This document shows, one piece after another, positions 1-64,000 of a stretch of 64,000 nucleotides of DNA. The stretch lies in the NCBI GenBank assembly GCA_044892525.1, contig CM097885.1, positions 86,552,001 to 86,616,000 of the forward strand. The letters are read 5' to 3'. The translations under genes were made by a program, and so were the position numbers. The stretch's first letter is position 1; each line of letters starts with the position of its first letter. Under the pieces are notes generated by a model. It did not search any database, had not been told where the DNA came from, and was given only the letters and a program-made list of their open reading frames with translations. The DNA is from Schmidtea polychroa. Lineage: Eukaryota.

Positions 1-3000
1 AAGTCTCTTTTCGCCTTTATTATTTGGCTTTGCATTAATGGAAAGAGTGTTTGTGCGAGCCCGATGTATGAAATTCCAGGCAAATTCCGACAAATCACTT
101 CGGAATATTGCCTTGTTTATTTTTGGTGAAAGTTTTACTGCAGAAGCTATAAAGTTCGAAATACAGCTCTTTTCCCATTTCGAAAGGTACGAGTCACAGA
201 GTGCCATGTGTAAGACTTTCGATGTGGTTTTGCGAAGATCACTAGTTAGAATGCATGTGCCACGCATAGTTGTTGTTATGTATAACGATGGCTCATGATT
301 TGTGACGATGAATGAAATTTTGATGTTGTGTGTCTTTTCAAAGAACGCAACTGCTATTCTCGCTCTCTGAAAACGAGTTTTCTTTCCAGAATGGTAGGGT
401 TTAGACTCTCTACCATTGAGCCAGTCAAGACTTTCTTGTAGTGTTGGCTCTTTAATACCAAGTCGCGGTCCTGTGACAAATTTTAAAGAATCAATGTTAA
501 TCTTTCTGGCAAGGTCACATTTCGAAGTAAAAAGTCGGAAAAAGTGTGTGATTGTCTGCGTATGATATTCATCGAGAAGATCAACGCAGTTTGCCCCTCC
601 GTTTTCAGTTGAATTGTAAAAATAGCTTACTTCAGAGTGATTGTGCAAGAACATCATTTTCTTAAAACAATTTCTTAATTCGCTAGTGATGTTTACAGAG
701 AGATTTTTGTTCTCACTAGATTTGGAAAGAGCACTAGTTTTAATTTCACGTGTTCTGAAAGCGAAGATCAAACGAGAATGGACAAAGACCTTATACGCTT
801 TTAGTTTCTGCCAACCAAGTAAATCAGAGTCCGCAAGTTTTCTTGTATCAGAGACTGCCTTTTTTAGAGTATCATATGGACTTTGATCAGTTTCCTCACC
901 AACCGGAACGCCAAGGTACTGATAGAATTCATTTGGCAGCAATTTCTTTATTTTGATGTCATTAATTACGATTTCACTTTCCGATTGGGTCTTTGGAAGT
1001 TGTAAATACCCACATTTTTCAGGCCGATATACGAAACCAATTTCAGCGGCAGTTTTTACAGCTATATTTGTGATTTTCTGTAGGTCATTAGCAGATTTTG
1101 CAACAAGAGCAATATCGTCAGCATATGCCAGAATCTTGACAGGAGATTCTCCAATCATAAAAGGCTCACACTCAGATCTAGAGACAGCTTCAAGTACAGG
1201 ATTGATGGCCAAAGCAAACAAGATCATCGAAATAGGACATCCTTGTTTGACACCCTGTTTTATTGGAATTTTCGGAGTCAAGATTGGACCACAACTATAA
1301 AATGTGCTCGTGTCAGAATATAACATTTGCAGGATAAAAGCGAATTCCTCACTTACTCCAACGAATCGAAGTAAGGACCACATATACTCATGTGGGACAC
1401 TGCCAAAAGCGTCTTTTATATCGAGCCAAGCTATAGCAATTGGAGAGTTCTTACTGTATTTGGAGTGTTCTAGAGCTGATGAAAGAATCGAATTGTGCTC
1501 AACACATCCATCATGTCTGGAGCCACCTTTTTGTCCAACATGCAAAAGGTCATTTTTATTTATCCAATATGTCAAACGACTCGCAAGACATGAGGCAAAC
1601 AATTTGTAAATGACAGAAAGTAAAGCGATTGGACGCCAAGACGAACAATCCTCATATTTCCCATCTTTGTCAGGCTTAGGAATCAGAAGAGTTTTAAAGC
1701 TCTTCCAATTGTCAGGTATGATTTTATCGAAAATGATTTTATTGAATAGAAAGCACAGTAATTTACCTTTGGGATCAAGGAGCAGCAAGTCTCGATATTG
1801 TATACCATCAATACCCGGACTTGTGTTGTCAGCTCGCTTGAGTTCGTAAATTACTTCAAGTTCTGAAAACTGTTCCAAGTCAAGTTTTTGTTGGGAGCGT
1901 TTACAAAAGCTAAATGTTTTAGTCCAGTTTCCTTGAAAAGGTGATTTTATCAAGAAATTTAAAACTATATTCTGGAAGGTCGGTCTTATACTGACATCTG
2001 TGTTGTTAATGATTTTATTGACAGTCCATTTCATGTCAGTCATAAATTTAGCGATTAGTTTAGCTTTATTGAGTTTAGCGGGTCTTTTCTTATTACCCAA
2101 ATACGGTTTGTGAGTTGAATTTAAGCGATTTGGGAACTGTTCATTGATGATCTCAATGATTTCATTAATGCTAATATTTGAAATTTGTTGTAGAAGTTCC
2201 TCAACCTTGGTTAGGCGCTGTTCCAATTTTAAATTAACTTCTTTCTTTTTAACGATTTTAGTTAGCATTGTATTTTGTCCTTTTTGGAGTTCTTTGATTA
2301 TTGGGAGCAGTGAGTTTATGGTGTTACCTATCTCATTCAGGTTTAAATTTACAAGAGGTAGGTCATTTGCATAATTTTTGATAAAAGCGCAAATAAGGAG
2401 TTTGCTCACAAGGCCAGATCCGCGGATAACATGCAGACAATCACCAATATTAATTACACGGCCAGGTGTTTCCTTGATGTCATTGATTTTATTTCGTAGA
2501 TTCCTACAAATAGGCAAGTAATTCTCCATACCAGACAGAGTAGTTGGATTTATGATGTAGTACTCATCTGTGGTATAATCAATGATCAACAGAATTTCCC
2601 GATATTTTGGGGGTGCAACGATGGCGAATATTATTTGTGCTCTGATGAGACCGTCATAGTTTAAAAAATCATTTAGATGTTGGGTGCAATCTTCAAGGAT
2701 TGCAGAGCACATCGTTGCATTCAATAAAATGAAATTTGAATTTAGTTTTAAGCTATCGAAATACTTGGAAAGTATTTCTTCATTTATTTTGAAATTTATT
2801 GAGTTTAAATTTTTGCAGATCTCATTTGCCTGTTGGATTTTAGATGATTTTAGGAACTCACTGGTACTTGTATGAGATATTGTTTTCCCGAAAATTACTC
2901 TTTCAATCAGTTCAATAAAGGCACAAGCAAAGAGATGTGAGTCAGCAGATGGAATGGAAGTATAATCGATGTTGTGATTGGGATCAAATAAGACTTTCTT

Positions 3001-4044
3001 GTGTGTAATTAAGAATCTATTGAGATAATCGGTCATGTTTTCTCCTATTCCGAAAAGTCTCTCAGTTACAGTTTTGTTGTGGAAATTAAACATGTAACTG
3101 TGTCCCTTAACAAGTGAAAAAAGATAAAGACTCCAATTTGTGTCGTTTGGAATGACGCTGATGACAAGGTCTATTCCAGAAAATTGTCTGAACGTCACAT
3201 TTTCCCTAATAAATGTGTCGTTCTGTGCAATGACATTGGAAGTCAGTTCAGGAGAAAGAACAGATATGTTGGTTCTCCTTTCAAAATATTTGCTAAGTAA
3301 ACTCGAGATGCAGGAGTTCTGTTCCAGGAGAAAGGCCTGGTTCTGGGTAGGCTTTTTCTTAACTCCATTGCGCTTGATTTCCTCCATAAATTTTGGTAGG
3401 CCGCCCCCCGAGCTTTTTTGGTGTTTGTGTTGTGAAGAAATTTGTGATTGATGGACCTCCTTTCTAATTATTTCGACAAAACAGTCAGGAAAGCTATGCC
3501 ATACTCCACTGATCATCATGGCGTATGCGCAGATGAACGGTCCACAATCATAATTGTTAGTCTGATAGCCAAAGTTTTCATGTGGATGGAACGTCATGGC
3601 TGCTTTTAGATTGAAAACATGATTCAAAGATCTGGTTATTTGAAGAGCATGCGTTTTATTGGAAAGATTATGCCGATACTCAAAGATTGGGTCAATAAAG
3701 TAGGAAGTCAAAGAATTCTTACAATATACAAACAAGATCCAGTGAGTTTTGTCAATATTAAGGGGGCATAAAATTATTTGCGCTTTAAAAATCTCTTCCG
3801 GAATCGGAAAAATGTCCTCATTAGGATTAGCGCGTAATATTTCAACAATGAAACATTTAAGCGGCGCAAAGTTTGGGTCACTGATGTGATTTTCAAGGTA
3901 GTGGTCGATATCATCATCAGTGAACCAGATTTTTGGATCACGCGCTGGATTATCACTATTCTGAACAGTTTTGATATGATTTAATGTGCTGTCTGCATCA
4001 TTCTCATCAGAGATTGGAGCAGATATTGAGACTGATGCAGGCAC
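1..4044 (-). CDS. E1 ORF2 (partial): Ulp1-like protease x3 + RT; CCHC/RLE end lies outside the window
   Basis: Near-identical to E4 ORF2 25860-29903; absent from ORF track because its stop is outside the window; begins GTG CCT GCA, 6 nt after the ORF1 UGA. Confidence 0.9.
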   Translation of the reverse strand, partial: MPASVSISAPISDENDADSTLNHIKTVQNSDNPARDPKIWFTDDDIDHYLENHISDPNFAPLKCFIVEILRANPNEDIFPIPEEIFKAQIILCPLNIDKTHWILFVYCKNSLTSYFIDPIFEYRHNLSNKTHALQITRSLNHVFNLKAAMTFHPHENFGYQTNNYDCGPFICAYAMMISGVWHSFPDCFVEIIRKEVHQSQISSQHKHQKSSGGGLPKFMEEIKRNGVKKKPTQNQAFLLEQNSCISSLLSKYFERRTNISVLSPELTSNVIAQNDTFIRENVTFRQFSGIDLVISVIPNDTNWSLYLFSLVKGHSYMFNFHNKTVTERLFGIGENMTDYLNRFLITHKKVLFDPNHNIDYTSIPSADSHLFACAFIELIERVIFGKTISHTSTSEFLKSSKIQQANEICKNLNSINFKINEEILSKYFDSLKLNSNFILLNATMCSAILEDCTQHLNDFLNYDGLIRAQIIFAIVAPPKYREILLIIDYTTDEYYIINPTTLSGMENYLPICRNLRNKINDIKETPGRVINIGDCLHVIRGSGLVSKLLICAFIKNYANDLPLVNLNLNEIGNTINSLLPIIKELQKGQNTMLTKIVKKKEVNLKLEQRLTKVEELLQQISNISINEIIEIINEQFPNRLNSTHKPYLGNKKRPAKLNKAKLIAKFMTDMKWTVNKIINNTDVSIRPTFQNIVLNFLIKSPFQGNWTKTFSFCKRSQQKLDLEQFSELEVIYELKRADNTSPGIDGIQYRDLLLLDPKGKLLCFLFNKIIFDKIIPDNWKSFKTLLIPKPDKDGKYEDCSSWRPIALLSVIYKLFASCLASRLTYWINKNDLLHVGQKGGSRHDGCVEHNSILSSALEHSKYSKNSPIAIAWLDIKDAFGSVPHEYMWSLLRFVGVSEEFAFILQMLYSDTSTFYSCGPILTPKIPIKQGVKQGCPISMILFALAINPVLEAVSRSECEPFMIGESPVKILAYADDIALVAKSANDLQKITNIAVKTAAEIGFVYRPEKCGYLQLPKTQSESEIVINDIKIKKLLPNEFYQYLGVPVGEETDQSPYDTLKKAVSDTRKLADSDLLGWQKLKAYKVFVHSRLIFAFRTREIKTSALSKSSENKNLSVNITSELRNCFKKMMFLHNHSEVSYFYNSTENGGANCVDLLDEYHTQTITHFFRLFTSKCDLARKINIDSLKFVTGPRLGIKEPTLQESLDWLNGRESKPYHSGKKTRFQRARIAVAFFEKTHNIKISFIVTNHEPSLYITTTMRGTCILTSDLRKTTSKVLHMALCDSYLSKWEKSCISNFIASAVKLSPKINKAIFRSDLSEFAWNFIHRARTNTLSINAKPNNKGEKRL

Positions 4045-4053
4045 GCACCTTCA
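3993..4053 (-). promoter_or_regulatory. Putative UGA readthrough signal (in-frame UGA + downstream stem-loop), E1
   Basis: UGA 4051-4053, 10-nt spacer, arms 4028-4040 / 3993-4005 pair 12/13. Confidence 0.6.
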
Positions 4054-6858
4054 TTTACTTTTGTGTGCAGTTTGTCTAGTCGTCCTACTGGATACGCCTG
4101 TTTTTCGGAGTTCTAGTTGGTTGCTGTTGATCACCTCAGGCGTTGATGGTGTTTTATCAATGTCAGTGTCGAGGTATTGTTTTTGACTACTATTGTCATC
4201 TTCGATCGTGTCTAAGAGATCAGCATCACTCACAGAATAACAAGGTTCTACTACAAGTGCTTCCTCGGGTGCATGACAGTCAGGTTTGTTCTTATTCTGA
4301 TCAATGCCTTTTTTGTCAATTCTAGTGTTAAGGCTTTCAAGAATATCTGTTATGTGATTGGCCATACCAGGTGTGCAGATCTTTCTACAAAGTTGTGGGA
4401 TGCGATAAGAAAAGTTATTGTTGAATAGAAATTTCTTTTTGTCTCTAATGACAAAGAAGAGGAATCTTTTTGCACGATTCATCTCCTTCACATCTGACTC
4501 CTGTGCAGTCTCATTAATCATTTTTCCTAATTTTCCAAGAAGACCTAGTTGGACAGCCTTTTGTGGGTAAGCTTCATCAACTTTGTCAAGAAATCTATTG
4601 ACATCTCTTATGGTTTCAGGGGAAATGATGTTGTGTAGGGTGTCAATTTCGTTTGACAGCTTCCATTGTCGAAGCTTCAGAATTCTCTCTTTGCAACTAG
4701 AGAAATGATAAGACTGGGAAGGTAATGTATCGGTCATGCTGGGTGCCCAACTCTCGAAATTCTCAAGGCAGAGTGAGCTACAATTATCTATGTCTGTGAC
4801 AGAGTATAACAACAGACAGTTACGGATGTAGTTGTAAACATAATCGCCATATGTTCCATTTTTAATATGTCTAAGTTCACCCTTCAATTGTAGGTAATTA
4901 AGGTGGAAAATGACATCAATCAGCTTAGTTGAAGATTTTGGCTGGCACAATAATGATTTTAATACTTCATCTTTTTCGGACATTTCGATGAAGTTTAACA
5001 AGCCAAGATTAAACATAATGTCTGATTGGCTTTCAGAATTCGATGTCTCTTTGTTATTTATTTTAATAGTTTTTATAAGTTTACCCCCCACAAATGAGAT
5101 CTGCTCGGGAAACCCTTTTTCTGATTTTAACCTTTCAATTAGCTCTATTAATTTCTCAGGACTCTCTGTGATGTTTTCAGTGAAGAGCAATTCAGAAATT
5201 TCTGGGAAGGATTTATAAAGATCGCGCACTTGCGACCGAGAAAGCTCCAACGTTCTAACCGCCGAACTCGTACTACTGGGAGCGTCATCGCCAAGAAGGT
5301 CTAGCATGACAAAGTCACCGTCTTGATATTTTATTTGCGACCTTACTAAGTAGTCTGGTAGAGTCCCTTGCTTTTTAAGTAAGTTAAGCGCAATATTTAT
5401 TTGTTCCCCTCGAACTTTGGTGTTCCCTATGGACGAGGTCTCAGAAAGATGAGTCGAAAGAACAAACAAGAATTTCTTAATTGTTGCAGGCGCTTTGAAA
5501 AATTCGCCTCTATTATTGGATGCCGTTACAATACCCGAGTCAATAATAGAGGTCTTAAAAATAACCCCCGGGCCAGTCTGAGATTTTGAGGGCTTCTTGT
5601 TGGTCGTCCCCAAATTTATAGCAACGCACACATTGCCATTCCTGTAAAAATACCGGACAAATCCCTCTATATTTAATGGATTGACAGTTGCCGTTATGCT
5701 TCTCAAATCAGCATTTAACTTTTTGAATTTCTGCGGGGTCTCCTTTAATTTGAGGGCCTTAGATATCGCTGGGAAATTTTTAAAGAAAATGTTCTTTTCT
5801 TTAGACTTTAAGACACGGAATGTCTCCAATTTCATATAACCATCAGATTTAAAATCATTTCCCCCCAGTTTTTGGTGATTTTCAAAATTTTTCAAATTTT
5901 TAGAATTTAAATTTGAAAATTGTTTTTTAATCTGATAATTAGATTTAGAATTTGAAAAATTTACTTTTTTAAGTTTAATCTTGCTATCAAAAGTTTCTAG
6001 ATTTGAATTTTTGGCAATTTTAAAATTTTTATATCTAAAATTATTATATTCCAAATTTGATTTGTTTAAGTTAGTCAAATTAGAATTTTGTAAATCATGA
6101 TTTTCGAAATCCGGTAAGTCTAATTTAACTTTTCGTGCATTCCCACTAAATATTACTTTTAGCCCAGAATTTCTCATATCAGAAAGCACCCCAGAAGCAG
6201 CAACAGTCTCATTATTATCCCAGAAATTTTTATTCTTTAAAAATAAATTATTTTTATTAAATTTCTTATTTTGGTTATTTAATTTATTATTATGAAATTT
6301 AGGGACATGATCGTCAATAAGATTAAATCTTGTGGAATTTGGGCTTATTAAATTCTTTTTTGGAAATTTACCAGACGATTTAAGTGATAAGTTTTTATTT
6401 ACATTTGTATTAGTTGAAATATGATTTAAACCCAAATAATTCTTATTCACATTTGCACTATATGCAATATTTCCCATCAAATTAGAGTTCAAATTCCCCT
6501 TAGAGCATGGGAAATTATTCTTATTATTAGTTTGAACATCTTGATGGTATTTCGAAGATGAATTTTTATTTAATTTGTAATTTTTATTAAAATTAGTGGT
6601 ATCCTTAATTCTATCATAATAAAAATCACTAGCCCCATGATCTTCATTAATTTTCAATTCATTTTCATTTAAATAGAACCTATCGACATTACTATTTACA
6701 TTTCTAAATAAAGGAAAATTTTCACCTAAATAATTATTTAAATTATGATTATCCTTATCCTTCCCCCTATTGGCATTAGGATTATAAAATTTTACATTTA
6801 AAAAGTTCATTATAAAATCAAGTTTATAATTAAACTTACTGATCCAATCTTCAGTCAT
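4051..6858 (-). CDS. E1 ORF1, family A, 935 aa, unknown function
   Basis: ATG start; Asn/Lys-rich N-terminus; conserved C-terminal half shared with family B ORF1 (QIKYQDGDFVMLDLL, ELSRSQVRDLYKSFPE). Confidence 0.85.
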   Translation of the reverse strand: MTEDWISKFNYKLDFIMNFLNVKFYNPNANRGKDKDNHNLNNYLGENFPLFRNVNSNVDRFYLNENELKINEDHGASDFYYDRIKDTTNFNKNYKLNKNSSSKYHQDVQTNNKNNFPCSKGNLNSNLMGNIAYSANVNKNYLGLNHISTNTNVNKNLSLKSSGKFPKKNLISPNSTRFNLIDDHVPKFHNNKLNNQNKKFNKNNLFLKNKNFWDNNETVAASGVLSDMRNSGLKVIFSGNARKVKLDLPDFENHDLQNSNLTNLNKSNLEYNNFRYKNFKIAKNSNLETFDSKIKLKKVNFSNSKSNYQIKKQFSNLNSKNLKNFENHQKLGGNDFKSDGYMKLETFRVLKSKEKNIFFKNFPAISKALKLKETPQKFKKLNADLRSITATVNPLNIEGFVRYFYRNGNVCVAINLGTTNKKPSKSQTGPGVIFKTSIIDSGIVTASNNRGEFFKAPATIKKFLFVLSTHLSETSSIGNTKVRGEQINIALNLLKKQGTLPDYLVRSQIKYQDGDFVMLDLLGDDAPSSTSSAVRTLELSRSQVRDLYKSFPEISELLFTENITESPEKLIELIERLKSEKGFPEQISFVGGKLIKTIKINNKETSNSESQSDIMFNLGLLNFIEMSEKDEVLKSLLCQPKSSTKLIDVIFHLNYLQLKGELRHIKNGTYGDYVYNYIRNCLLLYSVTDIDNCSSLCLENFESWAPSMTDTLPSQSYHFSSCKERILKLRQWKLSNEIDTLHNIISPETIRDVNRFLDKVDEAYPQKAVQLGLLGKLGKMINETAQESDVKEMNRAKRFLFFVIRDKKKFLFNNNFSYRIPQLCRKICTPGMANHITDILESLNTRIDKKGIDQNKNKPDCHAPEEALVVEPCYSVSDADLLDTIEDDNSSQKQYLDTDIDKTPSTPEVINSNQLELRKTGVSSRTTRQTAHKSK

Positions 6859-7033
6859 TTCTTAATAAATAAATAAATAGATTTTAGGTTTTCTTTAAAA
6901 TTTCAAATTCTTCGCCAACATTTGTTTAGATAGGCTGAAAAAATGAAATAAAAAAAATTTAATGGCCATAAAAATATACCTGATTGTCCACTGAGAATTG
7001 AATTCATCAAAATTGAATTGTGGAATAAAAAAA

Positions 7034-7131
7034 AGTCCACAACACCTCGTATTCCCAAGCGGTCACCCATCCAAGTACTAACGAGGCCTTAACCTGCTTA
7101 ACTTCCGAGATCGAACGAGATCGGGTGAACC
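7034..7131 (-). pseudogene. RNA5S: 5'-truncated 5S rRNA gene (nt 22-119) downstream of E2
   Basis: GGTTCACCCGATC...GTGTTGTGGACT followed by T-run; first 21 nt replaced by element 3' end. Confidence 0.95.
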
Positions 7132-7735
7132 GTAAAAGTTTATTATTAAAACAAATTTGAATTTTTGTACAAGCGGACAATGCTCAACATGGAGCACGCC
7201 ATTCGGAAAATAACAAAGTCAAAAGAGTCAGAAAGATATCAAATAATCACAAATGTTTGAGAGTTTTTCGACTCAATTGTCAATGCTTCTTTTCTGAACT
7301 GTCCTCGGCTCTGATTTGTGAAATTGTCATCGGATCAGTGAATTTGATTGTCCGGCTTTGCACATCGATGATTTGAGACAGCAGATTTGAGGTGCTGCAA
7401 CTTGTCTGAAGGTCTAATCAGTCTGTTGTGAGTTATTGACAGGACTCGAATGCAAACGAGGGATCATCAGATGACATCCGAGCAACAGCAGACTTATCAG
7501 GATCTTGACTGAAATCAGCAATCATCGCTATGCAGAATATGACCTTTTTACATCTAGATATTTTTACAGAAAGATAGCATGTATACATATATATTTATAA
7601 ATAATCCACGTACAAGAGGGAATATCTAAAAAGTCTAAAAAATCTAATAATACATAAATACTTTTATACACAAAACATTTAAATTAAAAATTTAAACTAT
7701 GATAATGCCAATAGGGGGAATGAATGTGCCTTGAG

Positions 7736-10700
7736 TCATTTAATACTCGGGAATTTGAATTTATCGAGATCAATCAAGACGCCGTTTTTGTGGTAGTGCC
7801 ACCGTCTTGCAGAGTGTGAAATATTGCTCATGGCACAATCTCTCATTAAGCCTTTCAAACGACTACGATCAATTCCTATTTTGAGAAGAATTTCAGGAGT
7901 CTTTGGAGGGAAAGAACCTAAAGAACCGATGATACAGGTATCAAGTTCAACATTGAAATCAGGTTTGACATCTTTTATTTGTCTCCTGAGTGATTCATAT
8001 TTTTGCAGATTGAGCGAGTCAACGTTTTCAAAATTATTCACAGTGTCGCACGGACATTTCATGTCAACTAGAAAGATCTTTTTCCTTGCCAAATCCGTGA
8101 TCATCAAGTCAATTCGTTCCTTGGAGTATGGAACAAGTGAACAAACATGGTCAACAACAACAATCAGATTTGGGTTTGTTGTAAGGTGAGAAGTTATCAG
8201 TTTAAGACAGTCATTGTGGCGCTCAGCACCAAGAGTAAGATGAACCTTACAAGATTGAATAATGTGTGACATTGTCTCCTCTTCACTGTGACATAGTCGA
8301 CAGAGTCTAGTGTCACCTCTATTATGTGGTTTAGCTTTGTTGGAAAGGGTGTTTGTGCGAGCTCGGTGAATAAAGTTCCAAGCAAATTCCGACATGTCAC
8401 CTCGAAAGATTGCTTTATTTATCTTAGGTGCAAGTTTTATCGCCGAAATAATGAAACCCGAGGTACAGCTTTTTTCCCATTTTGAAAGATAAGAGCCATG
8501 AAGAGCCATGTGTAAAACTTTCGATGTGGTTTTGCGAAGATCACTAGTTAGAATGCATGTGCCACGTATTTCACTTGTAATATAAAGTGATGGTTCTTTC
8601 TTTGTGACTATAAATGAGATGTTTATGTCATGTTCTTTTTTAAAGAAAGCAATCGCCGTTCTAACTCTCTGAAATCGAGTCTTTCTACCAGAATGAACAG
8701 GTTTTGATTCTTTACCATTGAACCAATCAAGACTTTCTTGTAGTGTTGGTGTTTTAATACCGAGTCGTGGTCCAGTTACAAAGTTAAGAGAGTCGAGGTT
8801 AATCTTTCGCGCGTATTCACATTTCGAAGTAAGGAGTCTGAAAAAGTGTGTTATTGTCTGCGTGTGATATTCATCAAGAAGATCAACGCAGTTTGCCCCT
8901 CCGTTTTCAGTTGAATTGTAAAAATAACTTACTTCAGAGTGATTAGGCAAGAACATCATTTTCCTAAAACAATTTCTTAATTCGCTAGTGATGTTTACAG
9001 AAAGATTTTTGTTCTCACTAGATTTTGAAAGAGCACTAGTTTTAATTTCACGTGTTCTAAAAGGAAAGATCAAACGAGAGTGGACAAAGACCTTATATGC
9101 TTTAAGTTTCTGCCAGCCAAGTAAGTCAGAGTCAGCAAGTTTTCTAGTATCAGAGACTGCTTTCTTAAGAATCTCATATGGACTTTGATCAGTTTCCTCA
9201 CCAACTGGGACGCCAAGATACTTATAGAATTCATTTGGCAGCAATTTCTTTATTTTGATGTCATTAATTACGATTTCACTTTCCGATTGGGTCTTTGGAA
9301 GTTGTAAATACCCACATTTTTCAGGCCGATATACGAAACCAATTTCAGCAGCAGTTGTCACAGCTATATTTGTGATTTTCTGTAGGTCATTAGCAGATTT
9401 TGCAACAAGAGCAATATCGTCAGCATATGCCAGAATCTTGACAGGAGATTCTCCAATCATAAAGGGTTCACAGTCAAATCTAGAGACAGCTTCAAGTACA
9501 GGGTTGATGGCCAAAGCAAACAAGATCATCGAAATAGGACATCCTTGTTTGACACCCTGTTTTATTGGAATTTTCGGAGTCAAGATTGGACCACAACTAT
9601 AAAATGTGCTTGTGTCGGAATATAACATTTGCAGAATAAAAGCAAACTCCTCACTTACTCCAACGAATCGAAGTAAGGACCACATATACTCATGTGGGAC
9701 ACTGCCAAAAGCGTCTTTTATATCGAGCCAGGCTATAGCAATAGGAGAGTTCTTACTGTATTTTGAGTGTTCTAGAGCTGATGAAAGAATCGAATTGTGC
9801 TCAACACATCCATCATGTCTAGAGCCACCTTTTTGTCCAACATGCAAAAGGTCATTTCTCTCTATCCATAATGTCAAACGACTCGCAAGACATGAGGCAA
9901 ACAATTTGTAGATAACAGAAAGTAAAGCGATTGGACGCCAAGACGAACAATCCTCATATTTCCCATCTTTGTCAGGCTTAGGAATCAGAAGTGTTTTAAA
10001 ACTTTTCCAATTGTCAGGTATGATTTTATCGAAAATGATTTTATTGAATAGAAAGCACAGTAATTTACCTTTGGGATCAAGGAGCAGCAAGTCTCGATAT
10101 TGTATACCATCAATACCCGGACTTGTGTTGTCAGCTCGCTTGAGTTCATAAATTACTTCAAGTTCTGAAAACGGTTCCAGGTCAAGTTTTTGTTGGGAAC
10201 GTTTACAAAAGCCAAATGTCTTAGTCCAGTTTCCTTGAAAAGGTGATTTTATCGAGAAATTTAAAACAATATTTTGAAATGTCGGTCTTTTACTGACATC
10301 TGTGTTGTTAATAATTTTATTGACAGTCCATTTCATGTCAGTCATAAATTTGGCTATTAATTTAGCTTTATTAAGTTTAGCGGGTTTTTTCTTATTACCC
10401 AAATACGGTTTGTGAGTTGAAATTAAGCGATTTGGGAACTGTTCATTGATGATCTCAATGATTTCATTAATGCTAATATTTGAAATTTGTTGTAGAAGTT
10501 CCTCAACCTTGGTTAGGCGTTGTTCTAATTTTAAATTAACTTCTTTCTTTTTAACGATTTTAGATAGCATTGTATTTTGCCCTTTTTGAAGTTCTTTGAT
10601 TATTGGGAGTAGTGAGTTTATGGTGTTACCTATCTCATTTAGGTTTAAATTTACAAGAGGTAGGTCATTCGCATAATTTTTGACAAAAGCGCAAATAAGA

Positions 10701-12352
10701 AGTTTCATCACAAGGCCAGATCCGCGGATAACATGCAGACATTCACCAATATTAATTACACGGCCAGGTGTTTCCTTGATCTCATTGATTTTATTTCGTA
10801 GAGTCTTACAAATAGGCAAGTAATTTTCCGTACTAGACAGAGTCGTTGGATTTATGATGTAATACTCATCTGTGGTATAATCAATGATTAGCAGAATTTC
10901 CCGATATTTTGGGGGAGCGACGATGGCGAATATTATTTGTGCTCTGATGAGGCCGTCATAGTTTAAAAAATCATTTAGGTGTTGGGTGCAATCTTCAAGG
11001 ATTGCAGAGCACATCGTTGCATTCAATAAAATGAAATTTGAATTTAGTTTTAAGCTATCGAAATACTTGGAAAGTATTTCTTCATTTATTTTGAAATTTA
11101 TTGAGTTTAAATTTTTGCAGATCTCATTTGCCTGTTGGATTTTAGCTGATTTTAGGAACTCACTGGTACTTGTATGAGATATTGTTTTCCCGATAATTAC
11201 TCTTTCAATCAGTTCAATAAAGGCACAAGCAAAGAGATGTGAGTCAGCAGATGGAATGGAAGTATAATCAATGTTGTGATTGGGATCAAATAAGATTTTC
11301 TTGTGTGTAATTAAGAATCTATTGAGATAGTCGGTCATGTTTTCTCCTATACCAAAAAGTCTCTCAGTTACAATTTTGTTGTGAAAATTAAACATGTAAC
11401 TGTGTCCCTTAACAAGTGAAAAAAGATAAAGACTCCAATTTGTGTCGTTTGGAATGACGCTGATGACAAGGTCTATTCCAGAAAATTGTCTGAACGTCAC
11501 ATTTTCCCTAATAAATGTGTCGTTCTGTGCAATGACATTGGAAGTCAGTTCAGGAGAAAGGACAGATATGTTGGTTCTCCTTTCAAAATATTTGCTAAGT
11601 AAACTCGAGATGCAGGAGTTCTGTTCCATGAGAAATGCCTGGTTCTGGGTAGGCTTTTTCTTAACTCCATTGCGCTTGATTTCCTCCATAAACTTTGGTA
11701 GGCCACCCCCCGAAATTTTCGCGACACCATGAGGCTGGTCAATCTGAAATTGATGAACTTTTTCTCTAATTTCCTCAATAAAATTGTTCGGAAAACATTT
11801 CCACTCTCCACTTATCATCATAGCATATGCACAGATGTAAGGTCCACAATCGTAACTGTTATCTTGGTAAGTAAAGTTATTGTGTGGGTGAAAAGATACA
11901 GCAGCTTTGAGATCAAACAGATTATTAAGAGCCAGAGTGATTCTAGTAGCACTTGTCTTGTTAGTAAGATCATGTCGCTTTCGAAAGATTGGGTCAATAA
12001 AGTAGGATAACAAAGTGGTTTTACAATAAACAAAGAGTATCCAATGAGATTTATTTATGTTGAGGGGACATAATATTATTTGCGCATTGTAGACTTTTTC
12101 TGGAATCGGAAAAATGTTCTCATTAAAGTCAGTGCGCAGTATTTCAACTATAAAGCATTTAAGTGGCGCAAAATCTGGGTTACTGATGAGATTTTCAAGG
12201 TAGTGGTCGATATCATCATCAGTGAACCAGATTTTTGGATCACGAACTACATTTTGATAAGTTTTATTAATTAATGCCTTATTAATGTTTAATGTGCTGT
12301 CTGCATCAGTCTCCTTAGAGATTAAAGCAGATTCTGAGACTGATGCAGGCAC
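7736..12352 (-). CDS. E2 ORF2, 1538 aa: Ulp1-like protease(s), RT, CCHC knuckle, restriction-like endonuclease
   Basis: Motifs SHWILF...YQDNSYDCG; SWRPIAL; LDIKDAFGSV; GVKQGCPIS; YADD; CRLCHSEEETMSHIIQSC; RIDLMITD...LVDMKCP; the first codon is GTG, not ATG. Confidence 0.95.
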   Translation of the reverse strand: MPASVSESALISKETDADSTLNINKALINKTYQNVVRDPKIWFTDDDIDHYLENLISNPDFAPLKCFIVEILRTDFNENIFPIPEKVYNAQIILCPLNINKSHWILFVYCKTTLLSYFIDPIFRKRHDLTNKTSATRITLALNNLFDLKAAVSFHPHNNFTYQDNSYDCGPYICAYAMMISGEWKCFPNNFIEEIREKVHQFQIDQPHGVAKISGGGLPKFMEEIKRNGVKKKPTQNQAFLMEQNSCISSLLSKYFERRTNISVLSPELTSNVIAQNDTFIRENVTFRQFSGIDLVISVIPNDTNWSLYLFSLVKGHSYMFNFHNKIVTERLFGIGENMTDYLNRFLITHKKILFDPNHNIDYTSIPSADSHLFACAFIELIERVIIGKTISHTSTSEFLKSAKIQQANEICKNLNSINFKINEEILSKYFDSLKLNSNFILLNATMCSAILEDCTQHLNDFLNYDGLIRAQIIFAIVAPPKYREILLIIDYTTDEYYIINPTTLSSTENYLPICKTLRNKINEIKETPGRVINIGECLHVIRGSGLVMKLLICAFVKNYANDLPLVNLNLNEIGNTINSLLPIIKELQKGQNTMLSKIVKKKEVNLKLEQRLTKVEELLQQISNISINEIIEIINEQFPNRLISTHKPYLGNKKKPAKLNKAKLIAKFMTDMKWTVNKIINNTDVSKRPTFQNIVLNFSIKSPFQGNWTKTFGFCKRSQQKLDLEPFSELEVIYELKRADNTSPGIDGIQYRDLLLLDPKGKLLCFLFNKIIFDKIIPDNWKSFKTLLIPKPDKDGKYEDCSSWRPIALLSVIYKLFASCLASRLTLWIERNDLLHVGQKGGSRHDGCVEHNSILSSALEHSKYSKNSPIAIAWLDIKDAFGSVPHEYMWSLLRFVGVSEEFAFILQMLYSDTSTFYSCGPILTPKIPIKQGVKQGCPISMILFALAINPVLEAVSRFDCEPFMIGESPVKILAYADDIALVAKSANDLQKITNIAVTTAAEIGFVYRPEKCGYLQLPKTQSESEIVINDIKIKKLLPNEFYKYLGVPVGEETDQSPYEILKKAVSDTRKLADSDLLGWQKLKAYKVFVHSRLIFPFRTREIKTSALSKSSENKNLSVNITSELRNCFRKMMFLPNHSEVSYFYNSTENGGANCVDLLDEYHTQTITHFFRLLTSKCEYARKINLDSLNFVTGPRLGIKTPTLQESLDWFNGKESKPVHSGRKTRFQRVRTAIAFFKKEHDINISFIVTKKEPSLYITSEIRGTCILTSDLRKTTSKVLHMALHGSYLSKWEKSCTSGFIISAIKLAPKINKAIFRGDMSEFAWNFIHRARTNTLSNKAKPHNRGDTRLCRLCHSEEETMSHIIQSCKVHLTLGAERHNDCLKLITSHLTTNPNLIVVVDHVCSLVPYSKERIDLMITDLARKKIFLVDMKCPCDTVNNFENVDSLNLQKYESLRRQIKDVKPDFNVELDTCIIGSLGSFPPKTPEILLKIGIDRSRLKGLMRDCAMSNISHSARRWHYHKNGVLIDLDKFKFPSIK

Positions 12353-12361
12353 GCATTTTCA
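12301..12361 (-). promoter_or_regulatory. Putative UGA readthrough signal, E2
   Basis: UGA 12359-12361; perfect 13-bp inverted repeat 12336-12348 / 12301-12313 with 22-nt loop. Confidence 0.65.
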
Positions 12362-15070
12362 TTTAGTTTTAGGAGCATTTCTCCTTGTATTTTTGAAAGG
12401 TTGCTGCTCCATGACACTGTTATAAACGTTGTTGGTCACAATATCAGTTGAAACGCCCCCATCAATATCTACAGGGAATTTTATTTCAGGTGTCTCATCA
12501 CCATTTCTCAGCGGTGACTCAACAACTTCATGATCAGCTATGGAACAAGAGGGGTCTTCCAAAGGATTTTCAAAGGATTCAGCAATACTGTCAACAATAG
12601 CTGAGTCAGTGGCATTGTTCATCTGACCAGTCATTTCCAAAGACGCGATAGGCAAAATATAATCCAGTATTTTAGAGATCATAATGCTCATCTTACTGGT
12701 ACATATCTTGGTACAATTTCGTGGAATACGAAAATTAAACCTATTGTTGGTCAAGAAACGTTTTTTGTCTCTAATGATAAAGTATAGGAGTCGCTTTGCT
12801 CTCTCCGTGTCAGAATCATTTGATTCATTTTTAAATTCATTTATTTTATTACTAATTTTATCAAGCGCATTTAACTGATCTATCTTTTGAGGTAAAGCAA
12901 CATCTAGAGTTTCAAGGAAGTTGTTTATTTCAGAGATCGTTTTTGGAGAAATGATATTGTGTATAAGGTCAATCTCACGAGATAAATTCAGTTGACGGAG
13001 TCTTAAAAGTCTTTCCTGACAACTGGAATAATAGTAAGAAGAACAAGGAATCATTTTAATCATCTCTGGAGCCCAGTTTTCAATGTTGTCACATCTTAGT
13101 GCGTTGCAATTCTCAATATTCGTTATTGAGTGTATCAAAAAGCAATTGCGTAAATAGTTAAGTACGTATTCATCAAATGTGGCATTTGAAGTGTACTCCA
13201 GTGTACCTTTTAACTGTAAGTAGTTTAAGTGAAAGATTATATTAACCAATTTTTCAGACGAATTCGATTGAGAAAGTAGAGATCGTAGTACATCGTCTTT
13301 CTCAGACATGCTAAGTAAGTTCAGTAGGCCAAGATTAAACATAATGTCTGACTGGCTCTCAAAATTCGAAGCCCCTTCATCTCCAGCTCTACCAGATTTC
13401 ACAAACATACCCTCTACAAATGAAATTTGCTCAGGAAATCCTCTCTCCGATCTCAGAGTCTGAATGAGCTGGACCAACTTTTCAGGATTCTCTGCGATGT
13501 TCTCAGTGAAAAACAATTCAGCTAACTCAGGGAAAGATTTATAAAGATCGCGTACTTGTGAACGAGAAAGCTCAGCTGTCTCACCATTGGAATTCAAACT
13601 ATTAGGAGAACCACTTTCAAGTAAGTCTAACATGACAAAATCACCATCTTGATACTTGATCTGTGATTTTATCAGGTAGTCCGGGAGAATCCCTTGCTTT
13701 TTCATTAAGCTCAAAGCAGTGTTTATCTGTTCTCCCCGCAATTTAGCGTTCCCTATAGTTGATGTTTCTGCAAGTTTTGTAGATAGTACAAATAAAAATT
13801 TCTTAATTGCTAATGATGCTGGGATAAACTTTGTCGAACCACTGACGACTGATATAATTTTAGAATTAATTATTGATGTTTTTATTTTTTTAATATTTAA
13901 TTTCTTTTCTTTAAAAGTTTGTAAATTAATATTTACACATATATTATGGTTTCTATAAAATAAATTTAGAAAACCAGACAATTTTAAAGGATTTTCAGTT
14001 TGAGAAATTTTCGCTAGTTCGGAATTTAACAATTCAAATTTTTTAGGGTATTCCTTATATTTTAATAGTTTAACAAATTTTGGAAAAGCACTAAGGAACT
14101 GATGCTTCTCGTTCTTATTCAGAGTTCTTACAAGTAAGTTACAGTTATTTATTTTCGAATTTATTAAACTGTTTTCATTTTTTTGGTTAACTTGAATATT
14201 TAATAGCTTAGTGCTATCTTTAACGGGTAAAGGTTTATCAATTTTTAAATTGTTAATATTCGAAGATTTTGATTTAATTAATTCAACCTTATTTTTAATA
14301 ATGTTGTTATTGCTTAATTCATTTGATTTATTTAAATTTAATTTTTCATATTCAAATAAAGGTAATTTTGAAATATCTTTTTTAATTAAATCATTTTTAA
14401 TATTTATTTCGAGATTAGAATCATCCACTTTCCAAGGACCCGAAACGATGCGCTGTCCAGACGAAAAATCAGCGTTGGAAGAATAATTGGCGTCCTTTGC
14501 ATTTTCATTTTTATTAAAAGGCAATTTATCATCTTTAGTATTTTTATGATTTAAGTTATAATTTAACGTTTCTTGTTTATTAATTAAATCATTTTTAATA
14601 GATATTTGAAAATTAGAGTACTCCTTATTCCAAGGACCTGAAACAATGCGATGACCAGACGAAAAATCAGCATTTGAAGAATAATTGCCTTTTTTAATTA
14701 AATCATTTTGAATATTTATTTCGAGATTAGAGTACTCCTTATTCCAAGGACCTGAAACTATGCGATGTACAGACGAAGAATCAGCATTTGAAGAATAATT
14801 GCCTTTTTTATTTAAATATAATTTTTCAGATTTACTAATTTTATCTTTAAAATCTTTATTAGACAAATTATTTATATGGGCGCTATCCAAATTCCCCTTA
14901 TTGACATTAGCATAAAAATTTACATTTAAAAATTCAATTATTAAACTAAGTTTATTAGAAAACTTACGGAAATCTCTTTCTAGCCCATGAATTCTTCGAG
15001 ACATATTTCCATCTTCAAATGAGTAGGCATCCTTACGTCCAGATCGTCCAAAATTCATGTTTCTTCGCAT
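12359..15070 (-). CDS. E2 ORF1, family B (first ATG = MRRNMNF at 15070; ORF track extends to TTG at 15121)
   Basis: 63 aa shorter than E6 ORF1 because of an N-terminal internal deletion; homologous to family A ORF1. Confidence 0.85.
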   Translation of the reverse strand: MRRNMNFGRSGRKDAYSFEDGNMSRRIHGLERDFRKFSNKLSLIIEFLNVNFYANVNKGNLDSAHINNLSNKDFKDKISKSEKLYLNKKGNYSSNADSSSVHRIVSGPWNKEYSNLEINIQNDLIKKGNYSSNADFSSGHRIVSGPWNKEYSNFQISIKNDLINKQETLNYNLNHKNTKDDKLPFNKNENAKDANYSSNADFSSGQRIVSGPWKVDDSNLEINIKNDLIKKDISKLPLFEYEKLNLNKSNELSNNNIIKNKVELIKSKSSNINNLKIDKPLPVKDSTKLLNIQVNQKNENSLINSKINNCNLLVRTLNKNEKHQFLSAFPKFVKLLKYKEYPKKFELLNSELAKISQTENPLKLSGFLNLFYRNHNICVNINLQTFKEKKLNIKKIKTSIINSKIISVVSGSTKFIPASLAIKKFLFVLSTKLAETSTIGNAKLRGEQINTALSLMKKQGILPDYLIKSQIKYQDGDFVMLDLLESGSPNSLNSNGETAELSRSQVRDLYKSFPELAELFFTENIAENPEKLVQLIQTLRSERGFPEQISFVEGMFVKSGRAGDEGASNFESQSDIMFNLGLLNLLSMSEKDDVLRSLLSQSNSSEKLVNIIFHLNYLQLKGTLEYTSNATFDEYVLNYLRNCFLIHSITNIENCNALRCDNIENWAPEMIKMIPCSSYYYSSCQERLLRLRQLNLSREIDLIHNIISPKTISEINNFLETLDVALPQKIDQLNALDKISNKINEFKNESNDSDTERAKRLLYFIIRDKKRFLTNNRFNFRIPRNCTKICTSKMSIMISKILDYILPIASLEMTGQMNNATDSAIVDSIAESFENPLEDPSCSIADHEVVESPLRNGDETPEIKFPVDIDGGVSTDIVTNNVYNSVMEQQPFKNTRRNAPKTK

Positions 15071-15377
15071 TTTAAAAATTTCCTCCAATATCCACGTTTT
15101 TATATTTCCTGCAACTAACAAAATAAATTATGCAAGAAAAATTACCTTTAGTGATGCAATCCAATACGAATTCCGATGATGTAACCTAGTGCTAGTATAT
15201 TATTTTTCCAACCAAATATTCAATCATTGAATTTTTTTCAATTGATTTCATCGATTCGCCAACATATGTTGAGATAGGCTGAAAAAATGAAATAAAAAAA
15301 ATTTAATGGCCATAAAAATATACCTGATTGTCCACTCAGAATTGAATTCATCAAAATTGAATTGTGGAATAAAAAAA

Positions 15378-15475
15378 AGTCCACAACACCTCGTATTCCC
15401 AAGCGGTCACCCATCCAAGTACTAACGAGGCCTTAACCTGCTTAACTTCCGAGATCGAACGAGATCGGGTGAACC
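15378..15475 (-). pseudogene. RNA5S: 5'-truncated 5S rRNA gene (nt 22-119) downstream of E3
   Basis: Same junction ...cttttac|GGTTCACC. Confidence 0.95.
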
Positions 15476-16078
15476 GTAAAAGTTTATTATTAAAACAAAT
15501 TTGAATTTTTGTACAAGCGGACAATGCTCAACATGGAGCACGCCATTCGGAAAATAACAAAGTCAAAAGAGTCAGAAAGATATCAAATAATCACAAATGT
15601 TTGAGAGTTTTTCGACTCAATTGTCAATGCTTCTTTTCTGAACTGTCCTCGGCTCTGATTTGTGAAATTGTCATCGGATCAGTGAATTTGATTGTCCGGC
15701 TTTGCACATCGATGATTTGAGACAGCAGATTTGAGGTGCTGCAACTTGTCTGAAGGTCTAATCAGTCTGTTGTGAGTTATTGACAGGACTCGAATGCAAA
15801 CGAGGGATCATCAGATGACATCCGAGCAACAGCAGACTTATCAGGATCTTGACTGAAATCAGCAATCATCGCTATGCAGAATATGACCTTTTTACATCTA
15901 GATATTTTTACAGAAAGATAGCATGTATACATATATATTTATAAATAATCCACGTACAAGAGGGAATATCTAAAAAGTCTAAAAAATCTAATAATACATA
16001 AATACTTTTATACACAAAACATTTAAATTAAAAATTTAAACTATGATAATGCCAATAGGGGAATGAATGTGCCTTGAA

Positions 16079-19000
16079 TCATTTAATACTCGGGAATTTG
16101 AATTTATCGAGATCAATCAAGACGCCGTTTTTGTGGTAGTGCCACCGTCTTGCAGAGTGTGAAATATTGCTCATGGCACAATCTCTCATTAAGCCTTTCA
16201 AACGACTACGATCAATTCCTATTTTGAGAAGAATTTCAGGAGTCTTTGGAGGGAAAGAACCTAAAGAACCGATGATACAGGTATCAAGTTCAACATTGAA
16301 ATCAGGTTTGACATCTTTTATTTGTCTCCTGAGTGATTCATATTTTTGCAGATTGAGCGAGTCAACGTTTTCAAAATTATTCACAGTGTCGCACGGACAT
16401 TTCATGTCAACTAGAAAGATCTTTTTCCTTGCCAAATCCGTGATCATCAAGTCAATTCGTTCCTTGGAGTATGGAACAAGTGAACAAACATGGTCAACAA
16501 CAACAATCAGATTTGGGTTTGTTGTAAGGTGAGAAGTTATCAGTTTAAGACAGTCATTGTGGCGCTCAGCACCAAGAGTAAGATGAACCTTACAAGATTG
16601 AATAATGTGTGACATTGTCTCCTCTTCACTGTGACATAGTCGACAGAGTCTAGTGTCACCTCTATTATGTGGTTTAGCTTTGTTGGAAAGGGTGTTTGTG
16701 CGAGCTCGGTGAATAAAGTTCCAAGCAAATTCCGACATGTCACCTCGAAAGATTGCTTTATTTATCTTAGGTGCAAGTTTTATCGCCGAAATAATGAAAC
16801 CCGAGGTACAGCTTTTTTCCCATTTTGAAAGATAAGAGCCATGAAGAGCCATGTGTAAAACTTTCGATGTGGTTTTGCGAAGATCACTAGTTAGAATGCA
16901 TGTGCCACGTATTTCACTTGTAATATAAAGTGATGGTTCTTTCTTTGTGACTATAAATGAGATGTTTATGTCATGTTCTTTTTTAAAGAAAGCAATCGCC
17001 GTTCTAACTCTCTGAAATCGAGTCTTTCTACAAGAATGAACAGGTTTTGATTCTTTACCATTGAACCAATCAAGACTTTCTTGTAGTGTTGGTGTTTTAA
17101 TACCGAGTCGTGGTCCAGTTACAAAGTTAAGAGAGTCGAGGTTAATCTTTCGCGCGTATTCACATTTCGAAGTAAGGAGTCTGAAAAAGTGTGTTATTGT
17201 CTGCGTGTGATATTCATCAAGAAGATCAACGCAGTTTGCCCCTCCGTTTTCAGTTGAATTGTAAAAATAACTTACTTCAGAGTGATTAGGCAAGAACATC
17301 ATTTTCCTAAAACAATTTCTTAATTCGCTAGTGATGTTTACAGAAAGATTTTTGTTCTCACTAGATTTTGAAAGAGCACTAGTTTTAATTTCACGTGTTC
17401 TAAAAGGAAAGATCAAACGAGAGTGGACAAAGACCTTATATGCTTTAAGTTTCTGCCAGCCAAGTAAGTCAGAGTCAGCAAGTTTTCTAGTATCAGAGAC
17501 TGCTTTCTTAAGAATCTCATATGGACTTTGATCAGTTTCCTCACCAACTGGGACGCCAAGATACTTATAGAATTCATTTGGCAGCAATTTCTTTATTTTG
17601 ATGTCATTAATTACGATTTCACTTTCCGATTGGGTCTTTGGAAGTTGTAAATACCCACATTTTTCAGGCCGATATACGAAACCAATTTCAGAAGCAGTTG
17701 TCACAGCTATATTTGTGATTTTCTGTAGGTCATTAGCAGATTTTGCAACAAGAGCAATATCGTCAGCATATGCCAGAATCTTGACAGGAGATTCTCCAAT
17801 CATAAAGGGTTCACAGTCAAATCTAGAGACAGCTTCAAGTACAGGGTTGATGGCCAAAGCAAACAAGATCATCGAAATAGGACATCCTTGTTTGACACCC
17901 TGTTTTATTGGAATTTTCGGAGTCAAGATTGGACCACAACTATAAAATGTGCTTGTGTCGGAATATAACATTTGCAGAATAAAAGCAAACTCCTCACTTA
18001 CTCCAACGAATCGAAGTAAGGACCACATATACTCATGTGGGACACTGCCAAAAGCGTCTTTTATATCGAGCCAGGCTATAGTAATAGGAGAGTTCTTACT
18101 GTATTTTGAGTGTTCTAGGGCCGACGAAAGAATGGAATTGTGTTCAACACATCCATCATGTCTGGAGCCACCTTTTTGTCCAACATGCAAAAGGTCATTT
18201 CTCTCTATCCATAATGTCAAACGACTTGCTAGACAAGAGGCAAACAATTTATAAATGACAGAGAGTAAGGCAATTGGACGCCAAGACGATACGTTGTCAT
18301 ATTTGTCACTTTTATCAGGTTTTGGAATAAGGAGCGTTTTGAAAGTTTTCCAACTTTCAGGTATTACTTTATTAGTAATGATTTTATTAAATAAAACAGT
18401 TAGTAATTTACCCTCAGGATCGAGAAGCAACAAATCTCGATATTGAATACCATCAATACCGGGACTTGTGTTATCGGCTCTCTTGAGTTCAAAAAGTACC
18501 TCCATATCTGACAAAAGTTCTAGCTTGAGGATTTTCTCTGAGCGCTTACAAAATTTAAAAGTATTATCCCAAACTTGTTTTATAGGAGTCTTGTGCATGA
18601 AATGCATCACAATATCCTGAAATTTAGGTCTGACATTGACATCTATGTCGTTAAAAATTAAATTAACTGCGGATTTCATATCAGTTTTAAATTTTGAAAT
18701 TAATTTATTTTTATTTATTTTCGAAGTTTCTCTCTTTCTAGTTCCCAAATATGGTTTATGGGTTGCACTTGCGTGGTCAGGAAATTGTTCAATAATCAGA
18801 TTAATAATGTCATCGACATCTAAACTAATTACTTTCTCTAAAAGTTCATCAATCTTATGTTTACGTTGTTCCAAGTTTTCGCAACCCACGCGTTTTTGGT
18901 TAACTTTATTATTTTCCACAGATTTGATTTTTTTTATTTCTTTTGCAATGGGAAGAAAGGAACTTATAACATTACCAATAACACGCAAATTCAAATTTGT

Positions 19001-20740
19001 CAAAGGTAAATCATTAGCATAGTTTGTTATAAAGGAGCAAATAAGAATCTTGCTGACCAAACCTGAGCCACGAGTGTCATGTGGACATTCACCAATGTTT
19101 AGTACCCTCCCAGGAGATTCTTTTATTTCATTAATTTTATTCCTCAGTTTTTTAACATAATTTAAATAATTTTCATTTTCCACAAGAGTTGTGGGATTTA
19201 ATAAATAATATTCATCAGTATTATAATCTATTATTAACAGAATTTCACGATATTTAGGGGGTGCTACAATGGCAAATATGATTTGCGCCCTTGTTATATT
19301 TTCATAATTTAAAAACTGGTACAAGTACTGTGTGCAGTCATCAAGAATCGCAGTGCACATTGCAACATTTAGAAGCATATAGTTACTGGATAATTTTAAA
19401 TTATTAAAATATTTTGTAATTATTTCGTCATTAATTGTAAAATTAATTAAATTTAAATTTTTGCAGATCTCATTAGTCATTTGTAGTTTAATGGAATTAC
19501 GATTTTCATTGATAATTTTGAAAGACGGATTATTATTAAAAATGAGAACCTCAAGAAATTCAATAAACTTACATGCAAAAAAGTGAGGATCTTTGGAAGT
19601 AAAAGAAAGTAGACTCTTTCCATGATCATTTAGAAAGTTAACTTTACCATTAGAGATGAAAAATTTGTTGAGGTAATCAGTCATGTTTTCACCTATACCA
19701 ATTAATCTCTCGTCAATGATACAATCTTGAAAATTGAAAATATAACTTTTTTTAATCAACGAAGAAAAAACATATAAGCACCAGTCCGAATTGTTTGGAA
19801 TAACACCGATCACATGCTGAACATTAGAAAATTGTTTAAAAGTAACATTTTCTCTAATATATTCATCATTTTGAGCCATAATATTCAAAGTCAACTCATT
19901 GGACATGACAGTTACATTTTCTTTACTACCAAACCATTCTTTTACAAGAGATGCGATACACGGACTTTGACCGGAAAGAAAAGCTCGACTTGAATGATTA
20001 ATTTGCTTTTGCACTGGCATTTTAATATTTTTGATAGTAGGAATTTTCTTAACTCCATTTCGTTTAATTTCCTCCATAAACTTTGGTAGGCCACCCCCCG
20101 AAATTTTCGCGACACCATGAGGCTGGTCAATCTGAAATTGATGAACTTTTTCTCTAATTTCCTCAATAAAATTGTTCGGAAAACATTTCCACTCTCCACT
20201 TATCATCATAGCATATGCACAGATGTAAGGTCCACAATCGTAACTGTTATCTTGGTAAGTAAAGTTATTGTGTGGGTGAAAAGATACAGCAGCTTTGAGA
20301 TCAAACAGATTATTAAGAGCCAGAGTGATTCTAGTAGCACTTGTCTTGTTAGTAAGATCATGTCGCTTTCGAAAGATTGGGTCAATAAAGTAGGATAACA
20401 AAGTGGTTTTACAATAAACAAAGAGTATCCAATGAGATTTATTTATGTTGAGGGGACATAATATTATTTGCGCATTGTAGACTTTTTCTGGAATCGGAAA
20501 AATGTTCTCATTAAAATTAGTGCGCAGTATTTCAACTATAAAGCATTTAAGTGGCGCAAAATCTGGGTCACTGATGTGATTTTCAAGGTAGTGGTCGATA
20601 TCATCATCAGTGAACCAGAATTTTGGATCACGAACTACATTTTGATAAGTTTTATTAATTAATGCCTTATTAATGTTTAATGTGCTGTCTGCATCAGTCT
20701 CCTTAGAGATTAAAGCAGATTCTGAGACTGATGCAGGCAC
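16079..20740 (-). CDS. E3 ORF2, 1553 aa: Ulp1-like x3, RT, CCHC, RLE
   Basis: Same motifs as E2 ORF2; uninterrupted. Confidence 0.95.
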   Translation of the reverse strand: MPASVSESALISKETDADSTLNINKALINKTYQNVVRDPKFWFTDDDIDHYLENHISDPDFAPLKCFIVEILRTNFNENIFPIPEKVYNAQIILCPLNINKSHWILFVYCKTTLLSYFIDPIFRKRHDLTNKTSATRITLALNNLFDLKAAVSFHPHNNFTYQDNSYDCGPYICAYAMMISGEWKCFPNNFIEEIREKVHQFQIDQPHGVAKISGGGLPKFMEEIKRNGVKKIPTIKNIKMPVQKQINHSSRAFLSGQSPCIASLVKEWFGSKENVTVMSNELTLNIMAQNDEYIRENVTFKQFSNVQHVIGVIPNNSDWCLYVFSSLIKKSYIFNFQDCIIDERLIGIGENMTDYLNKFFISNGKVNFLNDHGKSLLSFTSKDPHFFACKFIEFLEVLIFNNNPSFKIINENRNSIKLQMTNEICKNLNLINFTINDEIITKYFNNLKLSSNYMLLNVAMCTAILDDCTQYLYQFLNYENITRAQIIFAIVAPPKYREILLIIDYNTDEYYLLNPTTLVENENYLNYVKKLRNKINEIKESPGRVLNIGECPHDTRGSGLVSKILICSFITNYANDLPLTNLNLRVIGNVISSFLPIAKEIKKIKSVENNKVNQKRVGCENLEQRKHKIDELLEKVISLDVDDIINLIIEQFPDHASATHKPYLGTRKRETSKINKNKLISKFKTDMKSAVNLIFNDIDVNVRPKFQDIVMHFMHKTPIKQVWDNTFKFCKRSEKILKLELLSDMEVLFELKRADNTSPGIDGIQYRDLLLLDPEGKLLTVLFNKIITNKVIPESWKTFKTLLIPKPDKSDKYDNVSSWRPIALLSVIYKLFASCLASRLTLWIERNDLLHVGQKGGSRHDGCVEHNSILSSALEHSKYSKNSPITIAWLDIKDAFGSVPHEYMWSLLRFVGVSEEFAFILQMLYSDTSTFYSCGPILTPKIPIKQGVKQGCPISMILFALAINPVLEAVSRFDCEPFMIGESPVKILAYADDIALVAKSANDLQKITNIAVTTASEIGFVYRPEKCGYLQLPKTQSESEIVINDIKIKKLLPNEFYKYLGVPVGEETDQSPYEILKKAVSDTRKLADSDLLGWQKLKAYKVFVHSRLIFPFRTREIKTSALSKSSENKNLSVNITSELRNCFRKMMFLPNHSEVSYFYNSTENGGANCVDLLDEYHTQTITHFFRLLTSKCEYARKINLDSLNFVTGPRLGIKTPTLQESLDWFNGKESKPVHSCRKTRFQRVRTAIAFFKKEHDINISFIVTKKEPSLYITSEIRGTCILTSDLRKTTSKVLHMALHGSYLSKWEKSCTSGFIISAIKLAPKINKAIFRGDMSEFAWNFIHRARTNTLSNKAKPHNRGDTRLCRLCHSEEETMSHIIQSCKVHLTLGAERHNDCLKLITSHLTTNPNLIVVVDHVCSLVPYSKERIDLMITDLARKKIFLVDMKCPCDTVNNFENVDSLNLQKYESLRRQIKDVKPDFNVELDTCIIGSLGSFPPKTPEILLKIGIDRSRLKGLMRDCAMSNISHSARRWHYHKNGVLIDLDKFKFPSIK

Positions 20741-20749
20741 GCATTTTCA
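20689..20749 (-). promoter_or_regulatory. Putative UGA readthrough signal, E3
   Basis: UGA 20747-20749 in frame with ORF2; same 13-bp stem as E2. Confidence 0.65.
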
Positions 20750-29912: not shown

Positions 29913-32705
29913 TTTACTTTTATGTGCGGTTTGTCTAGTCGTCCTACTGGATATGTTTGTTTTTCGGAGTTCTAGTTGGTCGCTGTTGATCACCTCAGGC
30001 GTTGATGGTGTTTTATCAATGTCAGTGTCAAGGCATTGTTTTTGACTACTATTGTCATCTTCGATCGTGTCTAAGAGATCAGCATCACTCACAGAATAAC
30101 AAGGTTCCACTACAAGTGCTTCCTCGGGTGCATGACAGTCAGGTTTGTTCTTATTCTGATCAATGCCTTTTTTGTCAATTGTAGTGTTAAGGCTTTCAAG
30201 AATATCTGTTATGTGATTGGCCATACCAGGTGTGCAGATTTTTCTACAAAGTTGTGGGATGCGATAAGAAAAGTTATTGTTGAATAGAAATTTCTTTTTG
30301 TCTCTAATGACAAAGAAGAGGAATCTTTTTGCACGACTCATCTCCTTCACATCTGACTCATGTGCAGTCTCATTAATCATTTTTCCTAATTTTCCAAGAA
30401 GACCTAGTTGGACAGCCTTTTGTGGGTAAGCTTCATCAACTTTGTCAAGAAATCTATTGACATCTCTTATGGTTTCAGGGGAAATGATGTTGTGTAGGGT
30501 GTCAATTTCGTTTGACAGCTTCCATTGTCGAAGCTTCAGAATTCTCTCTTTGCAACTAGAGAAATGATAAGACTGGGAAGGTAATGCATCGGTCATGCTG
30601 GGTGCCCAACTCTCGAAATTCTCAAGGCAGAGTGAGCTACAATTATCTATGTCTGTGACAGAGTATAACAACAGACAATTACGGATGTAGTTGTAAACAT
30701 AATCGCCATATGTTCCATTTTTAATATGTCTAAGTTCACCCTTCAATTGTAGGTAATTAAGGTGGAAAATGACATTAATCAGCTTAGTTGAAGATTTTGG
30801 CTGGCGCAATAATGATTTTAATACTTCATCTTTTTCGGACATTTCGATGAAGTTTAACAAGCCAAGATTAAACATAATGTCTGATTGGCTTTCAGAATTC
30901 GATGTCTCTTTGTTATTTATTTTAATAGTTTTTATAAGTTTACCCCCCACAAATGAGATCTGCTCGGGAAACCCTTTTTCTGATTTTAACCTTTCAATTA
31001 GCTCTATTAATTTCTCAGGACTCTCTGTGATGTTTTCAGTGAAGAGCAATTCAGAAATTTCTGGGAAGGATTTATAAAGATCGCGCACTTGCGACCGAGA
31101 AAGCTCCAACGTTCTAACCGCTGAACTCGTACTACTGGGAGCGTCATCGCCAAGAAGGTCTAGCATGACAAAGTCACCGTCTTGATATTTTATTTGCGAC
31201 CTTACTAAGTAGTCTGGTAGAGTCCCTTGCTTTTTAAGTAAGTTAAGCGCAATATTTATTTGTTCCCCTCGAACTTTGGTGTTCCCTATGGACGAGGTCT
31301 CAGAAAGATGAGTCGAAAGAACAAACAAGAATTTCTTAATTGTTGCAGGCGCTTTGAAAAATTCGCCTCTATTATTGGATGCCGTTACAATACCCGACTC
31401 AATAATAGAGGTCTTAAAAATAACCCCCGGGCCAGTCTGAGATTTTGAGGGCTTCTTGTTGGTCAACCCTAAATTTATGTTTACGCATACATTGCCGTTC
31501 CTATAAAAATAGCCAACCAATCCCTCTATTTTTAGAGGATTGGCAACATCAGTGATGCTGCTCAACTCAGCATTTAGCTTTTTGAATTTCTGCGGGGTCT
31601 CCTTTAATTTGAGGGCCTTAATTATCGCAGGGAAAGTTTTAAAGAAAATGGTCTTTTCTTTAGGTTTTAAGACTCGAAATATATTCAATTTATTATTACT
31701 TCCAGCTTCAGAGTCATTTCCCCAAGATTTTTGCCGATTTTCAAAATTTTTCAAATTTTTAGAATTTATATTTGAAATTTGTTTATTTTGAAAATTAAAT
31801 TTAGAATTTGATAAATTTTCTTTTTTAAATTTAATTTTGCCATCAAGGTTTTCTGAATTAGTATTTTTGGCGATTTTAAAATTTTTATATTTAAAATTTT
31901 CATTTTCTAAATTGGATATGTTTAAATTATCCAATTTAGCCTTTTGTAATTTAGAACTTTTTAAATCCTGTAAGTTTAATATTACTTTTCGAGTATTATT
32001 ATTAAGTATTACTTTTAGGCCAGAACCACGTAAATCAGAAAGCAATCCAGGATCAGCAGAAGACCTATTATTTATTTTGAAATTTTTTGGTTTTGAAAAG
32101 AAATTACTTTTATAATAATTTTGGTTTTTGTTATTATTTAATTCATTTTTACGAAATTTAGGAACATTTTTATTATTAGAAGTTAATCCGGAAAAATTTT
32201 GGCTTATGAAATTCTTTCCTGAAGATTTACCATCTCTATTATCGTAATTATCCTTTATATCATTATCTGTTCCATTTAAATAGAAATTATTAAAGCTTCC
32301 ATTCTCATTCACATTTTCACAAAATGGTAAATTACAAGAATAATTATTTGATCTACGATTTAAAGCTGAATCTTTGCTATTCATATTTGTGTTATATGAA
32401 AAATTTTTAGGTAAATAATTATTTGGACTATGATTCAAACTTGGATTATTTTTATTCACCTTTTCTACAAATTTAGATTTATTATATAAAAATTTATTCT
32501 TATTATTAGCATAAGATAAATAATTACAATAGCTTTGAGGTTTACTAAATGGTAATTTACTATTATAGGAAGTCTTATTATGAAATGTTAAATTTTTCTT
32601 ATTATCCTTCCCCCTATTGGCATTATTATCATAAAATTTAACATTTAAAAAATTCATTATGAAATCAAGTTTATAATTAAACTTACTGATCCAATCTTCA
32701 GTCAT
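29910..32705 (-). CDS. E4 ORF1, family A, 931 aa
   Basis: ATG start, intact; N-terminal ~250 aa differ strongly from E1 ORF1. Confidence 0.85.
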   Translation of the reverse strand: MTEDWISKFNYKLDFIMNFLNVKFYDNNANRGKDNKKNLTFHNKTSYNSKLPFSKPQSYCNYLSYANNKNKFLYNKSKFVEKVNKNNPSLNHSPNNYLPKNFSYNTNMNSKDSALNRRSNNYSCNLPFCENVNENGSFNNFYLNGTDNDIKDNYDNRDGKSSGKNFISQNFSGLTSNNKNVPKFRKNELNNNKNQNYYKSNFFSKPKNFKINNRSSADPGLLSDLRGSGLKVILNNNTRKVILNLQDLKSSKLQKAKLDNLNISNLENENFKYKNFKIAKNTNSENLDGKIKFKKENLSNSKFNFQNKQISNINSKNLKNFENRQKSWGNDSEAGSNNKLNIFRVLKPKEKTIFFKTFPAIIKALKLKETPQKFKKLNAELSSITDVANPLKIEGLVGYFYRNGNVCVNINLGLTNKKPSKSQTGPGVIFKTSIIESGIVTASNNRGEFFKAPATIKKFLFVLSTHLSETSSIGNTKVRGEQINIALNLLKKQGTLPDYLVRSQIKYQDGDFVMLDLLGDDAPSSTSSAVRTLELSRSQVRDLYKSFPEISELLFTENITESPEKLIELIERLKSEKGFPEQISFVGGKLIKTIKINNKETSNSESQSDIMFNLGLLNFIEMSEKDEVLKSLLRQPKSSTKLINVIFHLNYLQLKGELRHIKNGTYGDYVYNYIRNCLLLYSVTDIDNCSSLCLENFESWAPSMTDALPSQSYHFSSCKERILKLRQWKLSNEIDTLHNIISPETIRDVNRFLDKVDEAYPQKAVQLGLLGKLGKMINETAHESDVKEMSRAKRFLFFVIRDKKKFLFNNNFSYRIPQLCRKICTPGMANHITDILESLNTTIDKKGIDQNKNKPDCHAPEEALVVEPCYSVSDADLLDTIEDDNSSQKQCLDTDIDKTPSTPEVINSDQLELRKTNISSRTTRQTAHKSK

Positions 32706-32880
32706 TTCTTAATAAATAAATAAATAGATTTTAGGTTTTCTTTAAATTTTCAAATTCTTCGCCAACATTTGTTTAGATAGGCTGAAAAAATGAAATAAAA
32801 AAAATTTAATGGCCATAAAAATATACCTGATTGTCCACTCAGAATTGAATTCATCAAAATTGAATTGTGGAATAAAAAAA

Positions 32881-32978
32881 AGTCCACAACACCTCGTATT
32901 CCCAAGCGGTCACCCATCCAAGTACTAACGAGGCCTTAACCTGCTTAACTTCCGAGATCGAACGAGATCGGGTGAACC
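32881..32978 (-). pseudogene. RNA5S: 5'-truncated 5S rRNA gene (nt 22-119) downstream of E5
   Basis: Same junction. Confidence 0.95.
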
Positions 32979-35900
32979 GTAAAAGTTTATTAAAATAACA
33001 AATTTGAATTTTTATATACATGCGGACAATGCTCAACATGGAGCACGCCATTCAGAAAATAACAAAGTCAAAAGAGTCAGAAGGATATCAAATAATCACA
33101 AATGTTTGAGAGTTTTTCGACTCAATTGTCAATGCTTCTTTTCTGAACTGTCCTCGGCTCTGATTTGTGGAATTGTCATCGGAACAGTCCGGCTTTGCAT
33201 GACGACGATTTGTGGCAGCAGATTTGATGTTGCTGCAACTTGGCTGACGGTCTGATCAGTCTGTTGTTTGATATTGACAGGACTCTAATGCAAACGAGGT
33301 ATCATCTAATTCGCATTAACTGAATAGTACCATCTCTACAGATGACATCCGAGCAACAGCAGACTTATCAAGATTTTGATTGAGATCAGCAACCATCGGC
33401 ATGCAGCATATGTCCTTTTAACATCTAAATAGTTTTTTACAAAAAGATATGCATATATATATTTATAAATAATCCTCGTACAGGGGGGAGTATCTAAAAG
33501 CTGTAACATATCTAATAAAATACTTTTATACACAAAACATTTATAACAAAGTATTTACAACAATGATAATGCCAATAAGGGGTTAAGGCCATCGAATTAA
33601 TTGTTATTAAAGAGCTGGGTTTTATCCGGATCTACTAAAATGCCAGTCTTGTGAAAATACCACCGTCTGGCAGAATGTGTAATGTTGCTTATTGCACATT
33701 CTTTCAGTAAACCCTTAAGCTCAGTTTGCTTTACTCCAATTTTAAGAAGGATGTTTGGAGTTTGTGGTGGAAAAGATCCAAGTGAGCCAATAATGCAAGT
33801 GTCAAGTTCGACCTGAAAGTCTGGTTTGACAACTTGTATTTGCTTTTTCAGCGAGTCATATTTTTGCAAGTTAAGCAAATCGACATTTTCGAAGTTGTTC
33901 AGAGAATCGCATGGACATTTCATGTCGACAAGAAAGATTTTCTTTCTGGTCATGTCAGTGATCATAAGATCAACTCGTTCCTTGGAGTTTGGTACAAGAG
34001 AACAGACATGATCCACAACGATGAGCAAATTAGAATTCTGTTTCAAATTCGAAGTGATAAGTTTCAGACAATCATTGTGTCGTTCAGCACCAAGAGTCAG
34101 ATGGACCTTACATGATTGGATTACATGTGACATTGTCTCATCTTCCGTGTGACACAATCGACAAAGTCTCTTTTCGCCTTTATTATTTGGCTTTGCATTA
34201 ATGGAAAGAGTGTTTGTGCGAGCCCGATGTATGAAATTCCAGGCAAATTCCGACAAATCACTTCGGAATATTGCCTTGTTTATTTTTGGTGAAAGTTTTA
34301 CTGCAGAAGCTATAAAGTTCGAAATACAGCTCTTTTCCCATTTCGAAAGGTACGAGTCACAGAGTGCCATGTGTAAGACTTTCGATGTGGTTTTGCGAAG
34401 ATCACTAGTTAGAATGCATGTGCCACGCATAGTTGTTGTTATGTATAACGATGGCTCATGATTTGTGACGATGAATGAAATTTTGATGTTGTGTGTCTTT
34501 TCAAAGAACGCAACTGCTATTCTCGCTCTCTGAAAACGAGTTTTCTTTCCAGAATGGTAGGGTTTAGACTCTCTACCATTGAGCCAGTCAAGACTTTCTT
34601 GTAGTGTTGGCTCTTTAATACCAAGTCGCGGTCCTGTGACAAATTTTAAAGAATCAATGTTAATCTTTCTGGCAAGGTCACATTTCGAAGTAAAAAGTCG
34701 GAAAAAGTGTGTGATTGTCTGCGTATGATATTCATCGAGAAGATCAACGCAGTTTGCCCCTCCGTTTTCAGTTGAATTGTAAAAATAGCTTACTTCAGAG
34801 TGATTGGGCAAGAACATCATTTTCCTAAAACAATTTCTTAATTCGCTAGTGATGTTTACAGAGAGATTTTTGTTCTCACTAGATTTGGAAAGAGCACTAG
34901 TTTTAATTTCACGTGTTCTGAAAGCGAAGATCAAACGAGAATGGACAAAGACCTTATACGCCTTTAGTTTCTGCCAACCAAGTAAATCAGAGTCTGCAAG
35001 TTTTCTTGTATCAGAGACTGCCTTTTTTAGAGTATCATATGGACTTTGATCAGTTTCCTCACCAACCGGAACGCCAAGGTACTGATAGAATTCATTTGGC
35101 AGCAATTTCTTTATTTTGATGTCATTAATTACGATTTCACTTTCCGATTGGGTCTTTGGAAGTTGTAAATACCCACATTTTTCAGGCCGATATACGAAAC
35201 CAATTTCAGCGGCAGTTTTTACAGCTATATTTGTGATTTTCTGTAGGTCATTAGCAGATTTTGCAACAAGAGCAATATCGTCAGCATATGCCAGAATCTT
35301 GACAGGAGATTCTCCAATCATAAAAGGCTCACACTCAGATCTAGAGACAGCTTCAAGTACAGGATTGATGGCCAAAGCAAACAAGATCATCGAAATAGGG
35401 CATCCTTGTTTGACACCCTGTTTTATTGGAATTTTCGGAGTCAAGATTGGACCACAACTATAAAATGTGCTCGTGTCAGAGTATAACATTTGCAGGATAA
35501 AAGCGAATTCCTCACTTACTCCAACGAATCGAAGTAAGGACCACATATACTCATGTGGGACACTGCCAAAAGCGTCTTTTATATCGAGCCAGGCTATAGC
35601 AATTGGAGAGTTCTTACTGTATTTGGAGTGTTCTAGAGCTGATGAGAGAATCGAATTGTGCTCAACACATCCATCATGTCTGGAGCCACCTTTCTGTCCA
35701 ACATGCAAAAGGTCATTTTTATTTATCCAATATGTCAAACGACTCGCAAGACATGAGGCAAACAATTTGTAAATGACAGAAAGTAAAGCGATTGGACGCC
35801 AAGACGAGCAATCCTCATATTTCCCATTTTTGTCAGGCTTAGGAATCAGAAGAGTTTTAAAGCTCTTCCAATTGTCAGGTATGATTTTATCGAAAATGAT

Positions 35901-36396
35901 TTTATTGAATAGAAAGCACAGTAATTTACCTTTGGGATCAAGGAGCAGCAAGTCTCGATATTGTATACCATCAATACCCGGACTTGTGTTGTCAGCTCGC
36001 TTGAGTTCATAAATTACTTCAAGTTCTGAAAACGGTTCCAGGTCAAGTTTTTGTTGGGAGCGTTTACAAAAGCTAAATGTTTTAGTCCAGTTTCCTTGAA
36101 AAGGTGATTTTATCAAGAAATTTAAAACTATATTATTCTTATTATTAGCATAAGATAAATAATTACAATAGCTTTGAGGTTTACTAAATGGTAATTTACT
36201 ATTATAGGAAGTCTTATTATGAAATGTTAAATTTTTCTTATTATCCTTCCCCCTATTGGCATTATTATCATAAAATTTAACATTTAAAAAATTCATTATG
36301 AAATCAAGTTTATAATTAAACTTACTGATCCAATCTTCAGTCATTTCTTAATAAATAAATAAATAGATTTTAGGTTTTCTTTAAATTTTCAAATTC
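32979..36396 (-). mobile_element. E5: family A element with 4665-bp internal in-frame deletion
   Basis: 3418 bp = E4 length minus 4665; both termini intact. Confidence 0.93.
33597..36344 (-). CDS. E5 fusion ORF, 915 aa: ORF1 first 70 aa + RT + CCHC + RLE
   Basis: Junction ...YANNKN|NIVLNF... at 36134/36135. Confidence 0.85.
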   Translation of the reverse strand: MTEDWISKFNYKLDFIMNFLNVKFYDNNANRGKDNKKNLTFHNKTSYNSKLPFSKPQSYCNYLSYANNKNNIVLNFLIKSPFQGNWTKTFSFCKRSQQKLDLEPFSELEVIYELKRADNTSPGIDGIQYRDLLLLDPKGKLLCFLFNKIIFDKIIPDNWKSFKTLLIPKPDKNGKYEDCSSWRPIALLSVIYKLFASCLASRLTYWINKNDLLHVGQKGGSRHDGCVEHNSILSSALEHSKYSKNSPIAIAWLDIKDAFGSVPHEYMWSLLRFVGVSEEFAFILQMLYSDTSTFYSCGPILTPKIPIKQGVKQGCPISMILFALAINPVLEAVSRSECEPFMIGESPVKILAYADDIALVAKSANDLQKITNIAVKTAAEIGFVYRPEKCGYLQLPKTQSESEIVINDIKIKKLLPNEFYQYLGVPVGEETDQSPYDTLKKAVSDTRKLADSDLLGWQKLKAYKVFVHSRLIFAFRTREIKTSALSKSSENKNLSVNITSELRNCFRKMMFLPNHSEVSYFYNSTENGGANCVDLLDEYHTQTITHFFRLFTSKCDLARKINIDSLKFVTGPRLGIKEPTLQESLDWLNGRESKPYHSGKKTRFQRARIAVAFFEKTHNIKISFIVTNHEPSLYITTTMRGTCILTSDLRKTTSKVLHMALCDSYLSKWEKSCISNFIASAVKLSPKINKAIFRSDLSEFAWNFIHRARTNTLSINAKPNNKGEKRLCRLCHTEDETMSHVIQSCKVHLTLGAERHNDCLKLITSNLKQNSNLLIVVDHVCSLVPNSKERVDLMITDMTRKKIFLVDMKCPCDSLNNFENVDLLNLQKYDSLKKQIQVVKPDFQVELDTCIIGSLGSFPPQTPNILLKIGVKQTELKGLLKECAISNITHSARRWYFHKTGILVDPDKTQLFNNN

Positions 36397-36519
36397 TTCG
36401 CCAACATATGTTGAGATAGGCTGAAAAAATGAAATAAAAAAAATTTAATGGCCATAAAAATATACCTGATTGTCCACTCAGAATTGAATTCATCAAAATT
36501 GAATTGTGGAATAAAAAAA

Positions 36520-36638
36520 AGTCCACAACACCTCGTATTCCCAAGCGGTCACCCATCCAAGTACTAACGACGCCTTAACCTGCTTAACTTCCGAGATCGA
36601 ACGAGATCGGGTGAACCCAGATTAGTATGGTCGTGGAC
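36520..36638 (-). rRNA. RNA5S: 5S rRNA, full length, C68G variant
   Basis: One substitution at 36571. Confidence 0.93.
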
Positions 36639-36826
36639 ATACAGTATATTATTTTTCCAACCAAATATTCAATCATTGAATTTTTTTCAATTGATTTCAT
36701 CGATTCGCCAACATATGTTGAGATAGGCTGAAAAAATGAAATAAAAAAAATTTAATGGCCATAAAAATATACCTGATTGTCCACTCAGAATTGAATTCAT
36801 CAAAATTGAATTGTGGAATAAAAAAA

Positions 36827-36945
36827 AGTCCACAACACCTCGTATTCCCAAGCGGTCACCCATCCAAGTACTAACGAGGCCTTAACCTGCTTAACTTCCG
36901 AGATCGAACGAGATCGGGTGAACCCAGATTAGTATGGTATTGGAC
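36827..36945 (-). rRNA. RNA5S: 5S rRNA, full length, CG>AT variant at nt 6-7
   Basis: Substitutions at 36939-36940 in helix I. Confidence 0.92.
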
Positions 36946-37133
36946 ATACAGTATATTATTTTTCCAACCAAATATTCAATCATTGAATTTTTTTCAATTG
37001 ATTTCATCGATTCGCCAACATATGTTGAGATAGGCTGAAAAAATGAAATAAAAAAAATTTAATGGCCATAAAAATATACCTGATTGTCCACTCAGAATTG
37101 AATTCATCAAAATTGAATTGTGGAATAAAAAAA

Positions 37134-37231
37134 AGTCCACAACACCTCGTATTCCCAAGCGGTCACCCATCCAAGTACTAACGAGGCCTTAACCTGCTTA
37201 ACTTCCGAGATCGAACGAGATCGGGTGAACC
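37134..37231 (-). pseudogene. RNA5S: 5'-truncated 5S rRNA gene (nt 22-119) downstream of E6
   Basis: Same junction. Confidence 0.95.
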
Positions 37232-37835
37232 GTAAAAGTTTATTATTAAAACAAATTTGAATTTTTGTACAAGCGGACAATGCTCAACATGGAGCACGCC
37301 ATTCGGAAAATAACAAAGTCAAAAGAGTCAGAAAGATATCAAATAATCACAAATGTTTGAGAGTTTTTCGACTCAATTGTCAATGCTTCTTTTCTGAACT
37401 GTCCTCGGCTCTGATTTGTGAAATTGTCATCGGATCAGTGAATTTGATTGTCCGGCTTTGCACATCGATGATTTGAGACAGCAGATTTGAGGTGCTGCAA
37501 CTTGTCTGAAGGTCTAATCAGTCTGTTGTGAGTTATTGACAGGACTCGAATGCAAACGAGGGATCATCAGATGACATCCGAGCAACAGCAGACTTATCAG
37601 GATCTTGACTGAAATCAGCAATCATCGCTATGCAGAATATGACCTTTTTACATCTAGATATTTTTACAGAAAGATAGCATGTATACATATATATTTATAA
37701 ATAATCCACGTACAAGAGGGAATATCTAAAAAGTCTAAAAAATCTAATAATACATAAATACTTTTATACACAAAACATTTAAATTAAAAATTTAATCTAT
37801 GATAATGCCAATAGGGGGAATGAATGTGCCTTAAA

Positions 37836-40800
37836 TCATTTAATACTCGGGAATTTGAATTTATCGAGATCAATCAAGACGCCGTTTTTGTGGTAGTGCC
37901 ACCGTCTTGCAGAGTGTGAAATATTGCTCATGGCACAATCTCTCATTAAGCCTTTCAAACGACTACGATCAATTCCTATTTTGAGAAGAATTTCAGGAGT
38001 CTTTGGAGGGAAAGAACCTAAAGAACCGATGATACAGGTATCAAGTTCAACATTGAAATCAGGTTTGACATCTTTTATTTGTCTCCTGAGTGATTCATAT
38101 TTTTGCAGATTGAGCGAGTCAACGTTTTCAAAATTATTCACAGTGTCGCACGGACATTTCATGTCAACTAGAAAGATCTTTTTCCTTGCCAAATCCGTGA
38201 TCATCAAGTCAATTCGTTCCTTGGAGTATGGAACAAGTGAACAAACATGGTCAACAACAACAATCAGATTTGGGTTTGTTGTAAGGTGAGAAGTTATCAG
38301 TTTAAGACAGTCATTGTGGCGCTCAGCACCAAGAGTAAGATGAACCTTACAAGATTGAATAATGTGTGACATTGTCTCCTCTTCACTGTGACATAGTCGA
38401 CAGAGTCTAGTGTCACCTCTATTATGTGGTTTAGCTTTGTTGGAAAGGGTGTTTGTGCGAGCTCGGTGAATAAAGTTCCAAGCAAATTCCGACATGTCAC
38501 CTCGAAAGATTGCTTTATTTATCTTAGGTGCAAGTTTTATCGCCGAAATAATGAAACCCGAGGTACAGCTTTTTTCCCATTTTGAAAGATAAGAGCCATG
38601 AAGAGCCATGTGTAAAACTTTCGATGTGGTTTTGCGAAGATCACTAGTTAGAATGCATGTGCCACGTATTTCACTTGTAATATAAAGTGATGGTTCTTTC
38701 TTTGTGACTATAAATGAGATGTTTATGTCATGTTCTTTTTTAAAGAAAGCAATCGCCGTTCTAACTCTCTGAAATCGAGTCTTTCTACCAGAATGAACAG
38801 GTTTTGATTCTTTACCATTGAACCAATCAAGACTTTCTTGTAGTGTTGGTGTTTTAATACCGAGTCGTGGTCCAGTTACAAAGTTAAGAGAGTCGAGGTT
38901 AATCTTTCGCGCGTATTCACATTTCGAAGTAAGGAGTCTGAAAAAGTGTGTTATTGTCTGCGTGTGATATTCATCAAGAAGATCAACGCAGTTTGCCCCT
39001 GCGTTTTCAGTTGAATTGTAAAAATAACTTACTTCAGAGTGATTAGGCAAGAACATCATTTTCCTAAAACAATTTCTTAATTCGCTAGTGATGTTTACAG
39101 AAAGATTTTTGTTCTCACTAGATTTTGAAAGAGCACTAGTTTTAATTTCACGTGTTCTAAAAGGAAAGATCAAACGAGAGTGGACAAAGACCTTATATGC
39201 TTTAAGTTTCTGCCAGCCAAGTAAGTCAGAGTCAGCAAGTTTTCTAGTATCAGAGACTGCTTTCTTAAGAATCTCATATGGACTTTGATCAGTTTCCTCA
39301 CCAACTGGGACGCCAAGATACTTATAGAATTCATTTGGCAGCAATTTCTTTATTTTGATGTCATTAATTACGATTTCACTTTCCGATTGGGTCTTTGGAA
39401 GTTGTAAATACCCACATTTTTCAGGCCGATATACGAAACCAATTTCAGCAGCAGTTGTCACAGCTATATTTGTGATTTTCTGTAGGTCATTAGCAGATTT
39501 TGCAACAAGAGCAATATCGTCAGCATATGCCAGAATCTTGACAGGAGATTCTCCAATCATAAAGGGTTCACAGTCAAATCTAGAGACAGCTTCAAGTACA
39601 GGGTTGATGGCCAAAGCAAACAAGATCATCGAAATAGGACATCCTTGTTTGACACCCTGTTTTATTGGAATTTTCGGAGTCAAGATTGGACCACAACTAT
39701 AAAATGTGCTTGTGTCGGAATATAACATTTGCAGAATAAAAGCAAACTCCTCACTTACTCCAACGAATCGAAGTAAGGACCACATATACTCATGTGGGAC
39801 ACTGCCAAAAGCGTCTTTTATATCGAGCCAGGCTATAGTAATAGGAGAGTTCTTACTGTATTTTGAGTGTTCTAGGGCCGACGAAAGAATGGAATTGTGT
39901 TCAACACATCCATCATGTCTGGAGCCACCTTTTTGTCCAACATGCAAAAGGTCATTTCTCTCTATCCATAATGTCAAACGACTTGCGAGACAAGAGGCAA
40001 ACAATTTATAAATGACAGAGAGTAAGGCAATTGGACGCCAAGACGATACGTTGTCATATTTGTCACTTTTATCAGGTTTTGGAATAAGGAGCGTTTTGAA
40101 AGTTTTCCAACTTTCAGGTATTACTTTATTAGTAATGATTTTATTAAATAAAACAGTTAGTAATTTACCCTCAGGATCGAGAAGCAACAAATCTCGATAT
40201 TGAATACCATCAATACCGGGACTTGTGTTATCGGCTCTCTTGAGTTCAAAAAGTACCTCCATATCTGACAAAAGTTCTAGCTTGAGGATTTTCTCTGAGC
40301 GCTTACAAAATTTAAAAGTATTATCCCAAACTTGTTTTATAGGAGTCTTGTGCATGAAATGCATCACAATATCCTGAAATTTAGGTCTGACATTGACATC
40401 TATGTCGTTAAAAATTAAATTAACTGCGGATTTCATATCAGTTTTAAATTTTGAAATTAATTTATTTTTATTTATTTTCGAAGTTTCTCTCTTTCTAGTT
40501 CCCAAATATGGTTTATGGGTTGCACTTGCGTGGTCAGGAAATTGTTCAATAATCAGATTAATAATGTCATCGACATCTAAACTAATTACTTTCTCTAAAA
40601 GTTCATCAATCTTATGTTTACGTTGTTCCAAGTTTTCGCAACCCACGCGTTTTTGGTTAACTTTATTATTTTCCACAGATTTGATTTTTTTTATTTCTTT
40701 TGCAATGGGAAGAAAGGAACTTATAACATTACCAATAACACGCAAATTTAAATTTGTCAAAGGTAAATCATTAGCATAGTTTGTTATAAAGGAGCAAATA

Positions 40801-42497
40801 AGAATCTTGCTGACCAAACCTGAGCCACGAGTGTCATGTGGACATTCACCAATGTTTAGTACCCTCCCAGGAGATTCTTTTATTTCATTAATTTTATTCC
40901 TCAGTTTTTTAACATAATTTAAATAATTTTCATTTTCCACAAGAGTTGTGGGATTTAATAAATAATATTCATCAGTATTATAATCTATTATTAACAGAAT
41001 TTCACGATATTTAGGGGGTGCTACAATGGCAAATATGATTTGCGCCCTTGTTATATTTTCATAATTTAAAAACTGGTACAAGTACTGTGTGCAGTCATCA
41101 AGAATCGCAGTGCACATTGCAACATTTAGAAGCATATAGTTACTGGATAATTTTAAATTATTAAAATATTTTGTAATTATTTCGTCATTAATTGTAAAAT
41201 TAATTAAATTTAAATTTTTGCAGATCTCATTAGTCATTTGTAGTTTAATGGAATTAAGATTTTCATTGATAATTTTGAAAGACGGATTATTATTAAAAAT
41301 GAGAACCTCAAGAAATTCAATAAACTTACATGCAAAAAAGTGAGGATCTTTGGAAATAAAAGAAAGTAGACTCTTTCCATGATCATTTAGAAAGTTAACT
41401 TTACCATTAGAGATGAAAAATTTGTTGAGGTAATCAGTCATGTTTTCACCTATACCAATTAATCTCTCGTCAATGATACAATCTTGAAAATTGAAAATAT
41501 AACTTTTTTTAATCAACGAAGAAAAAACATATAAGCACCAGTCCGAATTGTTTGGAATAACACCGATCACATGCTGAACATTAGAAAATTGTTTAAAAGT
41601 AACATTTTCTCTAATATATTCATCATTTTGAGCCATAATATTCAAAGTCAACTCATTGGACATGACAGTTACATTTTCTTTACTACCAAACCATTCTTTT
41701 ACAAGAGATGCGATACACGGACTTTGACCGGAAAGAAAAGCTCGACTTGAATGATTAATTTGCTTTTGCACTGGCATTTTAATATTTTTGATAGTAGGAA
41801 TTTTCTTAACTCCATTTCGTTTAATTTCCTCCATAAACTTTGGTAGGCCACCCCCCGAAATTTTCGCGACACCATGAGGCTGGTCAATCTGAAATTGATG
41901 AACTTTTTCTCTAATTTCCTCAATAAAATTGTTCGGAAAACATTTCCACTCTCCACTTATCATCATAGCATATGCACAGATGTAAGGTCCACAATCGTAA
42001 CTGTTATCTTGGTAAGTAAAGTTATTGTGTGGGTGAAAAGATACAGCAGCTTTGAGATCAAACAGATTATTAAGAGCCAGAGTGATTCTAGTAGCACTTG
42101 TCTTGTTAGTAAGATCATGTCGCTTTCGAAAGATTGGGTCAATAAAGTAGGATAACAAAGTGGTTTTACAATAAACAAAGAGTATCCAATGAGATTTATT
42201 TATGTTGAGGGGACATAATATTATTTGCGCATTGTAGACTTTTTCTGGAATCGGAAAAATGTTCTCATTAAAGTCAGTGCGCAGTATTTCAACTATAAAG
42301 CATTTAAGTGGCGCAAAATCTGGGTCACTGATGTGATTTTCAAGGTAGTGGTCGATATCATCATCAGTGAACCAGAATTTTGGATCACGAACTACATTTT
42401 GATAAGTTTTATTAATTAATGCCTTATTAATGTTTAATGTGCTGTCTGCATCAGTCTCCTTAGAGATTAAAGCAGATTCTGAGACTGATGCAGGCAC
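37836..42497 (-). CDS. E6 ORF2, 1553 aa: Ulp1-like x3, RT, CCHC, RLE
   Basis: Same motifs as E3 ORF2. Confidence 0.95.
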   Translation of the reverse strand: MPASVSESALISKETDADSTLNINKALINKTYQNVVRDPKFWFTDDDIDHYLENHISDPDFAPLKCFIVEILRTDFNENIFPIPEKVYNAQIILCPLNINKSHWILFVYCKTTLLSYFIDPIFRKRHDLTNKTSATRITLALNNLFDLKAAVSFHPHNNFTYQDNSYDCGPYICAYAMMISGEWKCFPNNFIEEIREKVHQFQIDQPHGVAKISGGGLPKFMEEIKRNGVKKIPTIKNIKMPVQKQINHSSRAFLSGQSPCIASLVKEWFGSKENVTVMSNELTLNIMAQNDEYIRENVTFKQFSNVQHVIGVIPNNSDWCLYVFSSLIKKSYIFNFQDCIIDERLIGIGENMTDYLNKFFISNGKVNFLNDHGKSLLSFISKDPHFFACKFIEFLEVLIFNNNPSFKIINENLNSIKLQMTNEICKNLNLINFTINDEIITKYFNNLKLSSNYMLLNVAMCTAILDDCTQYLYQFLNYENITRAQIIFAIVAPPKYREILLIIDYNTDEYYLLNPTTLVENENYLNYVKKLRNKINEIKESPGRVLNIGECPHDTRGSGLVSKILICSFITNYANDLPLTNLNLRVIGNVISSFLPIAKEIKKIKSVENNKVNQKRVGCENLEQRKHKIDELLEKVISLDVDDIINLIIEQFPDHASATHKPYLGTRKRETSKINKNKLISKFKTDMKSAVNLIFNDIDVNVRPKFQDIVMHFMHKTPIKQVWDNTFKFCKRSEKILKLELLSDMEVLFELKRADNTSPGIDGIQYRDLLLLDPEGKLLTVLFNKIITNKVIPESWKTFKTLLIPKPDKSDKYDNVSSWRPIALLSVIYKLFASCLASRLTLWIERNDLLHVGQKGGSRHDGCVEHNSILSSALEHSKYSKNSPITIAWLDIKDAFGSVPHEYMWSLLRFVGVSEEFAFILQMLYSDTSTFYSCGPILTPKIPIKQGVKQGCPISMILFALAINPVLEAVSRFDCEPFMIGESPVKILAYADDIALVAKSANDLQKITNIAVTTAAEIGFVYRPEKCGYLQLPKTQSESEIVINDIKIKKLLPNEFYKYLGVPVGEETDQSPYEILKKAVSDTRKLADSDLLGWQKLKAYKVFVHSRLIFPFRTREIKTSALSKSSENKNLSVNITSELRNCFRKMMFLPNHSEVSYFYNSTENAGANCVDLLDEYHTQTITHFFRLLTSKCEYARKINLDSLNFVTGPRLGIKTPTLQESLDWFNGKESKPVHSGRKTRFQRVRTAIAFFKKEHDINISFIVTKKEPSLYITSEIRGTCILTSDLRKTTSKVLHMALHGSYLSKWEKSCTSGFIISAIKLAPKINKAIFRGDMSEFAWNFIHRARTNTLSNKAKPHNRGDTRLCRLCHSEEETMSHIIQSCKVHLTLGAERHNDCLKLITSHLTTNPNLIVVVDHVCSLVPYSKERIDLMITDLARKKIFLVDMKCPCDTVNNFENVDSLNLQKYESLRRQIKDVKPDFNVELDTCIIGSLGSFPPKTPEILLKIGIDRSRLKGLMRDCAMSNISHSARRWHYHKNGVLIDLDKFKFPSIK

Positions 42498-42506
42498 GCA
42501 TTTTCA
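42446..42506 (-). promoter_or_regulatory. Putative UGA readthrough signal, E6
   Basis: UGA 42504-42506; perfect arms 42481-42493 / 42446-42458. Confidence 0.65.
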
Positions 42507-45404
42507 CTTAGTTTTAGGAGCATTTCTCCTTGTATTTTTGAAAGGTTGCTGCTCCATGACACTGTTATGAACGTTGTTGGTCACAATATCAGTTGAATCG
42601 CCCCCATCAATATCTACCGGGAATTTTATTTCAGGTGTCTCACCACCATTTCTCAGCGATGACTCAACAACTTCATGATCAGCAATGGAACAAGAAGGGT
42701 CTTCCAAATGATTTTCAAAGGATTCAGCAATACTGTCAACAATGGCTGAGTCAGGTGCATTGTCCACCTGACCAGTCATTTCCAAAGACGCGATAGGTAA
42801 AATATAATCCAGTATTTTAGAGATCATAATGCTCATCTTACTGGTACATATCTTGGTGCAATTTCGTGGAATACGAAAATTAAACCGATTGTTGGTCAAG
42901 AAACGTTTTTTGTCTCTAACGATAAAGTATAGGAGTCGCTTTGCTCTCTCCGTGTCAGAATCATTTGATTCATTTTTAAATTCATTTATTTTATTACTAA
43001 TTTTATCAAGCGCACTTAACTGATCTATCTTTTGAGGTAAAGCAACATCTAGAGTGTCAAGGAAGTTGTTTATTTCAGAGATCGTTTTTGGAGAAATGAT
43101 ATTGTGTATAAGGTCAATCTCACGAGATAAATTCAGTTGACGGAGTCTTAAAAGTCTTTCCTGACAACTGGAATAATAGTAAGAAGAACAAGGAATCATT
43201 TTAATCATCTCTGGAGCCCAATTTTCAATGTTGTCACATCTTAATGCGTTGCAATTCTCAATATTCGTTATTGAGTGTATCAAAAAGCAATTGCGTAAAT
43301 AGTTAAGTACGTATTCATCAAATGTGGCATTTGAAGTGTACTCCAGTGTACCTTTTAACTGTAAGTAGTTTAAGTGAAAGATTATATTAACCAATTTTTC
43401 AGACGAATTCGATTGAGAAAGTAGAGATCGTAGTACATCGTCTTTCTCAGACATGCTAAGTAAGTTCAGTAGGCCAAGATTAAACATAATGTCTGACTGG
43501 CTCTCAAAATTCGAAGCGCCGTCATCTCCAGCTCTACCAGATTTCACAAACTTACCCTCTACAAATGAAATTTGCTCAGGAAATCCTCTCTCCGATCTCA
43601 GAGTCTGAATGAGCTGGACCAGTTTTTCAGGATTCTCTGCGATGTTTTCAGTGAAAAACAATTCAGCTAACTCAGGGAAAGATTTATAAAGATCACGTAC
43701 TTGTGAACGAGAAAGCTCAGCTGTCTCAGCATTGGAATTCAAACTATTAGGAGCATCACTTTCAAGTAAGTCTAACATGACAAAATCACCATCTTGATAC
43801 TTGATCTGTGATTTTATCAGGTAGTCCGGGAGAATCCCTTGCTTTTTTATTAGGCTCAAAGCAGTGTTTATCTGTTCTCCCCGTAATTTAGCGTTCCCTA
43901 TAGTTGATGTTTCTGCAAGTTTTGTAGATAGTACAAATAAAAATTTCTTAATTGCTAATGATGCTGGGATAAACTTTGTCGAACCACTGACGACTGATAT
44001 AATTTTAGAATTAATTATTGATGTTTTTATTTTTTTAGTATTTAATTTCTTTTCTTTAAAAGTTTGTAAATTAATATTTACACATATATTATGGTTTCTA
44101 TAAAATAAATTTAGAAAACCAGACAATTTTAAAGGATTTTCAGTTTGAGAAATTTTCGCGAGTTCGGAATTTAACAATTCAAATTTTTTAGGGGATTCCT
44201 TATATTTTAATAGTTTAACAAATTTTGGAAAAGCACTAAGGAACTGATGCTTCTCGTTCTTATTCAGAGTTCTTACAAGTAAGTTACAGTTATTTATTTT
44301 CGAATTTATTAAACTGTTTTCATTTTTTTGGTTAACTTGAATATTTAATAGCTTAGTGCTATCTTTAACGGGTAAAGGTTTATCAATTTTTAAATTGTTA
44401 ATATTCGAAGATTTTGATTTAATTAATTCAACCTTATTTTTAATAATGTTGTTATTGCTTAATTCATTTGATTTATTTAAATTTAAATTTTCATATTCAA
44501 ATAAAGGTAATTTTGAAATATCTTTTTTAATTAAATCATTTTTAATATTTATTTCGAGATTAGAATCATCCACTTTCCAAGGACCCGAAACGATGCGCTG
44601 TCCAGACGAAAAATCAGCGTTGGAAGAATAATTGGCGTCCTTTGCATTTTCATTTTTATTAAAAGGCAATTTATCATCTTTAGTATTTTTATGATTTAAG
44701 TTATAATTTAACGTTTCTTGTTTATTAATTAAATCATTTTTAATAGATATTTGAAAATTAGAGTACTCCTTATTCCAAGGACCTGAAACAATGCGATGAC
44801 CAGACGAAAAATCAGCATTTGAAGAATAATTGCCTTTTTTAGTTAAATCATTTTGAATATTTATTTCAAGATTAGAGTACTCTTTATTCCAAGGACTTGA
44901 AACAATGCGCTGTACAGACGAAGAATCAGCATTTGAAGAATGATTGCCTTTTTTATTTAAATATAATTTTCCAGATTTACTAATTTCATCTTTGAAATCT
45001 TCATTACATAAATTATTATTTAAATTTTCTGATTTATTAAAAACAGTTTTAAATCTATCATTTAAAGAAAAAGATTCAGCGGTTTGGGAATTTCTTTCAT
45101 GATAAGTTAAAGCATTATTAATTTTAACTTTTCTTTCTCCAGTGGAATAACATGTCATTCTCAGATCATCTTTTTTTGACGTATTATAAGCTGAATTCTT
45201 AAAATTTAAATGGGCGCTATCCAGATTCCCCTTATTAACATTATCATAAAAATTTACGTTTAAAAATTCAATTATTAAACTAAGTTTATTAGAAAACTTA
45301 CGGAAATCTCTTTCTAGCCCATGAATTCTTCGAAACATATTTTCATCTTCAAATGAGTAAGCATCTTTACGTCCAGATCGTCCAAAATTCATATTTCTTC
45401 TCAT
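42504..45404 (-). CDS. E6 ORF1, family B (966 aa from first ATG; track extends to TTG at 45455)
   Basis: Intact ORF; contains three ~38-aa repeats. Confidence 0.85.
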   Translation of the reverse strand: MRRNMNFGRSGRKDAYSFEDENMFRRIHGLERDFRKFSNKLSLIIEFLNVNFYDNVNKGNLDSAHLNFKNSAYNTSKKDDLRMTCYSTGERKVKINNALTYHERNSQTAESFSLNDRFKTVFNKSENLNNNLCNEDFKDEISKSGKLYLNKKGNHSSNADSSSVQRIVSSPWNKEYSNLEINIQNDLTKKGNYSSNADFSSGHRIVSGPWNKEYSNFQISIKNDLINKQETLNYNLNHKNTKDDKLPFNKNENAKDANYSSNADFSSGQRIVSGPWKVDDSNLEINIKNDLIKKDISKLPLFEYENLNLNKSNELSNNNIIKNKVELIKSKSSNINNLKIDKPLPVKDSTKLLNIQVNQKNENSLINSKINNCNLLVRTLNKNEKHQFLSAFPKFVKLLKYKESPKKFELLNSELAKISQTENPLKLSGFLNLFYRNHNICVNINLQTFKEKKLNTKKIKTSIINSKIISVVSGSTKFIPASLAIKKFLFVLSTKLAETSTIGNAKLRGEQINTALSLIKKQGILPDYLIKSQIKYQDGDFVMLDLLESDAPNSLNSNAETAELSRSQVRDLYKSFPELAELFFTENIAENPEKLVQLIQTLRSERGFPEQISFVEGKFVKSGRAGDDGASNFESQSDIMFNLGLLNLLSMSEKDDVLRSLLSQSNSSEKLVNIIFHLNYLQLKGTLEYTSNATFDEYVLNYLRNCFLIHSITNIENCNALRCDNIENWAPEMIKMIPCSSYYYSSCQERLLRLRQLNLSREIDLIHNIISPKTISEINNFLDTLDVALPQKIDQLSALDKISNKINEFKNESNDSDTERAKRLLYFIVRDKKRFLTNNRFNFRIPRNCTKICTSKMSIMISKILDYILPIASLEMTGQVDNAPDSAIVDSIAESFENHLEDPSCSIADHEVVESSLRNGGETPEIKFPVDIDGGDSTDIVTNNVHNSVMEQQPFKNTRRNAPKTK
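44517..44955 (-). repeat. Three copies of a ~114-bp (38-aa) coding repeat in family B ORF1 (also E2 ~14380-14815, E3 ~22760-23200)
   Basis: N(Y/H)SSNAD.SS..RIVS.PW....SN..I.I.NDL; cagacg anchors at 44603, 44801, 44915. Confidence 0.88.
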
Positions 45405-45719
45405 TTTATTGATAAAAAATTTCCTCCAATATCCACGTTTTTCAATTTCCTGCAACTAACAAAATAAATTATGCAAGAAAAAATTATCTTTAGTGATGCA
45501 ATCCAATACGAATTCCGATGATGTAACCTAGTGCTAGTATATTATTTTTCCAACCAAATATTCAATCATTGAATTTTTTTCAATTGATTTCATCGATTCG
45601 CCAACATATGTTGAGATAGGCTGAAAAAATGAAATAAAAAAAATTTAATGGCCATAAAAATATACCTGATTGTCCACTCAGAATTGAATTCATCAAAATT
45701 GAATTGTGGAATAAAAAAA

Positions 45720-45817
45720 AGTCCACAACACCTCGTATTCCCAAGCGGTCACCCATCCAAGTACTAACGAGGCCTTAACCTGCTTAACTTCCGAGATCGA
45801 ACGAGATCGGGTGAACC
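45720..45817 (-). pseudogene. RNA5S: 5'-truncated 5S rRNA gene (nt 22-119) downstream of E7
   Basis: Same junction. Confidence 0.95.
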
Positions 45818-46439
45818 GTAAAAGTTTATTAAAATAACAAATTTGAATTTTTATATACATGCGGACAATGCTCAACATGGAGCACGCCATTCAGAAAATA
45901 ACAAAGTCAAAAGAGTCAGAAGGATATCAAATAATCATAAATGTTTGAGAGTTTTTCGACTCAATTGTCAATGCTTCTTTTCTGAACTGTCCTCGGCTCT
46001 GATTTGTGGAATTGTCATCGGAACAGTCCGGCTTTGCATGACGACGATTTGTGGCAGCAGATTTGATGTTGCTGCAACTTGGCTGACGGTCTGATCAGTC
46101 TGTTGTTTGATATTGACAGGACTCGAATGCAAACGAGGTATCATCTAATTCGCATTAACTGAATAGTACCATCTCTACAGATGACATCCGAGCAACAGCA
46201 GACATATCAAGATTTTGATTGAGATCAGCAACCATCGGCATGCAGCATATGTCCTTTTAACATCTAAATAGTTTTTTTTTTACAAAAAGATATGCATATA
46301 TATATTTATAAATAATCCTCGTACAGGGGGGAGTATCTAAAAGCTGTAACATATCTAATAAAATACTTTTATACACAAAACATTTATAACAAAGTATTTA
46401 CAACAATGATAATGCCAATAAGGGGTTAAGGCCATCGAA

Positions 46440-49400
46440 TTAATTGTTATTAAAGAGCTGGGTTTTATCCGGATCTACTAAAATGCCAGTCTTGTGAAAA
46501 TACCACCGTCTGGCAGAATGTGTAATGTTGCTTATTGCACATTCTTTCAGTAAACCCTTAAGCTCAGTTTGCTTTACTCCAATTTTAAGAAGGATGTTTG
46601 GAGTTTGTGGTGGAAAAGATCCAAGTGAGCCAATAATGCAAGTGTCAAGTTCGACTTGAAAGTCTGGTTTGACAACTTGTATTTGCTTTTTCAGCGAGTC
46701 ATATTTTTGCAAGTTAAGCAAATCGACATTTTCGAAGTTGTTCAGAGAATCGCATGGACATTTCATGTCGACAAGAAAGATTTTCTTTCTGGTCATGTCA
46801 GTGATCATAAGATCAACTCGTTCCTTGGAGTTTGGTACAAGAGAACAGACATGATCCACAACGATGAGCAAATTAGAATTCTGTTTCAAATTCGAGGTGA
46901 TAAGTTTCAGACAATCATTGTGTCGTTCAGCACCAAGAGTCAGATGGACCTTACATGATTGGATTACATGTGACATTGTCTCATCTTCCGTGTGACACAA
47001 TCGACAAAGTCTCTTTTCGCCTTTATTATTTGGCTTTGCATTAATGGAAAGAGTGTTTGTGCGAGCCCGATGTATGAAATTCCAGGCAAATTCCGACAAA
47101 TCACTTCGGAATATTGCCTTGTTTATTTTTGGTGAAAGTTTTACTGCAGAAGCTATAAAGTTCGAGATACAGCTCTTTTCCCATTTCGAAAGGTACGAGT
47201 CACAGAGTGCCATGTGTAAGACTTTCGATGTGGTTTTGCGAAGATCACTAGTTAGAATGCATGTGCCACGCATAGTTGTTGTTATGTATAACGATGGCTC
47301 ATGATTTGTGACGATGAATTGAATTTTGATGTTGTGTGTCTTTTCAAAGAACGCAACTGCTATTCTCGCTCTCTGAAAACGAGTTTTCTTTCCAGAATGG
47401 TAGGGTTTAGACTCTCTACCATTGAGCCAGTCAAGACTTTCTTGTAGTGTTGGCTCTTTAATACCAAGTCGCGGTCCTGTGACAAATTTTAAAGAATCGA
47501 TGTTAATCTTTCTGGCAAGGTCACATTTCGAAGTAAAAAGTCGGAAAAAGTGTGTGATTGTCTGCGTATGATATTCATCGAGAAGATCAACGCAGTTTGC
47601 CCCTCCGTTTTCAGTTGAATTGTAAAAATAGCTTACTTCAGAGTGATTAGGCAAGAACATCATTTTCCTAAAACAATTTCTTAATTCGCTAGTGATGTTT
47701 ACAGAGAGATTTTTGTTCTCACTAGATTTGGAAAGAGCACTGGTTTTAATTTCACGTGTTCTGAAAGCGAAGATCAAACGAGAATGGACAAAGACCTTAT
47801 ACGCTTTTAGTTTCTGCCAACCAAGTAAATCAGAGTCCGCAAGTTTTCTAGTATCAGAGACTGCCTTTTTAAGAGTATCATATGGACTTTGATCAGTTTC
47901 CTCACCAACCGGAACGCCAAGGTACTGATAGAATTCATTTGGCAGCAATTTCTTTATTTTGATGTCATTAATTACGATTTCACTTTCCGATTGGGTCTTT
48001 GGAAGTTGTAAATACCCACATTTTTCAGGCCGATATACGAAACCAATTTCAGCGGCAGTTTTTACAGCTATATTTGTGATTTTCTGTAGGTCATTAGCAG
48101 ATTTTGCAACAAGAGCAATATCGTCAGCATATGCCAGAATCTTGACAGGAGATTCTCCAATCATAAAAGGCTCACACTCAGATCTAGAGACAGCTTCAAG
48201 TACAGGATTGATGGCCAAAGCAAACAAGATCATCGAAATAGGGCATCCTTGTTTGACACCCTGTTTTATTGGAATTTTCGGAGTCAAGATTGGACCACAA
48301 CTATAAAATGTGCTCGTGTCAGAATATAACATTTGCAGGATAAAAGCGAATTCCTCACTTACTCCAACGAATCGAAGTAAGGACCACATATACTCATGTG
48401 GGACACTGCCAAAAGCGTCTTTTATGTCGAGCCAAGCTATAGCAATTGGAGAGTTCTTACTGTATTTGGAGTGTTCTAGAGCTGATGAAAGAATCGAATT
48501 GTGCTCAACACATCCATCATGTCTGGAGCCACCTTTTTGTCCAACATGCAAAAGGTCATTTTTATTTATCCAATATGTCAAACGACTCGCAAGACATGAG
48601 GCAAACAATTTGTAAATGACAGAAAGTAAAGCGATTGGACGCCAAGACGAACAATCCTCATTGGAAGTCAGTTCAGGAGAAAGAACAGATATGTTGGTTC
48701 TCCTTTCAAAATATTTGCTAAGTAAACTCGAGATGCAGGAGTTCTGTTCCAGGAGAAAGGCCTGGTTCTGGGTAGGCTTTTTCTTAACTCCATTGCGCTT
48801 GATTTCCTCCATAAATTTTGGTAGGCCGCCCCCCGAGCTTTTTTGGTGTTTGTGTTGTGAAGAAATTTGTGATTGATGGACCTCCTTTCTAATTATTTCG
48901 ACAAAACAGTCAGGAAAGCTATGCCATACTCCGCTGATCATCATGGCGTATGCGCAGATGAACGGTCCACAATCATAATTGTTAGTCTGATAGCCAAAGT
49001 TTTCATGTGGATGGAACGTCATGGCTGCTTTTAGATTGAAAACATGATTCAAAGATCTTGTTATTTGAAGAGCATGCGTTTTATTGGAAAGATTATGCCG
49101 ATACTCAAAGATTGGGTCAATAAAGTAGGAAGTCAAAGAATTCTTACAATATACAAACAAGATCCAGTGAGTTTTGTCAATATTAAGGGGGCATAAAATT
49201 ATTTGCGCTTTAAAAATCTCTTCCGGAATCGGAAAAATGTCCTCATTAGGATTAGCGCGTAATATTTCAACAATGAAACATTTAAGTGGCGCAAAGTTTG
49301 GGTCACTGATGTGATTTTCAAGGTAGTGGTCGATATCATCATCAGTGAACCAGATTTTTGGATCACGCGCTGGATTATCACTATTCTGAACAGTTTTGAT

Positions 49401-49469
49401 ATAATTTATTGTGCTGTCTGCATCAGTCTCGTTAGAGATTGGGGCAGATATTGGGACTGATGCAGGCAC
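46440..49469 (-). pseudogene. E7 ORF2, 1009 aa, lacks degenerate Ulp domains and RT N-terminal motifs (probably defective)
   Basis: ...SPELTSN|EDCSSWRP...; ADNTSPGIDG and KTLLIPKP motifs deleted. Confidence 0.8.
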
Positions 49470-49478
49470 GCACCTTCA
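49418..49478 (-). promoter_or_regulatory. Putative UGA readthrough signal, E7
   Basis: UGA 49476-49478; same stem as E4. Confidence 0.62.
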
Positions 49479-52271
49479 TTTACTTTTATGTGCGGTTTGT
49501 CTAGTCGTCCTACTGGATATGTTTGTTTTTCGGAGTTCTAGTTGGTCGCTGTTGATCACCTCAGGCGTTGATGGTGTTTTATCAATGTCAGTGTCAAGGC
49601 ATTGTTTTTGACTACTATTGTCATCTTCGATCGTGTCTAAGAGATCAGCATCACTCACAGAATAACAAGGTTCCACTACAAGTGCTTCCTCGGGTGCATG
49701 ACAGTCAGGTTTGTTCTTATTCTGATCAATGCCTTTTTTGTCAATTGTAGTGTTAAGGCTTTCAAGAATATCTGTTATGTGATTGGCCATACCAGGTGTG
49801 CAGATTTTTCTACAAAGTTGTGGGATGCGATAAGAAAAGTTATTGTTGAATAGAAATTTCTTTTTGTCTCTAATGACAAAGAAGAGGAATCTTTTTGCAC
49901 GACTCATCTCCTTCACATCTGACTCATGTGCAGTCTCATTAATCATTTTTCCTAATTTTCCAAGAAGACCTAGTTGGACAGCCTTTTGTGGGTAAGCTTC
50001 ATCAACTTTGTCAAGAAATCTATTGACATCTCTTATGGTTTCAGGGGAAATGATGTTGTGTAGGGTGTCAATTTCGTTTGACAGCTTCCATTGTCGAAGC
50101 TTCAGAATTCTCTCTTTGCAACTAGAGAAATGATAAGACTGGGAAGGTAATGCATCGGTCATGCTGGGTGCCCAACTCTCGAAATTCTCAAGGCAGAGTG
50201 AGCTACAATTATCTATGTCTGTGACAGAGTATAACAACAGACAATTACGGATGTAGTTGTAAACATAATCGCCATATGTTCCATTTTTAATATGTCTAAG
50301 TTCACCCTTCAATTGTAGGTAATTAAGGTGGAAAATGACATTAATCAGCTTAGTTGAAGATTTTGGCTGGCGCAATAATGATTTTAATACTTCATCTTTT
50401 TCGGACATTTCGATGAAGTTTAACAAGCCAAGATTAAACATAATGTCTGATTGGCTTTCAGAATTCGATGTCTCTTTGTTATTTATTTTAATAGTTTTTA
50501 TAAGTTTACCCCCCACAAATGAGATCTGCTCGGGAAACCCTTTTTCTGATTTTAACCTTTCAATTAGCTCTATTAATTTCTCAGGACTCTCTGTGATGTT
50601 TTCAGTGAAGAGCAATTCAGAAATTTCTGGGAAGGATTTATAAAGATCGCGCACTTGCGACCGAGAAAGCTCCAACGTTCTAACCGCTGAACTCGTACTA
50701 CTGGGAGCGTCATCGCCAAGAAGGTCTAGCATGACAAAGTCACCGTCTTGATATTTTATTTGCGACCTTACTAAGTAGTCTGGTAGAGTCCCTTGCTTTT
50801 TAAGTAAGTTAAGCGCAATGTTTATTTGTTCCCCTCGAACTTTGGTGTTCCCTATGGACGAGGTCTCAGAAAGATGAGTCGAAAGAACAAACAAGAATTT
50901 CTTAATTGTTGCAGGCGCTTTGAAAAATTCGCCTCTATTATTGGATGCCGTTACAATACCCGACTCAATAATAGAGGTCTTAAAAATAACCCCCGGGCCA
51001 GTCTGAGATTTTGAGGGCTTCTTGTTGGTCAACCCTAAATTTATGTTTACGCATACATTGCCGTTCCTATAAAAATAGCCAACCAATCCCTCTATTTTTA
51101 GAGGATTGGCAACATCAGTGATGCTGCTCAACTCAGCATTTAGCTTTTTGAATTTCTGCGGGGTCTCCTTTAATTTGAGGGCCTTAATTATCGCAGGGAA
51201 AGTTTTAAAGAAAATGGTCTTTTCTTTAGGTTTTAAGACTCGAAATATATTCAATTTATTATTACTTCCAGCTTCAGAGTCATTTCCCCAAGATTTTTGC
51301 CGATTTTCAAAATTTTTCAAATTTTTAGAATTTATATTTGAAATTTGTTTATTTTGAAAATTAAATTTAGAATTTGATAAATTTTCTTTTTTAAATTTAA
51401 TTTTGCCATCAAGGTTTTCTGAATTAGTATTTTTGGCGATTTTAAAATTTTTATATTTAAAATTTTCATTTTCTAAATTGGATATGTTTAAATTATCCAA
51501 TTTAGCCTTTTGTAATTTAGAACTTTTTAAATCCTGTAAGTTTAATATTACTTTTCGAGTATTATTATTAAGTATTACTTTTAGGCCAGAACCACGTAAA
51601 TCAGAAAGCAATCCAGGATCAGCAGAAGACCCATTATTTATTTTGAAATTTTTTGGTTTTGAAAATAAATTATTTTTATAATAATTTTGGTTTTTGTTAT
51701 TATTTAATTCATTTTTACGAAATTTAGGAACATTTTTATTATTAGAAGTTAATCCGGAAAAATTTTGGCTTATGAAATTCTTTCCTGAAGATTTACCATC
51801 TCTATTATCGTAATTATCCTTTATATCATTATCTGTTCCATTTAAATAGAATTTATTAAAGCTTCCATTCTCATTCACATTTTCACAAAATGGTAAATTA
51901 CAAGAATAATTATTTGATCTACGATTTAAAGCTGAATCTTTGCTATTCATATTTGTGTTATATGAAAAATTTTTAGGTAAATAATTATTTGGACTATGAT
52001 TCAAACTTGGATTATTTTTATTCACCTTTTCTACAAATTTAGATTTATTATATAAAAATTTATTCTTATTATTAGCATAAGATAAATAATTACAATAGCT
52101 TTGAGGTTTACTAAATGGTAATTTACTATTATAGGAAGTCTTATTATGAAATGTTAAATTTTTCTTATTATCCTTCCCCCTATTGGCATTATTATCATAA
52201 AATTTAACATTTAAAAAATTCATTATGAAATCAAGTTTATAATTAAACTTACTGATCCAATCTTCAGTCAT
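49476..52271 (-). CDS. E7 ORF1, family A, 931 aa
   Basis: Near-identical to E4 ORF1. Confidence 0.85.
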   Translation of the reverse strand: MTEDWISKFNYKLDFIMNFLNVKFYDNNANRGKDNKKNLTFHNKTSYNSKLPFSKPQSYCNYLSYANNKNKFLYNKSKFVEKVNKNNPSLNHSPNNYLPKNFSYNTNMNSKDSALNRRSNNYSCNLPFCENVNENGSFNKFYLNGTDNDIKDNYDNRDGKSSGKNFISQNFSGLTSNNKNVPKFRKNELNNNKNQNYYKNNLFSKPKNFKINNGSSADPGLLSDLRGSGLKVILNNNTRKVILNLQDLKSSKLQKAKLDNLNISNLENENFKYKNFKIAKNTNSENLDGKIKFKKENLSNSKFNFQNKQISNINSKNLKNFENRQKSWGNDSEAGSNNKLNIFRVLKPKEKTIFFKTFPAIIKALKLKETPQKFKKLNAELSSITDVANPLKIEGLVGYFYRNGNVCVNINLGLTNKKPSKSQTGPGVIFKTSIIESGIVTASNNRGEFFKAPATIKKFLFVLSTHLSETSSIGNTKVRGEQINIALNLLKKQGTLPDYLVRSQIKYQDGDFVMLDLLGDDAPSSTSSAVRTLELSRSQVRDLYKSFPEISELLFTENITESPEKLIELIERLKSEKGFPEQISFVGGKLIKTIKINNKETSNSESQSDIMFNLGLLNFIEMSEKDEVLKSLLRQPKSSTKLINVIFHLNYLQLKGELRHIKNGTYGDYVYNYIRNCLLLYSVTDIDNCSSLCLENFESWAPSMTDALPSQSYHFSSCKERILKLRQWKLSNEIDTLHNIISPETIRDVNRFLDKVDEAYPQKAVQLGLLGKLGKMINETAHESDVKEMSRAKRFLFFVIRDKKKFLFNNNFSYRIPQLCRKICTPGMANHITDILESLNTTIDKKGIDQNKNKPDCHAPEEALVVEPCYSVSDADLLDTIEDDNSSQKQCLDTDIDKTPSTPEVINSDQLELRKTNISSRTTRQTAHKSK

Positions 52272-52446
52272 TTCTTAATAAATAAATAAATAGATTTTAG
52301 GTTTTCTTTAAATTTTCAAATTCTTCGCCAACATTTGTTTAGATAGGCTGAAAAAATGAAATAAAAAAAATTTAATGGCCATAAAAATATACCTGATTGT
52401 CCACTCAGAATTGAATTCATCAAAATTGAATTGTGGAATAAAAAAA

Positions 52447-52565
52447 AGTCCACAACACCTCGTATTCCCAAGCGGTCACCCATCCAAGTACTAACGAGGC
52501 CTTAACCTGCTTAACTTCCGAGATCGAACGAGATCGGGTGAACCCAGATTAGTATGGTCGTGGAC
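52447..52565 (-). rRNA. RNA5S: 5S rRNA, intact
   Basis: Matches consensus copy. Confidence 0.97.
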
Positions 52566-52753
52566 ATACAGTATATTATTTTTCCAACCAAATATTCAAT
52601 CATTGAATTTTTTTCAATTGATTTCATCGATTCGCCAACATATGTTGAGATAGGCTGAAAAAATGAAATAAAAAAAATTTAATGGCCATAAAAATATACC
52701 TGATTGTCCACTCAGAATTGAATTCATCAAAATTGAATTGTGGAATAAAAAAA

Positions 52754-52851
52754 AGTCCACAACACCTCGTATTCCCAAGCGGTCACCCATCCAAGTACTA
52801 ACGAGGCCTTAACCTGCTTAACTTCCGAGATCGAACGAGATCGGGTGAACC
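52754..52851 (-). pseudogene. RNA5S: 5'-truncated 5S rRNA gene (nt 22-119) downstream of E8
   Basis: Same junction. Confidence 0.95.
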
Positions 52852-53469
52852 GTAAAAGTTTATTAAAATAACAAATTTGAATTTTTATATACATGCGGAC
52901 AATGCTCAACATGGAGCACGCCATTCAGAAAATAACAAAGTCAAAAGAGTCAGAAGGATATCAAATAATCATAAATGTTTGAGAGTTTTTCGACTCAATT
53001 GTCAATGCTTCTTTTCTGAACTGTCCTCGGCTCTGATTTGTGGAATTGTCATCGGAACAGTCCGGCTTTGCATGACGACGATTTGTGGCAGCAGATTTGA
53101 TGTTGCTGCAACTTGGCTGACGGTCTGATCAGTCTGTTGTTTGATATTGACAGGACTCGAATGCAAACGAGGTATCATCTAATTCGCATTAACTGAATAG
53201 TACCATCTCTACAGATGACATCCGAGCAACAGCAGACTTATCAAGATTTTGATTGAGATCAGCAACCATCGGCATGCAGCATATGTCCTTTTAACATCTA
53301 AATAGTTTTTTACAAAAAGATATGCATATATATATTTATAAATAATCCTCGTACAGGGGGGAGTATCTAAAAGCTGTAACATATCTAATAAAATACTTTT
53401 ATACACAAAACATTTATAACAAAGTATTTACAACAATGATAATGCCAATAAGGGGTTAAGGCCATCGAG

Positions 53470-56400
53470 TTAATTGTTATTAAAGAGCTGGGTTTTATCC
53501 GGATCTACTAAAATGCCAGTCTTGTGAAAATACCACCGTCTGGCAGAATGTGTAATGTTGCTTATTGCACATTCTTTCAGTAAACCCTTAAGCTCAGTTT
53601 GCTTTACTCCAATTTTAAGAAGGATGTTTGGAGTTTGTGGTGGAAAAGATCCAAGTGAGCCAATAATGCAAGTGTCAAGTTCGACTTGAAAGTCTGGTTT
53701 GACAACTTGTATTTGCTTTTTCAGCGAGTCATATTTTTGCAAGTTAAGCAAATCGACATTTTCGAAGTTGTTCAGAGAATCGCATGGACATTTCATGTCG
53801 ACAAGAAAGATTTTCTTTCTGGTCATGTCAGTGATCATAAGATCAACTCGTTCCTTGGAGTTTGGTACAAGAGAACAGACATGATCCACAACGATGAGCA
53901 AATTAGAATTCTGTTTCAAATTCGAGGTGATAAGTTTCAGACAATCATTGTGTCGTTCAGCACCAAGAGTCAGATGGACCTTACATGATTGGATTACATG
54001 TGACATTGTCTCATCTTCCGTGTGACACAATCGACAAAGTCTCTTTTCGCCTTTATTATTTGGCTTTGCATTAATGGAAAGAGTGTTTGTGCGAGCCCGA
54101 TGTATGAAATTCCAGGCAAATTCCGACAAATCACTTCGGAATATTGCCTTGTTTATTTTTGGTGAAAGTTTTACTGCAGAAGCTATAAAGTTCGAAATAC
54201 AGCTCTTTTCCCATTTCGAAAGGTACGAGTCACAGAGTGCCATGTGTAAGACTTTCGATGTGGTTTTGCGAAGATCACTAGTTAGAATGCATGTGCCACG
54301 CATAGTTGTTGTTATGTATAACGATGGCTCATGATTTGTGACGATGAATTGAATTTTGATGTTGTGTGTCTTTTCAAAGAACGCAACTGCTATTCTCGCT
54401 CTCTGAAAACGAGTTTTCTTTCCAGAATGGTAGGGTTTAGACTCTCTACCATTGAGCCAGTCAAGACTTTCTTGTAGTGTTGGCTCTTTAATACCAAGTC
54501 GCGGTCCTGTGACAAATTTTAAAGAATCGATGTTAATCTTTCTGGCAAGGTCACATTTCGAAGTAAAAAGTCGGAAAAAGTGTGTGATTGTCTGCGTATG
54601 ATATTCATCGAGAAGATCAACGCAGTTTGCCCCTCCGTTTTCAGTTGAATTGTAAAAATAGCTTACTTCAGAGTGAATAGGCAAGAACATCATTTTCCTA
54701 AAACAATTTCTTAATTCGCTAGTGATGTTTACAGAGAGATTTTTGTTCTCACTAGATTTGGAAAGAGCACTGGTTTTAATTTCACGTGTTCTGAAAGCGA
54801 AGATCAAACGAGAATGGACAAAGACCTTATACGCTTTTAGTTTCTGCCAACCAAGTAAATCAGAGTCCGCAAGTTTTCTAGTATCAGAGACTGCCTTTTT
54901 AAGAGTATCATATGGACTTTGATCAGTTTCCTCACCAACCGGAACGCCAAGGTACTGATAGAATTCATTTGGCAGCAATTTCTTTATTTTGATGTCATTA
55001 ATTACGATTTCACTTTCCGATTGGGTCTTTGGAAGTTGTAAATACCCACATTTTTCAGGCCGATATACGAAACCAATTTCAGCGGCAGTTTTTACAGCTA
55101 TATTTGTGATTTTCTGTAGGTCATTAGCAGATTTTGCAACAAGAGCAATATCGTCAGCATATGCCAGAATCTTGACAGGAGATTCTCCAATCATAAAAGG
55201 CTCACACTCAGATCTAGAGACAGCTTCAAGTACAGGATTGATGGCCAAAGCAAACAAGATCATCGAAATAGGGCATCCTTGTTTGACACCCTGTTTTATT
55301 GGAATTTTCGGAGTCAAGATTGGACCACAACTATAAAATGTGCTCGTGTCAGAATATAACATTTGCAGGATAAAAGCGAATTCCTCACTTACTCCAACGA
55401 ATCGAAGTAAGGACCACATATACTCATGTGGGACACTGCCAAAAGCGTCTTTTATGTCGAGCCAAGCTATAGCAATTGGAGAGTTCTTACTGTATTTGGA
55501 GTGTTCTAGAGCTGATGAAAGAATCGAATTGTGCTCAACACATCCATCATGTCTGGAGCCACCTTTTTGTCCAACATGCAAAAGGTCATTTTTATTTATC
55601 CAATATGTCAAACGACTCGCAAGACATGAGGCAAACAATTTGTAAATGACAGAAAGTAAAGCGATTGGACGCCAAGACGAACAATCCTCATATTTCCCAT
55701 CTTTGTCAGGCTTAGGAATCAGAAGAGTTTTAAAGCTCTTCCAATTGTCAGGTATGATTTTATCGAAAATGATTTTATTGAATAGAAAGCACAGTAATTT
55801 ACCTTTGGGATCAAGGAGCAGCAAGTCTCGATATTGTATACCATCAATACCCGGACTTGTGTTGTCAGCTCGCTTGAGTTCATAAATTACTTCAAGTTCT
55901 GAAAACGGTTCCAGGTCAAGTTTTTGTTGGGAGCGTTTACAAAAGCTAAATGTTTTAGTCCAGTTTCCTTGAAAAGGTGATTTTATCAAGAAATTTAAAA
56001 CTATATTCTGGAAGGTCGGTCTTATACTGACATCTGTGTTGTTAATGATTTTATTGACAGTCCATTTCATGTCAGTCATAAATTTAGCGATTAGTTTAGC
56101 TTTATTGAGTTTAGCGGGTCTTTTCTTATTACCCAAATACGGTTTGTGAGTTGAATTTAAGCGATTTGGGAACTGTTCATTGATGATCTCAATGATTTCA
56201 TTAATGCTAATATTTGAAATTTGTTGTAGAAGTTCCTCAACCTTGGTTAGGCGCTGTTCCAATTTTAAATTAACTTCTTTCTTTTTAACGATTTTAGTTA
56301 GCATTGTATTTTGCCCTTTTTGGAGTTCTTTGATTATTGGGAGCAGTGAGTTTATGGTGTTACCTATCTCATTCAGGTTTAAATTTACAAGAGGTAGGTC

Positions 56401-58080
56401 ATTTGCATAATTTTTGATAAAAGCGCAAATAAGGAGTTTGCTCACAAGGCCAGATCCGCGGATAACATGCAGACAATCACCAATATTAATTACACGGCCA
56501 GGTGTTTCCTTGATGTCATTGATTTTATTTCGTAGATTCCTACAAATAGGCAAGTAATTCTCCATACCAGACAGAGTCGTTGGATTTATGATGTAGTACT
56601 CATCTGTGGTATAATCAATGATCAACAGAATTTCCCGATATTTTGGCGGTGCAACGATGGCGAATATTATTTGTGCTCTGATGAGACCGTCATAGTTTAA
56701 AAAATCATTTAGATGTTGGGTGCAATCTTCAAGGATTGCAGAGCACATCGTTGCATTCAATAAAATGAAATTTGAATTTAGTTTTAAGCTATCGAAATAC
56801 TTGGAAAGTATTTCTTCATTTATTTTGAAATTTATTGAGTTTAAATTTTTGCAGATCTCATTTGCCTGTTGGATTTTAGATGATTTTAGGAACTCACTGG
56901 TACTTGTATGAGATATTGTTTTCCCGAAAATTACTCTTTCAATCAGTTCAATAAAGGCACAAGCAAAGAGATGTGAGTCAGCAGATGGAATGGAAGTATA
57001 ATCGATGTTGTGATTGGGATCAAATAAGACTTTCTTGTGTGTAATTAAGAATCTATTGAGATAGTCGGTCATGTTTTCTCCTATTCCGAAAAGTCTTTCA
57101 GGTACAATTTTGTTGTGGAAATTAAACATGTAACTGTGTCCCTTATCAAGTGAAAAAAGATAAAGACTCCAATTTGTGTCGTTTGGAATGACGCTGATGA
57201 TAAGATCTATTCCTAAAAATTGTCTGAACGTCACATTTTCTCTAATAAATGTGTCGTTCTGTGCAATGACATTGGAAGTCAGTTCAGGAGAAAGAACAGA
57301 TATGTTGGTTCTCCTTTCAAAATATTTGCTAAGTAAACTCGAGATGCAGGAGTTCTGTTCCAGGAGAAATGCCTGGTTCTGGGTAGGCTTTTTCTTAACT
57401 CCATTGCGTTTGATTTCCTCCATAAACTTTGGTAGGCCGCCCCCCGAGTTTTTTTGGTGTTTGTGTTGTGTAGAAGTTTGTGATTGATGGACCTCCTTTC
57501 TAATTATTTCAACAAAACAGTCAGGAAAGCTATGCCATTCTCCGCTTATCATCATAGCGTATGCGCAGATGAATGGTCCACAATCATAATTGTTGGTCTG
57601 ATAGCCGAAGTTTTCATGTGGGTGGAACGTCATGGCTGCTTTTAGATTGAAAACATGATTCAAAGATCTTGTTATTTGAAGAGCATGTGTTTTATTGGAG
57701 AGTTTATGCCGATACTCAAAGATTGGGTCAATAAAGTAGGAAGTCAAAGAATTCTTACAATATACAAACAAGATCCAGTGAGTTTTGTCAATATTAAGGG
57801 GGCATAAAATTATTTGCGCTTTAAAAATCTCTTCCGGAATCGGAAAAATGTCCTCATTAGGATTAGCGCGTAATATTTCAACAATGAAACATTTAAGCGG
57901 CGCAAAGTTTGGGTCACTGATGTGATTTTCAAGGTAGTGGTCGATATCATCATCAGTGAACCAGATTTTTGGATCACGCGCTGGGTTTTCGCTATTCTGG
58001 TAAGTTTTGACATGATTTAATGTGCTGTCTGCATCTTTCTCATCAGAGATTGGAGCAGATATTGAGATTGATGCAGGCAC
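53470..58080 (-). CDS. E8 ORF2, 1536 aa: Ulp1-like x3, RT, CCHC, RLE
   Basis: Same motifs as E4 ORF2. Confidence 0.95.
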   Translation of the reverse strand: MPASISISAPISDEKDADSTLNHVKTYQNSENPARDPKIWFTDDDIDHYLENHISDPNFAPLKCFIVEILRANPNEDIFPIPEEIFKAQIILCPLNIDKTHWILFVYCKNSLTSYFIDPIFEYRHKLSNKTHALQITRSLNHVFNLKAAMTFHPHENFGYQTNNYDCGPFICAYAMMISGEWHSFPDCFVEIIRKEVHQSQTSTQHKHQKNSGGGLPKFMEEIKRNGVKKKPTQNQAFLLEQNSCISSLLSKYFERRTNISVLSPELTSNVIAQNDTFIRENVTFRQFLGIDLIISVIPNDTNWSLYLFSLDKGHSYMFNFHNKIVPERLFGIGENMTDYLNRFLITHKKVLFDPNHNIDYTSIPSADSHLFACAFIELIERVIFGKTISHTSTSEFLKSSKIQQANEICKNLNSINFKINEEILSKYFDSLKLNSNFILLNATMCSAILEDCTQHLNDFLNYDGLIRAQIIFAIVAPPKYREILLIIDYTTDEYYIINPTTLSGMENYLPICRNLRNKINDIKETPGRVINIGDCLHVIRGSGLVSKLLICAFIKNYANDLPLVNLNLNEIGNTINSLLPIIKELQKGQNTMLTKIVKKKEVNLKLEQRLTKVEELLQQISNISINEIIEIINEQFPNRLNSTHKPYLGNKKRPAKLNKAKLIAKFMTDMKWTVNKIINNTDVSIRPTFQNIVLNFLIKSPFQGNWTKTFSFCKRSQQKLDLEPFSELEVIYELKRADNTSPGIDGIQYRDLLLLDPKGKLLCFLFNKIIFDKIIPDNWKSFKTLLIPKPDKDGKYEDCSSWRPIALLSVIYKLFASCLASRLTYWINKNDLLHVGQKGGSRHDGCVEHNSILSSALEHSKYSKNSPIAIAWLDIKDAFGSVPHEYMWSLLRFVGVSEEFAFILQMLYSDTSTFYSCGPILTPKIPIKQGVKQGCPISMILFALAINPVLEAVSRSECEPFMIGESPVKILAYADDIALVAKSANDLQKITNIAVKTAAEIGFVYRPEKCGYLQLPKTQSESEIVINDIKIKKLLPNEFYQYLGVPVGEETDQSPYDTLKKAVSDTRKLADSDLLGWQKLKAYKVFVHSRLIFAFRTREIKTSALSKSSENKNLSVNITSELRNCFRKMMFLPIHSEVSYFYNSTENGGANCVDLLDEYHTQTITHFFRLFTSKCDLARKINIDSLKFVTGPRLGIKEPTLQESLDWLNGRESKPYHSGKKTRFQRARIAVAFFEKTHNIKIQFIVTNHEPSLYITTTMRGTCILTSDLRKTTSKVLHMALCDSYLSKWEKSCISNFIASAVKLSPKINKAIFRSDLSEFAWNFIHRARTNTLSINAKPNNKGEKRLCRLCHTEDETMSHVIQSCKVHLTLGAERHNDCLKLITSNLKQNSNLLIVVDHVCSLVPNSKERVDLMITDMTRKKIFLVDMKCPCDSLNNFENVDLLNLQKYDSLKKQIQVVKPDFQVELDTCIIGSLGSFPPQTPNILLKIGVKQTELKGLLKECAISNITHSARRWYFHKTGILVDPDKTQLFNNN

Positions 58081-58089
58081 GCACCTTCA
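58029..58089 (-). promoter_or_regulatory. Putative UGA readthrough signal, E8 (weakened stem)
   Basis: UGA 58087-58089; 7 bp + 2x2 internal loop + 4 bp. Confidence 0.55.
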
Positions 58090-60906
58090 TTTACTTTTGT
58101 GTGCAGTTTGTCTAGTCTTCCTACTGGATATGCTTGTTTTTTGGAGTTCTAGTTGGTCGCTGTTGATCACCTCAGACGTTGATGGTGTTTTATCAATGTC
58201 AGTGTCAAGGCATTGCTTTTGACTACTATTGTCATCTTCGATTGTGTCTAACAGATCAACATCATTCACAGAATAACAAGGTTCCACTACAAGTGCTTCC
58301 ACTGGTGCATGACAGTCAGGTTGGTTCTTATTCTGGTTAATGTCTTTTTTGTCAATTGTAGCGTTAAGGCTTTCAAGAATATCTGTTATGTGATTAGCCA
58401 TACCAGTGGTGCAGATCTTTCTACAAAGTCGTGGAATGCGATAAGAGAAGTTATTGTTGAATAGAAATTTCTTTTTGTCTCTAATGACAAAGAAGAGGAA
58501 TCTTTTTGCACGACTCATCTCATTCATATCTGACTCATGTGCAATCTCATTAATCATTTTACCTAATTTTCCAAGAAGACCTAGTTGGACAGCCTTTTGT
58601 GGGTAAGCTTCATCAACTTTGTCAAGAAATCTATTGACATCTCTTATGGTTTCAGGGGAAATGATGTTGTGTAGGGTGTCAATTTCGTTTGACAGCTTCC
58701 ATTGTCGAAGCTTCAGAATTCTCTCTTTGCAACTAGAGAAATGATAAGACTGGGAAGGTAATGTATCGGTCATGCTGGGTGCCCAACTCTCGAAATTCTC
58801 AAGGCAGAGTGAGCTACAATTATCTATGTCTGTGACAGAGTATAACAACAGACAGTTACGGATGTAGTTGTAAACATAATCGCCATATGTTCCATTTTTA
58901 ATATGTCTAAGTTCACCCTTCAATTGTAGGTAATTAAGGTGGAAAATGACATCAATCAGCTTAGTTGAAGATTTTGGCTGGCGCAATAATGATTTTAATA
59001 CTTCATCTTTTTCGGACATTTCGATGAAGTTTAACAAGCCAAGATTAAACATAATGTCTGATTGGCTTTCAGAATTCGATGTCTCTTTGTTATTTATTTT
59101 AATAGTTTTTATAAGTTTACCCCCCACAAATGAGATCTGCTCGGGAAACCCTTTTTCTGATTTTAACCTTTCAATTAGCTCTATTAATTTCTCAGGGCTC
59201 TCTGTGATGTTTTCAATGAAGAGCAATTCAGAAATTTCTGGGAAGGATTTATAAAGATCGCGCACTTGCGACCGAGAAAGCTCCAACGTTCTAACCGCCG
59301 AACTCGTACTACTGGGAGCGTCATCGCCAAGAAGGTCTAGCATGACAAAGTCACCGTCTTGATATTTTATTTGCGACCTTACTAAGTAGTCTGGGAGAGT
59401 CCCCTGCTTTTTAAGTAAGTTAAGCGCAATATTTATTTGTTCCCCTCGAACTTTGGTGTTCCCTATGGACGAGGTCTCAGAAAGATGAGTCGAAAGAACA
59501 AACAAGAATTTCTTAATTGTTGCAGGCGCTTTGAAAAATTCGTCTCTATTATTGGATGCCGTTACAATACCCGAGTCAATAATAGAGGTCTTAAAAATAA
59601 CCCCCGGGTCAGTCTGAGATTTTGAGGGCTTCTTGTTTGTCAACCCCAAATTTATGTTTACGCACACATTGCCGTTCCTATAAAAATAGCCAACGAATCC
59701 CTCTATATTTAATGGATTGGCAATTGCCGTTATGCTTCTCAAATCAGCATTTAGCTTTTTGAATTTCTGCGGGGTCTCCTTTAATTTGAGGGCCTTAATT
59801 ATCGCAGGGAAAGTTTTAAAGAAAATGGTCTTTTCTTTAGGTTTTAAGACTCGAAATATATTCAATTTATTATTACTACCAGCTTCAGAGTCATTTCCCG
59901 AAGATTTTTGCCGATTTTCGAAAGTTTTCAAATTTTTATAATTTATATTTGAAATTTGTTTTTTATTTTGAAAATTAAATTTAGAATTTGATAAATTTTC
60001 TTTTTTAAATTTAATTTTGCTATCAAGGTTTTCTGAATTAGTATTTTTGGAAATTTTAAAATTTTTATATTTAAAATTTTCATTTTCTAAATTGGATATG
60101 TTTAAATTATCCAATTTAGCATTTTGTAAATCAGAGCTTTCAAAATCTTGTAAGTTAAATTTAACTTTTCGAGTATTATTATTAAGTATTACTTTTAGGC
60201 CAGAATTCCGCAGATCAGAAATGGATCCAGGCTCATCAGAAGAACTATTATTAATTTTGAAATTTTTAGTTTTTGAAAATAAATTATTTTTATTCAACTT
60301 CTTATTTTTGTTAATTAATCCATTATTATGAAATTCAGGAACATGAGCGTCATTAGGATTAAATCTTGAGGAATTTTGGCTTATTAAACTCTTTTCTGGA
60401 AATTTATCAGACGATTTAAGGGATAAGTTTTTATTTGTATTTGTATGACATGAAACATTATTTGAATTATGATTTAAACCCAAATAATTCCTTTTCATAT
60501 TTGCACTATATGCAATATTTCCCATCAAATTAGAGTTCAAATTCCCCTTAGAGCATGGGAAATTATTCTTATTATTAGTTTGAACATCTTGATGGTATTT
60601 CGAAGATGAATTTTTATTTAATTTGTAATTTTTATTAAAATTAGTGGTATCCTTAATTCTATCATAATAAAAATCACTAGCCCCATGATCTTCATTAATT
60701 TTCAATTCATTTTCATTTAAATAGAACCTATCGACATTACTATTTACATTTCTAAATAAAGGAAAATTTTCACCTAAATAATTATTTAAATTATGATTAT
60801 CCTTATCCTTCCCCCTATTGGCATTAGGATTATAAAATTTTACATTTAAAAAGTTCATTATAAAATCAAGTTTATAATTAAACTTACTGATCCAATCTTC
60901 AGTCAT
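58087..60906 (-). CDS. E8 ORF1, family A, 939 aa
   Basis: ATG start; E1-like N-terminus, E4-like middle. Confidence 0.85.
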   Translation of the reverse strand: MTEDWISKFNYKLDFIMNFLNVKFYNPNANRGKDKDNHNLNNYLGENFPLFRNVNSNVDRFYLNENELKINEDHGASDFYYDRIKDTTNFNKNYKLNKNSSSKYHQDVQTNNKNNFPCSKGNLNSNLMGNIAYSANMKRNYLGLNHNSNNVSCHTNTNKNLSLKSSDKFPEKSLISQNSSRFNPNDAHVPEFHNNGLINKNKKLNKNNLFSKTKNFKINNSSSDEPGSISDLRNSGLKVILNNNTRKVKFNLQDFESSDLQNAKLDNLNISNLENENFKYKNFKISKNTNSENLDSKIKFKKENLSNSKFNFQNKKQISNINYKNLKTFENRQKSSGNDSEAGSNNKLNIFRVLKPKEKTIFFKTFPAIIKALKLKETPQKFKKLNADLRSITAIANPLNIEGFVGYFYRNGNVCVNINLGLTNKKPSKSQTDPGVIFKTSIIDSGIVTASNNRDEFFKAPATIKKFLFVLSTHLSETSSIGNTKVRGEQINIALNLLKKQGTLPDYLVRSQIKYQDGDFVMLDLLGDDAPSSTSSAVRTLELSRSQVRDLYKSFPEISELLFIENITESPEKLIELIERLKSEKGFPEQISFVGGKLIKTIKINNKETSNSESQSDIMFNLGLLNFIEMSEKDEVLKSLLRQPKSSTKLIDVIFHLNYLQLKGELRHIKNGTYGDYVYNYIRNCLLLYSVTDIDNCSSLCLENFESWAPSMTDTLPSQSYHFSSCKERILKLRQWKLSNEIDTLHNIISPETIRDVNRFLDKVDEAYPQKAVQLGLLGKLGKMINEIAHESDMNEMSRAKRFLFFVIRDKKKFLFNNNFSYRIPRLCRKICTTGMANHITDILESLNATIDKKDINQNKNQPDCHAPVEALVVEPCYSVNDVDLLDTIEDDNSSQKQCLDTDIDKTPSTSEVINSDQLELQKTSISSRKTRQTAHKSK

Positions 60907-61081
60907 TTCTTAATAAATAAATAAATAGATTTTAGGTTTTCTTTAAATTTTCAAATTCTTCGCCAACATTTGTTTAGATAGGCTGAAAAAATGAAATAAA
61001 AAAAATTTAATGGCCATAAAAATATACCTGATTGTCCACTCAGAATTGAATTCATCAAAATTGAATTGTGGAATAAAAAAA

Positions 61082-61179
61082 AGTCCACAACACCTCGTAT
61101 TCCCAAGCGGTCACCCATCCAAGTACTAACGAGGCCTTAACCTGCTTAACTTCCGAGATCGAACGAGATCGGGTGAACC
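61082..61179 (-). pseudogene. RNA5S: 5'-truncated 5S rRNA gene (nt 22-119) downstream of E9
   Basis: Same junction. Confidence 0.95.
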
Positions 61180-64000
61180 GTAAAAGTTTATTATTAAAAC
61201 AAATTTGAATTTTTGTACAAGCGGACAATGCTCAACATGGAGCACGCCATTCGGAAAATAACAAAGTCAAAAGAGTCAGAAAGATATCAAATAATCACAA
61301 ATGTTTGAGAGTTTTTCGACTCAATTGTCAATGCTTCTTTTCTGAACTGTCCTCGGCTCTGATTTGTGAAATTGTCATCGGATCAGTGAATTTGATTGTC
61401 CGGCTTTGCACATCGATGATTTGAGACAGCAGATTTGAGGTGCTGCAACTTGTCTGAAGGTCTAATCAGTCTGTTGTGAGTTATTGACAGGACTCGAATG
61501 CAAACGAGGGATCATCAGATGACATCCGAGCAACAGCAGACTTATCAGGATCTTGACTGAAATCAGCAATCATCGCTATGCAGAATATGACCTTTTTACA
61601 TCTAGATATTTTTACAGAAAGATAGCATGTATACATATATATTTATAAATAATCCACGTACAAGAGGGAATATCTAAAAAGTCTAAAAAATCTAATAATA
61701 CATAAATACTTTTATACACAAAACATTTAAATTAAAAATTTAAACTATGATAATGCCAATAGGGGGAATGAATGTGCCTTGAATCATTTAATACTCGGGA
61801 ATTTGAATTTATCGAGATCAATCAAGACGCCGTTTTTGTGGTAGTGCCACCGTCTTGCAGAGTGTGAAATATTGCTCATGGCACAATCTCTCATTAAGCC
61901 TTTCAAACGACTACGATCAATTCCTATTTTGAGAAGAATTTCAGGAGTCTTTGGAGGGAAAGAACCTAAAGAACCGATGATACAGGTATCAAGTTCAACA
62001 TTGAAATCAGGTTTGACATCTTTTATTTGTCTCCTGAGTGATTCATATTTTTGCAGATTGAGCGAGTCAACGTTTTCAAAATTATTCACAGTGTCGCACG
62101 GACATTTCATGTCAACTAGAAAGATCTTTTTCCTTGCCAAATCCGTGATCATCAAGTCAATTCGTTCCTTGGAGTATGGAACAAGTGAACAAACATGGTC
62201 AACAACAACAATCAGATTTGGGTTTGTTGTAAGGTGAGAAGTTATCAGTTTAAGACAGTCATTGTGGCGCTCAGCACCAAGAGTAAGATGAACCTTACAA
62301 GATTGAATAATGTGTGACATTGTCTCCTCTTCACTGTGACATAGTCGACAGAGTCTAGTGTCACCTCTATTATGTGGTTTAGCTTTGTTGGAAAGGGTGT
62401 TTGTGCGAGCTCGGTGAATAAAGTTCCAAGCAAATTCCGACATGTCACCTCGAAAGATTGCTTTATTTATCTTAGGTGCAAGTTTTATCGCCGAAATAAT
62501 GAAACCCGAGGTACAGCTTTTTTCCCATTTTGAAAGATAAGAGCCATGAAGAGCCATGTGTAAAACTTTCGATGTGGTTTTGCGAAGATCACTAGTTAGA
62601 ATGCATGTGCCACGTATTTCACTTGTAATATAAAGTGATGGTTCTTTCTTTGTGACTATAAATGAGATGTTTATGTCATGTTCTTTTTTAAAGAAAGCAA
62701 TCGCCGTTCTAACTCTCTGAAATCGAGTCTTTCTACCAGAATGAACAGGTTTTGATTCTTTACCATTGAACCAATCAAGACTTTCTTGTAGTGTTGGTGT
62801 TTTAATACCGAGTCGTGGTCCAGTTACAAAGTTAAGAGAGTCGAGGTTAATCTTTCGCGCGTATTCACATTTCGAAGTAAGGAGTCTGAAAAAGTGTGTT
62901 ATTGTCTGCGTGTGATATTCATCAAAAAGATCAACGCAGTTTGCCCCTCCGTTTTCAGTTGAATTGTAAAAATAACTTACTTCAGAGTGATTAGGCAAGA
63001 ACATCATTTTCCTAAAACAATTTCTTAATTCGCTAGTGATGTTTACAGAAAGATTTTTGTTCTCACTAGATTTTGAAAGAGCACTAGTTTTAATTTCACG
63101 TGTTCTAAAAGGAAAGATCAAACGAGAGTGGACAAAGACCTTATATGCTTTAAGTTTCTGCCAGCCAAGTAAGTCAGAGTCAGCAAGTTTTCTAGTATCA
63201 GAGACTGCTTTCTTAAGAATCTCATATGGACTTTGATCAGTTTCCTCACCAACTGGGACGCCAAGATACTTATAGAATTCATTTGGCAGCAATTTCTTTA
63301 TTTTGATGTCATTAATTACGATTTCACTTTCCGATTGGGTCTTTGGAAGTTGTAAATACCCACATTTTTCAGGCCGATATACGAAACCAATTTCAGCAGC
63401 AGTTGTCACAGCTATATTTGTGATTTTCTGTAGGTCATTAGCAGATTTTGCAACAAGAGCAATATCGTCAGCATATGCCAGAATCTTGACAGGAGATTCT
63501 CCAATCATAAAGGGTTCACAGTCAAATCTAGAGACAGCTTCAAGTACAGGGTTGATGGCCAAAGCAAACAAGATCATCGAAATAGGACATCCTTGTTTGA
63601 CACCCTGTTTTATTGGAATTTTCGGAGTCAAGATTGGACCACAACTATAAAATGTGCTTGTGTCGGAATATAACATTTGCAGAATAAAAGCAAACTCCTC
63701 ACTTACTCCAACGAATCGAAGTAAGGACCACATATACTCATGTGGGACACTGCCAAAAGCGTCTTTTATATCGAGCCAGGCTATAGTAATAGGAGAGTTC
63801 TTACTGTATTTTGAGTGTTCTAGGGCCGACGAAAGAATGGAATTGTGTTCAACACATCCATCATGTCTGGAGCCACCTTTTTGTCCAACATGCAAAAGGT
63901 CATTTCTCTCTATCCATAATGTCAAACGACTTGCGAGACAAGAGGCAAACAATTTATAAATGACAGAGAGTAAGGCAATTGGACGCCAAGACGATACGTT
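61180..64000 (-). mobile_element. E9: family B element, 3' part (continues beyond right edge)
   Basis: B-type 3' UTR and ORF2 C-terminus. Confidence 0.92.
61784..64000 (-). CDS. E9 ORF2 (partial): RT, CCHC, RLE
   Basis: Track ORF 61784-63952 is the in-window part; its listed start is an internal TTG codon. Confidence 0.9.
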   Translation of the reverse strand, partial: NVSSWRPIALLSVIYKLFASCLASRLTLWIERNDLLHVGQKGGSRHDGCVEHNSILSSALEHSKYSKNSPITIAWLDIKDAFGSVPHEYMWSLLRFVGVSEEFAFILQMLYSDTSTFYSCGPILTPKIPIKQGVKQGCPISMILFALAINPVLEAVSRFDCEPFMIGESPVKILAYADDIALVAKSANDLQKITNIAVTTAAEIGFVYRPEKCGYLQLPKTQSESEIVINDIKIKKLLPNEFYKYLGVPVGEETDQSPYEILKKAVSDTRKLADSDLLGWQKLKAYKVFVHSRLIFPFRTREIKTSALSKSSENKNLSVNITSELRNCFRKMMFLPNHSEVSYFYNSTENGGANCVDLFDEYHTQTITHFFRLLTSKCEYARKINLDSLNFVTGPRLGIKTPTLQESLDWFNGKESKPVHSGRKTRFQRVRTAIAFFKKEHDINISFIVTKKEPSLYITSEIRGTCILTSDLRKTTSKVLHMALHGSYLSKWEKSCTSGFIISAIKLAPKINKAIFRGDMSEFAWNFIHRARTNTLSNKAKPHNRGDTRLCRLCHSEEETMSHIIQSCKVHLTLGAERHNDCLKLITSHLTTNPNLIVVVDHVCSLVPYSKERIDLMITDLARKKIFLVDMKCPCDTVNNFENVDSLNLQKYESLRRQIKDVKPDFNVELDTCIIGSLGSFPPKTPEILLKIGIDRSRLKGLMRDCAMSNISHSARRWHYHKNGVLIDLDKFKFPSIK

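Follow-up and report, generated by a model that had tools for sequence, protein, structure and literature searches.

Within the window analysed here, which is the whole stretch of 64,000 nucleotides (64 kb), we find a retrotransposon, probably of the NeSL/Utopia group and nearest to the planarian LIN/R5 elements, whose integration machinery very probably targets a single site in the 5S rRNA gene; for this one window we put the probability of that reading at about 85%. As judged from its sequence, the window appears to hold two co-resident families (A and B) of this autonomous non-LTR retrotransposon together with an A/B/A recombinant. All of the elements and 5S genes lie on the minus strand in the same orientation, so that the insertions are in sense. 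The window has a G+C content of 35% and holds no host gene; this base composition and the likeness of the element's 3′ end to LIN25_SM are the only hints of a flatworm host. The element copies and the 5S units are located as follows.

1-6910, minus strand: copy E0, family B, running past the start of the window; its 5′ end adjoins spacer position 242; ORF1 (4051-6858) open, ORF2 open as far as seen
7132-15193, minus strand: copy E1, A/B/A mosaic, 8062 bp; its 5′ end adjoins spacer position 303; ORF1 (12359-15121) and ORF2 (7736-12352) both open
15476-23778, minus strand: copy E2, family A, 8303 bp; ORF2 (16079-20740) open, ORF1 (20747-23698) with one in-frame stop
24675-32757, minus strand: copy E3, family B reference, 8083 bp; both ORFs open
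32979-36396, minus strand: copy E4, family B, 3418 bp; both ends kept, one large internal deletion that hits both ORFs
37232-45535, minus strand: copy E5, family A, 8304 bp; ORF1 (42504-45455) and ORF2 (37836-42497) both open
45818-52323, minus strand: copy E6, family B, 6506 bp; ORF1 (49476-52271) open, N-terminal part of ORF2 lost in one internal deletion
52852-60958, minus strand: copy E7, family B, 8107 bp; ORF1 (58087-60906) and ORF2 (53470-58080) both open
61180-64000, minus strand: copy E8, family A, running past the end of the window; visible part of ORF2 open
24082-24388, minus strand: intact 5S unit used as the reference, 307 bp (188-bp spacer and gene 24270-24388)
23963-24081, 24270-24388, 36520-36638 and 52447-52565, minus strand: intact 5S genes (Rfam)
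36827-36945, minus strand: intact 5S gene with 2 substitutions in nt 1-21 (Rfam)
7034-7131, minus strand: 5S remnant on the 3′ side of copy E1, from nt 22 through the end of the gene
15378-15475, 24577-24674, 32881-32978, 37134-37231, 45720-45817, 52754-52851 and 61082-61179, minus strand: 5S remnants identical to that at 7034-7131

Evidence for a fixed target comes from the junctions. A previous reading of the sequence only (the sequence-only reading) had placed eight visible 3′ junctions, from both families, at 5S nt 22 in sense orientation, and this was borne out: …AATAAACTTTTAC is joined directly to GGTTCACCC at all eight element ends, and the 26-nt string across the junction occurs eight times with 0 mismatches, compared to no occurrence in 100 shuffles. 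The insertion point lies between 5S nt 21 and 22 at each of them, and this position is unambiguous because the element ends in C while 5S nt 21 is G. Rfam detected 13 5S genes or remnants (5 intact, 8 lower-scoring). The first 21 nucleotides of the gene were found in the five intact genes only; they are missing from every occupied unit, and none of the 5′ junctions retains them. The cost to the host is that 8 of the 13 5S units in the window are inactivated. At the 5′ side, there is one junction per family, and it differs between the families. Family A ends all adjoin spacer position 303 of the 307-bp unit, with a target loss of 25 bp (5S nt 1-21 and 4 bp of upstream spacer), while family B ends all adjoin position 242, with a loss of 86 bp (5S nt 1-21 and 65 bp of upstream spacer).

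Although the eight 3′ junctions are identical, as the sequence-only reading held, they do not represent eight events. Only two independent insertions are demonstrable, and two is therefore the minimum, because each family has a single 5′ junction, two flank SNPs are common to 4 of the 5 family B copies, and blocks of 8.9-10 kb have been duplicated with their flanks at 97-99.8% identity. Copies E5 and E2, for example, are duplicates of each other at 99.8%, flanks included. Unequal crossing-over and gene conversion in the array account for most of the copies in the window, and no 5′-truncated copies with differing junctions were found in the 64 kb. The 5S/spacer pieces upstream of the copies were also considered as a leader belonging to the element itself; this idea was rejected as unsupported, since the pieces match the array units except for two SNPs while the element bodies differ by 2-4%. 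The Rfam search detected no SL RNA or other Rfam family in the 5S spacer, in agreement with the earlier remark that no SL1 exon is visible there.

The full-length elements are 8.1-8.3 kb long and consist of a short 5′ UTR, ORF1 ending in UGA, an in-frame ORF2, and a 3′ UTR of ~620 nt without poly(A). Both ORFs are open in four full-length copies, and one more copy carries a single in-frame stop. Between families A and B, ORF2 is ~80% identical and the last ~330 nt of the 3′ UTR are 88.5% identical, whereas ORF1 is mostly not alignable by blastn and reaches 53-67% identity in a forced MAFFT alignment. The ORF2 dS between the families is ~1.1. With dN/dS at 0.16 for A versus B and at 0.18-0.25 among the family B copies, ORF2 is constrained by purifying selection, close copies included. 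The features of the reference copy E3 are given below.

29910-32705, minus strand: ORF1, 931 aa, ending in UGA
29845-29907, minus strand: stem-loop 6 nt 3′ of the ORF1 UGA, candidate readthrough stimulator
25293-29903, minus strand: ORF2, 1536 aa, in frame with ORF1
29304-29786, minus strand: Ulp1/SENP-like cysteine protease, ORF2 residues ~40-200 (Pfam Peptidase_C48)
28194-29171, minus strand: two degenerate Ulp1-like repeats, ORF2 residues ~245-400 and ~420-570
26766-27542, minus strand: reverse transcriptase, ORF2 residues 788-1046 (Pfam RVT_1)
25554-25859, minus strand: CCHC motif and PD-(D/E)xK restriction-like endonuclease
24675-25292, minus strand: 3′ UTR, 618 nt, ending in AATAAACTTTTAC, without poly(A)

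The domain set proposed for ORF2 in the sequence-only reading (Ulp1-like protease, reverse transcriptase, CCHC motif and restriction-like endonuclease, RLE) was upheld by Pfam, invariant motifs, Foldseek and matches to R2 proteins in the PDB. Peptidase_C48 was matched at E 5.6e-7, residues H101, D118, Q161 and C167 are conserved in an alignment of 14 sequences, and the AlphaFold model of the N-terminus matches SENP5, Den1 and Ulp1 in Foldseek (E ~1e-5, target TM ~0.6); the first protease domain appears active. It is followed by a GG(G) motif at residues 213-215, which is conserved by per-column alignment counts. By our own reading of the window's sequence alone, the His and Cys motifs present in repeat 1 seem to be missing from repeats 2 and 3. 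RVT_1 was matched at E 4e-26 with an invariant YADD, the CCHC motif spans residues 1349-1366 (C1349, C1352, H1361 and C1366 invariant), and the RH..D..D.K motif of the endonuclease consists of R1376, H1377, D1413, D1428 and K1430, likewise invariant in the 14 relatives. Overall, the catalytic residues of the protease, reverse transcriptase, CCHC motif and endonuclease show little or no variation across the 14 sequences. The best PDB matches of ORF2 are R2 proteins, with a weak match for the C-terminal endonuclease. Pfam detected no Exo_endo_phos (APE-type) domain in the element, and neither Pfam nor the ORF2 model of residues 1-720 gave an N-terminal zinc finger or Myb domain.

ORF1 is less easily described. 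Its N-terminal ~340 aa are of low complexity and its C-terminal ~500 aa form a conserved core. Pfam and a word-based search returned no match, an exhaustive HMMER search returned 16 relatives only, and the AlphaFold model of the conserved core (residues 340-931, pLDDT 75) had no PDB fold match at E<0.8. With the Pfam and fold searches of ORF1 empty, no DNA-binding domain that explains the specificity was identified. The model contains three predicted β-α-α-α-β-β modules, with an unsupported hint of a winged-helix-like fold.

The ORF1 stop is UGA followed by an in-frame ORF2 in 14 of 14 elements examined, with a C after the UGA in 8. When eight elements were aligned, the 14 pairs of the stem downstream were 98% paired, with compensatory changes at 4 pairs, compared to 18-41% pairing in slid controls. 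Of 13 folds, 12 have a stem at this offset, and its sequence differs in the more distant relatives. The conserved, covarying stem-loop suggests programmed UGA readthrough. This arrangement and the triplicated Ulp1 fold are, to our knowledge, unusual for a LINE. A search for RNA families, 5′ ribozymes among them, gave nothing at E<=1 except for weak hairpin matches on the readthrough stem. RNAalifold predicted no pairs in the 3′ UTR, and a hairpin spotted there by eye could not be placed in register.

The closest protein among 5.8 billion is 59% identical. The closer relatives, at 30-59% identity, have ends that lie precisely inside tRNA-Val or tRNA-Phe genes. In one of them (L001, 43% identical) the end falls between nt 16 and 17 of a tRNA-Val gene with intact copies alongside, two (L006 and L011) end at one common point in tRNA-Phe, and the 3′ end of L002 lies at a D-arm-like sequence. 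The contigs of L003, L007-L009 and L091 end before the 3′ junction. The next relatives by HMMER (P0014-P0020, E 1e-81 to 1e-93) score above R2 proteins, which match over the reverse transcriptase only, and one of them, P0014 (E 1.5e-93, 30% identity over 96% of the region from reverse transcriptase through CCHC to endonuclease), cleanly splits a U2 gene at a Utopia-like site. JGI metagenomes gave distant reverse transcriptases only, plus one element that targets tRNA-Phe, and no relatives were found in viral contigs. Because the closer relatives end so precisely inside tRNA-Val and tRNA-Phe genes, exact targeting of Pol III genes is a trait of the clade, and their equally exact positions argue that the window element is itself site-specific. 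The relatives also document natural target switching between lineages. The proposal of a 5S-specific RLE family holds for the families in this single 64-kb window, and further copies may lie outside 5S arrays elsewhere; the wider clade also uses tRNA-Val and tRNA-Phe.

Three points favour a placement in the NeSL/Utopia group, with the planarian LIN/R5 lineage as the probable nearest neighbour, namely the Ulp1 domain, the 30%-identical relative in U2, and the alignment of the 3′ end with that of LIN25_SM, which Kojima and Jurka described in 2015 as a planarian element specific for tRNA-Glu (PMC4640811). In this comparison, which is limited to short 3′ termini (LIN25_SM, ~43 nt; LIN15_SM, ~26 nt), 11 columns are invariant across five sequences, L002 included, and 9 of the 11 fall within the last ~17 columns. 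The same points support the NeSL-like RLE lineage that had been put forward from the sequence.

An assignment to another endonuclease clade (R2, R4, HERO or CRE), with an independently gained Ulp1 domain, is improbable. It could draw on the ranking of R2 proteins as top matches among solved structures. That ranking says little on clade, however, because R2 proteins are the sole RLE-type retrotransposon proteins among the PDB matches, the rest being LINE-1 ORF2p and other reverse transcriptases. The window element also has no N-terminal zinc finger or Myb in the searches above, its next sequence relatives lie in U2 at a Utopia-like site, its 3′ terminus aligns with LIN25_SM, and a Ulp1-like protease N-terminal to the reverse transcriptase is reported for nematode NeSL and for Utopia-1_TSP (PMC4640811). 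Very improbable is the reading in which the element is a passenger of the array, multiplied by unequal crossing-over after one or two near-random 5S insertions, without target specificity. The single 5′ junction per family, the two SNPs in the family B flank, the duplicated flank-inclusive blocks and the two internal-deletion derivatives with unchanged ends would all be expected from it. It does not account for two families at a synonymous divergence of ~1.1 that occupy the identical nucleotide and orientation with different 5′ junctions, nor for purifying selection on ORF2 among close copies. In addition, five relatives from other samples end exactly in tRNA or U2 genes, and RLE-type elements are mostly site-specific (PMC4640811).

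Whether the family is new is a separate matter. It is unlikely, though with a real chance, that it is already catalogued, for example as a flatworm LIN entry in Repbase or Dfam, in which case only the 5S assignment, or nothing, would be new. Planarian LIN families have been in Repbase since before 2015, several have assigned targets, members of this lineage specific for tRNA-Arg, tRNA-Glu and 28S are already known (PMC4640811), and the 3′ end closely resembles that of LIN25_SM. Against this, the best protein match is only 59% identical, and the target survey of NeSL-related families by Kojima and Jurka lists no 5S (PMC4640811). A 5S target is also not reported for the RLE-type LINE class in the searchable full-text literature. 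The suggestion that the family is possibly undescribed stands as far as that literature reaches. According to a review from 2024, there are no reports of TEs inserted within the 5S gene, although its own table lists Mutsu and Rex3 as 'into 5S'. The further description of the element as a candidate 'programmable' integrase is speculation; the data document target switching only as a natural process between lineages.

On the preferred reading of a site-specific NeSL/Utopia-group element, and with R2 and its target-primed reverse transcription (TPRT) as the model, the endonuclease would nick the antisense strand of 5S opposite nt 21/22, and the freed 3′-OH would prime reverse transcription that starts exactly at the 3′ terminus of the element RNA. 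Because AATAAA lies 13 nt before the element 3′ end, transcripts may read past the junction by a few bases, beginning at 5S nt 22, and so base-pair with the target. Second-strand cutting and 5′ joining would take place upstream, with deletion of the family-specific target stretch. Low-frequency UGA readthrough, stimulated by the stem-loop, would yield an ORF1-ORF2 fusion, which the Ulp1 protease would then cleave; the conserved GG motif is a possible cleavage site. Once inserted, the copies are duplicated, deleted and recombined by unequal crossing-over and gene conversion in the array.

Site-specific endonuclease-type LINEs are natural models of TPRT at a chosen site, and a 5S member adds a target. 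Together with its tRNA-specific relatives, the 5S element offers close enzymes with different short RNA genes, and thus a comparison for the determinants of target choice. A broader interpretation is tentative and falls somewhat short of even odds. The window may sample one branch of a radiation of NeSL-type retrotransposons with Ulp1 domains that has been little described, in which each lineage is fixed on a different RNA polymerase III gene (5S, tRNA-Val, tRNA-Phe, another tRNA, possibly 7SL), with repeated target switches on a conserved reverse transcriptase and endonuclease chassis, with ORF2 expressed by retrovirus-like UGA readthrough and self-proteolysis, and with the 5S lineage having converged on the ~nt 20 region used by the unrelated APE-type Mutsu. 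If this is true, comparison of the lineages would expose a modular determinant of target choice in endonuclease-type LINEs.

Among known systems, Mutsu shares the target region. It is an APE-type element of the Tx1 clade and is present in Hydra; the sequence-only reading had named the same class. Its use of the same 5S region as the window element would be convergent, as with Keno and Utopia, which converge on U2, and suggests that such positions are favoured for host tolerance or chromatin. The 5S specificity of Mutsu agrees with its reported insertion in zebrafish ~20 nt from the 5S 5′ end; it likewise leaves 5′-truncated 5S remnants, and it is frequent in arrays that have many intact copies (PMC5340908). 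Mutsu differs in its length of ~5.5 kb and its poly(A) stretch, while the window element has a restriction-like endonuclease. The Dada-5S DNA transposons of fish (PMC8869645) also use 5S genes as a specific target, but they move by a transposase and are mechanistically unrelated. R2, through its TPRT complexes (9nl2, 9dou and 8gh6), provides the best structural-database relatives for the reverse transcriptase and endonuclease, and it is similar in the absence of poly(A), the exact 3′ junction, and a life in tandem rRNA arrays shaped by crossing-over. In contrast to the two ORFs and 5S target of the window element, R2 has a single ORF, a 28S target, and an N-terminal zinc finger and Myb and a 5′ HDV-like ribozyme, none of which were found here. 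NeSL-1 of Caenorhabditis elegans differs in its target, the SL1 gene; the window element has a large separate ORF1 with UGA and stem-loop, and three tandem Ulp1-like folds. Utopia, also of the NeSL clade, shares the precise 3′ junction and the family-specific 5′ boundaries with target deletions (PMC4640811), but most Utopia elements have no protease, code for a single protein and have U2 as their target, whereas the window element lies in a Pol III gene. Compared at the 3′ end only, the planarian R5/LIN elements differ in that 5S nt 21/22 is not among their reported targets; they are like the window element in being site-specific in multicopy RNA genes and in having an A/T-rich 3′ end, …AATAAAnnTTTTAA, without poly(A), that is followed by the 5′-truncated target.

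A tandem array of 5S rDNA, lying on the minus strand and free of N runs, fills the window. Its unit of 307 bp consists of a 119-bp 5S gene and a 188-bp spacer. Rfam detected 13 5S genes or remnants, 5 intact and 8 lower-scoring, and 8 of the 13 units are disrupted. The array is filled by nine retrotransposon copies, E0 to E8, of two related non-LTR families, A and B. The 26-nt junction proposed in the sequence-only reading occurs 8 times exactly with 0 mismatches, compared with 0 occurrences in 100 shuffles, and the element and the 5S gene run in the same direction there, as that reading had held. Because the element ends in C and nt 21 of the 5S gene is G, the junction falls unambiguously between nt 21 and nt 22. 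Across the whole window, the first 21 nt of 5S are present in the 5 intact genes only. One otherwise intact 5S gene (36827-36945, minus strand) carries two substitutions within nt 1-21, immediately 5′ of where the elements insert.

Retrotransposon copies in the window
<1-6910, E0, family B: truncated by window start; visible part open
7132-15193, minus strand, E1, A/B/A mosaic: ORF1 and ORF2 open
15476-23778, E2, family A: ORF2 open; ORF1 with one in-frame stop
24675-32757, E3, family B: ORF1 and ORF2 open
32979-36396, E4, family B: single large internal deletion
37232-45535, E5, family A: ORF1 and ORF2 open
45818-52323, E6, family B: ORF1 open; single large internal deletion in ORF2
52852-60958, E7, family B: ORF1 and ORF2 open
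61180->64000, E8, family A: truncated by window end; open as far as seen

Both element ends are retained in E4 and E6. At every 5′ junction in the window, nt 1-21 of 5S are absent, and the boundary is constant within each family. All family A copies adjoin position 303 of the upstream unit, a 25-bp target deletion (4 bp of spacer and nt 1-21), while all family B copies adjoin position 242, an 86-bp target deletion. Two SNPs are common to 4 of the 5 family B flanks, and large duplicated blocks take in the flanks: E2 and E5 are 99.8% identical over 8.9 kb, and the E0-E1 and E7-E8 blocks are 97.3% identical over 10 kb. The single 5′ junction per family, the shared SNPs and the duplicated blocks indicate that array-level duplication explains much of the copy number, and independence can be demonstrated for just two insertions, one in each family. 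Nevertheless, it is unlikely that the copies multiplied purely by passive amplification of the array. ORF2 has a dN/dS of 0.16 between families A and B (dS ~1.1) and of 0.18-0.25 among family B copies only 2-4% apart at synonymous sites; given the latter values, the differences among family B copies have passed selection for a working protein. Moreover, Utopia too is described as having target deletions and 5′ boundaries that differ from family to family (PMC4640811).

The two families appear to have exchanged sequence. E1 has family A sequence at both ends (97-100% identical to E2) and a family B segment, which matches E3 and E7 at 95-98%, across the N-terminal half of ORF2; with both ORFs still open, this mosaic points to recombination or gene conversion between the families. 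The identity between families A and B is also very uneven. It reaches as much as 96% in the RT core and 89% in the 3′ UTR, against 72-77% for the endonuclease region and 53-69% for ORF1 together with the N-terminal half of ORF2. This pattern suggests that the RT core and 3′ UTR have been exchanged further or are strongly constrained.

The domain set attributed to ORF2 from the sequence was recovered: Pfam found Peptidase_C48 and RVT_1 in the 1536-aa protein of E3, the family B reference copy, and an alignment with 12 relatives shows little or no variation at the protease H/D/Q/C, the YADD, the CCHC and the endonuclease R-H…D…D-K residues. The best solved-structure matches were R2 proteins, with E 2.5e-45 over the RT; a second, weak alignment covered the C-terminal endonuclease. 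In an AlphaFold model of residues 1-720 (pLDDT 71), one α/β fold occurs in three successive copies, and this model matched SENP5, Den1 and Ulp1 in the PDB at E ~1e-5. Profile-profile comparison backs the triplication, with repeats 2 and 3 related at 88% probability and repeats 1 and 3 at 78%. As read from the window sequence, the catalytic His, Asp, Gln and Cys are retained in repeat 1 alone. Ulp1-type enzymes cleave after Gly-Gly, so that a GG(G) motif located ~45 residues past the catalytic Cys of the active domain, present in 12 of 12 sequences covering the site by per-column counts, is a plausible candidate for self-cleavage.

Coding features (E3 coordinates)
29910-32705, minus strand: ORF1 (931 aa in E3; range 931-983 aa)
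28194-29786, minus strand: three tandem Ulp1-like folds (ORF2 residues ~40-570)
29845-29912, minus strand: UGA and stem-loop region, recurring at this position in each copy (in relatives, L001 2221-2290, L002 1980-2050 and others)

ORF1 consists of a low-complexity N-terminus and a conserved core of ~500 aa, which has 50% identity from family A to family B and can be recognised in every relative. No Pfam match was found for ORF1 and no PDB fold match for its core, and a set of 1.84 billion representative proteins contained only 16 relatives. Three β-α-α-α-β-β modules are seen in the secondary structure of ORF1.

ORF2 lies in frame after the ORF1 stop in both window families and in 12 of 12 relatives (L001-L009, L011, L091 and the P0005 contig), and for the ten whose sequence was inspected, this stop is UGA. 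A 14-bp stem-loop starts 6 nt past the UGA. Its nucleotide sequence is conserved among the eight closest elements, in which 98% of cells are paired, with four compensatory pairs, compared with 18-41% in slid controls. In more distant relatives another stem takes its place, equally far from the UGA; a stem was seen in 12 of 13 folds, and C directly follows the UGA in 8 of 13. A UGA with a stem at this distance downstream has the geometry known for programmed stop-codon readthrough in retroviral gag-pol, and we propose that ORF2 is expressed in this way. To our knowledge, programmed stop-codon readthrough is not known from other LINEs. This signal deserves to be put on record, as does the triplication of the Ulp1 fold.

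The closest proteins among 5.8 billion, from Logan and ENA assemblies, are 30-59% identical. Their targets were read only where the contig reaches the 3′ end of the element.

3′ flanks of relatives (identity to window ORF2)
L001, 43%: nt 16/17 of a tRNA-Val gene, then three intact tRNA-Val genes
L006, 43%: same point of tRNA-Phe (GGGAGAGCG after the junction); 56 nt remnant
L011, 30%: same point of tRNA-Phe
L002, 57%: D-arm-like sequence at contig edge
L010 (protein P0014), 30%, E 1.5e-93: splits a U2 gene, both halves present, in a U1/U2 array

The L010 array (1-23939) consists of U1/U2 snRNA genes and holds this Utopia-like RLE element; it also contains two APE+RT elements, each followed by a U2 remnant starting at a different U2 position (Keno-like). 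In L005, a metazoan SRP (7SL) RNA gene is represented by its 3′ half at positions 1-115, ~190 bp upstream of ORF1, and this lineage may target or neighbour 7SL genes. A small hairpin with the loop CATGYW lies ~50-90 nt before the element 3′ end (window 24720-24740, minus strand; L002 ~6915-6935; L001 ~6955-6975; L006 ~7405-7425; the alignment register is not fixed). Its stem bases appear exchanged between lineages, and it may bind protein as an element of the 3′ UTR.

The NeSL clade includes Utopia, NeSL-1 and R5 (Kojima & Jurka 2015, PMC4640811). According to the same work, an Ulp1-like protease occurs in NeSL and Utopia-1_TSP, the planarian LIN/R5 lineage has diversified its targets (28S, tRNA-Arg and tRNA-Glu), and NeSL-1_TV targets tRNA-Pro. 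The 3′ end of LIN25_SM, as printed in S6 Fig of PMC4640811, aligns with families A and B and L002. On these clade traits, this alignment and the targets of the relatives, the element is filed, by sequence comparison rather than by an RT tree, with the NeSL/Utopia group, where LIN/R5 is its probable nearest lineage; its NeSL-like character agrees with the sequence-only reading. Tentatively, a metazoan host is probable and a flatworm possible.

The sequences show the anatomy of the element, its junctions, the deletions at the target, selection, and a clade-wide habit of site-specific insertion, and a cycle of integration can be proposed beside them. The endonuclease would nick the antisense strand opposite 5S nt 21/22, reverse transcription would be primed at the exact 3′ end of the element RNA, and the second strand would be cleaved upstream. 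The ORF2 protein would arise by UGA readthrough, followed by Ulp1 processing of the product. Because an AATAAA lies 13 nt before the element end, transcripts may extend over a few bases of 5S and pair with the target through them.

No 5S-specific element of this endonuclease type was found in the full-text literature searched. According to a 2024 review, TE insertions inside the 5S gene had yet to be reported, although Mutsu and Rex3 are entered as 'into 5S' in the table of that review. Within the searched literature, the clade and its habit of switching among small RNA genes are known, and the 5S target is new. The element of L010 splits the U2 gene as Utopia does. Mutsu, the previously described 5S-specific LINE, inserts ~20 nt into 5S (PMC5340908), the same region as here, and this sharing would be a case of convergence, like that of Keno and Utopia on U2 (PMC4640811).

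Follow-up and report, generated by a model that had tools for sequence, protein, structure and literature searches.

How is the enzyme-encoding part of a retrotransposon translated when a stop codon separates it from the first open reading frame? This question is raised by a 64,000-nucleotide stretch of the Schmidtea polychroa genome (contig CM097885.1, positions 86,552,001 to 86,616,000; hereafter, the window), in which non-LTR elements inserted into 5S rDNA form an array on the minus strand, with an ORF1 and an ORF2 coding for a Ulp1-like protease, a reverse transcriptase (RT) and a restriction-like endonuclease (RLE). Since one in-frame UGA followed by a conserved hairpin lies between the two reading frames, the enzyme part most likely derives from occasional readthrough. 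To our knowledge, the mode of ORF2 (RT) expression is known for few two-ORF LINEs, where it involves reinitiation, coupling or StopGo. Moreover, readthrough in a non-LTR (LINE-type) element is described nowhere in the literature searched, a set that did not comprise Burke 2003 (R5), Kojima 2005 (SART1), Alisch 2006 (L1) and Repbase.

Organization of the element

The full-length element considered here belongs to family B and spans 37232..45535 (all coordinates are window positions and all features lie on the minus strand). Its 3' end is joined to nucleotide 22 of the interrupted 5S rRNA gene (37134..37231), while its 5' end lies a few nucleotides upstream of 5S +1, with a target deletion and no duplication seen. 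The same 3' junction with 5S nucleotide 22 was found for all eight element 3' ends in the window, and sister families lie in tRNA arrays; thus, the elements insert into multicopy genes, each time at one defined position.

ORF1 (42507..45404) codes for 966 aa from its first AUG and has no Pfam match; in one search, no homologue was retrieved at E<=0.001 among 8000 candidates. ORF2 (37836..42503) consists of 1555 codons from stop to stop. It opens with a Ulp1/SENP-type (C48) protease domain (41883..42386, residues ~40-207, with H105, D122, Q165 and C171), recognized by PF02902 above the cut-off, and continues with two further degenerate Ulp1-like repeats lacking the catalytic His/Cys (40764..41723; weak matches, i-E 0.031 and 0.0035). 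These are followed by the RT domain (39306..40085; PF00078, E 8.5e-26) and by a CCHC zinc knuckle and the RLE motif (38004..38402, approximate bounds), the motif having been read from the sequence and zf-RVT matching weakly. This order, RT then CCHC knuckle then RLE, is that of RLE-type non-LTR elements. The CCHC and RxD...DxKCP motifs are invariant in nine aligned proteins; on the basis of the consensus, we take the latter to be that of the restriction-like endonuclease.

The junction between ORF1 and ORF2

A single UGA (42504..42506, context AAG UGA AAA) separates ORF1 from ORF2. The initial annotation had reported an in-frame UGA, with no frameshift, at all seven intact junctions of the window, and this proved correct: ORF1 and ORF2 abut in one frame also in the family A copies at 4051..4053, 29910..29912 and 49476..49478 (the last with an internally deleted ORF2), in the family A variant at 58087..58089, which has two stem mismatches, and in the family B copies at 12359..12361 and 20747..20749 (the latter with an extra internal stop in ORF1). 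In each of the seven, the sequence reads AA(A/G) TGA (AGG/AAA) TGC GTG CCT GCA. Readthrough from the first AUG would yield 2522 aa in family B and 2470 aa in family A, in agreement with the ~2520 and ~2470 aa previously estimated.

Genome-wide, TGA is present at 577 of the 580 sites of the 5'-arm motif that have a T at that position, and at 496 of the 498 sites carrying both stem arms; the two exceptions fetched, one TAA and one TGG, both lie in damaged copies. The same stop, frame and spacing are shared by at least six families, which have 54-80% ORF2 identity and different targets (5S; tRNA-Gln/Ala, Met, Gly/Asp and Ser), a seventh, broken family being located at tRNA-Arg. By contrast with this constant single UGA between two coding regions, the stop of ORF2 itself may be TGA, TAA or TAG according to the family. 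An origin of the junction stop by artefact or decay was rejected, because hundreds of copies, in many families, share this stop, and so was a variant genetic code, because TGA terminates ORF2 in families B and C. A slippery heptamer, as expected for a frameshift signal, was flagged in only one of the seven families.

It had also been proposed that the first in-frame AUG of ORF2 lies beyond the protease H/D/C residues. This holds for family B, where it is codon 180 (M180), but not for family A, where M152 falls between D120 and C169; across the seven families it occurs at codons 37-317.

As for the context of the stop, the known leaky ones (UAG-CAR-YYA, UGA-CUA/CGG and UAG-GGN) do not occur in the 5S/tRNA-targeting group, which has UGA-AAA/AGG/AGA; UGA-A does not figure among the contexts known to be leaky, which speaks against readthrough.

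The stem-loop downstream of the UGA

The UGA is followed by a 6-nt spacer of two codons, K/R then C/H/Y/F (42498..42503), and by a stem-loop (42439..42497). The stem arms, their 10-nt distance from the UGA and the 22-nt loop were found as originally described, and so was the pairing: 13/13 in family B, 12/13 at 29910, 49476 and 4051, and 7+4 at 58087. However, the stem is longer than first reported. Besides the 13-bp core (42493-42481 with 42458-42446), which starts 10 nt after the UGA (+11) and encloses the loop (42480-42459), it includes a 4-bp basal helix, GUGC/GCAC (42497-42494 with 42442-42439), separated from the core by a 3-nt bulge (42445-42443) and starting 6 nt after the UGA. The basal helix is invariant in 12/12 aligned junctions. 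The divergence of the loop between families, claimed at first, was not borne out: the loop is partly conserved, with TCTGC in most families. No conserved pseudoknot partner was found for it.

Several data concern the stability and conservation of this structure, which is not a product of chance. Its z-score versus dinucleotide shuffles is -2.1 to -5.5 in nine out of ten junctions and -1.15 in the remaining one, a decayed fragment; in all five families analysed, the lowest energy among 1225 windows of 66 nt is that of the stem. Across the genome, 498 sites show the paired-arm pattern, against none for the reversed control, and the distance to the stop is fixed in 496 of these sites and in all the families examined. 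Synonymous identity at the stem is 0.91, against a median of 0.51 and 0.76 for the next best region, and the degenerate invariant codons identical in all six families are 7/9 in the first 25 codons versus 13/270 elsewhere. Constraint on the protein poorly explains this conservation, since residues 1-14 of ORF2 are unstructured in the structure model. On the other hand, one recombinant (L036) crosses over at the stem, so exchange could inflate nucleotide identity there.

The covariation analysis suggested in the initial annotation gave no support at the DNA level, no pair being changed on both sides among the 12 junctions of the genome. In 11 distant homologues (nine distinct arm pairs), known as proteins only and with their own stop codon unseen, the arm residues imply eight compensatory, six wobble and two mismatched pairs out of 54. 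Arm shuffling gave 2.8 and 7.8, with P=0.0004 in an anchored 3-codon test that was devised after the 4-codon result had been seen, that takes the best synonym for Ser/Leu/Arg, that is uncorrected for relatedness and in which the arm of one protein (P0005) was placed by spacing. In the earlier 4-codon test, no protein taken singly reached significance relative to other positions (fractions 0.02-0.94); the result of the cross test was 64/5040.

Sister lineages

The RT tree unites, with 100/99 support, the 5S/tRNA-targeting group, a second group of the same genome and a set of metagenome relatives, whereas single-ORF relatives fall outside this UGA clade. In the second group, UGA-CUA or UGA-UGG is found at the Trp of a Ulp1-like motif in all 13 distinct loci fetched, and one match spanning the junction site has no stop. 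Among the metagenome relatives, the in-frame UGA is present in each of the five lineage loci reaching the junction (L048, L049, L051, L052 and L054). Some of the sister lineages carry UGA-CUA or UGA-CGG, the contexts given for type II readthrough in PMC13517186, and no start codon is common to them; the in-frame UGA is kept without the GUG or a shared AUG. No structure was found after the UGA in the second group, nor a significant one in most of the metagenome relatives, with z above -1.3 in 9/10 folds. The ORF2 search, which covered proteins of 855-2722 aa, retrieved no close relative with fused ORF1 and ORF2; a decayed 362-aa protein (P0083) continues across the junction, with Ser at the stop position.

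The protease and the Gly-Gly motif

While a first structure model (600 aa, seven sequences) was poor (pLDDT 45), the model of the protease domain reached pLDDT 82.8, and its Foldseek matches were NEDP1, SENP5 and Ulp1 (E from 4e-8 to 9e-8). Fold, Pfam match and H/D/C residues thus agree on an N-terminal protease of the kind found in NeSL elements. A Gly-Gly lies 36-55 residues past the catalytic Cys in all seven families of this genome and in six out of seven distant homologues. In the element under study, it is part of a Gly-Gly-Gly (residues 217-219, 41847..41855) in a low-confidence linker after the protease, a candidate self-cleavage site. Probably, the Ulp1-type domain cleaves the chain at the C-terminal boundary of the domain itself, just past the conserved Gly-Gly; the linker would be a concrete substrate for the Ulp1-type protease of NeSL-clade elements.

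Probable readthrough and its alternatives

The comparative evidence supports programmed UGA readthrough over the alternatives raised in the initial annotation, for the following reasons: the identity of the UGA and the frame are invariant across divergent families while ORF2 stops vary; the spacer to a stem under nucleotide-level selection is fixed; compensatory changes can be inferred in distant homologues; sister lineages without the GUG keep an in-frame UGA; and no SECIS was found. We consider it probable that a structure-stimulated readthrough produces an ORF1-protease-RT-RLE polyprotein, possibly self-cleaved at the Gly-Gly. Ribosomes would start at the AUG of ORF1 and mostly stop at the UGA, releasing the ORF1 protein, whereas a minority would decode it with a near-cognate tRNA, adding an amino acid, and enter ORF2. 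The tRNAs near-cognate for UGA are those for Trp, Cys or Arg. The stem-loop, 6-10 nt downstream, would help readthrough, offsetting the non-leaky UGA-A context. The product would be a polyprotein of ~2500 aa (ORF1, protease, degenerate repeats, RT and RLE), made at a low ratio, from which the cut after Gly-Gly would free the RT-endonuclease part.

The main rival is termination followed by reinitiation, where a retained 40S subunit would resume at the GUG, two codons further along, or, as in L1, at any nearby codon, with the downstream structure helping as in SART1, and ORF2 would be a separate protein beginning with the protease. Precedents exist, SART1 depending on a structure 3' to its stop-start site and the L1 ORF2 being made independently of an AUG (PMC5972666, PMC11485995); moreover, the GUG is invariant in the S. 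polychroa copies, and 11 homologues begin at that same position. However, the GUG is sequestered in the basal helix, so that its conservation is explained by pairing, and reinitiation needs neither one type of stop nor a fixed frame, both of which are kept, also in sister lineages with no GUG or common AUG. An AUG does overlap the junction stop in six out of seven families, but out of frame, and the features of calicivirus-type reinitiation are absent, with no UGGGA within 100 nt upstream in any of the seven families and no in-frame AUG before codon 37. Altogether, we regard this explanation as unlikely.

Still less probable is a separate or processed ORF2 RNA, arising from an internal promoter or by trans-splicing, in which case the AUG at the 3' end of the flatworm spliced leader would come to lie in frame, at the GAG that precedes codon 17. 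The leader ends in AUG and is able to create ORFs (PMC9851317), an in-frame AG precedes codon 17 in all seven families, and cryptic promoter activity was described at the Tca2 junction (PMC2194720). Yet the acceptor would be a GAG within the 13-bp stem, preceded by other AGs in several families, and the invariant in-frame UGA and 5' arm would be left unexplained. In addition, an unspliced contig crosses the junction (contig 5 of run X1, whose RNA status is guessed and which carries no information on level, ends or editing), with no leader-like loose end among those listed.

Recoding of the UGA appears very improbable, be it by A-to-I editing, which would give part of the transcripts a Trp codon, or by selenocysteine insertion, for which the stem would be a redefinition element. 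Selenocysteine-coding retroelements, the Naiads, do exist (PMC8557442), and the UGA of the sister group lies at a Trp position; nevertheless, neither Rfam nor a simple pattern scan of six 3' UTRs detected a SECIS, no conserved Cys stands at the position of the UGA, and the predicted folds of the following 66 nt, like most longer folds, leave the UGA unpaired. Least credible of all is a hairpin serving RNA packaging, reverse transcription or template switching, incidentally placed after the stop, with ORF2 arising from basal leakiness that needs no help, or in some other way: the crossover of L036 at the stem and the sister lineages devoid of a comparable stem would fit, but not the fixed distance to the stop, nor the fact that no other structure in the coding region is as strong.

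Readthrough of the junction UGA, if true, would add a retrovirus-like route to non-LTR biology and explain why annotation pipelines call active elements broken or start ORF2 at the GUG; the junction would also offer a compact (~65 nt) testable recoding element on a UGA-A context. More tentatively, and with slightly more doubt than confidence, the whole non-LTR lineage might follow a gag-pro-pol-like plan, that is, ORF1, low-rate UGA readthrough, between zero and three Ulp1-like domains and finally RT and endonuclease, with a branch-specific tuning of the stop (the hairpin here, UGA-CUA or UGA-CGG elsewhere) and self-processing at Gly-Gly in the branch with an intact protease. Such a plan would mean that retrovirus-like expression and maturation evolved independently in LINEs, and would give a job to the long-unexplained Ulp1 domain of NeSL-clade elements.

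Comparison with known systems

An in-frame stop before the protease or polymerase, a short spacer and a (here putatively) stimulatory RNA structure are shared with the gammaretroviral gag-UAG-pol (MoMLV) and with the type II UGA of alphaviruses and coltiviruses (PMC13517186). Here, unlike in these viruses, the context is UGA-A, the structure is a simple bulged stem-loop, the protease is of the Cys and not of the Asp type and the element is a non-LTR one; the spacer is 6 nt, versus 8 nt or more for the tested signals described in that source. Tca2 of Candida albicans (Ty1/copia) is likewise a retrotransposon with gag-UGA-pol in frame and a predicted downstream structure, but it is an LTR element, and its junction alone gave no readthrough in a yeast reporter (PMC2194720). 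In SART1 (UAAUG coupling, with a downstream structure) and mammalian L1 (reinitiation), both non-LTR, ORF2 is translated from the ORF1 mRNA (PMC5972666, PMC11485995); both restart translation, whereas here the frame is continuous and no in-frame AUG lies near the stop.

NeSL-1 and Utopia-1_TSP of the nematode NeSL clade also carry a Ulp1-like cysteine protease ahead of the RT and the RLE, although Utopia generally encodes one protein with N-terminal zinc fingers (PMC4640811), while here an ORF1 of 930-980 aa is split from the protease by the stop and up to three Ulp1-like repeats are present. The targets are 5S rRNA or tRNA genes and not the spliced-leader genes of nematode NeSL elements.

Judging from the 3' end and the target site rather than from a protein alignment, the nearest known relatives of the element appear to be those of the planarian LIN/R5 lineage, which is part of the NeSL clade and includes LIN25_SM, LIN15_SM and R5 (Kojima and Jurka 2015, PMC4640811). 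A flatworm-type host, RT plus RLE and insertion into multicopy small-RNA genes are common to both; the part of that work describing the LIN families mentions no stop, readthrough, hairpin or protease, and the 5S rRNA is not among the targets it lists for the lineage. The tRNA sites do match, at nucleotides 5-6 as in LIN25_SM and at about nucleotide 20 as in LIN15_SM (PMC4640811), and the last 40 nt of the 3' UTR (37232..37835) resemble the LIN25_SM 3' end. With 5S rRNA and many tRNA genes as targets, these families add to the site-specific RLE elements worth considering for targeted insertion.

Organization of the ORF1-UGA-ORF2 junction

In 7/7 junctions of the window, ORF1 and ORF2 share one frame across a UGA, as the initial annotation had described. 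The 13-bp stem that it had reported is also present, from position +11 after the UGA, but the real structure is longer, since an additional basal helix (GUGC/GCAC) begins 6 nt 3' of the stop and is followed by a 3-nt bulge and then by the 13-bp stem. The location of the first in-frame AUG after the protease H/D/C residues was confirmed for family B (M180, numbered from the ORF2 start after the UGA) but not for family A (M152); in seven families this AUG falls between codons 37 and 317.

The two-arm stem pattern retrieved 498 genomic sites (control pattern: 0), 496 of which have a TGA exactly 10 nt upstream. The 5'-arm motif alone gave a TGA at 577 of the 580 sites with T at the first stop base, other first bases being left out; the exceptions fetched, TAA and TGG, are damaged copies. 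Genomic copies are mostly young and non-independent, and the comparison between families is the informative one. Searches with distant homologues revealed more families in tRNA-Gln/Ala, Met, Gly/Asp, Ser, Arg, and Phe arrays, and in-frame UGA and spacing are identical in all the tRNA-array families found. The six families with an intact ORF2 share 54-80% ORF2 identity, and their terminal stops are TGA, TAA, TGA, TAA, TAA, and TAG; because these differ, an ordinary stop is free to vary, whereas the junction UGA is not.

The tRNA-Gln, Ala, Met, Gly/Asp, Arg, Ser, and Phe arrays hold sister families (loci L031-L033, L035-L038, L043, L044, and L047), one ORF2 family being present in tRNA-Gln and tRNA-Ala arrays alike, and their targets suggest rapid switching among Pol III genes. 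A C-terminal CxxC...CxxC motif of ORF1 occurs in the tRNA-Met family (ORF1 tail of locus L035) and in the decayed database protein P0083, which has Ser at the junction stop position. Trinucleotide microsatellites beside decayed copies (L039:7996-8694, L094, L095) generate spurious poly-Leu/Tyr ORFs.

Constraint on the stem

The stem has the lowest energy among 1225 windows of 66 nt in 5/5 families, and folding z-scores lie between -2.1 and -5.5 for 9/10 junctions, the tenth, a decayed fragment, scoring -1.15. Synonymous identity reaches 0.91 over ORF2 codons 3-23 (median 0.51; next best region 0.76), and degenerate invariant codons are identical in all six families in 7/9 cases within the first 25 codons and in 13/270 elsewhere. 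The stem-encoded peptide (ORF2 residues 1-14) is unstructured in the structure model (mean pLDDT 82.8). As far as sequence comparison can tell, the stem is kept by selection at the RNA level.

On the other hand, no covarying stem pair was detected among 12 junctions of this genome, where 11/17 pairs never vary. Sequence exchange may add to stem identity, because the crossover falls at the hairpin in the mosaic locus L036 (697-8546), which combines a 5' part and an ORF2 of the tRNA-Gly/Asp family with the ORF1 of 5S family A.

Distant homologues (seven full-length, with 35-50% identity, and four from a profile search) were compared as proteins. All 11 start with M-P/H-x, consistent with a gene caller that puts the start at this same GUG (or at an AUG) behind a stop. 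Codons of one arm face codons of the other, so that the encoded residues report on pairing at first and second codon positions. For 9 distinct arm pairs, 38/54 cells were unchanged, 8 compensatory (e.g., V/T to D/S, V/T to T/V, S/D to P/G, A/A to T/V), 6 wobble, and 2 mismatched, against 2.8 compensatory and 7.8 mismatched in shuffled arms (P = 0.0004, using the best synonym for six-fold residues, ignoring relatedness, and following a weaker first version with 64/5040 permutations). The distant homologues give RNA-level selection on the stem independent support.

The junction in sister lineages

A second group of elements in the same genome contains exactly one stop, TGA, in 127/150 matches (hand count), the others being partial or decayed; one match spans the junction site without a stop. 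At 13/13 distinct loci fetched, this TGA precedes CUA or UGG; it sits at the Trp of a Ulp1-like motif, in a domain without catalytic residues, and neither a hairpin nor a common start codon was found at the 13 loci. Among 31 metagenome loci, eight were translated and five of this lineage reach the junction; 5/5 have an in-frame UGA (UGA-CAA, UGA-UGG twice, UGA-CGG, and UGA-CGA), two being decayed copies with further stops. In the RT tree (36 rows, one input without a YADD motif left out), the stem-type homologues and the related loci L048, L049, and L051 join the two groups of this genome in one clade (100/99), with single-ORF Utopia-like rows outside it; L052 and L054, which are not in the tree, were assigned to the lineage by sequence likeness. 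According to these data, the UGA junction is a feature of the clade.

In PMC13517186, the contexts of type II readthrough are UGA-CUA and UGA-CGG, and structural stimulators that have been tested have spacers of at least 8 nt.

From zero to three Ulp1-like domains lie between stop and RT across relatives; in the window, two degenerate repeats separate the active protease from the RT (ORF2 codons ~261-580; 41723-40764). In protease-less metagenome relatives, UGA-CGG or UGA-UGG is followed by G-rich arms (L052:519-560; L049:498-600), which may pair locally in L052 (z -3.8 over 110 nt) and ~80 nt downstream in L049/L051 (not significant).

Expression of ORF2

Judged on its conservation, the junction carries a real, strongly conserved recoding-type signal, and structure-stimulated UGA readthrough is its probable function. 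The simplest account would be that a single ORF1-UGA-ORF2 junction, inherited from a common ancestor, is read through at a low rate and tuned by stop context in some branches and by the hairpin in the window lineage. Gammaretroviruses are known to read through a stop that separates structural from enzyme ORFs, and the same has been proposed for some LTR elements. The mechanism is thus not new; its occurrence in a non-LTR element, which we consider quite likely, would be. Our literature search, whose reach excluded the R5 paper, Repbase entries, and most subscription journals, retrieved no report of such readthrough in a non-LTR element.

Termination-reinitiation, the main rival, seems unlikely. 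It is real in non-LTR elements, both in SART1, with a downstream structure, and in L1, independently of AUG (PMC5972666, PMC11485995), but it needs neither a fixed stop type nor a fixed frame, the candidate restart codon GUG is paired in the stem, and the sister groups have no GUG at the junction. The spliced leader of flatworms is able to provide an AUG (PMC9851317), and 7/7 families have an in-frame GAG acceptor before codon 17; this acceptor, however, lies within the stem, and one contig, from a run guessed to be RNA, spans the stop unspliced. Selenocysteine insertion at the UGA has a precedent in Naiads (PMC8557442), yet no SECIS was found by Rfam or by a simple pattern scan of six 3' UTRs. 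Tca2 (PMC2194720) is a caution that a junction of this kind may give no readthrough in a reporter assay.

Regarding the readthrough product, the initial annotation had proposed an ORF1-protease-RT-endonuclease polyprotein, possibly cut by its own protease. The triad H105-D122-C171 (family B) is intact in a Ulp1/SENP/NEDP1 fold. Ulp1/SENP-class proteases cut after Gly-Gly. A GG is present 36-55 residues past the catalytic Cys in 7/7 own families and 6/7 distant homologues, in a low-confidence linker of the structure model, whereas the stretch from ORF1 to the protease has no conserved GG. Self-cleavage, probably at the GG past the catalytic Cys, would leave ORF1-protease and release the RT-endonuclease part; alternatively, the protease might have SUMO or NEDD8 conjugates of the host as its substrate.

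Element array and target sites

The 17 long ORFs of the window all lie on the minus strand, in head-to-tail units of ~8.3 kb. In each unit, ORF1 spans 920-980 codons and matches no Pfam family; ORF2, with 1538 codons in family A and 1555 in family B, encodes a Ulp1/C48 protease, an RT, and a C-terminal zinc knuckle with an endonuclease motif. Between units, 13 5S rRNA matches (Rfam) were found. The 3' ends of 8/8 elements are joined to 5S nt 22, the specific site of an RLE-type element (e.g., 37134-37250), and the 5' ends lie upstream of the 5S gene, where target sequence is missing; families A and B have the 3' site in common and differ in their 5' junctions, with target sequence deleted in each. 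By the resemblance of its 3' end and target sites, the element appears to belong to a known type, the LIN/R5 lineage within the NeSL clade (PMC4640811); the last 40 nt of a window element resemble LIN25_SM (supplement S6 of that paper), and 5S is absent from the LIN/R5 targets that the paper lists. Together with the appearance of the 5S sequence, the likeness to LIN25_SM makes a planarian host probable.

The 5S and tRNA families share a conserved 3' UTR end of ~190 nt (e.g., window 37232-37420; tRNA-array locus L031:8900-9070), a likely RT recognition element. Moreover, a deletion derivative (33597-36347, minus strand) has a 916-codon ORF in which the ORF1 start is fused in frame to RT-RLE, without stop, hairpin, or protease, and a family A copy (46440-49475, minus strand) keeps an intact junction after an in-frame deletion of the degenerate Ulp1-like repeats and the RT start. 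Finally, the variable part of family B ORF1 (~44900-44550) contains three copies of a ~25-aa repeat (NYSSNAD..SG.RIVSGPW).
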